Shown piece by piece: positions 1 through 64,000 of a stretch of 64,000 nt of DNA; the first letter of the stretch is position 1; each line of letters opens with the position of its first letter. The DNA comes from Eukaryota sp. GEM-RC1. Taxonomy: Eukaryota. The DNA is taken from assembly GCA_040285855.1 (NCBI GenBank), contig JAUFOQ010000005.1:1426001-1490000 (forward strand), given 5' to 3'. A program made the position numbers and the translations under genes. The notes beneath the pieces are model-generated. The model saw only the letters and a program-made list of their open reading frames with translations, was not told the origin of the DNA and made no database searches.

Positions 1-806
1 CCAAAGAATTCGGTAGATGTCTTATCCATTCGCCAGCCATCGACAACAATCCCGAACTCAGCAGGTAATTGTCTTTTGAGTGAGTTAAAGGCTTCTAAAT
101 ATGTCAATTTCAGATAATCTGTTAATGTTGGAACAGTAATCGGTTGCAGATTGGAGTACATCTGTGCACAACGTTTTTCCACAAAAGTAAACGGTAGTTG
201 TTGAGTAACTATCCAGTCCAGCCAACCATAAATTGATTTAGCTTTGTCGACGCTTCTTGTGACACCAGTTTCAGTAAGTTTGAGCTGCGATTGATTATCA
301 GACATCAATTGCGGTTAATCTTTATGGTGATTCTCAACATGAGTTTTCAGATTTTGGAAGCCAGCCTTATCTGGTATCCAGATGGTACATGGTTTGTCTT
401 CAGCGTTTCCCTCAAGAACTAGATGAGGGCATATATTGCAATAGTACGCAACTTTTCCTTCCCTTACCCACGGCAGCTGGTTGTGGATTAGCAAGAGTGA
501 AGAAGAAGTCTGCGAACTTTTTTGGACTTGGAGTGGACATGCAGTGAAAGGAAGTGTTCTTGTCATAGTTTTCAATTACGAATTACCAGTATTCACAATT
601 GTACGAATTCTAAAACTTTCTGACCCAACAACCCAGTATCTGAACTGTAGGGTTCTTAGTAATATGAGTTGTCAGAGTTACTCTGCAAAAATCTCGTTGT
701 AACATATTGCAATAAACCCTTTGTTGCAATAAATATATTGCGCATCAAAAGACGTGCAATATTAATTGCAATATATTGCAATACAATTTATTTTTTTCGA
801 TCCCTG
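1..806 (-). mobile_element. hAT transposon 5' end with disrupted transposase (runs off the window)
   Basis: BED-like finger YYCNIC...LKTHVENHH (315-575). After one in-frame TAA the frame continues YGWLDWIV..QLPFTFVEK...FGIVVDGW (first catalytic Asp). ATATTGCAATA subterminal repeats at ~700-785 and a TIR-like end CAGGGATCG at 806. Confidence 0.8.
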
Positions 807-2379
807 TTTCACAATAACAAACGATTAAGTGTATTGCCCCACCAAAATGAAATTTTTTACCAATAACTTTTCAACCGTTCATGTTACCTTTTGACATGTA
901 TGCTAACAAAATTTCTTGGCTTCATTTCACCAAATTCTTGTTCGTTAATGTTGGAGAAGATCATTGTTTGTCTCAAAAACTACATCCATATACAATCTTC
1001 AATACAGCGCTTAAGGTCATTTCGGTTCTGTTTTATGTGAAACCGACACAGCAAATGATGATCAGATGGATGAAGTTATCTACTGTTTTTATCAGGCATT
1101 TGTCTTGATCTGTAACGATAACACAGAGGAATTATAGATAGGGCCATGTACAACACCATCTACTTTGTAAGCATTATTATTTTCATAAGCCGGAAAATCA
1201 TGTGCTACAACCAATTATGGTGAACAGGGGTGTGTGGAACCTAGTTGTTGAATAGGGATTTTAGAAGTGAAATTTAGCCGTCTGCCTTAATTGTCGATCA
1301 TCTATGCTAATTGTTCGGGTTTTTAGAAGCCTCAGGGAACTGGAACTGGACTCGTTTAGCCTTCTCACTGTAGTTGAATCTCCGACGCTCCTCGTCAGTC
1401 ATGTTTTTGTGAGACGGAATAGCCCAACCATGAGTCGGTTTAGGATACATCAACTATTTGACTTTGTCGACTGCTTCTGTCAGTTCTTTTCTGGTTGCCT
1501 CGAAACGTTGTTGATGATACAAACGTTCTTCATTCCGTGTCCAATATTCAATGTGATCGACGCTATCCTTGTCGTACGTATCATGGGAGGTTGTCCCATG
1601 ACTGGATGTGGCAGTTACAGAAGTGGAACCAGCCAGAGGACCAGGATTGGGTTGTCTGGGAAACTTCGCTGGGAGATGCTTCCTCTCTGGGACCTAGAGG
1701 GGAATCAGAAGGACTGTGAATACGAGGACCAAACAAGGCTGTCGTGTTTCCTTCATCTCGAGGACTCCTTGTAGCTGTCGAGGGATCTTGACTTCGAGGG
1801 CTTCATATTTCTTTATCTTCTACGTCAGGAGATTGTATTGTCTCTTTGTTCGATATTAAAGAACATAATGGGTTTGCGTGCATCTAAATACAGTAACTAT
1901 CGCCATAGTGCCGTTTAAATGGATGGTTGGTCCAGATTCTACCCAATGAATCCAATTTCTGTTAGGGAGCAGGTGTGGTTATTTAACAAGTAATAAAAAC
2001 TGTTTGATGAGTATTGTTATGTATCAACCACAGTTATTAATCATCGAATGAGCATCTTGGTTGAAACTGTTCTTTGAATAATGACTCTCATCTTCTCATG
2101 AAGTATAATCAACACTGTTGAAGCCAATCGCCTAACACTGACACAACAAGTGTGAGTGAAATATGCATAATGTGTCTAAGTCGCTGTTTTAACGTATGTT
2201 TCATAGATTGGAACAATGATTTAATTCTTTCAGATAAAGTTTGTCGACAGATGCGGACAAAATTGTCTTTTACAAAACCTTTAAAGTCAACGTCAACAAC
2301 TAAGCGGAAAGATAAAGAGTTTCTAATAAAAATCTAATTAAACGGTTCTCGTTTTGTCTTTGGCTCAGAGCAACCCGAT

Positions 2380-2570
2380 GAGATGGGTGTTTCAATCAAA
2401 TCGTTGAGTCATGGGCTGTGTTTATCTGGTTCTTTTCCTGCCCAATCAACACCAACGCAGACCTCCAAATGGCGAGCAGTGTTTCCTGTTCAAGCGGGAA
2501 ACTAATTCGAAGTTTTGAACCAGTTGGTTTTATGACAGTTGCAACAAGTTTTTCCCTCCAGGTTTGTCTC
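2380..2570 (-). mobile_element. degenerate BED zinc-finger remnant, probably hAT
   Basis: Minus-strand translation TCCNCHKTNW...GNTARHLEVC with stops. Confidence 0.35.
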
Positions 2571-3026
2571 TACCCCATTTAAAGACTGAAGACTGTTTTC
2601 TGCGTGATGCTGTAGGAGAGGCAACGTCAGCACTTGTAGTTTTAGGTTGGGAAAAGAAGTTTGTTGAGAAGCATCAATAGCTTGGAACTGAAAAGTAGGG
2701 AGAGTCTCTTAATAATAGGACAAAATGGAAATCGGGTCGTCACTGGACGAGCTGTCAATACTTCCGGTATCATTTGTTGAGATAAACTTGTGAACAATGT
2801 TAAAGAAACGATTAGAGTAAATGTTAATTATATATTATATACGAAATACAAACACAACTACTAGAAGTACTACACGAACTACAAATTAAGTTACATGACT
2901 GCTATCATCATGTATTTGGTGCAGATCAATACAAATATTTTAAATAAAGATATTTTAAATGTCTCTATTGTGTTGTCAACGTATGACTAAACTGTAGATG
3001 ACTGACTGTTTGTCGTTCGAGACAGC

Positions 3027-3338
3027 TTGCTACCAACACCCGTCTTGCAGACATTCTGTATGTATACCTCTGATTGTGTTTCGCATAGATTTACAAATGA
3101 AGTTGAGAAATTTTCTGATGATTTAGATCCCATTTTGAACAAAATTGATAGTCTTTTCACTAAATTGAGACATATCAAAAACACTCTCGTTTTGAAAACC
3201 AACACTTCCTTGAGATCGATGAGGCGGAATTCTACAAGATGGTGGTCTACCATTGCTATGTTGAAGAGATTGTTTCAATACATTGATAGAAAGCTACTGC
3301 ACTATAGTAGCTTTGTAATAAATCTGTTGAAATTATAG
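3027..3338 (+). mobile_element. hAT transposase fragment
   Basis: CVSH (CxxH) motif and NSTRWWSTIAMLKRL (TRWxS motif). Confidence 0.75.
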
Positions 3339-3499
3339 GAACCTGACTGTACTCAATGATCTCACCAGTAATACCTAATGATAAGTCCGAGTAATAGAAA
3401 CTTACCCACAATGAAAATGTTATCAACTTTATTCATTGAAAAGTCCATGATTATTAAGACTGTGGTTTTCATTCAAATAGTATATAAATTATTTCTCAC

Positions 3500-3790
3500 C
3501 ATCTTTTGACCACTGTTTCTGTCGTACACTTTCACCATCCTTAATCACAGACAGTATCAAAACGACTTTAAAGATCCCCAATCGTGCCATCCGCTTTACT
3601 CGTGACGCCTTTGGCTTGAAGAATGTGCCTGCAGTACAATGTCCAAGATCTTCAAGGACATCCCCAATGAATTTATATATCTGGATGACATCATCATCGC
3701 AACTCAAGATGAAGAACCTTTTCTGTCAACTTTAAATCTCATTCTAGAAAAATGTACCTCCCGAAGAGTTAATTAGAAAAGAAGAAATGT
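3500..3790 (+). mobile_element. Ty3/gypsy reverse transcriptase fragment
   Basis: TTLKIPNRAIRFTRDAFGLKNVPA, a frameshift, then FIYLDDIII. It aligns with the RT of the element at 25930-29547 (KTTLVIPGKAIRFQRACFGLKNVPA..IYIDDIII). Not shown in the ORF track. Confidence 0.8.
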
Positions 3791-4169
3791 TCTTTGGAGT
3801 TTGTGGCTACACAAGAACTAGCAACTTGACGGATGATCACCCCCACTGAACTTAACCCAGGACTTGTTTGCAAACACTGAGAGTAATATCTGTTTGATGA
3901 TTAAAAAACACGTAATAATTTCAAGATTAATGACAAAATTCAATCATAGACAGCTAATGATGCTACAAAATTTGAATGCAGTTGATGGCTTAGTGATGGA
4001 CAAAGATTAAAATAAAGAAGTACAATACTCGAAATATTTGAAATATTTGAACCAAAGATGCATTGTACACATTTGTAATTTAATTGCCAATGCTGCAGTC
4101 CAAATGTTGCTTTCAATGTTCCTTGCTATCTGTGTTATTAGGAAATGAAACAGTAATTACCAAGAAAAA

Positions 4170-4320
4170 TTCCATAATTCATGTAATATCGTTAACAACA
4201 GAGCAGACTTCACGGTCTCAGGTACCTTTCTTAGGTGTTACTGCACATTTTGTAGAAAGTGGAGAACTCAAGAGTATAGTTCCGGCTGTGAAGATGCTTC
4301 CTTCGCTATTGTTATCCTAG
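4170..4320 (+). mobile_element. hAT transposase fragment
   Basis: ISLTT..TS....FLGVTAHF matches ISLTADLWSS...FLGVTAHW of the hAT at 39102-39812. Confidence 0.7.
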
Positions 4321-6156
4321 AATTTTTCTCGAAGCTTAGAAGGCTACTTGTACCACCAAAGATAACGCAGGAAGTATAGTTAACACAACAATTGTCCCAC
4401 TGCACTGCCATGGAAAAAGTGGGCAGCTAAGTATATAGAAGACAACACAGTAGCCTCTATTGGACCTCCACTACTGCTGAAAGATATATTCTTTCCATAC
4501 AACAACAATCTAGATGATCACTAAGTATTTAAAGGGGAAAAGGTCAAACAAAGAGTTGTAGCACAACAAATTTTTTTCTGGATCTCTCTAGCTTACGAGA
4601 ACCCTTACTTATAATCATTGATGCAAAGATAGCTGAAATGAATTCAATAATGTCAGCTAGACACTCACGACAGCCCACAGAAAGCTACCGCTAAAGTTGC
4701 TCATCCAGCCAATGTTGGCTTCAAGTTGCTGAAAAGACAAAGTTCCTTCTCTTGAAGTGGGAAGAAACCACATCGATCGGCAAGTTAAGCAACCTCTTGC
4801 TACATGGTCTATTTGACACATGTGGTATCGAATCGTGTATTACATCCGACTTGATCGATGGTAATGAAGCTACCCTCGACATAACTAAAATAACTGACGA
4901 TCGAATCGTAAAGAGTTTAGGCCGCTACCACATCAATTTATCCCTTTAAATGGGAAAAGATTTCCCGAAACGTGTGCATTTCGAAGTAAAAATCCAACTT
5001 TTGATTGGCTGTGACAACTCTTATTATTCTCAAATGCATTGGCTTGTTAATTGCGAAAGGATTAAGTATCAGGATCAATGACAAACGAAACACCTTACTC
5101 ATCACCGAAGATGACTTCGATCATCTGATCCATTCCTGAATAAAGATTCAGTCCACACTTTTTAAAAATTGGTGGGAATACAGACTATAATGTTCTAAGA
5201 ATAATGTTTAGAAATTTAGAAATGGTAAATCCATGTGACTTTACCTTTTTCTGACAACTTCTCAACATACAACAATGATGAAAGTTTCTTTCACCATGTG
5301 AACTTTATGACAAAAGACCTCAATTGATCGATGGTAGTTAATGACATGAAGTATTCTAAAAACGAATTGATTTCTTTGGTAAGCGCTATTTAAATCCGAT
5401 TTGATAGAAGATTATCAAAATTGATTGAAGACAAACAACACATAGAAGTACAACTTGCTGACAACAAGTTAATGATGACATCGTCAACATCAGTTTAATT
5501 TCAATTTTTGAGGATCGCGGAAGATTACAAAGGACGGATGCAGAATTACGGAAAGGAAAAGATCAAAAATAAGCAAGAACTGAAGCAACGGTAACCTTTT
5601 ACTTTGAAAGAACATGACCAAGGAGTTGATGGTAAAAGAGAGGAGATGTAAGTTGCTTGAGAAGGATCAGACTGTAGAAGAGAAAGGTTCTCTAAAAGAA
5701 TAATGTGTTGGATGAAGGAATTGGAAGTAAACAATGTTGAATAGAAGCTAAAGCGGTTGTAGGGGAAATACAGCGGACATCAGATGATGGTGTGATAAAA
5801 GAAACAGCTGTAGAAAGAGCAATATACCAACCGTCATTGACTCATGATAGTAAGATCTCTGTGAACCTAGATCAGGATTAAAGTAATAGATACGAGAGGA
5901 ATCATACAAACCAATGGGAAGGATAAAAAAAGCAGCAGAACTCTTGATTAGATCACCACCCGAAAAAAAGGGTGGTAGCTAAGTGAAGCAGCATCGACTC
6001 AAAGGAAGTGAATGATCATGAGTTTGAGGATGTACTGTACATCTACCAGCCATAAAGAATTAAAGAGCATTGGTTTAACTTTTTACCAATGAAGGATATG
6101 GTCGGATCCGCATTATCAACTACTCTTCTGGAGAGGAGGTTCAGGATTAGACAAAC

Positions 6157-7104
6157 ATGTCTCCTTTTTCATTGCTTTTAATATCATTCTCCTTTTCCAG
6201 AAACACTTTCATCATTCTCGATGAACCCTCACTGTGTAACCAAACCATTTCATTTGGGGAGGAATCTATCGAAGTAAACAAGTCAGTTCTTGCTGCACAC
6301 TCAACGTATTTTCAATCCCTCTGGTTCTTGGAGTTTGGGGATAAACTGGAGAACCCCATCGACTTCTTCCATCTTCCCGTCGATTCCAACAACAACAACA
6401 TCGCTTTCCTCAAGTCATTCTTCGGAAAGTCATTCATCCTCAATGAAAACAACGCCTACAACTTCTTTTACCTGGCCCACTACTTCCAAGTGGACAAACT
6501 CATTCACGACGTTGAAAATCACCTCAATACTCATCTCTTAACCTGGGCTTGGTTAAAATCATTCATTAAAGAAGCAGATAAAATAAATGACTTGAGAGCT
6601 CTAGAATTCGTTGGTCCTTTCTTAAACTTAAAAATGATTAGATTCTCCCCAACTAAGAAACATTCTCAGTTACAAGTTAGTGGGGATGGAAAGAGAGTTG
6701 TTGTTGGAAGTGGTGGTTTTGTGTATAGAAATATCTTGGGAGAAGATCCACTTCTTCCAGGTAATGAGTATACTTGGAAGTTGAGGTACAAGGGGTATAC
6801 TCATGGTCTTTATGTTGGAGTCATTGACGAATCAAAGTTTAAAGTTGATGGTGGTGTAGGGAATGCTCACTGTTTCGGCAACGCTAGCTACGTTTATGGT
6901 TGTCTCTCAGGAACTAAGACCAAGTGGAATCCTGGTGAATTACTCGAAATCAATGCAAATCTAATCAATTACACTTTAACAATCAAATCTGTGAGTAATT
7001 CTTCAATTAATCTTACTGGAACGCTTCCCAGTTTAAACAGTGGTAATTATTATGCATATGTTTTCTTACACAATGATGATTATGAACTTGAAATCGTTGA
7101 GTAA
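6157..7104 (+). CDS. BTB/POZ + SPRY-like protein (short form)
   Basis: BTB motif VNKSVLAAHSTYFQSL...LAHYFQVDKL. C-terminal beta-rich SPRY/B30.2-like domain YTW...VGV...WNPGELLEI. Paralog of 12375-13951. True start uncertain because a pyrimidine tract plus CAG at ~6185-6200 may be a splice acceptor. Confidence 0.8.
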   Translation: MSPFSLLLISFSFSRNTFIILDEPSLCNQTISFGEESIEVNKSVLAAHSTYFQSLWFLEFGDKLENPIDFFHLPVDSNNNNIAFLKSFFGKSFILNENNAYNFFYLAHYFQVDKLIHDVENHLNTHLLTWAWLKSFIKEADKINDLRALEFVGPFLNLKMIRFSPTKKHSQLQVSGDGKRVVVGSGGFVYRNILGEDPLLPGNEYTWKLRYKGYTHGLYVGVIDESKFKVDGGVGNAHCFGNASYVYGCLSGTKTKWNPGELLEINANLINYTLTIKSVSNSSINLTGTLPSLNSGNYYAYVFLHNDDYELEIVE

Positions 7105-8379
7105 AGTCGTTGTCATTGTCAGTTTCTACCTCCCTTTAATCAATGACAGTCTCTTGATGGGTCAAGTCCTTTACCAAACGACAAATGAGTTCTAGACTTA
7201 TCCAAATAGAGTTTTTTAGTACAATAATTTAAGTTTTATTGTGGTGTACATATGACGTGATGACGTGATCATCAGTGTGAATCACATTGGTCCGATATTC
7301 GGTCAATATTGTTGTTCGTCTTTTGCTTTCACTACCCTTTTGAGATACTTAGGCTGTACCACTTTGTTCAGTCTATGATTCACACCATACCTGGAGAAAA
7401 CAATGGGTTGCAAATTACAAATACAAAAATTGAGATAAAGAGACAAAGGTAATGTTGTTGTCATCTTTAATTTCAGTAGTGAGTATGTACAAAAGTAATG
7501 TTCAATGATCTACTTATTAGATCCGTTTTTCACTAACACTTAATTCACACTATAACGACTAAGGAAATTCATACCGATCAATTGTTTCGCATTCCTCTTT
7601 AGACTCAATTCAAAAGATTTGCGTGCTTGCTGTGTTTTTTTTTTTGTACGTATTATGTACCATCGATCTCATTTAGTAGATTAGTCTGTGAATCTGTTGT
7701 GCTTCCAGACATAGAGTTCCATTGTTTGGTATTTTTTTGTATCTTTTTGTATTGTTTGGTAATTTATTGGTGTTGCTAATCGTTGTGTCTTCTATCTTAC
7801 TGAGTATCGCGTTTCTATTTGGTTCAATAAATCATCGCGTTCAATTTCATATCTAAGTTTTTTTTGATTGGATTTTATACTTTTATAAGTTATAAAGATG
7901 AATCTTTCCATTTTGCATTGGTGCAGTTTCTTCTTTTATTCGTCAAGAGATTTCCATTAGCATATTAGTTTCTTTCCGAGCTGGAACTGGACGAGACCAT
8001 CCCACGAGTTTTCTACACCCAAGTACATCTTCTGACACATCCAAAACAGTGTGCACATTATAATCTGAATGTGAAGCTGCCTGAAACAGGAATTCTGGCT
8101 CTAGAATGGATGCAGCCATGTGCAATTCATTAAAACTTGGCAACATCTTTTATCGGAAACAAATTATATCCAGACCCACTACATCATTGATCCCAAACTT
8201 GATACTTCTTGTCCAACAAATATATTGCTCTCTTTACCACTGTGATTGTCAGGTCTTTGAAGAATGCAAACCAGTTGTTCTAACATGTTCTTTCTTTGAA
8301 TCACGTGTGATTCATTTGTGGAGTGAAACAAGTGCATCAAGGTTCTTTGCCTTCATCATCCAAAGTGTATTACGAGGCG

Positions 8380-8700
8380 TGTTTTGAGTGAAAGTTGTCA
8401 CAATCATAGGATTGCAAAGCACTAAGAGCATTTTATGCATATGTTCTAGTGACTTCATCATGTGGTTGCCAGAATGATGTCTTCCGTGAATATCATCAGT
8501 GACAAGTTCATTTCCTCAAACAAAGCAAGAGTTCCATCTAGCTCAGGATTTTGTACTGTTCGTGTCTTTTTTGCCGATTGTCTTAAGTTCTGTTCTAGTG
8601 AAATTGTTTGTTCAAGACTTTGGGCTGTCATTTGAGTATCTTTCCAATAGTTGTTCGGTGAGGAGGTGCATGTACATTGAAGGTTTCTTTGGCCCACAGG
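8380..8700 (-). mobile_element. pogo/Tigger-like (Tc1/mariner superfamily) transposase N-terminal relic
   Basis: WAKETFNVHAPPHRTTIGKILK followed by KKTRTVQNPELDGTL...TEDII, resembling tandem CENP-B-type HTH motifs. Frameshifted. Confidence 0.55.
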
Positions 8701-8869
8701 TCTAGAGCAGTATTCTTTAAATGTCCATACTTGTCTGCATACTAATTGTGTTGACTGTTTGAAACCAATTTATACGGGTGTTGGTTTACGTTATTGTATA
8801 GTTGGACTTATAAAAAGCGAGAAGACATAAAAAGGATACTGGACTTTGATTCCTGACAGAAAGTATTTT

Positions 8870-9700
8870 CTAAGTAGTTACCGACAGTGCTGCTAGTTGT
8901 GTGGTATTTGGTCGTTCGTTAGAAAAAAATTCCCCATTTTACTTATAATCGGTGTTCGGCACATATAAATGATTCGACCTTTTGGTTTGCATTTGTCTGA
9001 TGAGGCTTGGAAAATAAAGATGCGATTGCGTTTAGGTTTGTTTCCTGCAGAATTCCTATACAATTCTGAATGCGTTTGCAGTCATCGTCGCATTGCAACT
9101 GTTAGACATGTAATTAATTGCCCCAAATTTATTCAATTTTGGTTCAGTTCTTCATAATGCTGTCAGAGATGTTACATTTGAAATGTTTAAGGCTCATGGA
9201 TTTTCATGCCAAAGTTGAACCTTTATTTAGTAAGTAGGGTCTTGATTTAATTAATAATTCTCGTCGAGGTGAATTACATGGTCCTTTCGTTGATTCTAGT
9301 CAAATTATCCTTGATGTTACACCAGTTAATCGATGTGCTCAAACTTATGTTAAGGGCTTGAATTCAAAAGGTGTTAATCACCTAGAAACAGCTGAAAAAC
9401 GTAAAATTGATTTGTATTCCAAAGATGTTGCTAAACTCAATCAAAATTTATATTCAAAATTTGTATTTGTTCCATTTGTTATTTCTATTTTTGGTAGTAT
9501 TGGTGAAATGGCTTCTAAGTTTTTAACTGATTTTGGATCTGTGTGTAAGTCTCAGAATAAGAGATTTAACTTATCAATTTGGCATAACCGTTTGATTTTT
9601 TCTTTGTTCCGTTCGGTGCCTAAGTTCTTTAAATCAATTATCAAAAAGTTGTGAAAAAACTGTGGTACTGTTGACCAGGAATTTTCGGTGTCTTGTGTTT
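8870..9700 (+). mobile_element. non-LTR retrotransposon 3' fragment (zinc knuckle + restriction-like endonuclease)
   Basis: MRLRLG...CVC...HVINC...HNAVRD...VEP...ILDVT...AEKRK..Y...FVPFVISIFGSIG. Frameshifted. Homologous to 19011-20120. Confidence 0.8.
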
Positions 9701-10257
9701 CATAGCTTTTATTATGATATGTATTTTTGTACGCTCCATCAATAAACTGTTTTTTCTATAATTGATTTGTAATTATACAAAAATTCAGGTTTGTATTTTA
9801 TTACTCCGATTTTTAAAAGATGTGATAGAGTCTTACGTTTCTTCAAAAACCATTGTTGCAAAATACAAAATACAGTTTTTTTTGTATTATGTATTTTTTT
9901 GTATTATGTATTGAATTTTTTTCTGAAAAAGTGTATTATGTATTTGTATTTTTTGTATTTTTTTTCCAAATTTGGAGAATGAGTGTTACTCAAAATGACG
10001 CAAATAGATACTCAACTTAATTCCTTTGAACCTTAGACAGTATATTTGGCCAATTTCATAGCTAACGGCAAAACAGATCTCCAATAATTGATTAGCTAAC
10101 TTGAGTTGAGTACAAACAGAACACAGAAATTTGTTTCAGGCTTTTGCTCAATGTCATCTGATTCAGTCATAACGATATCATCATTCTATGATCAGTCTCC
10201 TCTTCTTGATCTCCCAGATGGTTTCTTCAGCAATCCTGTCAATAGCAAGAAACCCAT

Positions 10258-10710
10258 TTGAAAAATGGTCAAAATCATGAACAAAAAAACACTACTAATA
10301 TGGACATTTGGTGTGGAGGTTGTGGGGGTATTTTTCTGAACGCAAATGCATCGAGATGGGGTCCAAAGCATCTACACCGTTGTGCTGGATGGCACAACAC
10401 TAAAGAACTTGCCATGTTTGAAGACAATCAAAATGATCTTGAGACGAAGAAGACAGCAAAAGATTAAAAATTTTAAAAAGATCAGTTGAGCAGATCCGTT
10501 TACGAAGTAAACAGTGCCATTGAGAAGTCTACTACTGATCCCAAGACTTGTGCCTTCTTTCGTACTGTTGACGTGGAAGCTACACTTTGTAATAAAGTAT
10601 GCTTGGCATTTGCTGTTTCGGGTCTCTCCTTCAGCTTGATTGACAAAAACCACAGTTTAATTAAAAATGAATTTGAAAAAATCGTCAATCTTACTTTAAT
10701 TAAACCATGA
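10258..10710 (+). mobile_element. degenerate hAT-like transposase N-terminus
   Basis: BED-like WCGGC...KHLHRC followed by LAFAVSGLSFSLID. TGTATT-rich repeats upstream at 9860-9960. Confidence 0.45.
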
Positions 10711-12374
10711 GAAAACCGATTTGCAACAAACTACTTTGTGTTGAGTCGTTTACTTAAAATTGACATACTGTTATTGGCTCTTGCTGTTCTGGCTGATTAT
10801 CCTGAGCTGAAAGAGAACAATAGTTTTTTCCACCAAAGTGATTTATCGTACCTGTACGATTGCTCCCACAAAGTGACTTACAAATGCCTTCAACCAGTAA
10901 TGCAACGGTTTAAGGCTGTTATTATCCGTCTTACGTCATTCAAGAACCACTTTGAGTCATTTAAAGATTACATCCTGATACAACGGAATCTATTCAAAAA
11001 TTTGATATAATCGTCATTTAACAGATGTAGAAATTTAACATCGTACATACGTTTGAATTATTTCTACACGGAACATTGGAATTATCTTTCAGGAACAACT
11101 CCTACTTAATGACGAGCTGTCGTCACACGTGGTGAATGTTATAGCTAAGGCACAGAAGAGTTTCTTTAAGTGGTATTGTCAATAGATTTCGAAATCTGAC
11201 TTCAAAAAAGCATAAGTCTTCTAAAATGCAACACAATGAACTCCGAGTGGACAAATAATTCCAATGTGTGTCCATATCCGCTGGAAGAGCTTCTTTGAAA
11301 CGACAGAGTCATACATCAACCAGCTATCAACTATCAACTCTGTGTTGGATGAGTCTGATCTGGTGGATTTGAAATTAGATTGGGATGAAGTAATATGCAA
11401 TGATTGAATTCTCATGGTTTTTGTAGTATGTTACGTCTATACTAGAAAGCATTTTACGTTATTCATGGCTTACATTGCTCATTCATTGGTTTGTAAATTG
11501 TATATCTCATAGAGTGATACAGACTGGCCAGGTCAATGTCACATGTATCAGGTCAAAGGTCAGAAGTCGGGTTAAGGTCATCAAATAAATTCACATGATC
11601 TTTGAACTATGACCCTTCCCTTAACCTTAGAATATAACTTTCGCAAAGGATAAAAAATGTTTGGCTGTGAGGAAGGAACTTCTGCTAACTAACAAGTAGA
11701 TTTGGGACATAAACAATAACGAAACTTACTTTCATTATCATGTTCTGATACCAAAACTGAGACAGAAATAGATATACACACCACAAATAACAAAAAACAT
11801 AAACCTCCTGAACACAATCAAAAAAAACAGACAGTAGTTTTGTTATAAAAAAGAGCAAATGAATGTAATTGAGTTAGGTCATTATAAGACACAGGGAAGT
11901 TGTTTGATTAAAGAAACACATTGGCTGATTGATGAGCAGATTCAAGGAAACGATGGTTCACACAGCCAACTTGTGAAAAGAATGAGTAAAGGCGTTGCTT
12001 CAAAAAACGGAGATCGAAACGAAAGTCACCATGATTAACATTGAGAAATCATTAAAACACAAGCAGTTGAAGATTGATCAAGAACAACAACGGCCACTGA
12101 AAACGTAAGTACTTGCAAAAATGCATAAGCAATGAGAACGAAGCAGACAATGTATCAGAGTAAGGTTGCGAGGAGGAGATTCTAGAAGAGGAGGAAACAT
12201 TGAACGCTTAACGGACAGTAAGTGTTACGTTGTCATTGAATGAAGGACTACTCTTCTGTAGAGGTTCAGGATTAGACATGTCGTTTTGGTAAAAGGCCAT
12301 AAGATCATTGATCAAACACAAAACGGGAGATTCTCCAGTCCCGTTTTGAACTCATTTACTTATCTCCTTTTCTA

Positions 12375-13951
12375 TTGCTTTTAATGTCATTCTCCCTTCC
12401 TCCAGCAGAAACACTTTCCATCATTCTCGATGAACCCTCTTTGTGTAACCAAACCATTTCATTTGACGAGGAATCTATCGAAGTAAACAAGTCAGTTCTT
12501 GCTGCTCACTCATCGTACTTCCGATCCCTCTGGTTCTTGGAGTTTGGGGATAAACTGGAGAACCCCATCGACTACTCCCATCTTCCCGTCGATTCTGACA
12601 ACTTCTTCGCTTTCCTCAAGTCCTTCTTCGGAAAGTCATTCACCTTCAACGAAAACAATGCCTACAACTTCTTTTACCTGGCCCACTACTTCCAAGTGAA
12701 GAAGCTTATTGACCATGTGGAAAACCACCTCAACACTCATCTCGTAACCTGGGCTTGGTTAAAACCATTCATTAAAGAAGCAGATGAAAGAAGTGACTTG
12801 AGAGCTCTGCAATTCGTTGGTCCTTTCTTTTCCAAGATTGATGACCTTGTGATCGATGACGTGATGGAAATCACTACTGAAGGGTTTCAAATGCTTTCAA
12901 AGTACTGTACATCCACTCAATCACAATCGTGGTTTATCAAATCAGTGGTGGAATCAATTTTGAATCGAAGTTTCGATTTAACTGAATTTTTAACCGTTTT
13001 AAATTTTTGTTCAATTGAAGCCTTTTCTTTTCAACAATGGGATGAGTTTCTGTTTGTTCCTTTAAAAGATGTTGAAGAATTGGAAACCGATCTGATGAAG
13101 TTTCTGTTTACACGAGTTAAGAATCTTTATTTTGACTCTTTGGTGAAGGAAGTTTCTGATTTAAAGGAAAACATTTCCTGCTTGAACACACACAATTTTG
13201 AACTGACCAGTACAATTACTGATCTGGAAAGTCACCAATCAGACTTGAATAGACTTACTGCTGATTTAACAACGGAAAATCTTAGTTTGAAGACAAAAGT
13301 TTCTGCTCTTCTCAATCAAAATAGTGATTTAGAATTGGAAAACTCTGCCTTGGCAACAACAGTTTCCAATTTAAAAGAAACTACATCTGAATTGTTCGAG
13401 AAAATTGCTCATCTTGACTCTGAAAATACTAATTTAAAACAAGAAGTTGAGGAATTTAAAAGTCATACAATTGCAACAGTAAAACCAATTGAGTTCTCTC
13501 AAACTCGGAAACATTCTCGATTAGAAGTTAGTGATGATGGAAAGAGAGTTGTTGGAAGTGGTATGTGTTCTAAACAAATTTTGGGAGAAGATCCACTTCT
13601 TCCAGGTAATGAGTATACTTGGAAGTTGAGGTACCAGGGGAGTACCATGCATCTTATTGTTGGAGTCATTGACGAGTGGAGTTTTGTGTTGACGAAGATT
13701 GTTTTGAGAATGCTCACTGCATTTTGAATCATAGCAGCGGTCGTGGTTGTCTCTCAGATAACAGTCAGAATTGGAATCCTGGTGAATTACTCGAAATCAA
13801 TGTCAATTTAATCAATTACACTTTAACAATCAAATCTATGAGTAATGCTTCATTTAAGATTACTGGAATTCTTCCCAGATTAAGAAGTGGTAATTATTAT
13901 CCATATGCAAGGTTACATTTTAGAACTCATGAACTTGAAATCGTTGAATAA
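12375..13951 (+). pseudogene. BTB/POZ-BACK-like-coiled coil-SPRY-like protein, one frameshift near 13676
   Basis: ORFs 12375-13727 and 13676-13951 join into a full paralog of 6157-7104. One base is missing after GVIDE (gacgagtggagttt vs gacgaatcaaagttt). Heptad-rich region at ~13140-13460. The frameshift may be a sequencing error. Confidence 0.8.
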
Positions 13952-14552
13952 AGTTGATAATATTGTCATTGTGGGTAAGTCTCCTCATTTAAAGCAGTAA
14001 TCAGCTTAATTTGTCGTGAACTTAATTCGAGCAGAAGACATCAACTGCTGGAAGTGGACGTCTATGCATCTTTGATTAAAAAACTTGTTTTAAATTAGAT
14101 ATCTACTTATAAACAAAAGTAATAATTTGAACACATTCTCACTGAAAAAGTATTCTTAATGGCACTTCAAAAATGATAGACTAAACACCATTCATCACAC
14201 TTTAATGAAAGAAAAATTTCGTAATGAAATTACCATGGTTGGTAACACATATTGTAACTAGACATGTAAATTTAAAAGGGGTTGGCTAAAAGGTAACAAA
14301 AATTGCTAAAAAGGTCAAAGTTACTGTCTGAATTTCAGTATTTTCACCTTTTTAGCCAATATGAATGTAAAAACAAGATGCGAAACGTTTCTGAATTAAA
14401 CAGTTTATAAAATATGGTTACATCAGTATTTACTAGAAGTCAAAAAGTAAGAAATCTATTTAATTACCAACAAAACAATTTAAACGAATGTAAAGTAAAA
14501 GTAACTCACATAAGAAATCACTTTTCTTATTCGAAACTCATATTCCAAATTT

Positions 14553-14819
14553 GTGTTTCAATCATTTGGTGTTTCTCTTTTTGGATCGATTAGTCCTGCT
14601 GGCGATCAATTTTTCAAGGATTTCGATGAACTGTGCAAAGAGAAGAAGCGTAAGTTTAGAACGGCTGAATGGAAAAACCGTATAGAGTTTTCCATATATC
14701 GGAATATGCATTTGTATTTCTCTCGATTAATTGAGAAATTGATGTACAAGTTTGGTGTGAAGGTTAATGTAGAAAAACGTAATCTTTTACCGGGTGGTGA
14801 TGAAGTCGTTTGGAATTAA
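14553..14819 (+). mobile_element. RLE non-LTR retrotransposon extreme 3' coding fragment
   Basis: FQSFGVSLFGSISPAG..F..F...WKNRIEFSIYR aligns with the C-terminus of 19011-19538. Confidence 0.7.
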
Positions 14820-15689
14820 TCTTAGTAGTATTTGTTTGTTTTTACAATTTCATAGTTTTGTAGGAAGGTTACCTTATTGGGCACAGACTATAATAAGCTA
14901 TATCTTTTCTTATAGTCCAGAACATACATGAAAAATACACTCTTATTGTATTACCTGTATTTTTTGTGTTTTTTGAATTGTATCAGATCAAAGTGGTTGT
15001 AGTTTTCATGTATGCAAGAGAATTTTAGAATCTCGAATTAACACTACACTCGTATAAATGATTCAGATCCTCCATGAAATAAAAAAAGTGCTCTATTTTA
15101 TAAACTTACACAGAAGACAAATATTTATAGACAGATAAACCTACCCCATCACACAATCTTCTCCACCACCAAACAAACTCTTCAAGATATCATCAAAGTC
15201 ATTGTTTATAGAACGAAATAAATCAAATATTAGACGATCTCTCTAAAAACCACTGTTGAACTTTTTACCGAAAGCATTACCAAAATTCTAAAAAAACATA
15301 AGGAGTTTTTAGCTGCAGTATATAATTTCCATGTACAGAAATGCCAAAGAGTTGAAAAACAAATGTACTGTGTCTTTGAGAGTTTAACTTTTCAAAACAA
15401 TCCATGCACGCAGAATGTTTTTGTCTTCAGCATGGCCAGTGACCGAAAATTATAAATTTATCATGAGGTTCTTTCTTGGTAGAAGTGGAATTACAAGGAT
15501 CAACTGTAGCAAAGTCCAGTACAATTTCTTGAGAATTTCTCCAATGTCTAATTAAATCACCACGACTTTTGTTCCGAATAACTGAATCAGAAAATGCCCA
15601 TACAAGAGGTTCAACTTTGAAACCATTAAATCAAAACATATATAAACACTAATCACGAACACACTGTTGTGGATTACAGATCTCATATG

Positions 15690-15850
15690 AATAAATATGA
15701 GACCTCTCAGACAGTGATTTATCTTACCAGCAAAACAAACATGCAACATGGTAAACGACACTTGCTCGCCAACATCCGAATCCAAAATTTGTTTCCAAAA
15801 TAATTGTCTGAGTACAAAGAGGGGTCTAAACGATGAATAACAGTCAGAAC
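15690..15850 (-). mobile_element. non-LTR RT C-terminal fragment
   Basis: LHVCFAGKINHCLRGL matches GKINHFLRGL at the 5' end of the element at 18954-20309. Confidence 0.55.
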
Positions 15851-16141
15851 AGTTTCTACTGTAGCTTAATTAAGATGACGCAAGGATCTCTATATTTGGG
15901 TTCTGAAACAATTATGCAACGACAGTTGGATGGAAGAAGTCATCATATGTCCTCGTTGTGATGAACTATTGGATTGGTCGTTACTATCAGAAGCTTATGA
16001 ACAAACGCGCTCTGCGTTTAGTTTACAACTGAAGAGTCTGACATGACTGCTGTATCTCCACTTTCTGTTGTCTAACACTCCTCAGACCACTGTAACTTCT
16101 TAGAGGATCTGGAAGTGTTTTAACTCTGGCGTCATAATGAG

Positions 16142-18091
16142 TTGAACGATAAAACCAACATATCTGGTTATGATCCTCCAAACCTTCCTCATTGTCTCAT
16201 CATAGAAGTCATGCTGATTTGTCTTTCAAAGATCTTTAATAAGTTGTTCTCTGATACTACCGTTTTCCAACTTTCTCAGTTTCCCACTTTGCTACATCAA
16301 GTTTCGCACTTGGGTCGTGTCAGAGATTCTTAAATCTATTCCAACAAGTAGTTGAGTTCTTCTGACATGATAGGACTTTTTCTGTCACTAGTGGAACAAC
16401 TAGTTCAACAGATGTTCACATCATTACAAAATTTTCTACATCTACGCCAATATCCACAATGTCCTCTACTAACTCTTCCTTTCAATCACATGTTCTCATC
16501 AATGTTCTTTGATGCTTCTTTGGTATCTGTTTCAAGTTTTCCTTTTCATTTACTCCATCGAATTAGATCTCTTTCACTTTCTTATACTGCTCAATTTGAC
16601 TTTTTGACTCCAGATAACTCTTACTTTTACCCTATTCTACACCATCTGGGATGATTAATACTAATACTGAAACTGGACATGTCTTTGGATCTTTCATCAT
16701 TGAAACTTAATCAATGTCTTACAGTTACTTCCTTGTATCTGTATTATATCTCTGTTGATGACTATTCTATTATTGACCAACAATCACGGTTAACAGAATT
16801 GTCCTTTATTAACTGTACGTTCTGTGGTAACGTTTCACTTTTGACCCAGCTACGAATACTGTTCTTAAAACTCTATCTATCAAAAAAAGACGACTCAATC
16901 AAATAGATCGGGCGTCATTAATTGAAGGACTTTCCTTGAATACTTCTATCACAAGCCTTCACTGGGATTTCATCGCTGATTTTGAGTTTGATAATTCCCT
17001 CTAACATCTCCTTTTTGAAACGAAAGTTATTATTCTCAAAACTCTCATTAACATTGGATGAAACTACTACGAATATCACTCAGTTAATTGAAATATTTCG
17101 ATCAAGTGCCACCTCAAATCTCTCATTAACAAGTCTTAATGTAAATTCAACAGGATCTGCATCTACTGAATGTTTTGAAACTTTACTGATTTGGTTGATT
17201 CGTCATCCATCATTGGAACGTTTGCAATTGCTGTTGTATCATGATTCTCATTTTAAACATGATGTGCAAAAAACACATCGAATCGGGCCGAGTATTTTAA
17301 TATATTTGAGTTTCCAAAATTGCAATTTAGGCATCATTTCTAACTTCCTTTGCATCACCATCATTCCTTCTTGCCCGTTACTTCAAGAGTTAGACCTTTC
17401 TCACAATGATCTAAATCCATTATTCTTTGATCATATTTCAACTGCAATTATTTCCTCATCACTATCCGTGTTAAATCTTTCTGATTGTGGTTTAGAAGAT
17501 GCAGAAGTAATAGTTCTGGCTAATATGTTACTCCTGAGCAATTCTATACGATCACTCAACTTAGAACACAATTTATACTCTCTACCTGGACACGTAGCAA
17601 TTACTGAAGTTTGTAATCAGCTAAAGTATGTACAAGTCGTATCCTCGTATCCTATGGATATAATTGAGTTGGAAGAATATGAAGTAGTTGATAGGCATGT
17701 AGGTGCAATGAGTCGTTTGTTGGACCTTTATGCTGCATCTGATAAGTCAATGGAATTCATCAACAAGGTGGTTTTTGCAGATACTGTGTTGAATTGTTAT
17801 CTTCTTTTATCTCTCTACGATGAAATGAAGCACCTTGATCATATTGATTTCACTTTACATCCGTATCAAGTAAATGTAAACAATGGAATACTTGGTTTTG
17901 CTGGATGCTATATATCGGGATTCCCTTCAAATCTGATTGAAATTCTAGTTTCTTGTTCAATCAAAGAGTTTGACTGCTCAAAAGCTACATTCTGTTCGGT
18001 AATTACTGACTTGCGATTGGCTTTGAATCTTCTTAAAGCTTCTATTTGCTCTTTTCCACACCGCGTGTTAAATTGGATGGGTACAATTTAG
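16142..18091 (+). pseudogene. fragmented LRR-containing gene with possible F-box-like N-terminus
   Basis: Colinear ORF pieces. RI-like LRRs LQELDLSHNDL, LSVLNLSDCGL and IRSLNLEHN in 16982-18091. N-terminal PPNLPHCLIIEV. Confidence 0.55.
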
Positions 18092-18953
18092 AATTAGTCT
18101 TTCTGATTCAGATATTGATTATTTGAAATACTTTGAAAGTTTCACTTATTTAATAAGAACTCAATCTAACCAGGATCAAGGGTTTTAATTGTCACGTTTT
18201 GGATTCGTTTCCTTTTTTTGGAAAATCTCAATCTTTCTTTTACATCTCATGTTTTGAATTTTGAAAGACTCAGTGATTTTGCATATTTAGTCAAACGTCA
18301 TGAATCTTTGTTTCGTGGTGAAACAAAGGTAATGCCCTAAGTTTGCAATCACTGCAAGTTTATGTTGGTCTTTATTATTAACATAAACGTGTTTTTCTAT
18401 TAGTATTCCTGAATTTTTCCAAGTGAATTTAACGCACCTAATATGTGTGATGGTTACTTTGGTTATTAATTGCGAATTCAACGAAGTATCGTTTGAGCAC
18501 AACATAAAGTATTTTTTATCTAAATTTTGATATTTTTCTGAAGTACACTAACGCTAGATTGCTTCGTAAGCAATGCTTACTATGGTGAACCCGTTTGGAA
18601 CAGTCTAGGTCTCTATTTTGAATGTTTCAACTGATCATTTGGAAGATGTTGAACACTGAAACCGTTCCAATTCGTGTTCGGCAAATTCTGTATGAAATCG
18701 ATATTCTAAGTAGTCACTGATCCGTTACAATTTTCAATTCTGATACTGGTGATCATGCAGGTTTCTAATTATTTAAGGATATTGATCTGGTAATACCGTT
18801 TTAAGGAAAAACTTCTAATGAACTAATCGTATTATGTTTGTACTTTATTAGAAGCATTAAGTATTCGAGTTCCATTTATTCCAAGTTGTGTAGAGACAAC
18901 TCTGGGTTGATATGGACAATTATATACAATGTCTGAAGTGGTATATGTTAATA

Positions 18954-20309
18954 AAAAAAACGGGGTTTATGATCAGTCAGTGAAATAAATGCATTTGCAG
19001 AAATTAATAACTAACAGACACTAACTAAAGTATCTAAACTATGATCCTTCTGTCCATCACCGAATAACTTACCTAAAATTGAATTAAAATATCTGTGCAT
19101 TGAACGAAACAACGCAAACGTTAACCTACTCAACCAAAAATTTTCATTGAAAGCTTTACCATACTCAGAACACAATTTACCAAAGGAAGTTAAAAAAACT
19201 TGTGCAGCTGGTCCAATATTACCGTATATCGACATCGCAAAAGGTTGAAACACAAAAGAATTGTACCTGTCAACATTCAATTGGTTAATTAAGTGACAGT
19301 ATTTTGAATTTTTTCCTTTTTCAGCCACTTCAAGAGCAGAAAAATCATCATCAAAATTTTTGGAAATTGATCTTGAATTACAAGGATCAACAGTCGTGAA
19401 ATCCATAATAATTTCCTGACAAGATAACCAAGGACCAATCAAATCACCACGACTTCTATCAACCTTTGGCTGATCAGAAAGATTAGCAAGTAAAGGTTCA
19501 ATTTTTCCATGAAAACCATTAGCCTTAAACATATCCAAACATGTATCCCGGATAATGTTGTGAATAATTGATCGAAAATGAATAAATTGATGTCAGTTAA
19601 CTACATGATGAAAATTTGAAGCTTTTGAACGACCACAAAGACATGGAGAATGCTTCAAAAGACCTGAAGGCCATAAACATAACCTCAGTCTCATGTTAAT
19701 AAGCCATTCATGGTCCTTAAGATTAAAACAAAATTTTCTTGGCAAACGAGAAACAAATGAAGACGCAGCGCTTGAAGAAATATCATTCAAAAATGCACAA
19801 AATGCGGGACTCTTAGTCTTAGCCAAGCTAATACGGTTTTTAAAGTCCAAGCTTTCGTGAAACAAAACAAACTTCTTCTGTAACTTGCGAACACACAAAG
19901 GCAAAGAGAAAATGCTTCTCTGCTGAATTTCTGTTACCCCAACAGGAAATAACTCTGACCACAAATTGGAGTCAAGACTATCAATTAAATTTTGAAGACT
20001 AATTAACCATGCACAAGGTGAGTGAAGTAAAAAATCTTTCGTTTTCCATAACACAGGATAACGATTCTGAAATTCAAACAAAAAATTCTTTAAAGCCCCC
20101 AAAAAGGCACCATCACGCATGTACTTAGCTTTCGTGAAACCAATACCACCAAAAGAAGTAGAAGTGAAACAATGAGAAGGAAGTCAAGAGTCTTTGTTAC
20201 CAACCAGATAACTAACAAAATTTGTACGCAATGAATTAAAATTACGAGATAATTCGAGAGTTAGTTCAGGCGGTAAACCACGTAAAAAGTGATTAATTTT
20301 ACCACTAAA
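18954..20309 (-). mobile_element. 5'-truncated RLE-type non-LTR retrotransposon, copy 1
   Basis: Post-RT region GGIG, CxC..H..C knuckle, RGDL..DFT..AEK.K endonuclease. TSD ATATGTTAATA at 18943-18953 and 20310-20320. Confidence 0.9.
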
Positions 20310-20326
20310 ATATGTTAATATGTTCC

Positions 20327-20530
20327 AAAAAGGGGGTGTCGAAGAGTCGGTGAAACAATTGTTTTTTCAAAACTAACAAACAGACACTAACTAAAGTGTC
20401 TGAACTACGACCCGTCTGTTCATCACCGAACCGCTTACCTAATAGTGAACTAAAATAACTGTACATGCAAACAGTAACCGAATCAACCAAGATTTTTCAT
20501 TGAACACTTACCATACTCAGAACACAATTT
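20327..20530 (-). mobile_element. 3' end of a related non-LTR subfamily
   Basis: Ends ...DTLVSVC like copy 1. The 3' end CCCCC-TTTTT has the same architecture. Confidence 0.7.
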
Positions 20531-20990
20531 AGGTAAAATTGAATCTCTATTGTGCGCATATTCTGATTCTTTCATTCGTGATAAGAGCCGTGGTGATTTA
20601 ATTGGTTCACGGTTAAATTGTAAAGAAGTTGTTTTGGATTTCACCACTTAAGATCCATGTTGTGCTATGGCTGGAGGTAAATAATGGATGATCGATTTTC
20701 ATCTTTGAATAATGTGGAGGATAAGAAATATCTTCGTTGTTGTGATTTTATTTCTAAATTGATTTTACAAAGACATAATGCTTTGGTCTTTCCACCATTC
20801 GGTATACAACTGTATGGGAATTTGGTTTTAGCAGCCCAAACGTTTTTGTTTTCTTTTAATCAATTGTGTTGCGAACTTGGCAAGAAGTTGAACTTTAGTT
20901 TTTTTGTATATTTAATTCAATGTTTCAGTTTTTCGACGAAATTTTGAAAAAGTTTTTGGGGTTCAAGAACATGTCATGGAATAGTATTTT
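20531..20990 (+). mobile_element. decayed RLE non-LTR fragment
   Basis: KIE.LL...SRGDLIG..L.CKEVVLDFTT.DPC...PFGIQLYGNL. Confidence 0.7.
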
Positions 20991-22377
20991 TAATTTTGTT
21001 TACGTATTTAGATTTTATGTATCTTTAAGGGATAAAAGATTTTTTCCTTATTGGAGACTGCTCAATTACACACATGGCTACTTACTTACACTAAATTTGA
21101 AGACCTGCTTTGCACTGGCACAAATATCGAACATCTTGCCAGAACTGCAAAAGTATGCTTTCTTGCAGCACAGTGGGTGTTTGAGAACTCAACTAAGTCT
21201 TTGCAAAAATGATATTTCTGCAATGATCACGACCAATCTGAAAGTGGTCCCTTCCATCATAGAAGATGTGAAAACTCTAGAAGTCTATCTAGTACTGTTC
21301 ATCTACTTTGATGACGTCACCAACCACAGTATTCCTAGGACCAGTGTTTTGTAAAACACTTCGCACAGCATTCAATTTTTTTTAAATTTTCTCATATGTG
21401 GTGTTTTTGCAACTGTGTGGTATATAGTGCTAGTCACTTCTAGATGGTTTTCTTACATGTATATCATAGAAGACAAACCTTTGATAGAATAACGAAAAAT
21501 TCTTCATCCAAGAAACTGACTTCTACTTAATCTATTCTGAAAGTAAGAATGGCTTTTCCTGTAGGATTTACGATATCTGGATCGACTTTCCAATAAAAGA
21601 TGTTTGGACATTTACTTACTGAAAAATTTTTCCAAGGTTTGAATCTACAATTGACTGATCGCAGTACCAACAAAATGCAATATTTATACTAAATATGGTG
21701 TCGGGCAAGTCTACTATAAGATGTATTTGGTATCACCAAATTAAAACCTGCTCACCATCATTTTTGATTGGATGTGGGACCAGCTCATGGGATCAGGAAC
21801 ACAAAAGGTTACGGATATCAAATGTAAAGTTGCAAAAGCAGATCAGTTCACTACAGTGTTTGTTTTCAATAACAGACTGTTGATATTATCAACTTAAAAA
21901 TTACAAAAATGTTGTTAGCATAGCTAAAAAAGACACGTCAGAGTATAACAACACTACTAGAGATACGACTAGACCACGGACATGTTGTATCATTGGTGAC
22001 ATGTCAGTTTAAGCTAGAACAAGATCTAACACCTTTTATTTGCAGTAAGAGTAGTGATAAGTCACCCTCCAAAGTTAAGACACCTGTGATTAAGAGAACA
22101 ATGGGCTCGAAAGTTACATAGTCATTATAATTCATTTACAAAATTCCCTTTCCCTTTGTACTGAAGATATCACTGTTAAGGAGGAACAAGCAGAATCTAA
22201 TATCATGCTGACACAAGATGTAATAAAGACTTTAGATGTGGTAAAAAATTATGATTGGCTCTATTCAAGCCACGATGACCGAAGTGACCCTCTTGGTTTA
22301 TACGAAAATGTTGATGTTGGGAAAATATTCTGAACAATGATCGAAAGATGATTGAGATTTAAAGTGAAAACCATGTG

Positions 22378-22821
22378 TACAGATACGAAAATACTCCAGT
22401 ACTACTCAAAATCCGTGAACGGTGAGTATCTGAGTGGATTGATTGGGTGAGTACTCGAGAATACTCATCAGAAAAAGAAAAAATTCGTATTAGACTGTCA
22501 AACAGATAAGCACCTCTGTTATGTTCGATTGGTGGTAAAAAGATTTATTATTCATTTTTGAAAACAATTACAGCTCCACCAACTTAACGCAAATTGCTTG
22601 AACACACTGGGATTGATTGGTCATTTGATTATGATGAACAGAAATGAACAACGTCTCTAAATACACCTAGACGTTCAGTAAACCGCTTTTATTTACCAAT
22701 ACATTATAGGACTGCTATCGATTCACACGATAGTTTCGACTTATCAAAGAAGGTAAGTTAAGCAGTACTCTACTCAAGTAACTATTCAGTAGTACTTGAG
22801 TAAAGTATTTTCCCATCTCTA
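22378..22821. mobile_element. hAT-like MITE
   Basis: Imperfect 18-bp TIRs TACAGATACGAAAATACT / TAGAGATGGGAAAATACT (15/18). TACTC/GAGTA subterminal repeats. Degenerate 8-bp flanks ACCATGTG / AACATATC. Confidence 0.55.
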
Positions 22822-23189
22822 AACATATCCTTTAAACGTGAACTAACACGAGGCACGTATATCATCATGAATAGATGAATGTTGATGAAGAAAATAAAGA
22901 CAAGGAATCAAATGAATACAAACACAATTAGCTCCACAAATGCAAGTAGAATAGTTTAATGAACTTGCATGCCAAAACACCAAACGAAGACGGATAATCA
23001 TCATCCAAACTTCTTGGAAAAATGGAATTCAAAAACTTTAGGAATTTGAGATACATGCACAATTTTCTATTAACACTTGATTTGAAATATAATACTCCAA
23101 GTACAGTAATACTAATCAGTTGTTTATCCATCATTTACTGTCTCAATTCAGCTGGTATTGCATGTGGTTGGCTCTTCGCACGTAATTTG

Positions 23190-23825
23190 TATGGACACGT
23201 GTTCCATGATAAAATTGAACCTCTATTATCCGCAATTTCTGATTCTTTCTTCCGTGATAAAAGTCGTGGTGACTAAATTGGCATATGGTTTAATTGTCAA
23301 GAAGTGGATTTGGATCAGCAACAAACTCAAGTGGATATTCTCTACAAATGTGAGTATGATAAATCAAGTCTTAAATGAGTCAGGATGAATCCCAGACCTT
23401 TCTTTCAAGTGTTGGTCTCTTACGCACCACTTCGGGTGTATTTCATGAAACTGTTTGCAACAGAATATAAAATGATCAGTTTGTACCTTTGGATAATGTT
23501 GAAGATGAGAAATGTTCTATGATTCTAAATTAATTTCACAAAGACATAATGATTTGGCGCTTTGACCAGTCGGTATTCAATATATGGGAATTTGGGTTCT
23601 GCAGCTCAGACATTTTTGTCATGTTTTGATCAATTGTGTTGTGGATTTGGCAAACAGTTCATTAGATTTTGGGGGGATCCTTCTGTTGTTTCTATATTTT
23701 GTTCAGTGTTTCAGTATTTTGACCGAATTTTGAAGAAACTCTTTCGGATTCAAGAACATGTCATGGAATAGTATTGTTAATTCTATTTACATCTTTAGAC
23801 TTTATGTATCTTTAAGAGATAAAAG
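23190..23825 (+). mobile_element. decayed, interrupted RLE non-LTR fragment
   Basis: KIEPLL...KSRGD and SIYGNLGSAAQTFL. Nucleotide similarity to 20531-21040 including the 3' tail. Confidence 0.65.
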
Positions 23826-24257
23826 AGAGTTGTAGTACCAAAAATTGCACAACTGACAAAAACTAAAGTAAGATTGTATTTTTCAGGCATGTTTTAAAAC
23901 CAAGGACCAACTGATCTCTCCAGTCATTTGAAGAGTAGTATTTGTAACCTGAGACTTATCATTACAATGACATCATGTGCTGTTCAATGCCTAGTAATCC
24001 TACCTTTATAATTAATTGGTATTAAGCCCCTGATTTAACCCCAATGAGATGAATCAGTAATTTTCTTGTGTGTACGTCAAGATTGTCAGCTACAGACATG
24101 GTTCTAAATGTTTCATCTACGATAGTAGTTCTAAAACAAAAAATCATCGAAAACTCAATAAACACACTATTCTACTTGTATACTCTCCTAAACTTTGACC
24201 ACCTTTTTGGTAGGTAAAGAAACAAACCTGACTCTATTTAACACTAATGAAAACTAT

Positions 24258-25592
24258 TTAAGGTGTAATGAGTCCAATTACTCCCACTATTTTAAGTCTA
24301 GGATTAACTTTCAACACATCTGCCAAAGATCTAACACCTTCATCTCCAATAGAGTTATCCTCAAGATTAACGCTTGTAATTGAAGCATTAACTTTCAACA
24401 CATCTGCCAAAGATCTAACACCTTCATCTCCAATACAGTTATCCTCCAGATCAATACTTGAAACTGAAGTATTAACTTTCAACACATCTGCCAAAGATTT
24501 AACACCTTCAGCTCCAATAGAGTTTCCACCTAGATTAATACTTGTAACTGAAGCATTGACTCTCAACGCCTCTGCCAAAGCTCTGGCACCTTCAGCTCCA
24601 ATAGAGTTGAAACTCAGATCAATACTTGTAACTGAAGCATTGACTCTCAACGCCTCTGCCAAAGCTCTGGCACCTTCAGCTCCAATAGAGTTGAAACTCA
24701 GATCAATATTTGTAACTGAATTATTAACTTTCAACGCCTCTGCTAAAGCGCTGGCACCTTCAGCTCCAATGGAGTTATACAGCAGACAAATACTTGTAAT
24801 TGAAGCATTGACTTTCAACGCCTCTGCTAAAGCGCTGACACCTTCATCTCCGATAGAGTTTTCAGCTAAACTAACACTTGTAATTGAAGCATTGACTTTC
24901 AACGCCTCTGCCAAAGCTTTGGCACCTTCAGCTCCAATAGAGCTGTCCTCCAGATCAACACTTGTAACTGTAGTATTGGTTTTCAACGCTTCAATCAATA
25001 ACATAGAAAGAGAGGTGTTTCGTCTCGCTACTTCTACTTCTAGTTGCTTAAGACGTGGAAATAAAGAAGAAGAATTGTTTAGAAACTCTAAATCAGAAAA
25101 TTCCCTCAGTTTGATTCTCAATCCTGTAATTATACCAGAATAATTAAGAAATTTGCCAATTTCTGAGATTCCGTAAACGTACATGAAAACAGATTGTAAA
25201 TCAGCTCCAAAGAAAGAAGCAAGTGAAGTTAGTTTGGGAAGGTGTTCAAGATCAGCATGAAAGGTGTGTAATTGAAAAAACACTTTAACTGCTTGGAATG
25301 AAGAATCAAGGAAGTGATTACTTACATAGCCAACTTGTCCAAAGAATGCAGGTAACGCTGTTTTCAAAGTAGTGAGTCGAACATTGGTTCCATCATGATT
25401 ATTGATAAAACGTCTAAGCCAGTGAAGATGAATAAGAATCAACAAAGACTGCTGAACATGTATAGGTTTAGAGGGAGGATGTGTGGATGAAGACAAAACC
25501 GACAGTTCGTCACAGTTAGACATCACAGAGAAGACACTGGAAGGGTATGACCGACTCCTTTTCAACAAAGGTGCAGGGAGAGGTGTGACCAT
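24258..25592 (-). CDS. RI-like LRR family protein A, 8 x 28-aa repeats
   Basis: Intact ORF with the family-conserved ~200-aa N-terminal region and 8 repeats of NSIGxEGAxALAEALKVNxSVTSxxLxx. The start given is the ATG shared by all six paralogs; an in-frame ATG also exists at 25640. Confidence 0.9.
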   Translation of the reverse strand: MVTPLPAPLLKRSRSYPSSVFSVMSNCDELSVLSSSTHPPSKPIHVQQSLLILIHLHWLRRFINNHDGTNVRLTTLKTALPAFFGQVGYVSNHFLDSSFQAVKVFFQLHTFHADLEHLPKLTSLASFFGADLQSVFMYVYGISEIGKFLNYSGIITGLRIKLREFSDLEFLNNSSSLFPRLKQLEVEVARRNTSLSMLLIEALKTNTTVTSVDLEDSSIGAEGAKALAEALKVNASITSVSLAENSIGDEGVSALAEALKVNASITSICLLYNSIGAEGASALAEALKVNNSVTNIDLSFNSIGAEGARALAEALRVNASVTSIDLSFNSIGAEGARALAEALRVNASVTSINLGGNSIGAEGVKSLADVLKVNTSVSSIDLEDNCIGDEGVRSLADVLKVNASITSVNLEDNSIGDEGVRSLADVLKVNPRLKIVGVIGLITP

Positions 25593-25929
25593 AGATTGAT
25601 CAAGAAATGAGGACTTCTCAAACTTACTGATGTCTGTCATTCCCAACTTGGTTTTTAAAACCAAGAAACATCTGATCTCTCTAGTCACTGAAAGAACAGT
25701 ATTGTTAACCTAGGAATTGTCACCAAAATGACGTTCTTTGATGTTCAAGTTAATCACTGTACTTGATTGAATCCATTGTGATGAACTTTTCTTCCTGATG
25801 ACGTGAAAACTAATTGAGTATCTATATAAGATTCAGACTTTTCTTCTGTGACTTTAATTGGTAACATTGTTTTTTCAAGTTGGTGTACAAGGTTTAGCTA
25901 AATCTAGCACCATCTCTGAGTAGCTTCAG

Positions 25930-28900
25930 GGTCGCATACATTACACACTAATGCATGAGCGGTTTCTTGAGCACTGAGCTCCTTCAAGGGACATAAGACT
26001 GTATAACGAATAAACGTGTCTATGAATACCAGGTGACAGTTCCCGGAGGTGTCTGTCGGCAAAGGTCCAATGGTGTCGGCATTCATTTTGGCAAATGGTT
26101 TGTCTGCCCAAAGGTTACCTGATGGTTTGATTTTGAGTTTTGCAAGGGGAGCTGTCTTTTGACAAGCTGGGCATTGCATGCAGTGTTTCTTCATATCTTT
26201 GGCCATTGTAGGCCAGAAATAGTCACTAACATTCCGCCGATCAATGCTGACTCTTAGGCTGGGGTGCCCTGCTTGAGGAAAACCGCGGATGTGGTTCATC
26301 GTGGTATTCCGAAGACTCATAGGGATGAGGATCTTACCATCGCTATTTAGGAATAGCTGGAGCTCGTCGTTGTATACAGTAGTGGGATGCTGAAACAGTA
26401 CGTCGTCGTTGTTCTTGGCTTCTACTTGTGTGGAGAATACTTTGGATAGCCAAGCGTCAAAGATTTTTGACTTGTTGATTAATGGTTCACTAATTAATGG
26501 TTCACTAATCAAGTTGATTGACTCGGAGGTCAGTGATTGATATTCCATATCGTCATCAGTACGACATAGGCCATCGACTTCAGAGAACATCGGCTCAGGG
26601 CAAGATGTGACTAGGTTTATGTTTTCGGGTTGAGAGGTTTCAATGTTTCGAGATAACATGTCTGCCCAGTAGTTGTCTGCTCCAACGGTGTGGATCACTG
26701 AGAATTGGAATTCGATTAGGATAGGTATCCAACGCTTGACTACTCTGTTCTTCTCGGGTGCTGAGATGAGGAAAGCTAGGTTTCTATGATCTGTGAAGAT
26801 GGTTAGATCCCTGCTTAGGAGGAATGATGACATGGGAGATTCCGTTAGGATCAGACCAATAGCGTACAACTCTTTCTGAATTGTTGCCCAGTTTTGTTGA
26901 GATTCCGTTAGGAGTTTGCTGTAAAAAGCTAGTGGGATAACTTTCCTGTTGTTCAAAGGAGTTCCATCTTGTGCATTGAAAATCTTGGTTGAATCTTGGG
27001 TATTTCCTGCCAAATGACACCACCTACGGCGATATCACTGGCGTCTGCACTGATCAGCACGCGTTGATCCCTGTCTGGTAGACTGAGAGGCATGTGATTT
27101 ATGATCTTATTTCTGATTGTCTCGAAATTAGATTGATGGAGAGGTGTCCATTTTACTGAACGAGCGTTGTTCTTGACTAAGTTTATGATTGGGGCCAGAA
27201 GGTCTGATGCACCTGGAATAAAGTCTTTTATGTAGTTAATCGAACCCACGAAGCTACGAACTTCTTTGATTGTTGTTGGTACGGGCAACTCTAGGAGAGC
27301 TGTGATACGCGATGGGTCAATACTGCTAGTGAGTGTATTGTTAACGAACTTACTACCCAAGATCTTTAGTGGGTGTTTCTTTGTCACGAAGTGGCATTTG
27401 GGTAGGCCAAGGTTGACTCTACGTTTTAATGCTTTTGTCAGAACGAATCGGATTCGGCTCATAAATTCTTCGAATGTACGGCCTACTATGATGATGTCAT
27501 CGATGTAGATGAATATGCCCTCATGGTCGAATATTTCATACATCAAATTTTGAAATATCGCAGGGACGTTCTTGAGTCCAAAACAAGCTCTTTGAAATCG
27601 GATGGCTTTGCCAGGGATTACCAGAGTTGTCTTGTCTCTATCCTTTTCTGCGTTGATTCCATCGGAACCACTGAAGTCTCCCGTAAGGCGGGGCTTACGT
27701 TGATCGGGATAGACCACCAGTACTACCGGTGAACTGAACTGTCCATTGGGAGTTGTTAACTCAGCAAAGTCCTGATGGACAAGTTCATCGAAAATCTCTT
27801 CGGCAATCCGCTGTTTCATTGGTTTGAGCCGTCGAGGTTTCCGTCTCACAGTGGACTCTTTATTGTAGAAGTCGATCGCCATGGGAGGACAATCGATGCC
27901 GTTTTTGTGAGGAGCTGCTGAAAATATTGAGGAAAACTCCTGAAGCAGGCTCAATAAGCTCTTAGCTCTGTTATCATCATCCAATTTGATTGTGCAACCT
28001 GAATCGAATACATGTTTATTAAAGTATACAATATTATCGATAGAATGGCTACGGGGATGTTGTATGATGCGTGAGTCGAACTCGGACTCATCGTTCACGG
28101 TGGCCAGGATGGCCTTGTCAATCCGGATGACTAGTCCGTCTTCGGTCAGTAGTCCTAACTGTTTCATCAGATCAATTCCCAATAATTGTTTGTTGGATCC
28201 AGGTATTATTGGTAATGTCTTATCCACGTGTGTCAGGTACGCGATGCTACTGGTATCGAAGGTCAAGATGCCCTGGGAGCTACCCAAGGACCGGGACTCG
28301 ACACTGTTTGCGGAGGTGAAGCGAACACTTTTGTTGACAGGCGTCATGTTACACTTCGTAGCCAGGTCTTGTGTGATAACGGACATGGTTGCTCCACTGT
28401 CCCAAAAACCTTGAACCGAAATTCCGTTAATCATCAGTTTGCAGCTGCGAAGAGGGAGTGGGCTCTGACTACTTATGCTGAATATGGAATTCAGGCTTTG
28501 TGAGTTCGTGTTACCATTGGCAGAACTGATGTTGCTCAATGGGTTTAAGAATTGATTGGTTTCAATCAAAATGGGATTTGATTGACTAGATGTGATGTTA
28601 TCAGATGTATTTACAAGGCTGTTAATTTGTACTGATTTTGCATTGGAATATTTCGATTTTTTATGGTTTTTCTTACTATGACTACGAGATGGTTTTGGAG
28701 CGGTACTCTTTGCATTACGTTGATCTAGTGGAAGCTCACTACGTTTACATTCGGGATCCGGGCATTGGAGGATGGAATGGCCCTTTTCGCCACAAAATTT
28801 ACAGGCGTCGGGGTCTATTTCTTCAGAACGGGGCTTCTTCATGGGTTTCACACTAGAAGAGGTTCTTCGGGATTTCCCAGGTTCTGATTGAACGGGGATG

Positions 28901-29547
28901 AGAGGTCTAGAGGTCCAAGATTTGGGAAGTTCCTCCCAGGTAGCTGTATCTCTGAGATTGGCAATCTCGGCAATACGCTGTTCATTCTGAACAGATGCTG
29001 CTGACGATTTCCATCGTTCACACCAAATGTCGTATTGTTGTTTTACTTGGTAGAAAAGCATTTGAATATCATTCGAGTCCTGATATGCTGGCCAGAGATC
29101 TAGCCAAATGGAGACTATTCCAAGATTAGCCAAGATGGCTTTGATTATGGCCTTATCTGATAAAGCTGTCATAACCTTTTCATTCTTGGGTAGGATAGCT
29201 TGAGTTCTTTGGAGAACGCGATGCAATCTGTTGATGTAATCGCCCCATCTTTCCTCTGGGTCATTGATCGACCATTTCATCTTGATCTTGTTCAACTCGT
29301 TGAGCGCAACAGTAACGTCTGTATACTGTGTGTGTCTGAGCAACGCGATCAAAAGTTGCAGAGGAGTGGTTCCGTTCCATTCGCGAGACATCGACAGTTG
29401 TGTCTGTATGTTGAATTTCACAAAACGTTGCACGTATTTTGGGTCAGCTGTTTTGGCTGCTGTTCGCACCAAGTCAAAGAAATGACGAGGCCAACCGAAA
29501 GGGGCTTTATAGGGGCTTTATAGGGATAGGGACTTTCTAGGAATAGG
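25930..29547 (-). mobile_element. decayed Ty3/gypsy LTR retrotransposon gag-pol
   Basis: Order gag (CKFCGEKGHSILQC), protease (DSGA), RT (YIDD), RNase H (DAS..KELYAI..TDH), integrase (H..H..CPAC, DTIGPLP). Frameshift at ~27000, internal RT deletion, truncated integrase, no LTRs seen. Confidence 0.92.
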
Positions 29548-32400
29548 GACTTAATTCCTCTTTACATGTTAGATCAATGTACTTTGGGGGTAATTTTTTT
29601 GGAAATTGCAGTGCAAAAGCCTTAGCCGAATTATTGAAAGAAAATACTACAGTATCCAAAATGCTTCTTTGGGGTAATTCTGTTGGTAATGAAGGTGCTT
29701 TAGGATTTTCAAACCTATTGATGTTAAATTACACTATTGAATTTATTAATCTAGGGAATAACCCTATTAATCAAGGTACTCAAGCAGAGATTCAAAAATT
29801 ATCCAATGGAAGGATTGTATTTCACTAGAAGTAATCAATCAGTCAGTCGGTATTCGTCGGAAATCAATCAAAAATTCGCCACTCTTTGTTGTTACTTCAA
29901 AAACTAATCAAAACAAATTGACTTTTTGACGAGTTTTGACCTTGTGACGGAGGTGTCATTTGAGGTATTAAAAATTATTACAATGATAATCCATAATTCT
30001 ATTGTTAATTTGCGTCTTCTTCTACTCATGTAAAATACAGTTTTGTTCAGTTAAGCTCAAAACTTTGTTGAAATCTTATTTATATTTAATTACCTATGGC
30101 TGGGTGCATCTTTTATTAGTAAGGGTTGATCGGGCAGTATGGACATTGATGTTTGACCCCATATTTTAGATGTGTTTGATTAAATATTCCCCCCAGGACT
30201 ATGTTACTCCAACTTTCAACGATGTTTCATTATTAAAGTTTGCTTTACAGAACTTTTGCATCAAATTATTGTCCTTAATCCGTTGTGACTTTTCCAATGA
30301 AATTACTCCCCTATGTGACCTAATCAATGCCAATTAGTCATTGACTTCTGTTGACTTCAGTCACTGTAAGCTGGCCAACAAGGATTTCTCTTCTTTGTCA
30401 AAAACTCTCAGTGAAATGACTTCTAAACGTCTTATTAACTTAAGTAATCCAAATTTTACTCTTCACTGTCATTTGGAGGTTCTGCAACAGTTTTGAGTTG
30501 TTAAGTCAATACCAGTATTTGAAGTTTGCTTCATTATTTTGATATTTCTACTGACTACAATGATTTTCACGGTTATATCAGCAACTTTAGTTTAATGTCA
30601 CTATTAGATGCTTTTAAATCAAACGTTTTTATTAAACGAGTTCACTGTCGTGGGTTCCAGAATCCCAGTTTGGATGACTTTCTTATGTTGATTGAAATAT
30701 ATTCTATATCAAAATCAGTTATTGATTTGACTGTCCTCACCTTGTAGACATTGGGATTGTTTGTTTTTTCCCATGTACATGTGTGCTATTGACTTCTTAA
30801 GAATTCATATCTCTAAACTCCTTTTAAAATGTTTTGTGATCAAAGAGCTTTATCTTCCCCATAATGCTATCAGTCTATTAAGTGATTTAATAAGAATCAA
30901 TTCTTCATCGACTTTTGTTGACCTCAGTAACACACAATTTACAGACTTTAATTTCTCTGTTTCAGGCTGATGTTCTCTTGAAGCCCACCAACATACGTTA
31001 TATCAATCTAAGTGATACAAACCTTCAGTTTAGTCATCTTCGGTTAATTTTGCGAACAGTTTTCTACTCACGAATCACCACCAATTTATGAAATTTATCC
31101 TCATTCTATTGATTTTTCTCTTAGTACTATCAGTTGTGTTGATACTACTTATTTCAGATACTGATGTATATTCACTTATTGCTGTCTTAAATTCAAATCT
31201 AGCTATCAAATGTGTTGATTGTCATGGATGGATCACTGGATTCAAATTTTGAAGGTACTGTTGGCCTTTATCAAACTCTTTCCGTTAATAATTCATTGAT
31301 AGATGTAGATATTTCTCCAAATCTCATTGACTCAGAGCATGGGATTTTCCCATTTTCATTATATGTTCACACTAAAATCACTGCTGAGACTGTAACTGCT
31401 TTACTTTCTCTTGAGATCATTGACCGGTGTATCAACAAGTGTAGTTTTACTCACGAAGCTCTTGCAGTCTTGTGTGACCTACTCAAGACTAGTTCTAAAT
31501 TGACTTATCTTGACTGATCTTACCGCCGTTTATCTGATGAAGATTTCTTGCCATTGCTGGATTATCTTCAGCTTAATGATGCTTTAAATATTAAAGAACC
31601 TCGTTTTGAATTCTCTTGGGGATGAAAGTGCAAAAACATTAGCTGAATTACTGAAGGTTAACACTGATCTGATCTATTATGTTGTTTGATTTGATTATTT
31701 CCGAGATTAACAAAATTGAATTTTCAACATTCAGTTGTTGAAAACTTCAATACTTTTCAAAATTCTAAGAGTGCTTCATTTATAGTACAGTTATCTCACA
31801 TTTTAACATCAGCAATTGTAAACATTCTCAGAATAACCTATATCAGGACATGTCTTCTTACAGTCAATCATACGTGCCAACAAATCAGAATTCGTAAATC
31901 AATCAAAATGAACTGTTTGCTGTTACTTCAAGAACTGATCAAAAGAAATCAACTTTTGGTTATTTGAAGATAACTAATACTTCAGATATAGACCAGTTTG
32001 GATTAGATACTTATTGCAAGGCTCAGATGTTAGAGCTAGCTAGTAGCACTCGTTGAGGTTAACAGTGATTGAATTTCTAATCTGTATTAAGTTCAGTTTA
32101 GAAAGCGGCTTTTTAAATCATCTTCGTAGCAATAATTAAAATCGGTCTTTACACCAAATTTTTATACTCTTGAGTCGAACTCTTCTTTAAAGAGTCTGCT
32201 TTTGTATCAATGTCCTGTTTGCAGGCAAATCAACGGAGATGAAGAATTTGAATCTTTATGCAAAATGATACGAAAAACCAAATCTTTGCTTATTTTAAAT
32301 TCTGCTGGTTCCTTGATGTTCTCAAACACAATCCATTAATTCAAAAAGTGGGTTTACCTAACAGTTACAGGAGTTTGAGCTCTTTTATCAATGATTGTGA
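29548..32400 (+). pseudogene. decayed 'PHSID/IKRVxCxG' repeat-protein genes, copy 0
   Basis: 29548-31175 is highly similar to 46587-48205 and 55105-56735, and continues with further motif pieces (31212-31517). Many stops. Right boundary approximate. Confidence 0.65.
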
Positions 32401-32641
32401 AACAGTGTTTAATTTTGACAATTGACGTTAATTAAGGAGTGTTCCGTTTTAAAGACCAGTTTATACGAACTAACTAACGAGGACCTTTCTGCTAATTTTT
32501 TTGTATGAGAGAGCTTACTCTTAAAAGATTTACTCACAGTGTCATGTGACTTAGTTAAGTTCAATACATTTTTGACTTCGGTTGACTTCGGTAACTGTAG
32601 ATATTACGCATATGAACACATATCGATATATCCCGTATTAT

Positions 32642-32733
32642 AAAAAAAAACGGGGTTTATGATCAGTCAGTGAAATAAAATGCATTTGCAGAAGTTAATA
32701 ACTAACAGACACTAACTAAAGTATATAACTATC
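32642..32733 (-). mobile_element. 92-bp 3'-terminal stub of the RLE non-LTR element, copy 2
   Basis: Nearly identical to 18954-19042. TSD TCCCGTATTAT at 32631-32641 and 32734-32744. Confidence 0.9.
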
Positions 32734-32859
32734 TCCCGTATTATTGGTTTGTATTTGTAAAACAGTTCTCATAAACTTCCTTACACTTCATCAATGAGCT
32801 TTGAATGAAAATCAATTTGAATCGAATTGTGTTTTTGGTAGTTCTCTTAGTCCTGTTTA

Positions 32860-33291
32860 CATGGAGGAAATCAAATGGTAAACCAGCCGGAGCAGTCAAG
32901 AGCCTGCCATTAAGTAAGTCTCACAAGTATATTCAGCAGGAACACGTGAAAGTGTATGGAGTTCATATTCCTTTATTCACCTCAAACAGAAGGAACCGGC
33001 TCACAACCGAAAAAGCTAGGAAGTTAGTGTATGTGCACTGTAATTCCAAATTCCAGAAACAAGCAGGTCTTATGAAATAAAAATGGACAGAACACAGCAT
33101 GGACAGCGATTCTGACTATTAGAGCTCCTTATATTGGGTAAATAAAGAACATACGTATCATAGAACTACTGTACATGCTCATGTAGTACAGTGTCATTGT
33201 TGGAATAACAACACTTGTTAACACGCCATAACAACATGGCGGCATGTGCTTATGGACGTATGGCAGTTATGGCCGTCATGGTACAACACTG
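32860..33291 (+). mobile_element. hAT 3' end (dimerisation-domain remnant and TIR)
   Basis: RRNRLTTEKARKLVYVHCN, ATGGC-type subterminal repeats and the terminus GTACAACACTG at 33281-33291. Confidence 0.65.
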
Positions 33292-33313
33292 GAAAAATCT
33301 CATTTCTTGATCA

Positions 33314-34337
33314 ATGCTTACTCCTCTTCCTGAACCTTTGTTGAAAAGGAGTCGTTCATCCCCTTCCAGTATCCCCTCTGTGATGTCTGACTGTGACGAA
33401 CTGTCGATGTTGTCTTCATCCACACATTTTCCCTCTAAACGTGTCCATGTTCAGCAGACTTTGTTGATTCTTATCCATCTCCATTTGCTTACACTTCTTT
33501 TCAAGCGCTCTCTCGAACTCCAAAAGATTCCTTTGCGGTTTATTGCTCAACTCACTGCTTTGAAAACAGTTTTACCTGCATTCTTTGGACAAGTTGGCTA
33601 TGTAAGTAATCACTTTTTTGATTCTTCATTCCAAGCAGTTAAACTGTGTTTTCAATTACACACCTTTCATGCTGGTCGCAAACACTTTCCCAAACTAATT
33701 TCACTTGCTTCTTTTTTTTGAAGCAGATCTACAATCTGTTTTCTTGCACACTGATGGAATTTTAGAAATTGAGAATTTTCTCAATTATTCTGGTATAATT
33801 ACAGGATTGAGAATCAAACTAAGAAAACTCTCTGATTTAGAGTTTTTAAATACTTCTTCTGCTTTTTTTCCACGTCTTAAAGAACTAGAAGTGGTAGTGA
33901 TCCAACACGCCCCTGTTTCTATGTTATTGATTGAAGCTTTGAAAACCAATACTACAGTTACAAGTGTGACCCTAGTTGGAAACTCTATCGGAGATGAAGG
34001 TGCCAGAGCTTTGGCAGGGGCTTTGAAAGTTAATTCTTCAGTTACAAGTGTTGATCTGTGTTTCAACTCTATCGGAGATGAAGGTGCCAGAGCTTTGGCA
34101 GGGGCTTTGAAAGTTAATTCTTCAGTTACAAGTGTTATTTTGGGTAGCAACTCTATTGGAGCTGAAGGTGCCAAAGGTTTGGCGGAGGCGTTGAAAGTTA
34201 ATGATACAATTACAAGTATTAATCTGAGGAACAACTGTATTGGAGATGAAGGAGAAGTAGCTTTGGTAGATGCGTTGAAAGTAAATCATAGAATTAAAAT
34301 AGAAGGAGCAACCGCAGTCTATAATCAGTTTTCATAG
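33314..34337 (+). pseudogene. RI-like LRR family protein B, 4 repeats, +1 frameshift in a T8 run
   Basis: ORFs 33314-33721 and 33705-34337 join if one T is removed from 33712-33719. Paralogs read TCT TTC TTT GGA here. Confidence 0.85.
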
Positions 34338-36453
34338 TTTTGTGTATTCTCTTCATCAAACAAAAGGGTGATGAAAGGTTACATTGCAATTATTTCTAAA
34401 GTTGAGTTACCATTATTGTTGATTTAAAAACAGTAGAACGAAACGTCTCACTAAAACACATTGTGATATCTGTCACAACAGAAGTTTCAGTAACGAACCT
34501 TTGAGCAAATTTCGTCAAAATATTATAAAATGGTAATGTCAATGTTCTTGCTGAAACGGCTTTTTTTGAAAAATGCTTTGAAAGCATCCTTTTGACTGGA
34601 ACAAAAATGTGGACAATAAGAAAGTTTCAGCTGACTTGACTTATCTTATCTGATTCTTATTCTTTGTTGATTGTACAGTCATATTGGTAGAGATTTTGAT
34701 GACAGTATAATTCACATTATGATAAGATACAATTCACCTTTACTTGTTATTAATGTAGAACACGTTACTCTCGTATAAATTGACACCTGGCCAATATTAG
34801 AACGTGATAACGGCTTTGTTATTGGTAGTTGTAATAGTATTGTAAATTTGAATTTGGACGTGTTATAACTAGTGTCCAACAACATAGTCATACATTTAGC
34901 ATTATCTAATCGTTATCGAAGAATTCCACAAAAGTATGATGCAGTCCAAGATTATTGTCATTGGATTTATGAGAAATTCAGTGAACAATTGAGCCATATA
35001 CTGGCATTATTTAAATTGTATAAAAGTATAGATCCTTTTGCAATGAAAAATTTTCATAGTTTTCGTCTTCAATTCATCTGCTGGGTGGTGTTTTATCAGT
35101 GTTTGAATTTTTATGATCGGTGGATTACCGTCTACAAAGAATAAACTGTTTATTCATTTGTATACTTACATCAAAAACACCACGTTAGCTATTTTGGGCA
35201 TTGTTAAGATTGGCTGTTATTTGTTATATAACATAAAAGACTTGTAGAAATGAACCCTTCTTTGCTGGCATTTGCGTAAAACTACTAATTCTGTTTTGAA
35301 TGCCGAAAATTAGTCAATCAATTATGATTATACAACCTAGCCGGGGAGTTTGAACTGTCTATTTATAAAATTTACTAAACTGTTGTTACATTCAGCCCAA
35401 AAATTTCAAATATTTCAAATAGTAGACAAAATACACAACAATTTTATAAAACAACCAGTAACATGACTAGTGTTATAAGAGGTAGGTGTTAGCACAGATC
35501 ATATCGTTACAAGCGTTTTGAGTTGATTTTGTGCAACAATACAAGCATACCCTCTACTATGCTTGTATAGGAACCTTGCTCTCATTAGGACCTCGACGAT
35601 AAATTAAAAAAATATAATATTTGAAAACTGCTTTCATAAGTTAACCGTTGTACATTACATCTCTATATAAATATATGAAACTATGTAAATTTCCTATGAA
35701 TCATTTTCACAATGATACAAAACTGGGAAAATTTCTTTTTGAAGGTCTTCCATGTCATAATGCACGATGTAACGCAGTAGAAGAAACCTATCAATGCATT
35801 AAAGGGGAACCATGAACCTACTCAGAGATGATGCTAGACTTAGCTATAGTTTCTACAGTACTTTTCTAAACCAGTTTTGGAAATTAGACTCACATGAGAA
35901 TACTCTGAGTCTTATATAGATAATTAATTACTTTCCACGCCTTATGTGACAAAGAGAAGAACTTTTCACTCACCAATCCGTCGTTGGAAATACTGAAAAA
36001 CAGTGGAACAATTCATTTTAAAAGTACGAGACCTCGTATACACAGATAGGTTGCAGATCTAGTTGTGTACATATCAATGCAAGACATCAAGATAAAGTGA
36101 TTCTGGGAGAAGAACGCACATAAAGAGCGATCAAAAAAACAGATAACGAATTTTCTTCATATGCTGTATCCTGTCCAATAGAGTTCACTTTTTGTTCGAT
36201 TATGGTTGCTCTGGGCAGATGCTATACTTCATAGCACCTTTTCGCAGTTGTGTCCAGATATGTACCCTTTAAAATTACCGGTGCTCTATGAGGATGACGT
36301 AAATATTAACCATTAGATATTGTAGAGTATGATTTCATTGTGTTATTAGAGTCATCTAATTCACTGAATGGAGTGCTCATCTTCTTTTAAAATAAGTCAT
36401 TTAGTTTAGAGTGCCTAAGATCAATGTTACAAAGCCATCAGGAGTGTGTATTA

Positions 36454-37167
36454 CAGGGATGTACAAACAATAGCGTACCGTACACTATTTGCCGTACACT
36501 ACCGTAAAATACGGTACGGCACTATACTCGGTTTCCGTAAAATAGGGCAACTGTAAAAATACGGAAAATATTTACGGTAAATGTTTCCGTAGTGAGAATA
36601 TAAAGTACTCTTTTGTATACCCCGTAAATCGAAACATCAAAGCGTTCTTGATCATTTTGATCAGTTCTGTAACAACTGCGCCATTCTCTGTTGCCCTAGT
36701 ACTTAAAAAAAGAGAATTGACTGGGTCGGATACATGGCAAGAGCTGAAATACTTAGAAGCTGGTACAACCTTACTGTTTTTATTAATCAAATGTGATAAT
36801 CCTGCTAAGACAACCTGAAAAACCGTATTATGTTGATCATCGTCATCGTTTGAAGTGGACACCTTTAAGACGTCAACTTTTTCTTCTCTACATAGAAACT
36901 GCTTGACACTGTTGAAACGGTTCTGCATGAGATCATTCAGAAGAATATTAACATCCCGATTCTGATTAGTGATGGATCATGGTTTTGATCTGTATTTTGC
37001 TCCTAGTTTTTGTAGTTTCAATTATACAAATATTTTTTCCGTATTTGGCGTATTCTCACTTCGTTTCAAACTTGCCGTAAAATACGGCAAATGTAAAAAT
37101 ACGGAAAAAATTTACGGCAAACTTGAAAAGGGACCGTATTTACGGCTACTATTTTTGTACATCACTC
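36454..37167. mobile_element. non-autonomous hAT-like element
   Basis: TIRs CAGGGATGTACAAACAATAG / GAGTGATGTACAAAAATAG. Dense CCGTA/TACGG subterminal repeats at both ends. Confidence 0.75.
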
Positions 37168-37789
37168 TATTATCGACTTTATTTGTCTTGTTAAACAACT
37201 TCGATAAATATATTGTCAGGAAATATATCATTTTTGTTCAATCCTTCTTGAAGGATTGAAAACGAAATGGCCCAGCGAAATCCGTCAAAGAAGATGAGGA
37301 TTCTGTAGTTACCTTCAAGACGAAGGATATTCCCCTGAGGGAGTTTATGGGCTCATTTAATGTTCTTGGTGTCTTTATCCTCCAGCAAAACGTCTCTATT
37401 AGAGACGTAGTCGGGTCACGACAGGTAATATTCATGTGTATACCAACTTGCGTACACTTCCGATTCTACCCTGGTTTATATCAAAACAAAGGATGAGAAC
37501 AGAAGAAGAAACGAAGTTGGACAGTTGTGACGTGTAATGTTGTACAATGTGTCTGGAAAACACATGCGAATCTTTGTACAGTATCTTCAGAAGGGAGGTG
37601 TTTGATTAGAAGAAAGGTTGGTGTTGGTTTCAAAGTGAAGCCAAAGACTATAGAATGTAAACGTGTTTATTGTGTATGTAGACAGACAGAAGATCGGTCG
37701 ATGAACGATCGATCGACAAAAGTTTGGACATGAAAATTTGTGGTGAAGGCAGGCTGCACTAAAGTACTGTAGTAAAGTGCTAAAGTGAC

Positions 37790-40100
37790 TAGGGTTGTAA
37801 TTTGAGTCGAGTCAACTCGAGTCTGAAATTCTTGACTCAACTCAACTCATGAGTCATATGAGTCGAGTCAGGCTGACTCACCAAATACAAGAGAGACTCA
37901 ACTCGACTTATGAGTCCAGCGAGTCGAGTCAGGCTGACTCATCCAAAATTCGACTGACTCGACTCGACTCATGAATCTTATGATTGTCCAGAATTAAAAT
38001 CGGATTTATTTAGTACCTAAACTACTAGTTTTAGAATGACTACTCAAAATCAATACTACTATTAACTTCAATCAAATTTTTGGAATACCATGACGTAAAC
38101 AAAGCAAATACATTGCAGTATCATCACTTAAACGAGCACGCTTCTTGCTAATAATGTGATTAGCAGCTGAAAACAACCTCTAACTTGGAGCAGAACTTGT
38201 CTGAATGGAAAGATAATTCTTAGCAATACAAGAGAGTTTTGGATACTTTTCTTGATTATTTTTCCACCATTCAACTGGATCCAAGTCATGATTGACTTTT
38301 CCTTCACTAAAGTAGTCTCTTAGTTCATCTTGTACATTAAACTCTACATTCTTCCCGGCCACCTTGCTGAACAATCCATTTTTGGATTTTCTCCGCTTCT
38401 TTCCTGCATTCGTCTCCTTGCCGTTGGTACCGAGTTGAACGTTTCCTTCAACTTGTCTTAAAACAGTCGGGTTTGAATTTAAAAGTTGGTTAAGTTTCCT
38501 AAACCCTGGGTCAACTTCTAGCAAATCTACTGGCAGAAAACTTGGATCGTTTTTTACTCTGGGGTCGAGTACTGCTCCTATCAATGCATTTTCGTCATAC
38601 AGTAGTTTCTGGTATGATGTTCTAAATCCGGCTCCATCTCTCCACTTATTCAAAATCCGTAAGGCTCAATCCTGCATTGCATGTGGCTGATTTTCGGTCA
38701 ACAGTTTTCCAGCTGCCTGAATGACTTCATTCAAGGCAACAGTTGAAGTAGCAAGAGTTGATGACTCGCTTTCTACATCGTCTGCAGCGTCTTTTAACAA
38801 ACCCAAAAATTCAACAATAGTATTCAAATGAATTCGTTCAATGTCCAATAAAAGATACTTTAATAATTCTGGTTCTGTTTGCAAGAATTCGTCAATACAA
38901 TTATTCAGTTTTACAAAGGTTGATATTGTTTCGTAAAAGGAATTCCATCTTGTGCAAACGTACATAGGAATAGTGTTTACCCTATGCCCTGCTAAGTTTA
39001 ACACAGCCTTCAATCTTTGATACACACTGTGGGAGCGATGAAGCTCAACCACAAACTTCAGTACTTTTTGAGTGTATTGTGAAGTTGCTTGAATAAAATC
39101 ATTAGCCCAAATATTCATGACATGAGCAGCACAACGACGGTTGTAGCAACGGAATTTGTAGCATCACAAACAGCAAGTTCATTGTCTGTGGTAATGGCCA
39201 TGATTCGATTTTCCAGAGCAAATTTTTTATAACTTCAACGAGTGCAGTTGCAATGTGCGGTTGGTCATGGGCAAATGGTAATTTTTTTAAGTGTAATGCA
39301 ATTGACTTTGCATTGAACTCATTATCTATCCAATGCGCCGTAACCCCAAGAAATGGACTCTTTGCAATTGAAGACCACAAGTCAGCCGTCAACGAGATTC
39401 GGCTATTGACTTGGCTGAGTGCTGTTTTTATGACATTGATCTCTTGAAAAAACATAGTCTTGCACAATTGCTGCTGGGTGACCCTGTTTTTGAGCTTGAA
39501 ATCAGGGTTCATTTCCTTTAAAAATGTTTGAAAACTTTTATGTTCAGCAATGTTAAATGACCAATCACAATCGACAATGCACTGGGTTAGCAGTTTCTGC
39601 AATCGGTTTTGTTTTTGTGCTTTTTGTTCGGCAGGGGTACCAAAAAGAGTTCGAGTAGGTTGAGGGCTTTCAGAATCCCAGTTGGGGTGCTTTTTATCCA
39701 GATGTCGTCGTATGGTTGATGTAGATAGAGAGTTTTCATTCCATGTAGGTTCACGACAATGAATGCAGGTCTTTTGCCTGGATGTTGATTCTTGTCCGCG
39801 ATGTGAAACCAAACATCAGAACGTCTCGGACAAGTAATAGAAGTAGCAGAAGAGGTAGTAGGACCTATTTCCAGGCTACGCTGTCTTGGAGAAGTAGAAG
39901 AATCAGATGAAGAGGTAGAGGTAGAAGCAATAGAATCAGATGAAGTAGTAGAAGTAGAAGCAATAGAATCAGATGAAGAGGTAGAGGTAGAAGGATTTTG
40001 TTCAAGGCGCTGTGAGCCAGAACGATGGGAAGTTAGAAATGAGATGATTCTAGGTTGAGCGTCGTCATCACTGATATAGTGGATTGCGGGGTTGGCCATG
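37790..40100 (-). mobile_element. hAT (Ac-like) transposon with near full-length disrupted transposase
   Basis: BED finger (SDVW..CIHC..RRHL..KH), ISLTADLWSS, TRWNS, dimerisation domain (WWK..YPKL..AKNYLSIQTSSAPS*RLFS). TIR TAGGGTTG at 37790 with GAGTC/GACTC subterminal repeats to ~37975. Several frameshifts and stops; 5' TIR not found. Confidence 0.92.
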
Positions 40101-40548
40101 AATGATGAAAGGAAAAACCACCCTTTCAGTCGCGAATGAGCGACTTCATTCTTTTGAGCACAGAAAATAACTCTTTTATAACAGTAAAACATGTTCTATC
40201 ATAGAAACTCAAAAAAAAACGCAAAACAAAAAACGATGTAAAACTGTTTCTAACAGAAACTGATTCAACCAACATCCATTTTTCAAACGTCCGGACTTCA
40301 ATACACCAATCAGTATCTAATAGTTCGAGATTGTCCCCCTTAAGAACAGAAACCAGTTCATCTCCTATACACCATTCGTGAAAGTTACTTTTTAGCTGAA
40401 GTACAGTAAAGCTTAAAGTAAAGTAAATTACTTTACTTTACTTTTGTCTTTGCATTGGCCAGTTCATTTCACAATTTAAATCTCATATTCTTCAAAACAT
40501 ATGTTACCGTTTAATTAAAACTATCTGATTTTTGGTGGAAACGAATCA

Positions 40549-41814
40549 TGTATTCTATCTTACTTCCGTAGACTAACTTACTTCTGCTTATTGTTCCGCA
40601 AAACAATGACACTGTAACAACAATTTCATAAAGGGAGTTCTGAGGTTGTCCTGATATTATTATTATGACTTGATTCACACAGCTTACGTTCCGTAGCTCA
40701 AGATAGCCTACACTTTCCTACTTTCCAAATCTACAAAGTCTCCAAATCATGTTTCCTTTACAAACTGTGATGTAAAAGTGGAGAAATTCTATTGGATATT
40801 GTCTTTTCTATTATTCCACATAGAAAGTTACACATTGAGCTTCATATTGAACTCATTCCAACAATCACTTTCTGATCCGTTCCGAGCAGGGTCGAGTAAA
40901 CAACATTTGTATTTAAATATTTGAAATAAAAGCAGTGTATATATTCAGTTTCGACAGCGGACAAACTGCAATATATATTTTACAGAAGTGAAAAATAATT
41001 AATTATTTTTCCCTTTTTCTCCTTCTATGAGACATAAACTGCTCAAGATGCTAACAGTCTTCACTTTGTCGCCGTTGAGATCGGTCATGAAACTCCTGAG
41101 GAACTCCAATTACTATTAAATAGCCCAAGATCAATGTTCAAATATAATATAGATAATTGATGGGTACAAGCACTATGAAGAAAATGATTCCATTACAATG
41201 AACACAGCTGATATGTAAGAACAACACGACATGTCATTTTCCAAAAGTAAAATCGATCAATATATAGCTCAAGATTAGTGTCGATTTATTTCATTATTTG
41301 ATAGCAGAGGTTCGGTAGAACTAAAACGTTCAAAACAGTGTCAAACTGTGAGCCCTCAATCCCACGAGCTTAATGTGAACCATTATGTTATGATGAAATT
41401 CAATCCGAACCACGAATCCAACATGTACTGATAAATCTACGGATGTAAAAGGCATATTGGAATGGTAAGGTATTCAATGATGTGACACGTCATCAAAAGG
41501 AACAGTCCAAATCTACACATTTCTGATCACCATCGCACTAAAAGCGACAAGATTGTAACAAGGAATCGCATTGCATAATTAACATGCTCTCTAATTCTGA
41601 CATATTGTAGCATTGATTCTGAGCACCACAATACGTCATTTTTGATGATCAGTCTCACGTTGTCTAGAAGAATGATTCATGACGGATGAAAAGGATTAAG
41701 TGACGATAGTTCAGGTGAGTTCAGGTGATTCTAAGATGGGAACCACAAGATGTCTGATGAAAGACATTAGTCATTTTGAGAGAACATAGAAAGTTCTCAT
41801 TTCTTGATCCATCA
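40549..41814 (+). repeat. ~1.25-kb upstream region shared by LRR genes C, D and E
   Basis: Colinear with 48428-49667 and 56958-58216. Confidence 0.85.
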
Positions 41815-43491
41815 ATGGCCACAACTCGCCCTGAACCTTTGTTGCAAAGGAGTCGTCCATCCCCTTCCAGTATCTCCTCTGAGATGTCTAACTGTGGCGA
41901 AGTGTCGGTATTGTCTTCATCCACACTTTCTTCCTCTAAACGTGTCCATGTTCAGCAGACTTTGTTGATTCTGATCCATCTCCACTTGCTGAGACGTCTT
42001 TTCAACCGTACTCTTAAAAATAATCATGATCGAAATCCTCAACTCACTGATTTGAAAACAGCATTACCTGCATTCTTTGGACAAGTTGGCTATGTAAGTA
42101 ATCACTTTCTTGATTCTTCATTCCAAGCAGTTAAAGTCTATTTTCATTTACACACCTTTCATGCTTTTCACAAACACTTTCCCAGACTAATTTCACTTGC
42201 TTCTTTCTTTGGAGTAGATCTACAATCTGTTTTCTTGCACATTCCCGAAATCTTAGAAATTGAGAAATTTCTAAATTATTCTGGTATAATTACAGGATTG
42301 AGAATCGCACTATGGGAACCCTCTGATTTAGAGTTTCTAAACAATTCTTCTTCTTTATTTCCACGTCTTAAGCAGCTACAAGTAGAAGTGTTCCAACTCA
42401 CTGTTTCTATGTTATTGATTGAAGCGTTGAAAACCAATACTACAATTACAAGTATTAGTCTGTGTGAAAACTCTATTGGAGATGAAGGTGTCAGAGCTTT
42501 GGTAGAGGCATTGAAAGTTAATGTTTCAGTTACAAGTATTAATCTGTGTGAAAACTATATGGGAGATGAAGGTGTCAGAGCTTTAGCAGAGGCATTGAAA
42601 GTTAATGTTTCAGTTACAAGTATTTATCTGTGGAAAAACTCTATTGGAGATGAAGGTGCCAGAGCTTTGGCAGAGGCGTTGAAAGTGAATGCTTCAGTTA
42701 CAAGTGTTAATCTGGAGGATAACTCCATTGGAGCTGAAGGTGCCAGAGCTTTGGCAGAGGCGTTGAAAGTGAATGCTTCAGTTACAAGTGTTAATCTGGA
42801 GAATAACTCCATTGGAGCTGAAGGTGCCGAAGCTTTGGTAGATGCATTGAAAGTGAATGCTTCAGTAACAAGTGTTAATCTGAGTTACAACTCTATTGAA
42901 GATGAAGGTGCCAGAGCTTTGGCAGAGGCGTTGAAAGTGAATGCTTCAGTTACTAGTGTTAATCTTAGTCACAACTCTATTGGAGCTGAAGGTGCCAGAG
43001 CTTTGGCAGAGGCGTTGAAAGTTAATGTTTCAGTTACCAATGTTGATCTGTATGACAACTCTATTGGAGATGAAGGTGCCAGAGCTTTGGCAGAGGCGTT
43101 GAAAGTAAATGCTGCAGTTACCAGAATTGTTCTACGTGGAAACTCTATTGGAGATGAAGGTGCCAGAGCTTTGGCTGAGGCCTTGAAAGTTAATGTTTCA
43201 GTTACAAGTGTTGATCTAAGTAGAAACTCTATTGGAGATGAAGGTGCCAGAGCTTTGGCTGAGGCCTTGAAAGTTAATGTTTCAGTTACAAGTGTTGATC
43301 TAAGTAGAAACTCTATTGGAGATGAAGGTGCCAGAGCTTTGGCAGAGGCGTTGAAAGTTAATGTTTCAGTTACAAGTATTAATCTGTGGGAAAACTCTAT
43401 TGAAGATGAAGGTGCCAGAGCTTTGGCAGAGGCGTTGAAATTTAATCATAGAGTTGAAATAGAGGGTGTACGTCAACTTAATAGATTGTAA
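41815..43491 (+). CDS. RI-like LRR family protein C, 12 repeats
   Basis: Intact ORF from the family-conserved ATG with 12 tandem 84-bp units. Confidence 0.92.
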   Translation: MATTRPEPLLQRSRPSPSSISSEMSNCGEVSVLSSSTLSSSKRVHVQQTLLILIHLHLLRRLFNRTLKNNHDRNPQLTDLKTALPAFFGQVGYVSNHFLDSSFQAVKVYFHLHTFHAFHKHFPRLISLASFFGVDLQSVFLHIPEILEIEKFLNYSGIITGLRIALWEPSDLEFLNNSSSLFPRLKQLQVEVFQLTVSMLLIEALKTNTTITSISLCENSIGDEGVRALVEALKVNVSVTSINLCENYMGDEGVRALAEALKVNVSVTSIYLWKNSIGDEGARALAEALKVNASVTSVNLEDNSIGAEGARALAEALKVNASVTSVNLENNSIGAEGAEALVDALKVNASVTSVNLSYNSIEDEGARALAEALKVNASVTSVNLSHNSIGAEGARALAEALKVNVSVTNVDLYDNSIGDEGARALAEALKVNAAVTRIVLRGNSIGDEGARALAEALKVNVSVTSVDLSRNSIGDEGARALAEALKVNVSVTSVDLSRNSIGDEGARALAEALKVNVSVTSINLWENSIEDEGARALAEALKFNHRVEIEGVRQLNRL

Positions 43492-45137
43492 TTACTAATT
43501 AGTTTTCGATACAAATTGATTCTCGTTGTCCTTCACTATATCTAAGTGTAGTGTTTGTGAGGCATTGCATTTCTGACTGGATTTTCGATGATTTCTGTTT
43601 TCTCATGGTAAGAAGAATGTTTCTAGGTAATAGTCATTTCTTTACTTATCAATCATTTTAACTGAAGTTTTCAAATTTGATATCCGTAAAACAACATATT
43701 TCTGTTACATTAAGACGAACCCAACAGCCAGACGAAAATAGTCATACAATATTTTGGAAATCAGATACAATTTAAATCTATTTACCTCATAAATTTCAAA
43801 TCTTTCAAATCCTTAACTACTAACATCATTTACTGCATCAACGCTTTTAAACGTGGTGTTGTCTAAGATGTCGATACTTAGTTAGTTTCCCCGCTGCTGC
43901 TGACGTGGCCTGCTGACATGGCCACCAAGTCTTAAACAATTGTTGTTAATGTGCTGTACAGATCTGCATTTCTTCACTTTCGGTCAATGTTGGCCTTGGT
44001 TGCGGAAGTAAGTTATCTCAATCAATCATTACTGATGAAGATTTTGAATTAAATTATTGATTGCTGACAGTGGAAAAATTATAGTACTTACTATTTGTTT
44101 TTAGCATTCTTTAATATTTAAAAAAACTAAAATTTGATACCATTGAAACATCACCCATCACTAACAACAAAGCTTTGTCTTCATAAAAGGAACTCACCGT
44201 TAATAATGCTTTGGAGATGATTGTGACTACATAAACCGCACACAACTCTCTCTCCTCATGTCTTTTTCCCCTTCCCGTTTTATCAATATACAGCATAGAC
44301 AATATCGTCCTTTTAAAGATAAAGTGGGTTTACGTCACACAAAAAGCAAGAAGAACAATCGTCCCTTCTATTCTATTTACAGATTTCCAAGACAGAACAA
44401 TAGTTGGACTATTGATGAAGAAAAATACTGTTTTCAGCACAATCATGAGCTAATAGAAGAAAGCTGATATGGCTTCATTTCGTTCAAAACAAATGGATGG
44501 TGAACTAAAGTCCATGGCTTGTGCTATGTTGAAAGCTTTGATTCCTGCTTCAGACATACTGAGCTGTATTCAGCAGAAATTTCCTGAATCATCTTTAGTG
44601 CTGAACGATATTCATAACTTGCGAACTGAAACTTATAAGGTGGATCCCTTTATTTGTCAAACCGTGGATGAATAAATTAAAAATCTCCATGGAAAGAATT
44701 GTTTTATTGAAGTTAATTGGAATTCCCTTGGCCACATTACTCATTTAATGTTCCTCTCAAAAGAATCAGTTTCTCTTTATCAGGAATACGGAACGGTGCT
44801 TCAAATGGATTGGACCTACAAGACTAACAGCCACAAATTGTCCCTTATGGCTTTTGTAGGTAGAATTTTTCACATTGGTTTTGCATTTGTAACTTCTGAA
44901 TCATCTTTGGACTTCAATTGGTGCTTAAAACGATTTGAAGAAGTTACTGAATTAGTACCAGAATTATTTCTTACTGACCGAGACCTGGCACTCGTTAATG
45001 CCATTCAATTTATTTTCCCAGAAGAAAATGGAACTCAGCATTTGCTCTGTGTCTGGCACATATTTCAAAGAGTGGTAAAGAATTGTGCAAAATATTTTAA
45101 GGGTCGCAATAAGGCACAATTTGAAGATTTTTTGGTG
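43440..45137 (+). repeat. segmental duplication A (partner 59500-61172)
   Basis: Near-identical LRR C-terminus, 3' flank and MULE 5' half. Confidence 0.92.
44130..45137 (+). mobile_element. MULE (Mutator/FAR1-like) transposase, truncated copy
   Basis: HNHEL, DWTYKTN, FLTDRDLAL and HLLCVWH motifs. Breaks at 45137. Confidence 0.88.
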
Positions 45138-45146
45138 CTAATCTAG

Positions 45147-48100
45147 AATACAGTTTCTAAAGACCTTATTTCTTGAATTTCTTAGTGATAATCAGTCCAA
45201 CTCTAATTTTAAAATGAGTAATCTGAGTAGCTATGACATTGGATTACATGATCATGTGCTTTTTTTGAACAGTTTAATACTCATCAATCACCACTATGCA
45301 TAGAAGTGGCTCCTCATTCAATTCATTATGTTCTTTATGATCAACATTTTAATGACAATGATTCAATTTCACTTGTAACTGCTTTAAATTTTTATTTTCA
45401 TATTGAACGTGTCGAATGTCATGGTTTGAGAATTGTTCGGGGTTTAAAAAGTGTAAATGTTCACTGTTTTATTGCTTTATTTCCAATATATTCTTTGAGC
45501 GGATCAGTAATAGCGGTTGATATTTCCCCTCGTATAATTGAAACTTCTCTTGGTGTAGTTTATTACGACATAACGGTTGATAACTATGACTTAATTTCTC
45601 TTTTAACTGCTTCAAAATTGAATGATCCTAGTAAACGAGTCGAATGTCTTGGGCTTGAAACTCTCAGTTAAGAACGAATTATTAATATGAAGTTCTTTCC
45701 ATCAGCAGATCAATATTAGATGTTGATATTTCTCCTCACATTATTGACTTTGAAAATGCCGTGTTTTGTTTCTCACCAGAAACTCTTACTCAAATAACTT
45801 CTGAAGAACCCACAGCACTACCTGGTTTTTTGGATAGGTTTACTATCAAAGTATTTACTGTCCGAAACTGTCTCATTTGTCAATTTGGAGTGCCTGTTGT
45901 ACATGACGTCATCAAAAAACATTCAGTGACTTCTTTCAACTTCACAGTGCCTGAAAACAGTATTCTTGAATATCTCAATGAAAATCAGTCCATATCTAAT
46001 TTTGAAATGATCAATTTCAGCAACATTGATATTGGGTTTAATACTCTTTTGACTATGTTCAAAGAGTTTTCTACTCACGAATCACCACCAATTGTCGAAG
46101 TTTATCCTCATTCTATTGACTTTTCTCTTGGTATTATCAGTTGTTATGGTACTATCAGTTGGTATGGTACTATTTCAAGAACTGATATGTATTCACTTAT
46201 TGATGTCTTAAATTTAAAGCTACCCATAAAACGTGTTGACTGTCATGGATTAATTGATCCCTGTTTTGATTGTATTGTTGCCCTATATCACCTTCTTTTC
46301 ATTAACAATTCATTGATTGATGTAGATATTTTTTCCTCATTACATTGACACAGAATCTGGAATTTTTTCCTTTTCAACACTAAATCATATTGAAATTACT
46401 GTTGAGAATGTCTGTGATTTAAGTTCCTTTGATCTTAAAGAACTCACCTTACAAAAATGGCGTTTTGCTGACGATGGTTTGACAGTGTTATGTGATTTGT
46501 TAATGGTCAATACTTACTAACTTATCTTGAATTATCTGATTGTGATTTGTCTGATACAGATTTCTTGAGAATAGTTGATTCTCTTCGACTTAATTCCTCT
46601 TTAAATGTTAGATCAATGTACTTCGGGGGTAATTTATTTGGAAATCGCAGTGCAAAAGCCTTAGCCGAATTATTGAAAGAAAATACTACAGTATCCAAAA
46701 TTCATCTTTGGGGTAATTTTATTGGTAATCAAGGTGCTTTAGGATTTTCAAACTTATTGATGTTAAATTACACTATTGAAGTTATTAATCTAGGGAATAA
46801 CCCTATTAATCAAGGTACTAAAGCAGAGATTCAAAAATTATCCAATGGAAAGATTGTATTTCACTAGAAGTAATCAATCAGTCAGTCAGTATTCGTGGGA
46901 AATCAATCATAAATTCGCCACTCTTTGTCGTGACTTCAAGAACTTATCAAAACAAATCGACTTTTTGATGAGTTTTGACCTTGTGACGGGGGTGTCATTT
47001 GAGGTATTAAAAATTGTTACAATAAAAATCTATAATTCTATTGTTGATTTGTATCTTCTTCTACTCATGTAAAATACCGTTTTGTTCAGATAAGCTCAAA
47101 ACTTTGTTAAAATCTTAATTATATTTAATTACCTGTGGTTGGGTGCATCTTTTATTAGTAAGGGTTGATCGGGTAGTTATGGATATTGATGTTTAACCTC
47201 ATATTTTAGATGTGTTTGATTAAATATTCGCCCCAGGAATTTGTTACACCAACTTTCAACGAAGTTTCATTGTTAAAGTCTGATTTACAGAACTTTTGCA
47301 TCAAATTGTTGTCCTTAATCCATTGAGATTTTTCCAATGAAATTACTCCTCTGTGTGACCAAGTCAGTGCCAATCAATCATTGACTTCTGTTAACTTCAG
47401 TCACTGTCAGCTGGCCAACAAGGATTTCTCTTCTTTGTCAATAACTCTCAGTGAAATGACTTCTATACGTCTTATTAACTTAAGTAATCCAAATCTTACA
47501 ATTCACTGTCATTCGGATTTTCTGCCACAGTTTTGAGTTGTTAAGTCAATACCAGTATTTGAAGTTTGCCTCATTATTTTGATATTTCTACTGGCTACAT
47601 TGATTTTCACGGTTATATCAGCAACTTTAGTTTAAGGTCACTATTAGATGTTTTTAAATCAAACGTTTCTATTAAACGAGGTCACTGTCGTGGGTTCAAG
47701 AATCCCAGTTTTAATGACTTTTTTATGTTGATTGAAATTTTTTCTATATCAAAATCAGTTATTGATTTGACTGTCCTCACCTTGTAGACATTTGGATTGT
47801 TTGGTTTTTCCCCATGTACATGTGTGCTATTGACTTCCTAAGAAGTCATATCTCTAAAATGTTTTGTGATCAAAGAGCTTTATCTTCCCCATAATGCAAT
47901 CAGTCTATTAAGTGATTTAATAAGAATCAATTCTTCATCGACTTTTGTTGACCTCAGTAACACACAATTTACAGACTTTAATTTCTCTGTTTCAGGCTGA
48001 TGTTCTCATGAGGCCCATCAACATACGTTATATCAATCTAAGTGATGCAAACCTTCAGTTTAGTCATCTTTTGATAATTTTGCGAACAGTTTTCTACTCA

Positions 48101-50337
48101 CGAATCACCACCAATTATTGAAGTTTATCCTCATTCTATTGATTTTTCTCTTAGTACTATCAGTTGTGTTGATACTACATATTTCAGATACTGATGTATA
48201 TTCACGTAGTGCGTAGTTTGTTGGTAATCAAAAGTAGTACTTACTCCAATGGTAATGTGAAGGAAAAACAAAAGTGGTTTAATCGTGGAGTAAACGAGAA
48301 AGGTAAAAGGGAAGCGATTTTAAGAAATGAAGTTGTGGAACTCTATTATGGAAGGGCAAGTGAAATGGATTCTCTCAGATATTGTCAAGTATAGTTATGG
48401 ATGATAGACATATAGTAAGTTTGAGATTGTATTCTATCTTTCTTACGTTGACTTACTTACTTTTGCTTATTGTCCCGCAAAACAAATCATGATGGCACTG
48501 GAACAAAAATTTCACATATGAAGTTCTGAGGTTGTCCTGGTATTATTATTACGCACACAGCTTACGTTCCGTAGCTCAAGATAGCCCACGTTTTCCTACT
48601 TTCCAAATCTGCATAGTCTCCAGATCATGTTTCCTTTACAAACTGTGATGTAAAAGTGGAGAAATTCTATTGGATACTGTCTTTTCTATTATTCCACATG
48701 AAAAGTAACACATTGAGCTTCATATTGAATTCATTCCAACAATCACCTTCTGATCCGTTCAGAGTAGGGTCGAGTAAACAACATTTGTATTTAAATATTT
48801 GAAATATAAGCAGTGTGTATATTTATTTTCGGCAGCGGACAAACTGCAGTATATATTTTTCAGAAGTCAAAAACAATTGATTATTTTTTCGTTTTTCTCC
48901 GTCTATGAGACCAAAACTGCTCAAGATGCTGACATTCATCACTTTGTCGCCATTGAGACCGGTCATGAAACTCCCGAGGAAATCCAATTAAAATTAAATA
49001 ACCCAAGATAAATGTTCAAATAGTATATAGAAAATTGATGACTATGAGGAAAATGATTCCATTACAATGAACTCAGTTGATATGTAAGAACAACACGACA
49101 TGTCATTTTCCAAAAGTAGAATCGACCAATAAATAGCTCAAGATTAGTGTCGATTTATTTAATTATTTGATAGCAGAGGTTCGGTAGAACTAAAACGTTC
49201 AAAACAGTGTCAAACTGGGAGCCATCAATCCCACGAGCTTAATGTGAACCATTGTGTTATGATGAAATTCAATCCGAACCACGAATCCAACATGTACTGA
49301 TAAATCTACGGATGTAAAAGGCATATTGGAATGATAAGGTATTCAATGATGTGAGTCCAAATCTACACATTTCTGATCACCATCGCACTAAAAGCGACAA
49401 GATTGTAACAAGGAATCGCATTGAATAATTGACATGCTCTCTAATTCTGATATATTGTAGCATTGATTCTGAGCACCACAATACGTCATTTTTGATGAAC
49501 AGTCTCACGTTGTCTAGAAGAATGATTCATGACGGATTAAAAGGATTAACTGACGATAGTTCAGGTGACTAGTTCAGGTGATTCTAAGATGGGAACCACA
49601 AGATGTCTGATGAAAGACATTAGTAAGTTTGAGAGAACGCAGAAAGTTCTCATTTCTTAATCCATCAATGGCCACACCTCGCCCTGAATCTTTGTTGCAA
49701 AGGAGTCGTCCATCCCCTTCCAGTATCTCCTCTGAGATGTCTAACTGTGGCGAACTGTCGATATTGTCTTCAACCACACATCCTCCCTCTAAACGTGTCC
49801 ATGTTCAGCAGACTTTGTTGATTCTGATACATCTTCACTTGCTGAGACGTCTTCTCAACCGTACTCTTGAAAATAATCACGATCGAAATCCTCAACTCAC
49901 TGATTTGAAAGCAACACTACCTGAATTCTTTGAACAAGTTGGCTATGTAAGTAATCACTTCCTTGATTCTTCATTCCATGCAGTTAAAGTCTTTTTTCAG
50001 TTATACACTTTTGATGCTTATCTTAAAGACCTTCCCAAGCTAATTTCACTTGCGTCTTTCTTTGGAGTGGATCTACAATCGGTTTTCATGTACGCTTACA
50101 GAACCCTAGAAATTGAGAACTTTCTTAATTATTCTGGTTTAATTACAGGATTCGGAATCGAACTAAGGGAACCCTCTGATTTAGAATTTCTAAACACTTC
50201 TTTTTCTTTATTTCCACGTCTTAAGCAACTAGAAGTAGAAGTGTTCCAACGCACCTCTGTTTCTATGTTATTGGTTGAAGCGTTGAAAACCAATACTACA
50301 GTTACAAGTGTTACTCTAGATGGAAACTCTATTGGAG
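45147..50337 (+). repeat. segmental duplication B (partner 53660-58887)
   Basis: ~5.2 kb of near-identical sequence ending in the first LRR unit of genes D and E. Confidence 0.92.
45165..48205 (+). pseudogene. decayed 'PHSID/IKRVxCxG' repeat-protein genes, copy 1
   Basis: ORF pieces 45306-45671, 45761-46348, 46547-46867 (terminal RI-like LRRs) and 47566-47787 carry recurring motifs. Confidence 0.7.
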
Positions 50338-50661
50338 CTGAAGGTGCCAGAGCTTTGGCAGAGGCGTTAAAAGTTAATACTTCAGTTACAAGTATCTATC
50401 TGATGAACAACTTTATTAGAGATGAAGGTCCCAGAGCTTTGGCAGAGGCGTTAAAAGTTAATACTTCAGTTACAAGTGTTACTCTGCGGTGCAACTCTAT
50501 TGGAGATGAAGGCGCCCAGAGCTTTGGCAGAGGCGTTAAAAGTTAATACTTCAGTTACAAGTATTGATCTGAGTTACGACTCTATTGGAGATGAAGGTGT
50601 CAGAGCTTTGGCAGAGGCGTTAAAAGTTGATTCTAGACTTACAATCTGGGCAGTAAACTGA
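49668..50661 (+). pseudogene. RI-like LRR family protein D, 4 repeats, +1 frameshift near 50516
   Basis: GGCGCCCAGA at 50511-50520 vs consensus GGTGCCAGA. The downstream frame restores the repeat. Confidence 0.85.
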
Positions 50662-50936
50662 ACATTCCTAGACTTAAACTTGTTTTAAAAAAGAAGAACC
50701 TGTTTTATGTGAAAACTATTTAAAACAAATTCAATCCAACAAGAAGTATACAGTGTCGAGACAAAAGACTGTTCAGAAGCTCAACTTTGGGACCATGAGA
50801 GTTTACAGTGGGATCATTTTTTTTCTTTGATATTTCGATGATTGGTGGCTTGTCAATATCAAGAACTATATTGATAGACACATGTATGTTAATTACCCTT
50901 ATCTAAATTGGTCATTTCTAAAAAAGGCCATTTATT

Positions 50937-52027
50937 CAGTGACACGTTACAAAATTGAATCTAACACGTGTTAACACGTGTGTTACGTGTTAGCGTTCAC
51001 TGCTTTTATTTACAATAACAAATGAAGAATACCATCAATATTAACAAATGAGATACAAGTACCAATAAATTCTACATCATCTGACATTCACATCTCAATT
51101 CAAAGAGACGCTTAAAATCGCCTCAACAATGTTTTCAAAAGGGAAAATGGCAATTGTGGAGTTAAACGTATCTCTTTTAAGGGTTTTACTAATTTAATGT
51201 CACACATTAAGGATTATCACCCAAACTGGAAGGAAGAGGTAGATTCTTCTTTACAACGAAACAAGATGACACACTTTTATGTCAAGGACAAGGCAAGCGC
51301 TTACTTCAAATGGCTTCGCCTTGTCATCATGAACAACGTTCCTTTTTCGTTTGTTGATAGTAAAGACTTACAAGCTTTTACAACAGTGTGTCGTACCAGT
51401 CATGGAACACTTGTAGTCGTGGGAAAATCTCTCACATTGCATCTCACTAAGGTCATTGCTGAGTCTCTTGGAACTCAGTTTGCTATAGTTATCAATGGAT
51501 GGACAGAAACTGTATCAAATACTGAATATCTTGCAGTCATTGCATGTACTGTTTAAAAGGATTGTTATCTACTCGACTCCTGTTGATGAGAACTTTTAAG
51601 ATTATCAGAGGTCTCAACAACAACCATTGTCATCCAAAGCTAGAAATTCCCAACATCTGAATCTTGAGTATATTCCTGCTACAACAAATGTTGTTGAACG
51701 TCTGTTCAGTATTGCTAAGCACGGCTTGGGTTCGAATAGATACAGGGTAACTCCTAAACACTGGCAATGGAACTTTTTCTCAGATCAAATGAAAAGTTGT
51801 GGGATGAAGAAGTCATTCGTAAAGCTTTGATTTTGAAACCCGTCGTAGAAGAACAAGAAGTACATATATAATTGATTAATAGTTGTCGTTTGTATTCATT
51901 TAATAAACATTTGTCATCCTTTGTTTGGTAAATGTACGGAAAGAATATATTCACCGTACATTCCAAAGTACGGAATAATGCAAAAATCAGAGTCCGTATT
52001 ACGGCCATATATTCAACCTCATCCCTG
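50937..52027 (+). mobile_element. internally deleted or chimeric hAT element
   Basis: HIKDYHPNW..YFKWLRLVIMNNVPFSFVD..FAIVINGWT and IPATTNVVERLFS. Right terminus CATCCCTG at 52020-52027. ACACGT repeats at the left end. Confidence 0.7.
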
Positions 52028-52069
52028 TATGCCACAACTGATTTTTACCCCATTTCTGAACAGAACTCA

Positions 52070-52384
52070 ATGAATCTCCTGTTCTTCTCAGTCCTCATCC
52101 TTGCTTTTGTTTTTGTCAATGGTTACCACTCGCACCCTGAATCCTTTTCAAATCTGTCTGAATCAACATCTCTTCATTCTCCTGATGCTCCGTATTATTC
52201 CAATACTGATTGTATGTGTCCTAATCCCTGTGATCAAGGATATAGAGGATCCAGACCGCAATGTATCTCTGCCCTGGAGAAGTGAAAAAACTTCTTTTTC
52301 CCTCCATACAGAATGACTTATCAACAAGGCGGTTACTTCTATCCTGGTATTTGCTCTATTTGTGGAATCCGAAGACATGCGTAG
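52070..52384 (+). CDS. candidate small secreted Cys-rich protein (putative 30-nt intron 52282-52311)
   Basis: Signal-peptide-like MNLLFFSVLILAFVFVNG, then CMCPNPC..C. A GT...pyrimidine tract...CAG segment removes the stop and adds ...CSIC. Confidence 0.5.
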
Positions 52385-52785
52385 ACAATGGAACAATTCT
52401 GAAACATTACCAATTCTGTTCCGAAACTTAATCTGTACAATTGTTAAAGTACTAAAATAAACAGTGTCTGTAAGAATTGATGTAACTTGTCGTATGAACA
52501 AAGATTCTTAGAACAACTCAACGTCTGAGCAATGATTGTCAGCATGTTTTTTCAATTTTTGGTATTCATATATACCCCCTCTTAAAATATTACACTTCAG
52601 ATCAAAATTTATGTCTTAAGTTGAAATTCTGTTTGTAAAATTTGTTTGATTTTCTTCGATTTTTGGAATAATTTGAGGTCTAGAGTAACATTGAAGCTGA
52701 AAAATTTAGTGAAATACTCTACTGAGAGTATTACACTGAGTATTGCACTCATAAATTAGCTTTGTTTTTTCTAAATCTTATTTCT

Positions 52786-53675
52786 AAAAAGATGGGGTTT
52801 ATGATCAGTCACTGAAATAAATGCATTTGCAGAAGTTAATAACTAACAGACACTAACTAAAGTATATAAACTATGATCCTTCTGTCTATCACCGAACAAC
52901 TTACTTAAAATTGAATTAAAATATCTGTGCATTGAACGAAACAACGCAAAAGTTAACGTACTCAACCAAAAATCTTCATTGCACATTTTACCGTACTCAG
53001 GACATAATTTACCAAAAGAAGTTAAAAAACCTTGTGCAGCTGGTTTCAATATTACCGTATATCGACATCGCAAAGGTTGAAACACAATAAAATTGTACCT
53101 GTCAACATTAAATTGGTTTATTAAGTGACAATATTTTGTTCTTTTTCCTTTTTCAGCCACTTCAAGAGCAGAAAAATCATCAAAAATTTTGGAAATTGAT
53201 CTTGAATTACAAGGATCAACAGTCGTGAAATCCATAATAATTTCCTGACAAGATAACCAAGGACCAATCAAATCACCACGACTTCTTTCAACTTTTGGCT
53301 GATCAGAAAGATTAGCAAGTAAAGGGTCAATTTTTCCATGAAAACCATTAGCCTTAAACATATCCAAACATGTATCTCGGATACTGTAGTGAATAATTGA
53401 CCAAAATGAATAAATTGATGACAGTTAACTAAATGATGAAAATTTGAAGCCTTTGAACGACCACAAAGACATGCAGAATGCTTCAAAAGACCTCAAGGCC
53501 ATAAACCTAACCTAAGTCTCATGTTTATAAGCCATTCATGATTCTTAAGATTAAAACAAAATTTTCTTGGCAAACGAGAAACAAATGAAGACGCAGCGAT
53601 TGAAGAAATAATATTCAAAAAAAAGCACAAAATGCGGGACTCTTAGTCTTAGCCAAGCAAATACAGTTTCTAAAG
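52786..53675 (-). mobile_element. 5'-truncated RLE-type non-LTR retrotransposon, copy 3
   Basis: Highly similar to 18954-19845. TSD ATCTTATTTCT at 52775-52785 and 53676-53686. Confidence 0.9.
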
Positions 53676-53686
53676 ATCTTATTTCT

Positions 53687-56600
53687 TGAATTTCTTAGTG
53701 ATAATCAGTCCAACTCTAATTTTAAAATGAGTAATCTGAGTAGCTATGACATTGGATTACATGATCATGTGCTTTTTTTGAACAGTTTAATACCCATCAA
53801 TCACCACTATGCATAGAAGTGGCTCCTCATTCAATTGATTATGTTCTTTATGATCAACATTTTAATGACAATGATTCAATTTCACTTGTAACTGCTTTAA
53901 ATTTTTATTTTCATATTGAACGTGTCGAATGTCATGGTTTGAGAATTGTTCGGGGTTTAAAAAGTGTAAATGTTCACTGTTTTATTGCTTTATTTCCAAT
54001 ATATTCTTTGAGCAAATCAGTAATAGCGGTTGATATTTCCCCTCGTATAATTGAAACTTCTCTTGGTGTTGTTTATTACGACATAACGGTTGATAACTAT
54101 GACTTAATTTCTCTTTTAACTGCTTCCAAAATTGAATGATCCTAGTAAACGAGTCGAATGTCTTGAACTTGAAACTCTCAGTTAAGAACGAATTATTAAT
54201 ATATTTGAAGTTCTTTCCATCAGCAGATCAGTATTAGATGTTGATATTTCTCCTCACATTATTGACTTTGAAAATGCCGTGTTTTGTTTCTCACCAGAAA
54301 CTCTTACTCAAATAACTTCTGAAGAACCCACAGCACTACCTGGTTTTTTGGATAGGTTTACTATCAAAGTATTTACTGTCCGAAACTGTCTCATTTGTCG
54401 ATTTGGAGTGCCTGTTGTACATGACGTCATCAAAAAACATTCATTGACTTCTTTCAACTTCACAGTGCCTAAAAACAGTATTCTTGAATTTCACAATGAA
54501 AATCAGTCCATATCTAATTTTAAAATGATCAATTTCAGCAACATTGATATTGGGTTTAATACTCTTTTGACTATGTTCAAAGAGTTTTCTACTCACGAAT
54601 CACCACCAATTGTCGAAGTTTATCCTCATTCTATTGACTTTTCTCTTGGTATTATCAGTTGTTATGGTACTATCAGTTGGTATGGTACTATTTCAAGAAC
54701 TGATATGTATTCACTTATTTATGTCTTAAATTTAAAGCTACCCATAAAACGTGTTGACTGTCATGGATTAATTGATCCCTGTTTTGATTGTATTGTTGCC
54801 CTATATCACCTTCTTTTCATTAATAATTCATTGATTGATGTAGATATTTTTCCTCATTACATTGACACAGAATCTGGAATTTTTTCCTTTTCAACACTAA
54901 ATCATATTGAAATTACTGTTGAGATTGTCTGTGATTTAAGTTCCTTTGATCTTAAAGAACTCACCTTACAAAAAGAGCGTTTTGCTGACGATGGTTTGAC
55001 AGTGTTATGTGATTTGTTAATGGTCAATACTTACTAACTTATCTTGAATTATCTGATTGTGATTTGTCTGATACAGATTTCTTGAAAATAGTTGATTCTC
55101 TTCGACTTAATTCCTCTTTAAATGTTAGATCAATGTACTTCGGGGGTAATTTTTTTTTGGAAATTGCAGTGCAAAAGCCTTAGCCGAATTATTGAAAGAA
55201 AATACTACAGTATCCAAAATTCATCTTTGGGGTAATTTTATTGGTAATCAAGGTGCTTTAGGATTTTCAAACTTATTGATGTTAAATTACACTATTGAAG
55301 TTATTAATCTAGGGAATAACCCTATTAATCAAGGTACTAAAGCAGAGATTCAAAAATTATCCAATGGAAAGATTGTATTTCACTAGAAGTAATCAATCAG
55401 TCAGTCAGTATTCGTGGGAAATCAATCATAAATTCGCCACTCTTTGTCGTGACTTCAAGAACTTATCAAAACAAATCGACTTTTTGATGAGTTTTGGCCT
55501 TGTGACGGGGGTGTCATTTGAGGTATTAAAAATTGTTACAATAAAAATCTATAATTCTATTGTTGATTTGTATCTTCTTCTACTCATGTAAAATACCGTT
55601 TTGTTCAGATAAGCTCACAACTTTGTTAAAATCTTAATTATATTTAATTACCTGTGGTTGGGTGCATCTTTTATTAGTTAGGGTTGATCGGGCAGTTATG
55701 GATATTGATGTTTAACCTCATATTTTAGATGTGTTTGATTAAATATTCGCCCCAGGAATTTGTTACACCAACTTTCAACGAAGTTTCATTATTAAAGTCT
55801 GATTTACAGAACTTTTGCATCAAATTGTTGTCCTTAATCCATTGAGATTTTTCCAATGAAATTACTCCTCTGTGTGACCAAGTCAGTGCCAATCAGTCAT
55901 TGACTTCTGTTAACTTCAGTCACTGTCAGCTGGCCAACAAGGATTACTCTTCTTTGTCAATAACTCTCAGTGAAATGACTTCTATACGTCTTATTAACTT
56001 AAGTAGTCCAAATCTTACACTTCACTGTCATTTGGATGTTCTGCAACAGTTTTGAGTTGTTAAGTCAATACCAGTATTTGAAGTTTGCCTCATTATTTTG
56101 ATATTTCTACTGGCTACATTGATTTTCACGGTTATATCAGCAACTTTAGTTTAAGGTCACTATTAGATGTTTTTAAATCAAACGTTTCTATTAAATGAGT
56201 TCACTGTCGTGGGTTCAAGAATCCCAGTTTTAATGACTTTTTTATGTTGATTGAAATGAATTCTATATCAAAATCAGTTATTGATTTGACTGTCCTCACC
56301 TTGTAGACATTTGGATTGTTTGGTTTTTCCCCATGTACATGTGTGCTATTGACTTCCTAAGAAGTCATATCTCTAAACTCCTTTTAAAATGTTCTGTGAT
56401 CAAAGAGCATTATCTTCCCCATAATGCAATCAGTCTATTAAGTGATTTAATAAGAATCAATTCTTCATCGACTTTTGTTGACCTCAGTAACACACAATTT
56501 ACAGACTTTAATTTCTCTGTTTCAGGCTGATGTTCTCATGAGGCCCATCAACATACGTTATATCAATCTAAGTGATGCAAACCTTCAGTTTAGTCATCTT

Positions 56601-56735
56601 TTGATAATTTTGCGAATAGTTTTCTACTCACGAATCACCACCAATTATTGAAGTTTATCCTCATTCTATTGATTTTTCTCTTAGTACTATCAGTTGTGTT
56701 GATACTACATATTTCAGATACTGATGTATATTCAC
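53687..56735 (+). pseudogene. decayed 'PHSID/IKRVxCxG' repeat-protein genes, copy 2
   Basis: Duplicate of 45165-48205 with both shared and private lesions. Confidence 0.7.
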
Positions 56736-58216
56736 GTAGTGCGTAGTTTGTTGGTAATCAAAAGTAGTACTTACTCCAATGGTAATGTGAAGGAAAAACA
56801 AAAGTGGTTTAATCGTGGAGTAAACGAGAAAGGTAAAAGGGAAGCGATTTTAAGAAATGAACTTGTGGAACTCTATTACGGAAGGGCAAGTGAAATGGAT
56901 TCTCTCAGATATTGTCAAGTCTAGTTATGGATGATAGACATATAGTAAGTTTGAGATTGTATTCTATCTTTCTTACGTTGACTTACTTACTTTTGCTTAT
57001 TGTCCCGCAAAACAAATCATGATGGCACTGGAACAAAAATTTCACATATGAAGTTCTGAGGTTGTCCTGGTATTATTATTAGGCACACAGCTTACGTTCC
57101 GTAGCTCAAGATAGCCCACGTTTTCCTACTTTCCAAATCTGCATAGTCTCCAGATCATGTTTCCTTTACAAACTGTGATGTAAAAGTGGAGAAATTCTAT
57201 TGGATACTGTCTTTTCTATTATTCCACATGAAAAGTAACACATTGAGCTTCATATTGAATTCATTCCAACAATCACCTTCTGATCCGTTCGGAGTAGGGT
57301 CGAGTAAACAACATTTGTATTGAAATATTTGAAATATAAGCAGTGTGTATATTTATTTTCGGCAGCGGACAAACTGCAGTATATATTTTTCAGAAGTCAA
57401 AAACAATTGATTATTTTTTCGTTTTTCTCCGTCTATGAGACCAAAACTGCTCAAGATGCTGACATTCATCACTTTGTCGCCATTGAGACCGGTCATGAAA
57501 CTCCCGAGGAAATCCAATTAAAATTAAATAACCCAAGATAAATGTTCAAATAGTATATAGAAAATTGATGACTATGAGGAAAATGATTCCATTACAATGA
57601 ACTCAGTTGATATGTAAGAACAACACGACATGTCATTTTCCAAAAGTAAAATCGACCAATAAATAGCTCAAGATTAGTGTCGATTTATTTAATTATTTGA
57701 TAGCAGAGGTTCGGTAGAACTAAAACGTTCAAAACAGTGTCAAACTGGGAGCCATCAATCCCACGAGCTTAATGTGAACCATTGTGTTATGATGAAATTC
57801 AATCCGAACCACGAATCCAACATGTACTGATAAATCTACGGATGTAAAAGGCATATTGGAATGGTAAGGTATTCAATGATGTGACACGTCATCAAAAGGA
57901 ACAGTCCAAATCTACACATTTCTGATCACCATCGCACTAAAAGCGACAAGATTGTAACAAGGAATCGCATTGAATAATTGGCATGCTCTCTAATTCTGAT
58001 ATATTGTAGCATTGATTCTGAGCACCACAATACGTCATTTTTGATGAACAATCTCACGTTGTCTAGAAGAATGATTCATGACGGATTAAAAGGATTAACT
58101 GACGATAGTTCAGGTGACTAGTTCAGGTGATTCTAAGATGGGAACCACAAGATGTCAGATGAAAGACATTAGTAAGTTTGAGAGAACGCAGAAAGTTCTC
58201 ATTTCTAAATCCATCA

Positions 58217-59550
58217 ATGGCCACACCTCGCCCTGAATCTTTGTTGCAAAGGAGTCGTCCATCCCCTTCCAGTATCTCCTCTGAGATGTCTAACTGTGGC
58301 GAACTGTCGATATTGTCTTCAACCACACATCCTCCCTCTAAACGTGTCCATGTTCAGCAGACTTTGTTGATTCTGATACATCTTCACTTGCTGAGACGTC
58401 TTCTCAACCGTACTCTTGAAAATAATCACGATCGAAATCCTCAACTCACTGATTTGAAAGCAACACTACCTGAATTCTTTGAACAAGTTGGCTATGTAAG
58501 TAATCACTTCCTTGATTCTTCATTCCAAGCAGTTAAAGTCATTTTTCAGTTATACACTTTTGATGTTGATCTTAAAGACCTTCCCAAGCTAATTTCACTT
58601 GCGTCTTTCTTTGGAGTGGATCTACAATCGGTTTTCATGTACGCTTACAGAACCCTAGAAATTGAGAACTTTCTTAATTATTCTGGTTTAATTACAGGAT
58701 TCGGAATCGAACTAAGGGAACCCTCTGATTTAGAATTTCTAAACACTTCTTTTTCTTTATTTCCACGTCTTAAGCAACTAGAAGTAGAAGTGTTCCAACG
58801 CACCTCTGTTTCTATGTTATTGGTTGAAGCGTTGAAAACCAATACTACAGTTACAAGTGTTACTCTAGATGGAAACTCTATTGGAGATGAAGGTGCCAGA
58901 GCTTTGGCAGAGGCATTGAAAGTAAATATTTCTATTACAAGTGTTAATCTGTGGGAAAACTCTAAGGTGCCAGAGCTTTGGCAGAGGCCTTGAAAGTTAA
59001 TTCTTCAGTTACAAGTGTTGATCTAAGCAGAAACTCTATTGGAGCTGAAGGTGCCAGAGCTTTGGCAGAGACGTTGAAAGTTAATGCGTCTGTTACAAGT
59101 GTTAATCGTAGTAACAACTCTATTGGAGCTGAAGGTGCTAGAGCTTTGGCAGAGGCGTTGAAAGTTAATTCTTCACTTACAAGTATTAATCTAGGCGGAA
59201 ACTTTATTAAAGATGAAGGTGCCAGAGCTTTGGCAGAGGCGTTGAAAGTGAATGCTTCAGTAACAAGTGTTAATCTGTGGCGAAACTCTATTGGAGCTGA
59301 AGGTGCTAGAGCTCTGGCAGAGGCGTTGAAAGTAAATGCTGCAGTTACCAGAATTGATCTACGTGAAAACTCTATTGGAGATGAAGGTGCCAGAGCTTTG
59401 GCAGAGGCGTTGAAAGTGAATGCTTCAGTAACAAGTATTGATCTGGAGTATAACTCTATTGGAGATGAAGGTGCCAGAGCTTTGGCAGAGGCGTTGAAAG
59501 TTAATCATAGAGTTGAAATAGAGGGTGTACGTCAACGTAATAGATTGTAA
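58217..59550 (+). pseudogene. RI-like LRR family protein E, 8 repeats, 10-bp deletion near 58963
   Basis: AACTCT-AAGGTGCC vs consensus AACTCT ATTGGAGATG AAGGTGCC. Confidence 0.88.
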
Positions 59551-60189
59551 TTACTAATTAGTTTTCGATACAAATTGATTCTCGTTGTCCTTCACTATAT
59601 CTAAGTGTAGTGTATGTGAGGCATTGCATTTCTGACTGGATTTTTGATGATTTCTTTTTTCTCATGGTAAGAAGAATGTTTCTAGGTGATAGTCATTTCT
59701 TTACTTATCAATCATTTTAACTGAAGTTTTCAAATTTGATATCCGTAAAACCACATATTTCTGTTACATTAAGACGAACCCAACAACCAGACGAAAATAG
59801 TCATACAATATTTTGGAAATCAGATACAATTTAAATCTATTTTCCTCATAAATTTCAAATCTTTCAAATCCTTAACTACTAACATCATTTACTGCATCAA
59901 CGCTTTTAAACGTGGTGTTGTCTAAGATGTCGATACTTAGTTAGTTTCCTCGCTGCTGCTGACGTGGCCTGCTGACATGGCCACCAAGTCTTAAACAATT
60001 GTTGTTAATGTGCTGTACAGATCTGCATTTCTTCACTTTCGGTCAATGTTGGCCTAGGTTGCGAAAGTACGTTATCTCAATCAATCATTAGTGATGAAGA
60101 TTTTGAATTAAATTATTGATTGCTGACAGTGGAAAAATTATAGTACTTACTATTTGTTTTTAGCATTCTTTAATATTAAAAAAACTAAA

Positions 60190-61941
60190 ATTTGATACCA
60201 TTGAAACATCACCCATCACTAACAACAAAGCTTTGTCCTCATAAAAGGAACTCACCGTTAATAATGCTTAGGAGATGATTGTGACTACATACACCGCACA
60301 CAACTCTCTCTCCTCATGTCCCGTTTTATCAAAATACAGCATGGACAATATCGTCCTTTAAAAAGATAAAGTGGGTTTACGTCACACAAAAAGCAAGAAG
60401 AACAATCGTCCCTTCTATTCTATTTACAGATTTCCAAGACAGAACAATAGTTGGACTATTGATGAAGAAAAATACTGTTTTCAGCACAATCATGAGCTAA
60501 TAGAAGAAAGCTGATATGGCTTCATTTCGTTCAAAACAAATGGATGGTGAACTAAAGTCCTTGGTTTGTGCTATGTTGAATGCTTTGATTCCTGCTTCAG
60601 ACATACTGAGCTGTATTCAGCAGAAATTTCCTGAATCATCTTTAGTGCTGAAAGATATTCATAACTTGCGAACTGAAACTTATAAGGTGGATCCCTTTAT
60701 TTGTCAAACCGTGGATGAATTAATTAAAAATTTCCATGGAAAGAATTGTTTTGTTGAAGTTAATTGGAATTCCCTTAGCCACATTACTTATTTAATGTCC
60801 CTCAGTTTCTCTTTATCAGGAATACGGAACGGTGCTTCAAATGGATTGGACCTACAAGACTAACAGCCACAAATTGTCCCTTATGGCTTTTGTAGGTAGA
60901 ATTTTTCACATTGGTTTTGCATTTCTAACTTCTGAATCATCTTTGGACTTCAATTGGTGCTTAAAACGATTTGAAGAAGTTACTCAATTAGTACCAGAAT
61001 TATTTCTTACTGACCGAGACCTGGCACTCGTTAATGACATTCAATTTATTTTCCCAGAAGAAAATGGAACTCACCATTTGCTCTGTGTCTGGCACATATT
61101 TCAAAAGTGGTAAAGAATTGTGCAAAATATTTTAAGGGTCGCAATAAGGCACAATTTGAAGATTTTTTGGTGAGTTTAAAGCAATTGATTGGTATTAAAA
61201 GACCAGCAGAATATCCAGAAGCAGAGAGAATGTTCAAGAAAAAATTTAGTTTTGTCCCCAAGACTGTTAAATACCTGGACGATGAGTGGCTGAAGTATAT
61301 GGAAAAGTTTGTCCACTGTTTCTTTCAAGGAAAAATTAACTTAGGACAAGTTACAACATCCAGAGAATCTGGCCATCAAGCTGTGAAAAGAAGATTGAGG
61401 CTGAGTGTAGCCCCAATGAATGTTGTAATTGCCAAAGTTTCACAACACTTGAACCTCCAAATGCAAGCATTCAGAATTAATGGGGAAAGAGAGAAGAATT
61501 CTACTTGAACAGAGTTTCTCTCAAGTGAGTGGAAAGAGTTATTCCAACAAGTAAACAGAAAGATTTCAGGCAACGTACTGAGGAAAGTACTTGCAGTTGC
61601 TAAGAACTGCAAGTACTTTCATCATTACATTGAGTGAAACAATTTTATTAGACGAGTGTTTAGATGAATGTTTAAAACACGAAGGGCTTCCTTGTTGCAA
61701 AGAGATTCATTCATTAATTGAAACAGGGGAATCTTTGAATCAAGAACACTTCCTTCGACAATGGTCAGGGCAAAACAACCCACAAGAAGAAGAGACTGAG
61801 AAACTGATTATCGAAATGATTGACCAAGTTAATGGAGAAGACGAAGAGTTCAAAAGAATGTTTCTTCAACATGCAAAGTGTTTCATGGAAGAGCAAAAGG
61901 GATTATTAAAGGGACCAGAGTGTAAGCGCAAGAGGGGATAA
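60190..61941 (+). mobile_element. MULE (Mutator/FAR1-like) transposase pseudogene
   Basis: HNHEL, DWTYKTN, TDRD, CVWH, TTSRESGH and SWIM-like GLPC. Several frameshifts. GCTGACGTGGC/GCTGACATGGC motifs at ~59958-59981 may be subterminal. Confidence 0.9.
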
Positions 61942-62119
61942 GATTTCTTTAGTTAATAACTCAATATGTTTTTGATATGGAATAGGGAAGAATGATGCAA
62001 GAGAAATCAGCTTGAGACACAACATAAACAAGAATGTCGTGTGGAGACTCTCCCACTGGAGAGTAAAATGTCGTGTGGTGTATATAGTCTATCCCGAAAG
62101 ACCACACTTTGATCTATCA

Positions 62120-63973
62120 ATGGTCACCCCTCGCCCTGATTCTTTGTTGCAAAGGAGTCGTTCAATTTCTCCCGTTACCTCGTCTGTGATGTCTAACTCT
62201 GACGAACTGTCTGTATTGTCTTCAACCACACATCCTCCCTCTAAACGTGTCCATGTTCAGCAGTCTTTGTTGATTCTGATACATCTACACTTGCTGAGAC
62301 GTCTTCTCAACCGTACTCTTAAAAATAATCATGATCGAACTAATCCTCAACTGACTGCTTTGAAAACAGCATTACCTGCATTCTTTGGACAAGTTGGCTA
62401 CGTAAGTAATCACTTCCTTGATTCTTCATTCCAAGCAGTTAAAGTCTATTTTCATTTACACACCTTTCATGCTGATCACAAACACTTTCCCAGACTAATT
62501 TCACTTGCTTCTTTCTTTGGAGTAGATCTACAATCTGTTTTCTTGCACATTCCCGAAAGCTTAGAAATTGAGAAATTTCTAAATTATTCTGGTATAATTA
62601 CAGGATTGAGAATCGAACTAAGGGAACCCTCTGATTTAGAGTTTCTAAACAATTCTTCTTCTTTATTTCCACGTCTTAAGCAGCTAGAAGTAGAAGTGCC
62701 GAGACAACGCTCCTCTGTTTCTATGTTATTGATTGAAGCTTTGAACACCATTACTACAGTTACAAGTGTTGATCTAACTGGAAACTCTATTGGAGATGAA
62801 GGTGCCAGAGCTTTGGCAGAGGCGTTGAAAGTTAATACTTCAGTTACAAGTATTAATCTACGGGGCAACTCTATTGGAGATGAAGGTGCCAGAGTTATGG
62901 CAGATGCGTTGAAAGTGAATGCTTCATTTACAAGTGTTAATCTGAGTTACAACTCTATTGGAGATGAAGGTGCCAGAGTTATGGCAGATGCGTTGAAAGT
63001 TAATACTTCAGTTACAAGTATTGATCTGGGTGGAAACTCCATTGGAGCTGAAGGTGCCGAAGCTTTGGCAGATGCATTGAAAGTGAATGCTTCAGTTACA
63101 AGTGTTAATCTGAGTTACAACTCTATTGGAGATGAAGGTGCCAGAGTTATGGCAGATGCGTTGAAAGTTAATACTTCAGTTACAAGTGTTAATCTGAGTT
63201 ACAACTCTATTGGAGATGAAGGTGCCAGAGCTTTGGCAGAGGCGTTGAAAGTGAATTCTTCAGTTACAAGTATTGATCTGGGTGGAAACTCTATTGGAGA
63301 TGAAGGTGCCAGAGCTTTGGCAGAGGCGTTGAAAGTGAATTCTTCAGTTACAAGTATTGATCTGGGTGGAAACTCTATTGGAGATGAAGGTGCCAGAGCT
63401 TTTGCAGAGGCGTTGAAAGTCAATGATTCAGTTACCAATATTCATCTGCATGGCAACTCTATTGGAGCTGAAGGTGCCAGAGCTTTGGCAGATGCATTGA
63501 AAGTCAATACTTCAGTTACAAGTGTTAATCTGGGTGGAAACTCTATTGGAGATGAAGGTGCCAGTGCTTTGGCAGAGGCGTTGAAAGTCAATACTTCAGT
63601 TACAAGTATTAATTTAGGTAAAAACTCTATTGGAGATGAAGGTGCCAGAGCTTTGGCAGAGGCCTTGAAAGTTAATGGTTCAGTTACAAGTATTTGTCTG
63701 TGGAAAAACTCTATTGGAGATGAAGGTGCCAGAGCTTTGGCAGAGGCATTGAAAGTGAATGCTTCAGTTACAAGTGTTAATCTGCACTACAACTGTATTG
63801 GAGCTGAAGGTGCCAGAGCTTTGGCAGATGCATTGAAAGTCAATACTTCAGTTACAAGTGTTAATCTGAGTTACAACTCTATTGGAGATGAAGGTGCCAG
63901 AGCTTTGGCAGAGGCGTTGAAAGTTGATCATAGAGTTAAAATACAGGGTGTAGGTCAACTTAATAGATTGTAA
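62120..63973 (+). CDS. RI-like LRR family protein F, 14 repeats
   Basis: Intact ORF from the family-conserved ATG. The track's longer start at 62012 lies in non-homologous sequence. Confidence 0.92.
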   Translation: MVTPRPDSLLQRSRSISPVTSSVMSNSDELSVLSSTTHPPSKRVHVQQSLLILIHLHLLRRLLNRTLKNNHDRTNPQLTALKTALPAFFGQVGYVSNHFLDSSFQAVKVYFHLHTFHADHKHFPRLISLASFFGVDLQSVFLHIPESLEIEKFLNYSGIITGLRIELREPSDLEFLNNSSSLFPRLKQLEVEVPRQRSSVSMLLIEALNTITTVTSVDLTGNSIGDEGARALAEALKVNTSVTSINLRGNSIGDEGARVMADALKVNASFTSVNLSYNSIGDEGARVMADALKVNTSVTSIDLGGNSIGAEGAEALADALKVNASVTSVNLSYNSIGDEGARVMADALKVNTSVTSVNLSYNSIGDEGARALAEALKVNSSVTSIDLGGNSIGDEGARALAEALKVNSSVTSIDLGGNSIGDEGARAFAEALKVNDSVTNIHLHGNSIGAEGARALADALKVNTSVTSVNLGGNSIGDEGASALAEALKVNTSVTSINLGKNSIGDEGARALAEALKVNGSVTSICLWKNSIGDEGARALAEALKVNASVTSVNLHYNCIGAEGARALADALKVNTSVTSVNLSYNSIGDEGARALAEALKVDHRVKIQGVGQLNRL

Positions 63974-64000
63974 TTACTAATTAGTTTTCGATACAAATTG

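Follow-up and report, generated by a model that had tools for sequence, protein, structure and literature searches.

The repeat pattern described here is already known in kind from fungal NLRs and brown-algal proteins. In fungi, the highly conserved WD40, ANK and TPR repeats of NLR-like proteins (Podospora het-d/het-e, NWD family) have a role in non-self recognition (PMC1805685, PMC4986451). Inter- and intra-locus exchange, few hypervariable codons at the binding face, variable repeat numbers and pseudogenes all recur in the locus analysed here. The fungal repeats are mounted on a NACHT or NB-ARC ATPase, while ours are RI-like LRRs lacking an ATPase; in addition, local dN/dS above 1 at the variable dipeptide is not significant in our arrays. 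ROCO and LRR-kinase arrays of Ectocarpus feature positively selected sites on the concave face, and somatic recombination has been hypothesised in that work (PMC3341825). Tetrahymena LRR genes have been proposed to handle products of bacterial food (PMC6564038). Both are, like ours, protist families featuring birth and death and repeat shuffling. They have one exon per repeat (90 bp in Tetrahymena) and fusions to ROCO or kinase domains (PMC3341825, PMC6564038); in contrast, our arrays are continuous series of 28-residue units, joined to a lineage-specific N-terminal module.

Two bacterial groups are comparable in organization. Protochlamydia LGR proteins are six paralogues of recent origin, in which 5-18 RI-like LRRs of 28 residues are strung together (PMC2216083), and the F-box-LRR and BTB-LRR proteins of Parachlamydiaceae (NEX1, PEX1) form large families, in which a conserved N-terminal ubiquitin-ligase adaptor is associated with variable LRR arrays (PMC4209131). 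Unlike our genes, these are bacterial, and are reported to be under purifying selection and to lack concerted evolution (PMC2216083, PMC4209131). NEX1 and PEX1 have moreover a recognisable F-box or BTB domain (PMC4209131), whereas the genes described here are eukaryotic, and have at most a putative F-box. Coral NLRC3-like NACHT-LRR and Mortierellomycota RI-like LRR proteins host 28-residue repeats 40-61% identical to the gene C array (see below), and resemble our arrays also in having a homogeneous scaffold and in varying at positions 8, 10 and 11. They differ in that most are NACHT proteins of 630-980 aa, and none was found among the matches of the N-terminal module; the likeness of the repeats may denote convergence on an RI-like consensus.

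Lamprey VLRs are secreted or GPI-anchored proteins made of 24-residue LRRs, with a signal peptide and LRRNT/LRRCT caps, and result from somatic cassette assembly. TALE repeats are helical hairpins of 33-35 residues, in which a dipeptide reads DNA bases. Both resemble our arrays in being built of modules, whose frame is constant and whose surface residues vary, and the sequence-only reading had denominated the repertoire RVD-like or VLR-like. The resemblance does not go further. Our units are 28 residues long, the N-terminus is disordered and Ser/Pro-rich, no strongly hydrophobic segment is present and cassette assembly is not supported; the predicted fold is a beta-alpha LRR solenoid, with no TALE-like code. 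Diversity-generating retroelements feature a template repeat, a dedicated RT and adenine-specific changes. This mechanism was rejected, as all four bases change, scaffold adenines are conserved, and the sole RT found in the window, an LTR-type pol, is included in a protease-RT-RNase H-integrase retrotransposon.

The window, a 64,000-nucleotide stretch of the genome of Eukaryota sp. GEM-RC1, likely a free-living anaerobic protist, hosts six genes carrying arrays of 84-bp units, as had been noticed from the sequence. Gene A is on the minus strand, genes B-F are on the plus strand, and the units number 8, 4, 12, 4, 8 and 14, respectively, for a total of 50. Arrays are continuous and lack introns, and the N-terminal module is present in every gene that carries one. 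Gene A (24258..25640, minus strand; database protein P0013) is intact, and encodes 460 aa if its first ATG is taken as the start; the start of the paralogues corresponds to a second one, at 25592. Its 8 units are located at 24306-24977, and the N-terminal module (residues about 55-221) at 24978..25478, both on the minus strand. Gene B (33314..34337, plus strand; 4 units at 33948-34283) is frameshifted as assembled by one extra T within the T run 33712-33719, a stretch that the database model P0113 leaves out. Gene C (41815..43491, plus strand; 12 units at 42436-43443) is intact, and encodes 558 aa. Gene D (49668..50661, plus strand; 4 units at 50292-50628) is frameshifted in unit 3 by one extra C at 50515-50517 and has a distinct, short C-terminus. 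Gene E (58217..59550, plus strand; 8 units at 58841-59502) is frameshifted by a 10-nt deletion in unit 2, after 58963. Gene F (62120..63973, plus strand; 14 units at 62750-63925) is intact, and encodes 617 aa. Three of the six genes (B, D and E) are thus interrupted in this assembly, and three (A, C and F) are intact; the breaks in B and D are located in homopolymer runs, and may be long-read errors. Gypsy, hAT, MULE and non-LTR-like fragments are found between the genes. An Rfam search of the window gave no match.

Variation is concentrated in few codons of the unit. The dipeptides at codons 10-11 had been listed exactly for all six genes: 29 are distinct, encoded by 33 distinct hexamers, and stop codons are absent from the 50 units. 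By shuffling the six columns, 6.4 stops per 50 units are expected, and none of 2000 shuffles was free of stops. In the 48 intact units, amino acid entropy is 3.2 bits at codon 10 and 3.0 bits at codon 11, and does not exceed 1.05 bits at any of the 24 scaffold codons. The residue preceding the conserved Leu is also variable, as noted earlier (codon 8, 2.2 bits); codon 2, which had been overlooked, varies to the same extent (2.2 bits). The dipeptide varies strongly but not freely: across the 50 units, A is never the last base of codon 10, nor is G that of codon 11. The description of the scaffold as almost invariant, including third codon positions, must instead be revised. Of the 75 scaffold bases, 10% differ when units of the same gene are compared, and 12% when units of different genes are. 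Third positions are fixed at codons 1, 12, 15, 17, 21 and 27, but others vary widely, such as those of codons 28 (0.65), 25 (0.49) and 9 (0.46). Scaffold synonymous p-distance is 0.152 within genes and 0.179 between genes, and is 0.158 in the N-terminal domains of the same six genes. Scaffold synonymous sites are no more homogeneous than the rest of the genes, and the special homogenisation formerly proposed is not supported. The scaffold is young, not frozen.

The model of the gene A protein features strand-helix repeats (pLDDT 84), and agrees with the RI/NLRP-like fold anticipated from the sequence. Pfam LRR_6 matches range in E from 1e-43 to 1e-88, best Foldseek matches are NLRP and ribonuclease inhibitor proteins (E about 1e-15 to 1e-18), and both the 28-residue repeats and the predicted horseshoe are features of the RI-like LRR class. 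According to DSSP of the model and to established knowledge, the variable residues occupy the last part of the beta-strand and the loop that follows it, the RI-like ligand face, as had been proposed; their clustering on the surface was assessed from secondary structure. No secretion signal was found in the LRR proteins, no segment of A, C and F exceeds 1.57 in hydrophobicity (Kyte-Doolittle, 19 residues), and a cytosolic location is probable. NACHT and NB-ARC domains were not found in genes A, C and F, in 49 members (among 25 of 69 families listed) and in 75 further members, and the non-LRR N-terminal part spans just about 220 aa. These are NACHT-less ribonuclease-inhibitor-type LRR proteins, not NLRs.

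In gene A, the N-terminal module is modelled as three helices followed by three degenerate LRR-like beta-alpha units, and is preceded by a disordered Ser/Pro-rich tail. The module occurs in 154 protein clusters, the named relatives are all from one metamonad (GEM-RC1, Skoliomonas), and it is lineage-specific. Foldseek gave no match to the module at E<=0.001, and the best hits of a VIA fold search were TIM-barrel fragments (Z 5.9). An F-box-like role is only a lead, suggested by the named Atlas matches of the module, which are F-box clusters (0.79-0.84, lead level only), and by the consensus QQSLL...KVGYVS..F, similar by eye to an F-box pattern. Pfam F-box was found neither in 75 and 32 family members, nor among the matches listed for 49; a profile of the module gave no F-box match among PDB sequences, and F-box proteins were not among its fold-search matches, a result that does not exclude an F-box. 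The complex predicted for the module and a stand-in Skp1 (from another eukaryote, modelled without alignments, the partner fold being uncertain) scored 0.02. Skp1 was sought in three viral records, and none was found.

Repeats have been exchanged within and between loci, as in the fungal NLR-type arrays. Within the unit, linkage weakens as distance increases (0/2000 permutations equally low). The nearest scaffold is found in another gene for 21 of the 50 units, in the same gene for 20, with 9 ties, and six hexamers are common to different genes. Gene E is a mosaic: its first portion, to base 46 of unit 1, is D-like, and the following array and 3' flank are C-like. A segment of 5.1 kb, the end of which falls in gene D unit 1 (45147..50291), is duplicated at 53660..58840, where it ends in gene E unit 1; the two copies differ by 59 mismatches and 38 gap columns over 5182 columns, and the D and E N-terminal domains are 99.4% identical, the split starting at base 47 of unit 1. 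Similarly, the gene C 3' flank (43444..45137) is repeated after gene E at 59503-61172, with 33 mismatches and 26 gap columns over 1695 columns, a 2% difference. All the later E units (7/7) are nearer to C than to D units, yet lie 5-11 bases from the nearest one. The D/E/C mosaic is a natural clock, by which array turnover exceeds that of the flanks. Array turnover has been fast in this recent duplicate, and genes are born and die.

The interpretation we favour, with somewhat better than even confidence, is that this large, lineage-specific LRR family is an inherited library of cytoplasmic binders, generated by germline repeat shuffling and diversifying selection. In a tree-free count, the dipeptide changes faster than neutral sites: at least 33 changes are needed, where 13.5 would be expected (P=5e-6, or 0.009 if the upper confidence limit is taken). 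Minimum single-base changes are 18 at codon 10 and 15 at codon 11, versus 2.25 at a fourfold scaffold site. Where a tree was needed, a quick one was used. In a codon model, the nonsynonymous rate of the dipeptide is 4.9-10.9 times the synonymous rate of the scaffold, and scaffold dN/dS is 0.40-0.54 (below 1 at p 3e-4 or less). Local dN/dS is 5.5-8.2 at codon 8 and 6.6-10.6 at codon 2 (p 0.001-0.04), codons at which the tree-free count revealed no excess (p 0.24-0.36). At the dipeptide local dN/dS is only 1.3-1.9, not significantly above 1 (p 0.47 and 0.15), because the dipeptide synonymous rate is itself 3.4-5 times that of the scaffold (p 0.009, 0.004). The sequence-only reading had indicated dN/dS near 1, joined to no excess over scaffold synonymous sites, as evidence against its interpretation; the ratio is indeed not significantly above 1, but the excess is large. 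Synonymous changes are 3 of the 22 one-step hexamer pairs, not significantly under the neutral 24% (p=0.20). Dipeptide residues look filtered, as L, I, V, P and Q account for 2 of 100, against 10.5-15.2 in simulations (P 0.001-0.026; the set was picked post hoc).

Among the alternatives, the best surviving, itself unlikely, is that the family is weakly constrained and grows by tandem duplication in a transposon-rich region, the dipeptide being its least constrained site, with no role in recognition. The three frameshifted genes, the pN/pS of the N-terminal domains (0.77), the local dN/dS near 1 and the transposon fragments between the genes all fit this possibility. Yet the scaffold has a dN/dS below 1, no stop codon occurs, and the dipeptide residues look filtered; unconstrained sites, moreover, cannot outpace neutral ones, as the dipeptide does.

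Slightly less probable is targeted mutation, or programmed short-tract conversion, of the six bases that follow the codon for the conserved Leu, perhaps in the course of clonal growth, with selection only purging stops and misfolders. The raised dipeptide synonymous rate supports it, as the observed ratio was reached in 0/96 pure-selection simulations, and in 7/100 when hexamer conversion was included. Same-residue pairs differ at twofold dipeptide sites in 36 of 174 cases (pairs are not independent), versus 0.016-0.038 in the scaffold, and the third base of the adjacent Leu codon is also diverse. Moreover, among the 30 pairs separated by no more than 3 scaffold differences, the hexamers are the same in 7, and differ at 3-5 bases in 19. 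Against this stand the invariant third base of the Asn codon just downstream, and hexamers recurring letter-perfect across genes. The single base missing at each third position fits selection (P 0.19-0.26) better than blanket hypermutation (P 0.013-0.076). The 19 and 16 codon states are all linked by single-base steps, a weak argument, as random sets are in 41% and 22% of cases. Conserved scaffold adenines and the LTR-type nature of the only RT also contrast with a retroelement of the type mentioned above. Finally, the same positions vary in a phage-like locus (L001) and in 78 non-metamonad matches, mostly NACHT-LRR (identity 0.82 in the scaffold, 0.25 at the dipeptide), 66 of which have similarly homogeneous arrays; such variation in distant organisms points to a cause at the protein level. 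Given the raised synonymous rate, it becomes testable whether protist LRRs diversify in a targeted or somatic manner.

In this family, 28-residue repeats are duplicated and exchanged within and between members, and, if it is an inherited binder library, selection would likely favour new residues at few predicted ligand-facing positions. The young state of the scaffold could be maintained by unequal crossing-over and short gene conversion; at codons 10-11, hexamer alleles would persist longer and be reshuffled, which would also raise synonymous diversity at these codons. The concave face may bind varied targets, either foreign or fast-changing proteins; viral or intracellular-bacterial proteins would be the most likely ones. 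The conserved N-terminal module would couple whatever the array binds to a common machine, the likeliest candidate for which, at rather less than even confidence, is a Skp1-cullin ubiquitin ligase, as hinted by motif likeness judged by eye and by weak Atlas leads. Improbable is the view that the variable face is selected for endogenous partners (self, prey-derived products, kin recognition), and that the module is not a ligase adaptor. Rapid birth and death and diversifying change are more typical of conflict systems, and relatives carry fusions to eIF4B/4H-like RRM, RING or SWIM domains that would resemble integrated decoys; in favour of this view are the lack of a clear structural match for the module (best VIA Z 5.9), and the bacterial-food role proposed for Tetrahymena LRR genes (PMC6564038). 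Even more doubtful is an antibody-like intracellular defence, in which over 100 LRR binders would direct targets to ubiquitin degradation by a divergent F-box, host domains such as the eIF4B/4H-like RRM would act as baits, and the dipeptide would undergo targeted mutation or programmed conversion, possibly in clonal growth.

The favoured reading of an inherited binder library extends the strategy of a shuffled scaffold and a variable face to Metamonada, a deep eukaryotic branch in which none was found described, and to an architecture that has neither ATPase nor kinase, and lacks the arrangement of one exon per repeat. Should the N-terminal module prove to be a ligase adaptor, the family would be a candidate intracellular immune system in a cultivable anaerobic protist. 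No leucine-rich repeat work on Skoliomonas was found in the literature accessible without subscription; in PMC11316075 the word 'leucine' is absent from the main text, and 'leucine', 'LRR' and 'Skp1' are absent from the supplements in text form. Scaffold DNA patterns had no match in metagenome and viral contigs. The family alignment detected no relative in metagenome and GTDB contigs, searched with patterns from the N-terminal module, and four loci, similar in the LRR part only, in viral contigs. On the same contig, 19 relatives with a total of 113 units feature 63 dipeptides, and 31 other relatives, with 194 units, feature 101. A long-read assembly artefact of collapsed repeats, to which two of the three frameshifts, found in homopolymer runs, could be ascribed, is highly improbable as a source of the variation, as errors would not cluster in two codons, spare stops and recur as identical hexamers, and 50 other family proteins exhibit the same profile. 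Long antisense ORFs overlapping the arrays are a by-product and not genes, since that frame closes where a sense codon ending in T precedes a Tyr codon.

Six homologous genes carrying tandem 84-bp LRR units are found in the window, gene A on the minus strand and genes B to F on the plus strand. They host 8 (A), 4 (B), 12 (C), 4 (D), 8 (E) and 14 (F) units, with the consensus N-x-S-V-T-S-[VI]-x-L-x-x-N-S-I-G-[DA]-E-G-A-R-A-L-A-E-A-L-K-V. The dipeptides at codons 10 and 11, listed gene by gene in the sequence-only reading, were recovered exactly, the 50 units featuring 29 dipeptides, 33 hexamers (the six underlying bases) and no stops. The variability attributed to these codons was confirmed by per-site entropy, computed on 48 intact units after excluding the frameshifted unit 3 of gene D and the deleted unit 2 of gene E. 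Amino acid entropy is highest at codons 10 (3.2 bits) and 11 (3.0 bits), and secondary peaks of 2.2 bits each fall at codons 8 and 2. The array pattern is real and well above chance. Genes A (460 aa), C (558 aa) and F (617 aa) are open. Gene B carries a surplus T within a run of Ts and gene D a surplus C; gene E has lost 10 nt and shows Arg in place of Leu at a core position.

The gene A model (pLDDT 84) opens with a disordered Ser/Pro-rich tail (residues 1-64). Three helices (63-124) follow, and three degenerate beta-alpha units lead into an RI-like solenoid; NLRP LRR domains and ribonuclease inhibitor are the top-ranking Foldseek matches of the model. In each unit the strand spans positions 6-8, and the dipeptide sits in the loop directly following. 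This loop is the ligand surface in RI-like LRRs. The location on the ligand face proposed in the sequence-only reading agrees with the predicted secondary structure. The proteins are probably cytosolic, because strongly hydrophobic segments were not found in A, C and F.

Eukaryota sp. GEM-RC1 accounts for 41 of the 120 listed matches of gene C, and gene A itself for one; the remaining 78 are mostly NACHT-LRR proteins. In the 78 non-metamonad matches listed, mean identity is 0.82 at the scaffold, the rest of the unit, and 0.25 at the dipeptide; scaffold identity is at least 0.75 in 66. The N-terminal region gave 33 matches, each of them either gene A or a protein of GEM-RC1. Clustering at 50% identity places the N-terminal module preceding the arrays in 154 clusters, and the 10 clusters sampled are all from GEM-RC1. 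Skoliomonas sp. GEM-RC is described as a free-living anaerobic metamonad (PMC11316075). In a quick tree of 60 rows, gene B left out, a clade of 27 rows (SH-aLRT 97) contains the window's genes, and 25 of its rows belong to the window or to the contig it lies on. With a unit filter fixing anchor residues, 63 dipeptides were counted among 113 units of 19 same-contig relatives, and 101 among 194 units of 31 other relatives. Further degenerate LRR-like repeat genes, at 29548-31655 (minus strand), 45147-48212, 53660-56742 and 16940-18091 (plus strand), are split into several ORFs and in part duplicated with the D/E segment.

The scaffold had been described as frozen; it is, rather, young. Between units, 10% of scaffold bases differ within a gene and 12% across genes; synonymous p-distances (0.152 and 0.179, respectively) are close to the 0.158 found between the genes' own N-terminal domains, the D/E pair left out. 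Repeats within a gene are of roughly the same age as the gene duplications, which is the unusual feature of the arrays and implies that array rebuilding keeps pace with gene duplication. Homogenising exchange between repeats, also proposed earlier, is supported by linkage between variable columns, which falls off with distance inside the unit, by the 21 of 50 units whose closest scaffold belongs to another gene, and by six hexamers recurring across genes. Genes D and E belong to a duplicated segment of 5.1 kb whose copies differ by 59 mismatches. The two genes share 99.4% identity in the N-terminal domain and part ways at base 47 of unit 1, beyond which gene E is C-like, with a 3' flank common to C at 2% divergence. 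The units of E do not keep the order of C, and differ from the closest C unit by 5-11 bases. Because the mosaic breaks in unit 1 and E units diverge beyond the flank, exchange occurs within the array, and array turnover is faster than that of the flanks. D and E differ at four places in their N-terminal domains (49668-50291 and 58217-58840); all four changes are nonsynonymous, and they cluster in a stretch of some 15 codons around the third helix and the first degenerate repeat.

A tree-free count gives a minimum of 33 single-base changes at codons 10 and 11, where six neutral sites would have 13.5 (P=5e-6, or 0.009 if the neutral yardstick is taken at its upper limit); no such excess is seen at codons 2 and 8. 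In a codon model run on two trees, the dipeptide nonsynonymous rate exceeds the scaffold synonymous rate 4.9-10.9-fold, dN/dS is 5.5-10.6 at codons 8 and 2, and 0.40-0.54 in the scaffold. Diversifying selection is favoured by this comparison but not by local dN/dS, which is only 1.3-1.9 and not significant, because the dipeptide synonymous rate is itself 3.4-5 times higher. The mutation rate may be locally raised at the dipeptide: the high synonymous rate was reproduced in none of 96 simulations of pure selection, and in 7 of 100 including conversion. Blanket hypermutation fits poorly with the lack of stops, with third positions of codons 10 and 11 each missing one base (P 0.013-0.076), and with L, I, V, P and Q making up 2 of 100 dipeptide residues against 10.5-15.2 expected, all tests picked after the data were seen. 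Enrichment in Trp and Tyr was set aside, as the outcome hinges on the assumed ancestral codon. Both sides of the evidence would be accommodated by long-lived hexamer alleles, kept by selection and shuttled among younger scaffolds.

Concerted evolution with few selected binding-face codons has been described for WD40, ANK and TPR repeats of fungal NLRs (PMC1805685; PMC4986451) and for Ectocarpus LRR exons (PMC3341825). Reports are also available on large young LRR families in Tetrahymena (PMC6564038), 28-residue RI-like arrays in Protochlamydia (PMC2216083), F-box-LRR and BTB-LRR expansions in Parachlamydiaceae (PMC4209131) and coral NLR expansions, the text examined for the latter lacking this repeat pattern (PMC10236652). 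The literature searched yielded no description of this LRR family. The family appears to operate like fungal NLR repeats, which evolve in concert and serve in recognition. The system is of a known kind, new for its metamonad host, absence of introns and ATPase, and own N-terminal module. An NLR assignment was rejected, as NACHT and NB-ARC, like kinase domains, were not seen among members scanned. The VLR-like or RVD-like label was dropped, the family being neither VLR nor TALE, and a DGR was rejected.

The N-terminal module (consensus QQSLL..LI..HLL...L..FF.KVGYVS..FF) had no match in Pfam, PDB profile and fold searches. By eye it resembles an F-box pattern, and its named Atlas neighbours are F-box clusters (0.79-0.84, a level often reached by shuffled proteins). 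An adaptor role is tentatively predicted from sequence, at somewhat below an even chance. An additional N-terminal RRM is present in 7 of 49 aligned members (alignment A2), including protein P0086 (residues ~35-120), with eIF4H (E 4e-6) and eIF4B (E 3e-5) as best PDB matches. A Sina-type RING is matched in two members and a SWIM finger in P0069. Located ahead of the conserved module, RRM, RING and SWIM look like captured host domains, in integrated-decoy style.

Two paralogous BTB-domain genes of the same cluster (6151-7104 and 12312-13968) end in a SPRY-like region, identified by eye, and are possible cullin-3 adaptors; one has a coiled coil, and the second appears frameshifted near 13727. 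Mobile-element remains are dense (25904-29517, 38180-40195, 44676-45146, 61038-61508, 19011-20183, 52843-53424, 9238-9654), and include LTR-type pol (protease, RT, RNase H, integrase zinc finger), hAT with a BED finger and MULE sequences. Repeated fragments lacking Pfam matches resemble, by eye, non-LTR endonuclease ends. The RI-like 28-residue LRR seen in the six arrays makes up almost wholly four tandem short genes of contig L001 (3081-7058) and is found also in L002. The L001 genes host 23 units, variable at positions 6, 8, 10 and 11, and terminase- and portal-like ORFs, recognized by eye, mark this contig as phage-like. The giant-virus-like contig L003 carries two RI-like LRR genes (225-1313 and 4968-6275), and viral contig L007 a divergent Skp1 homologue (189-755).
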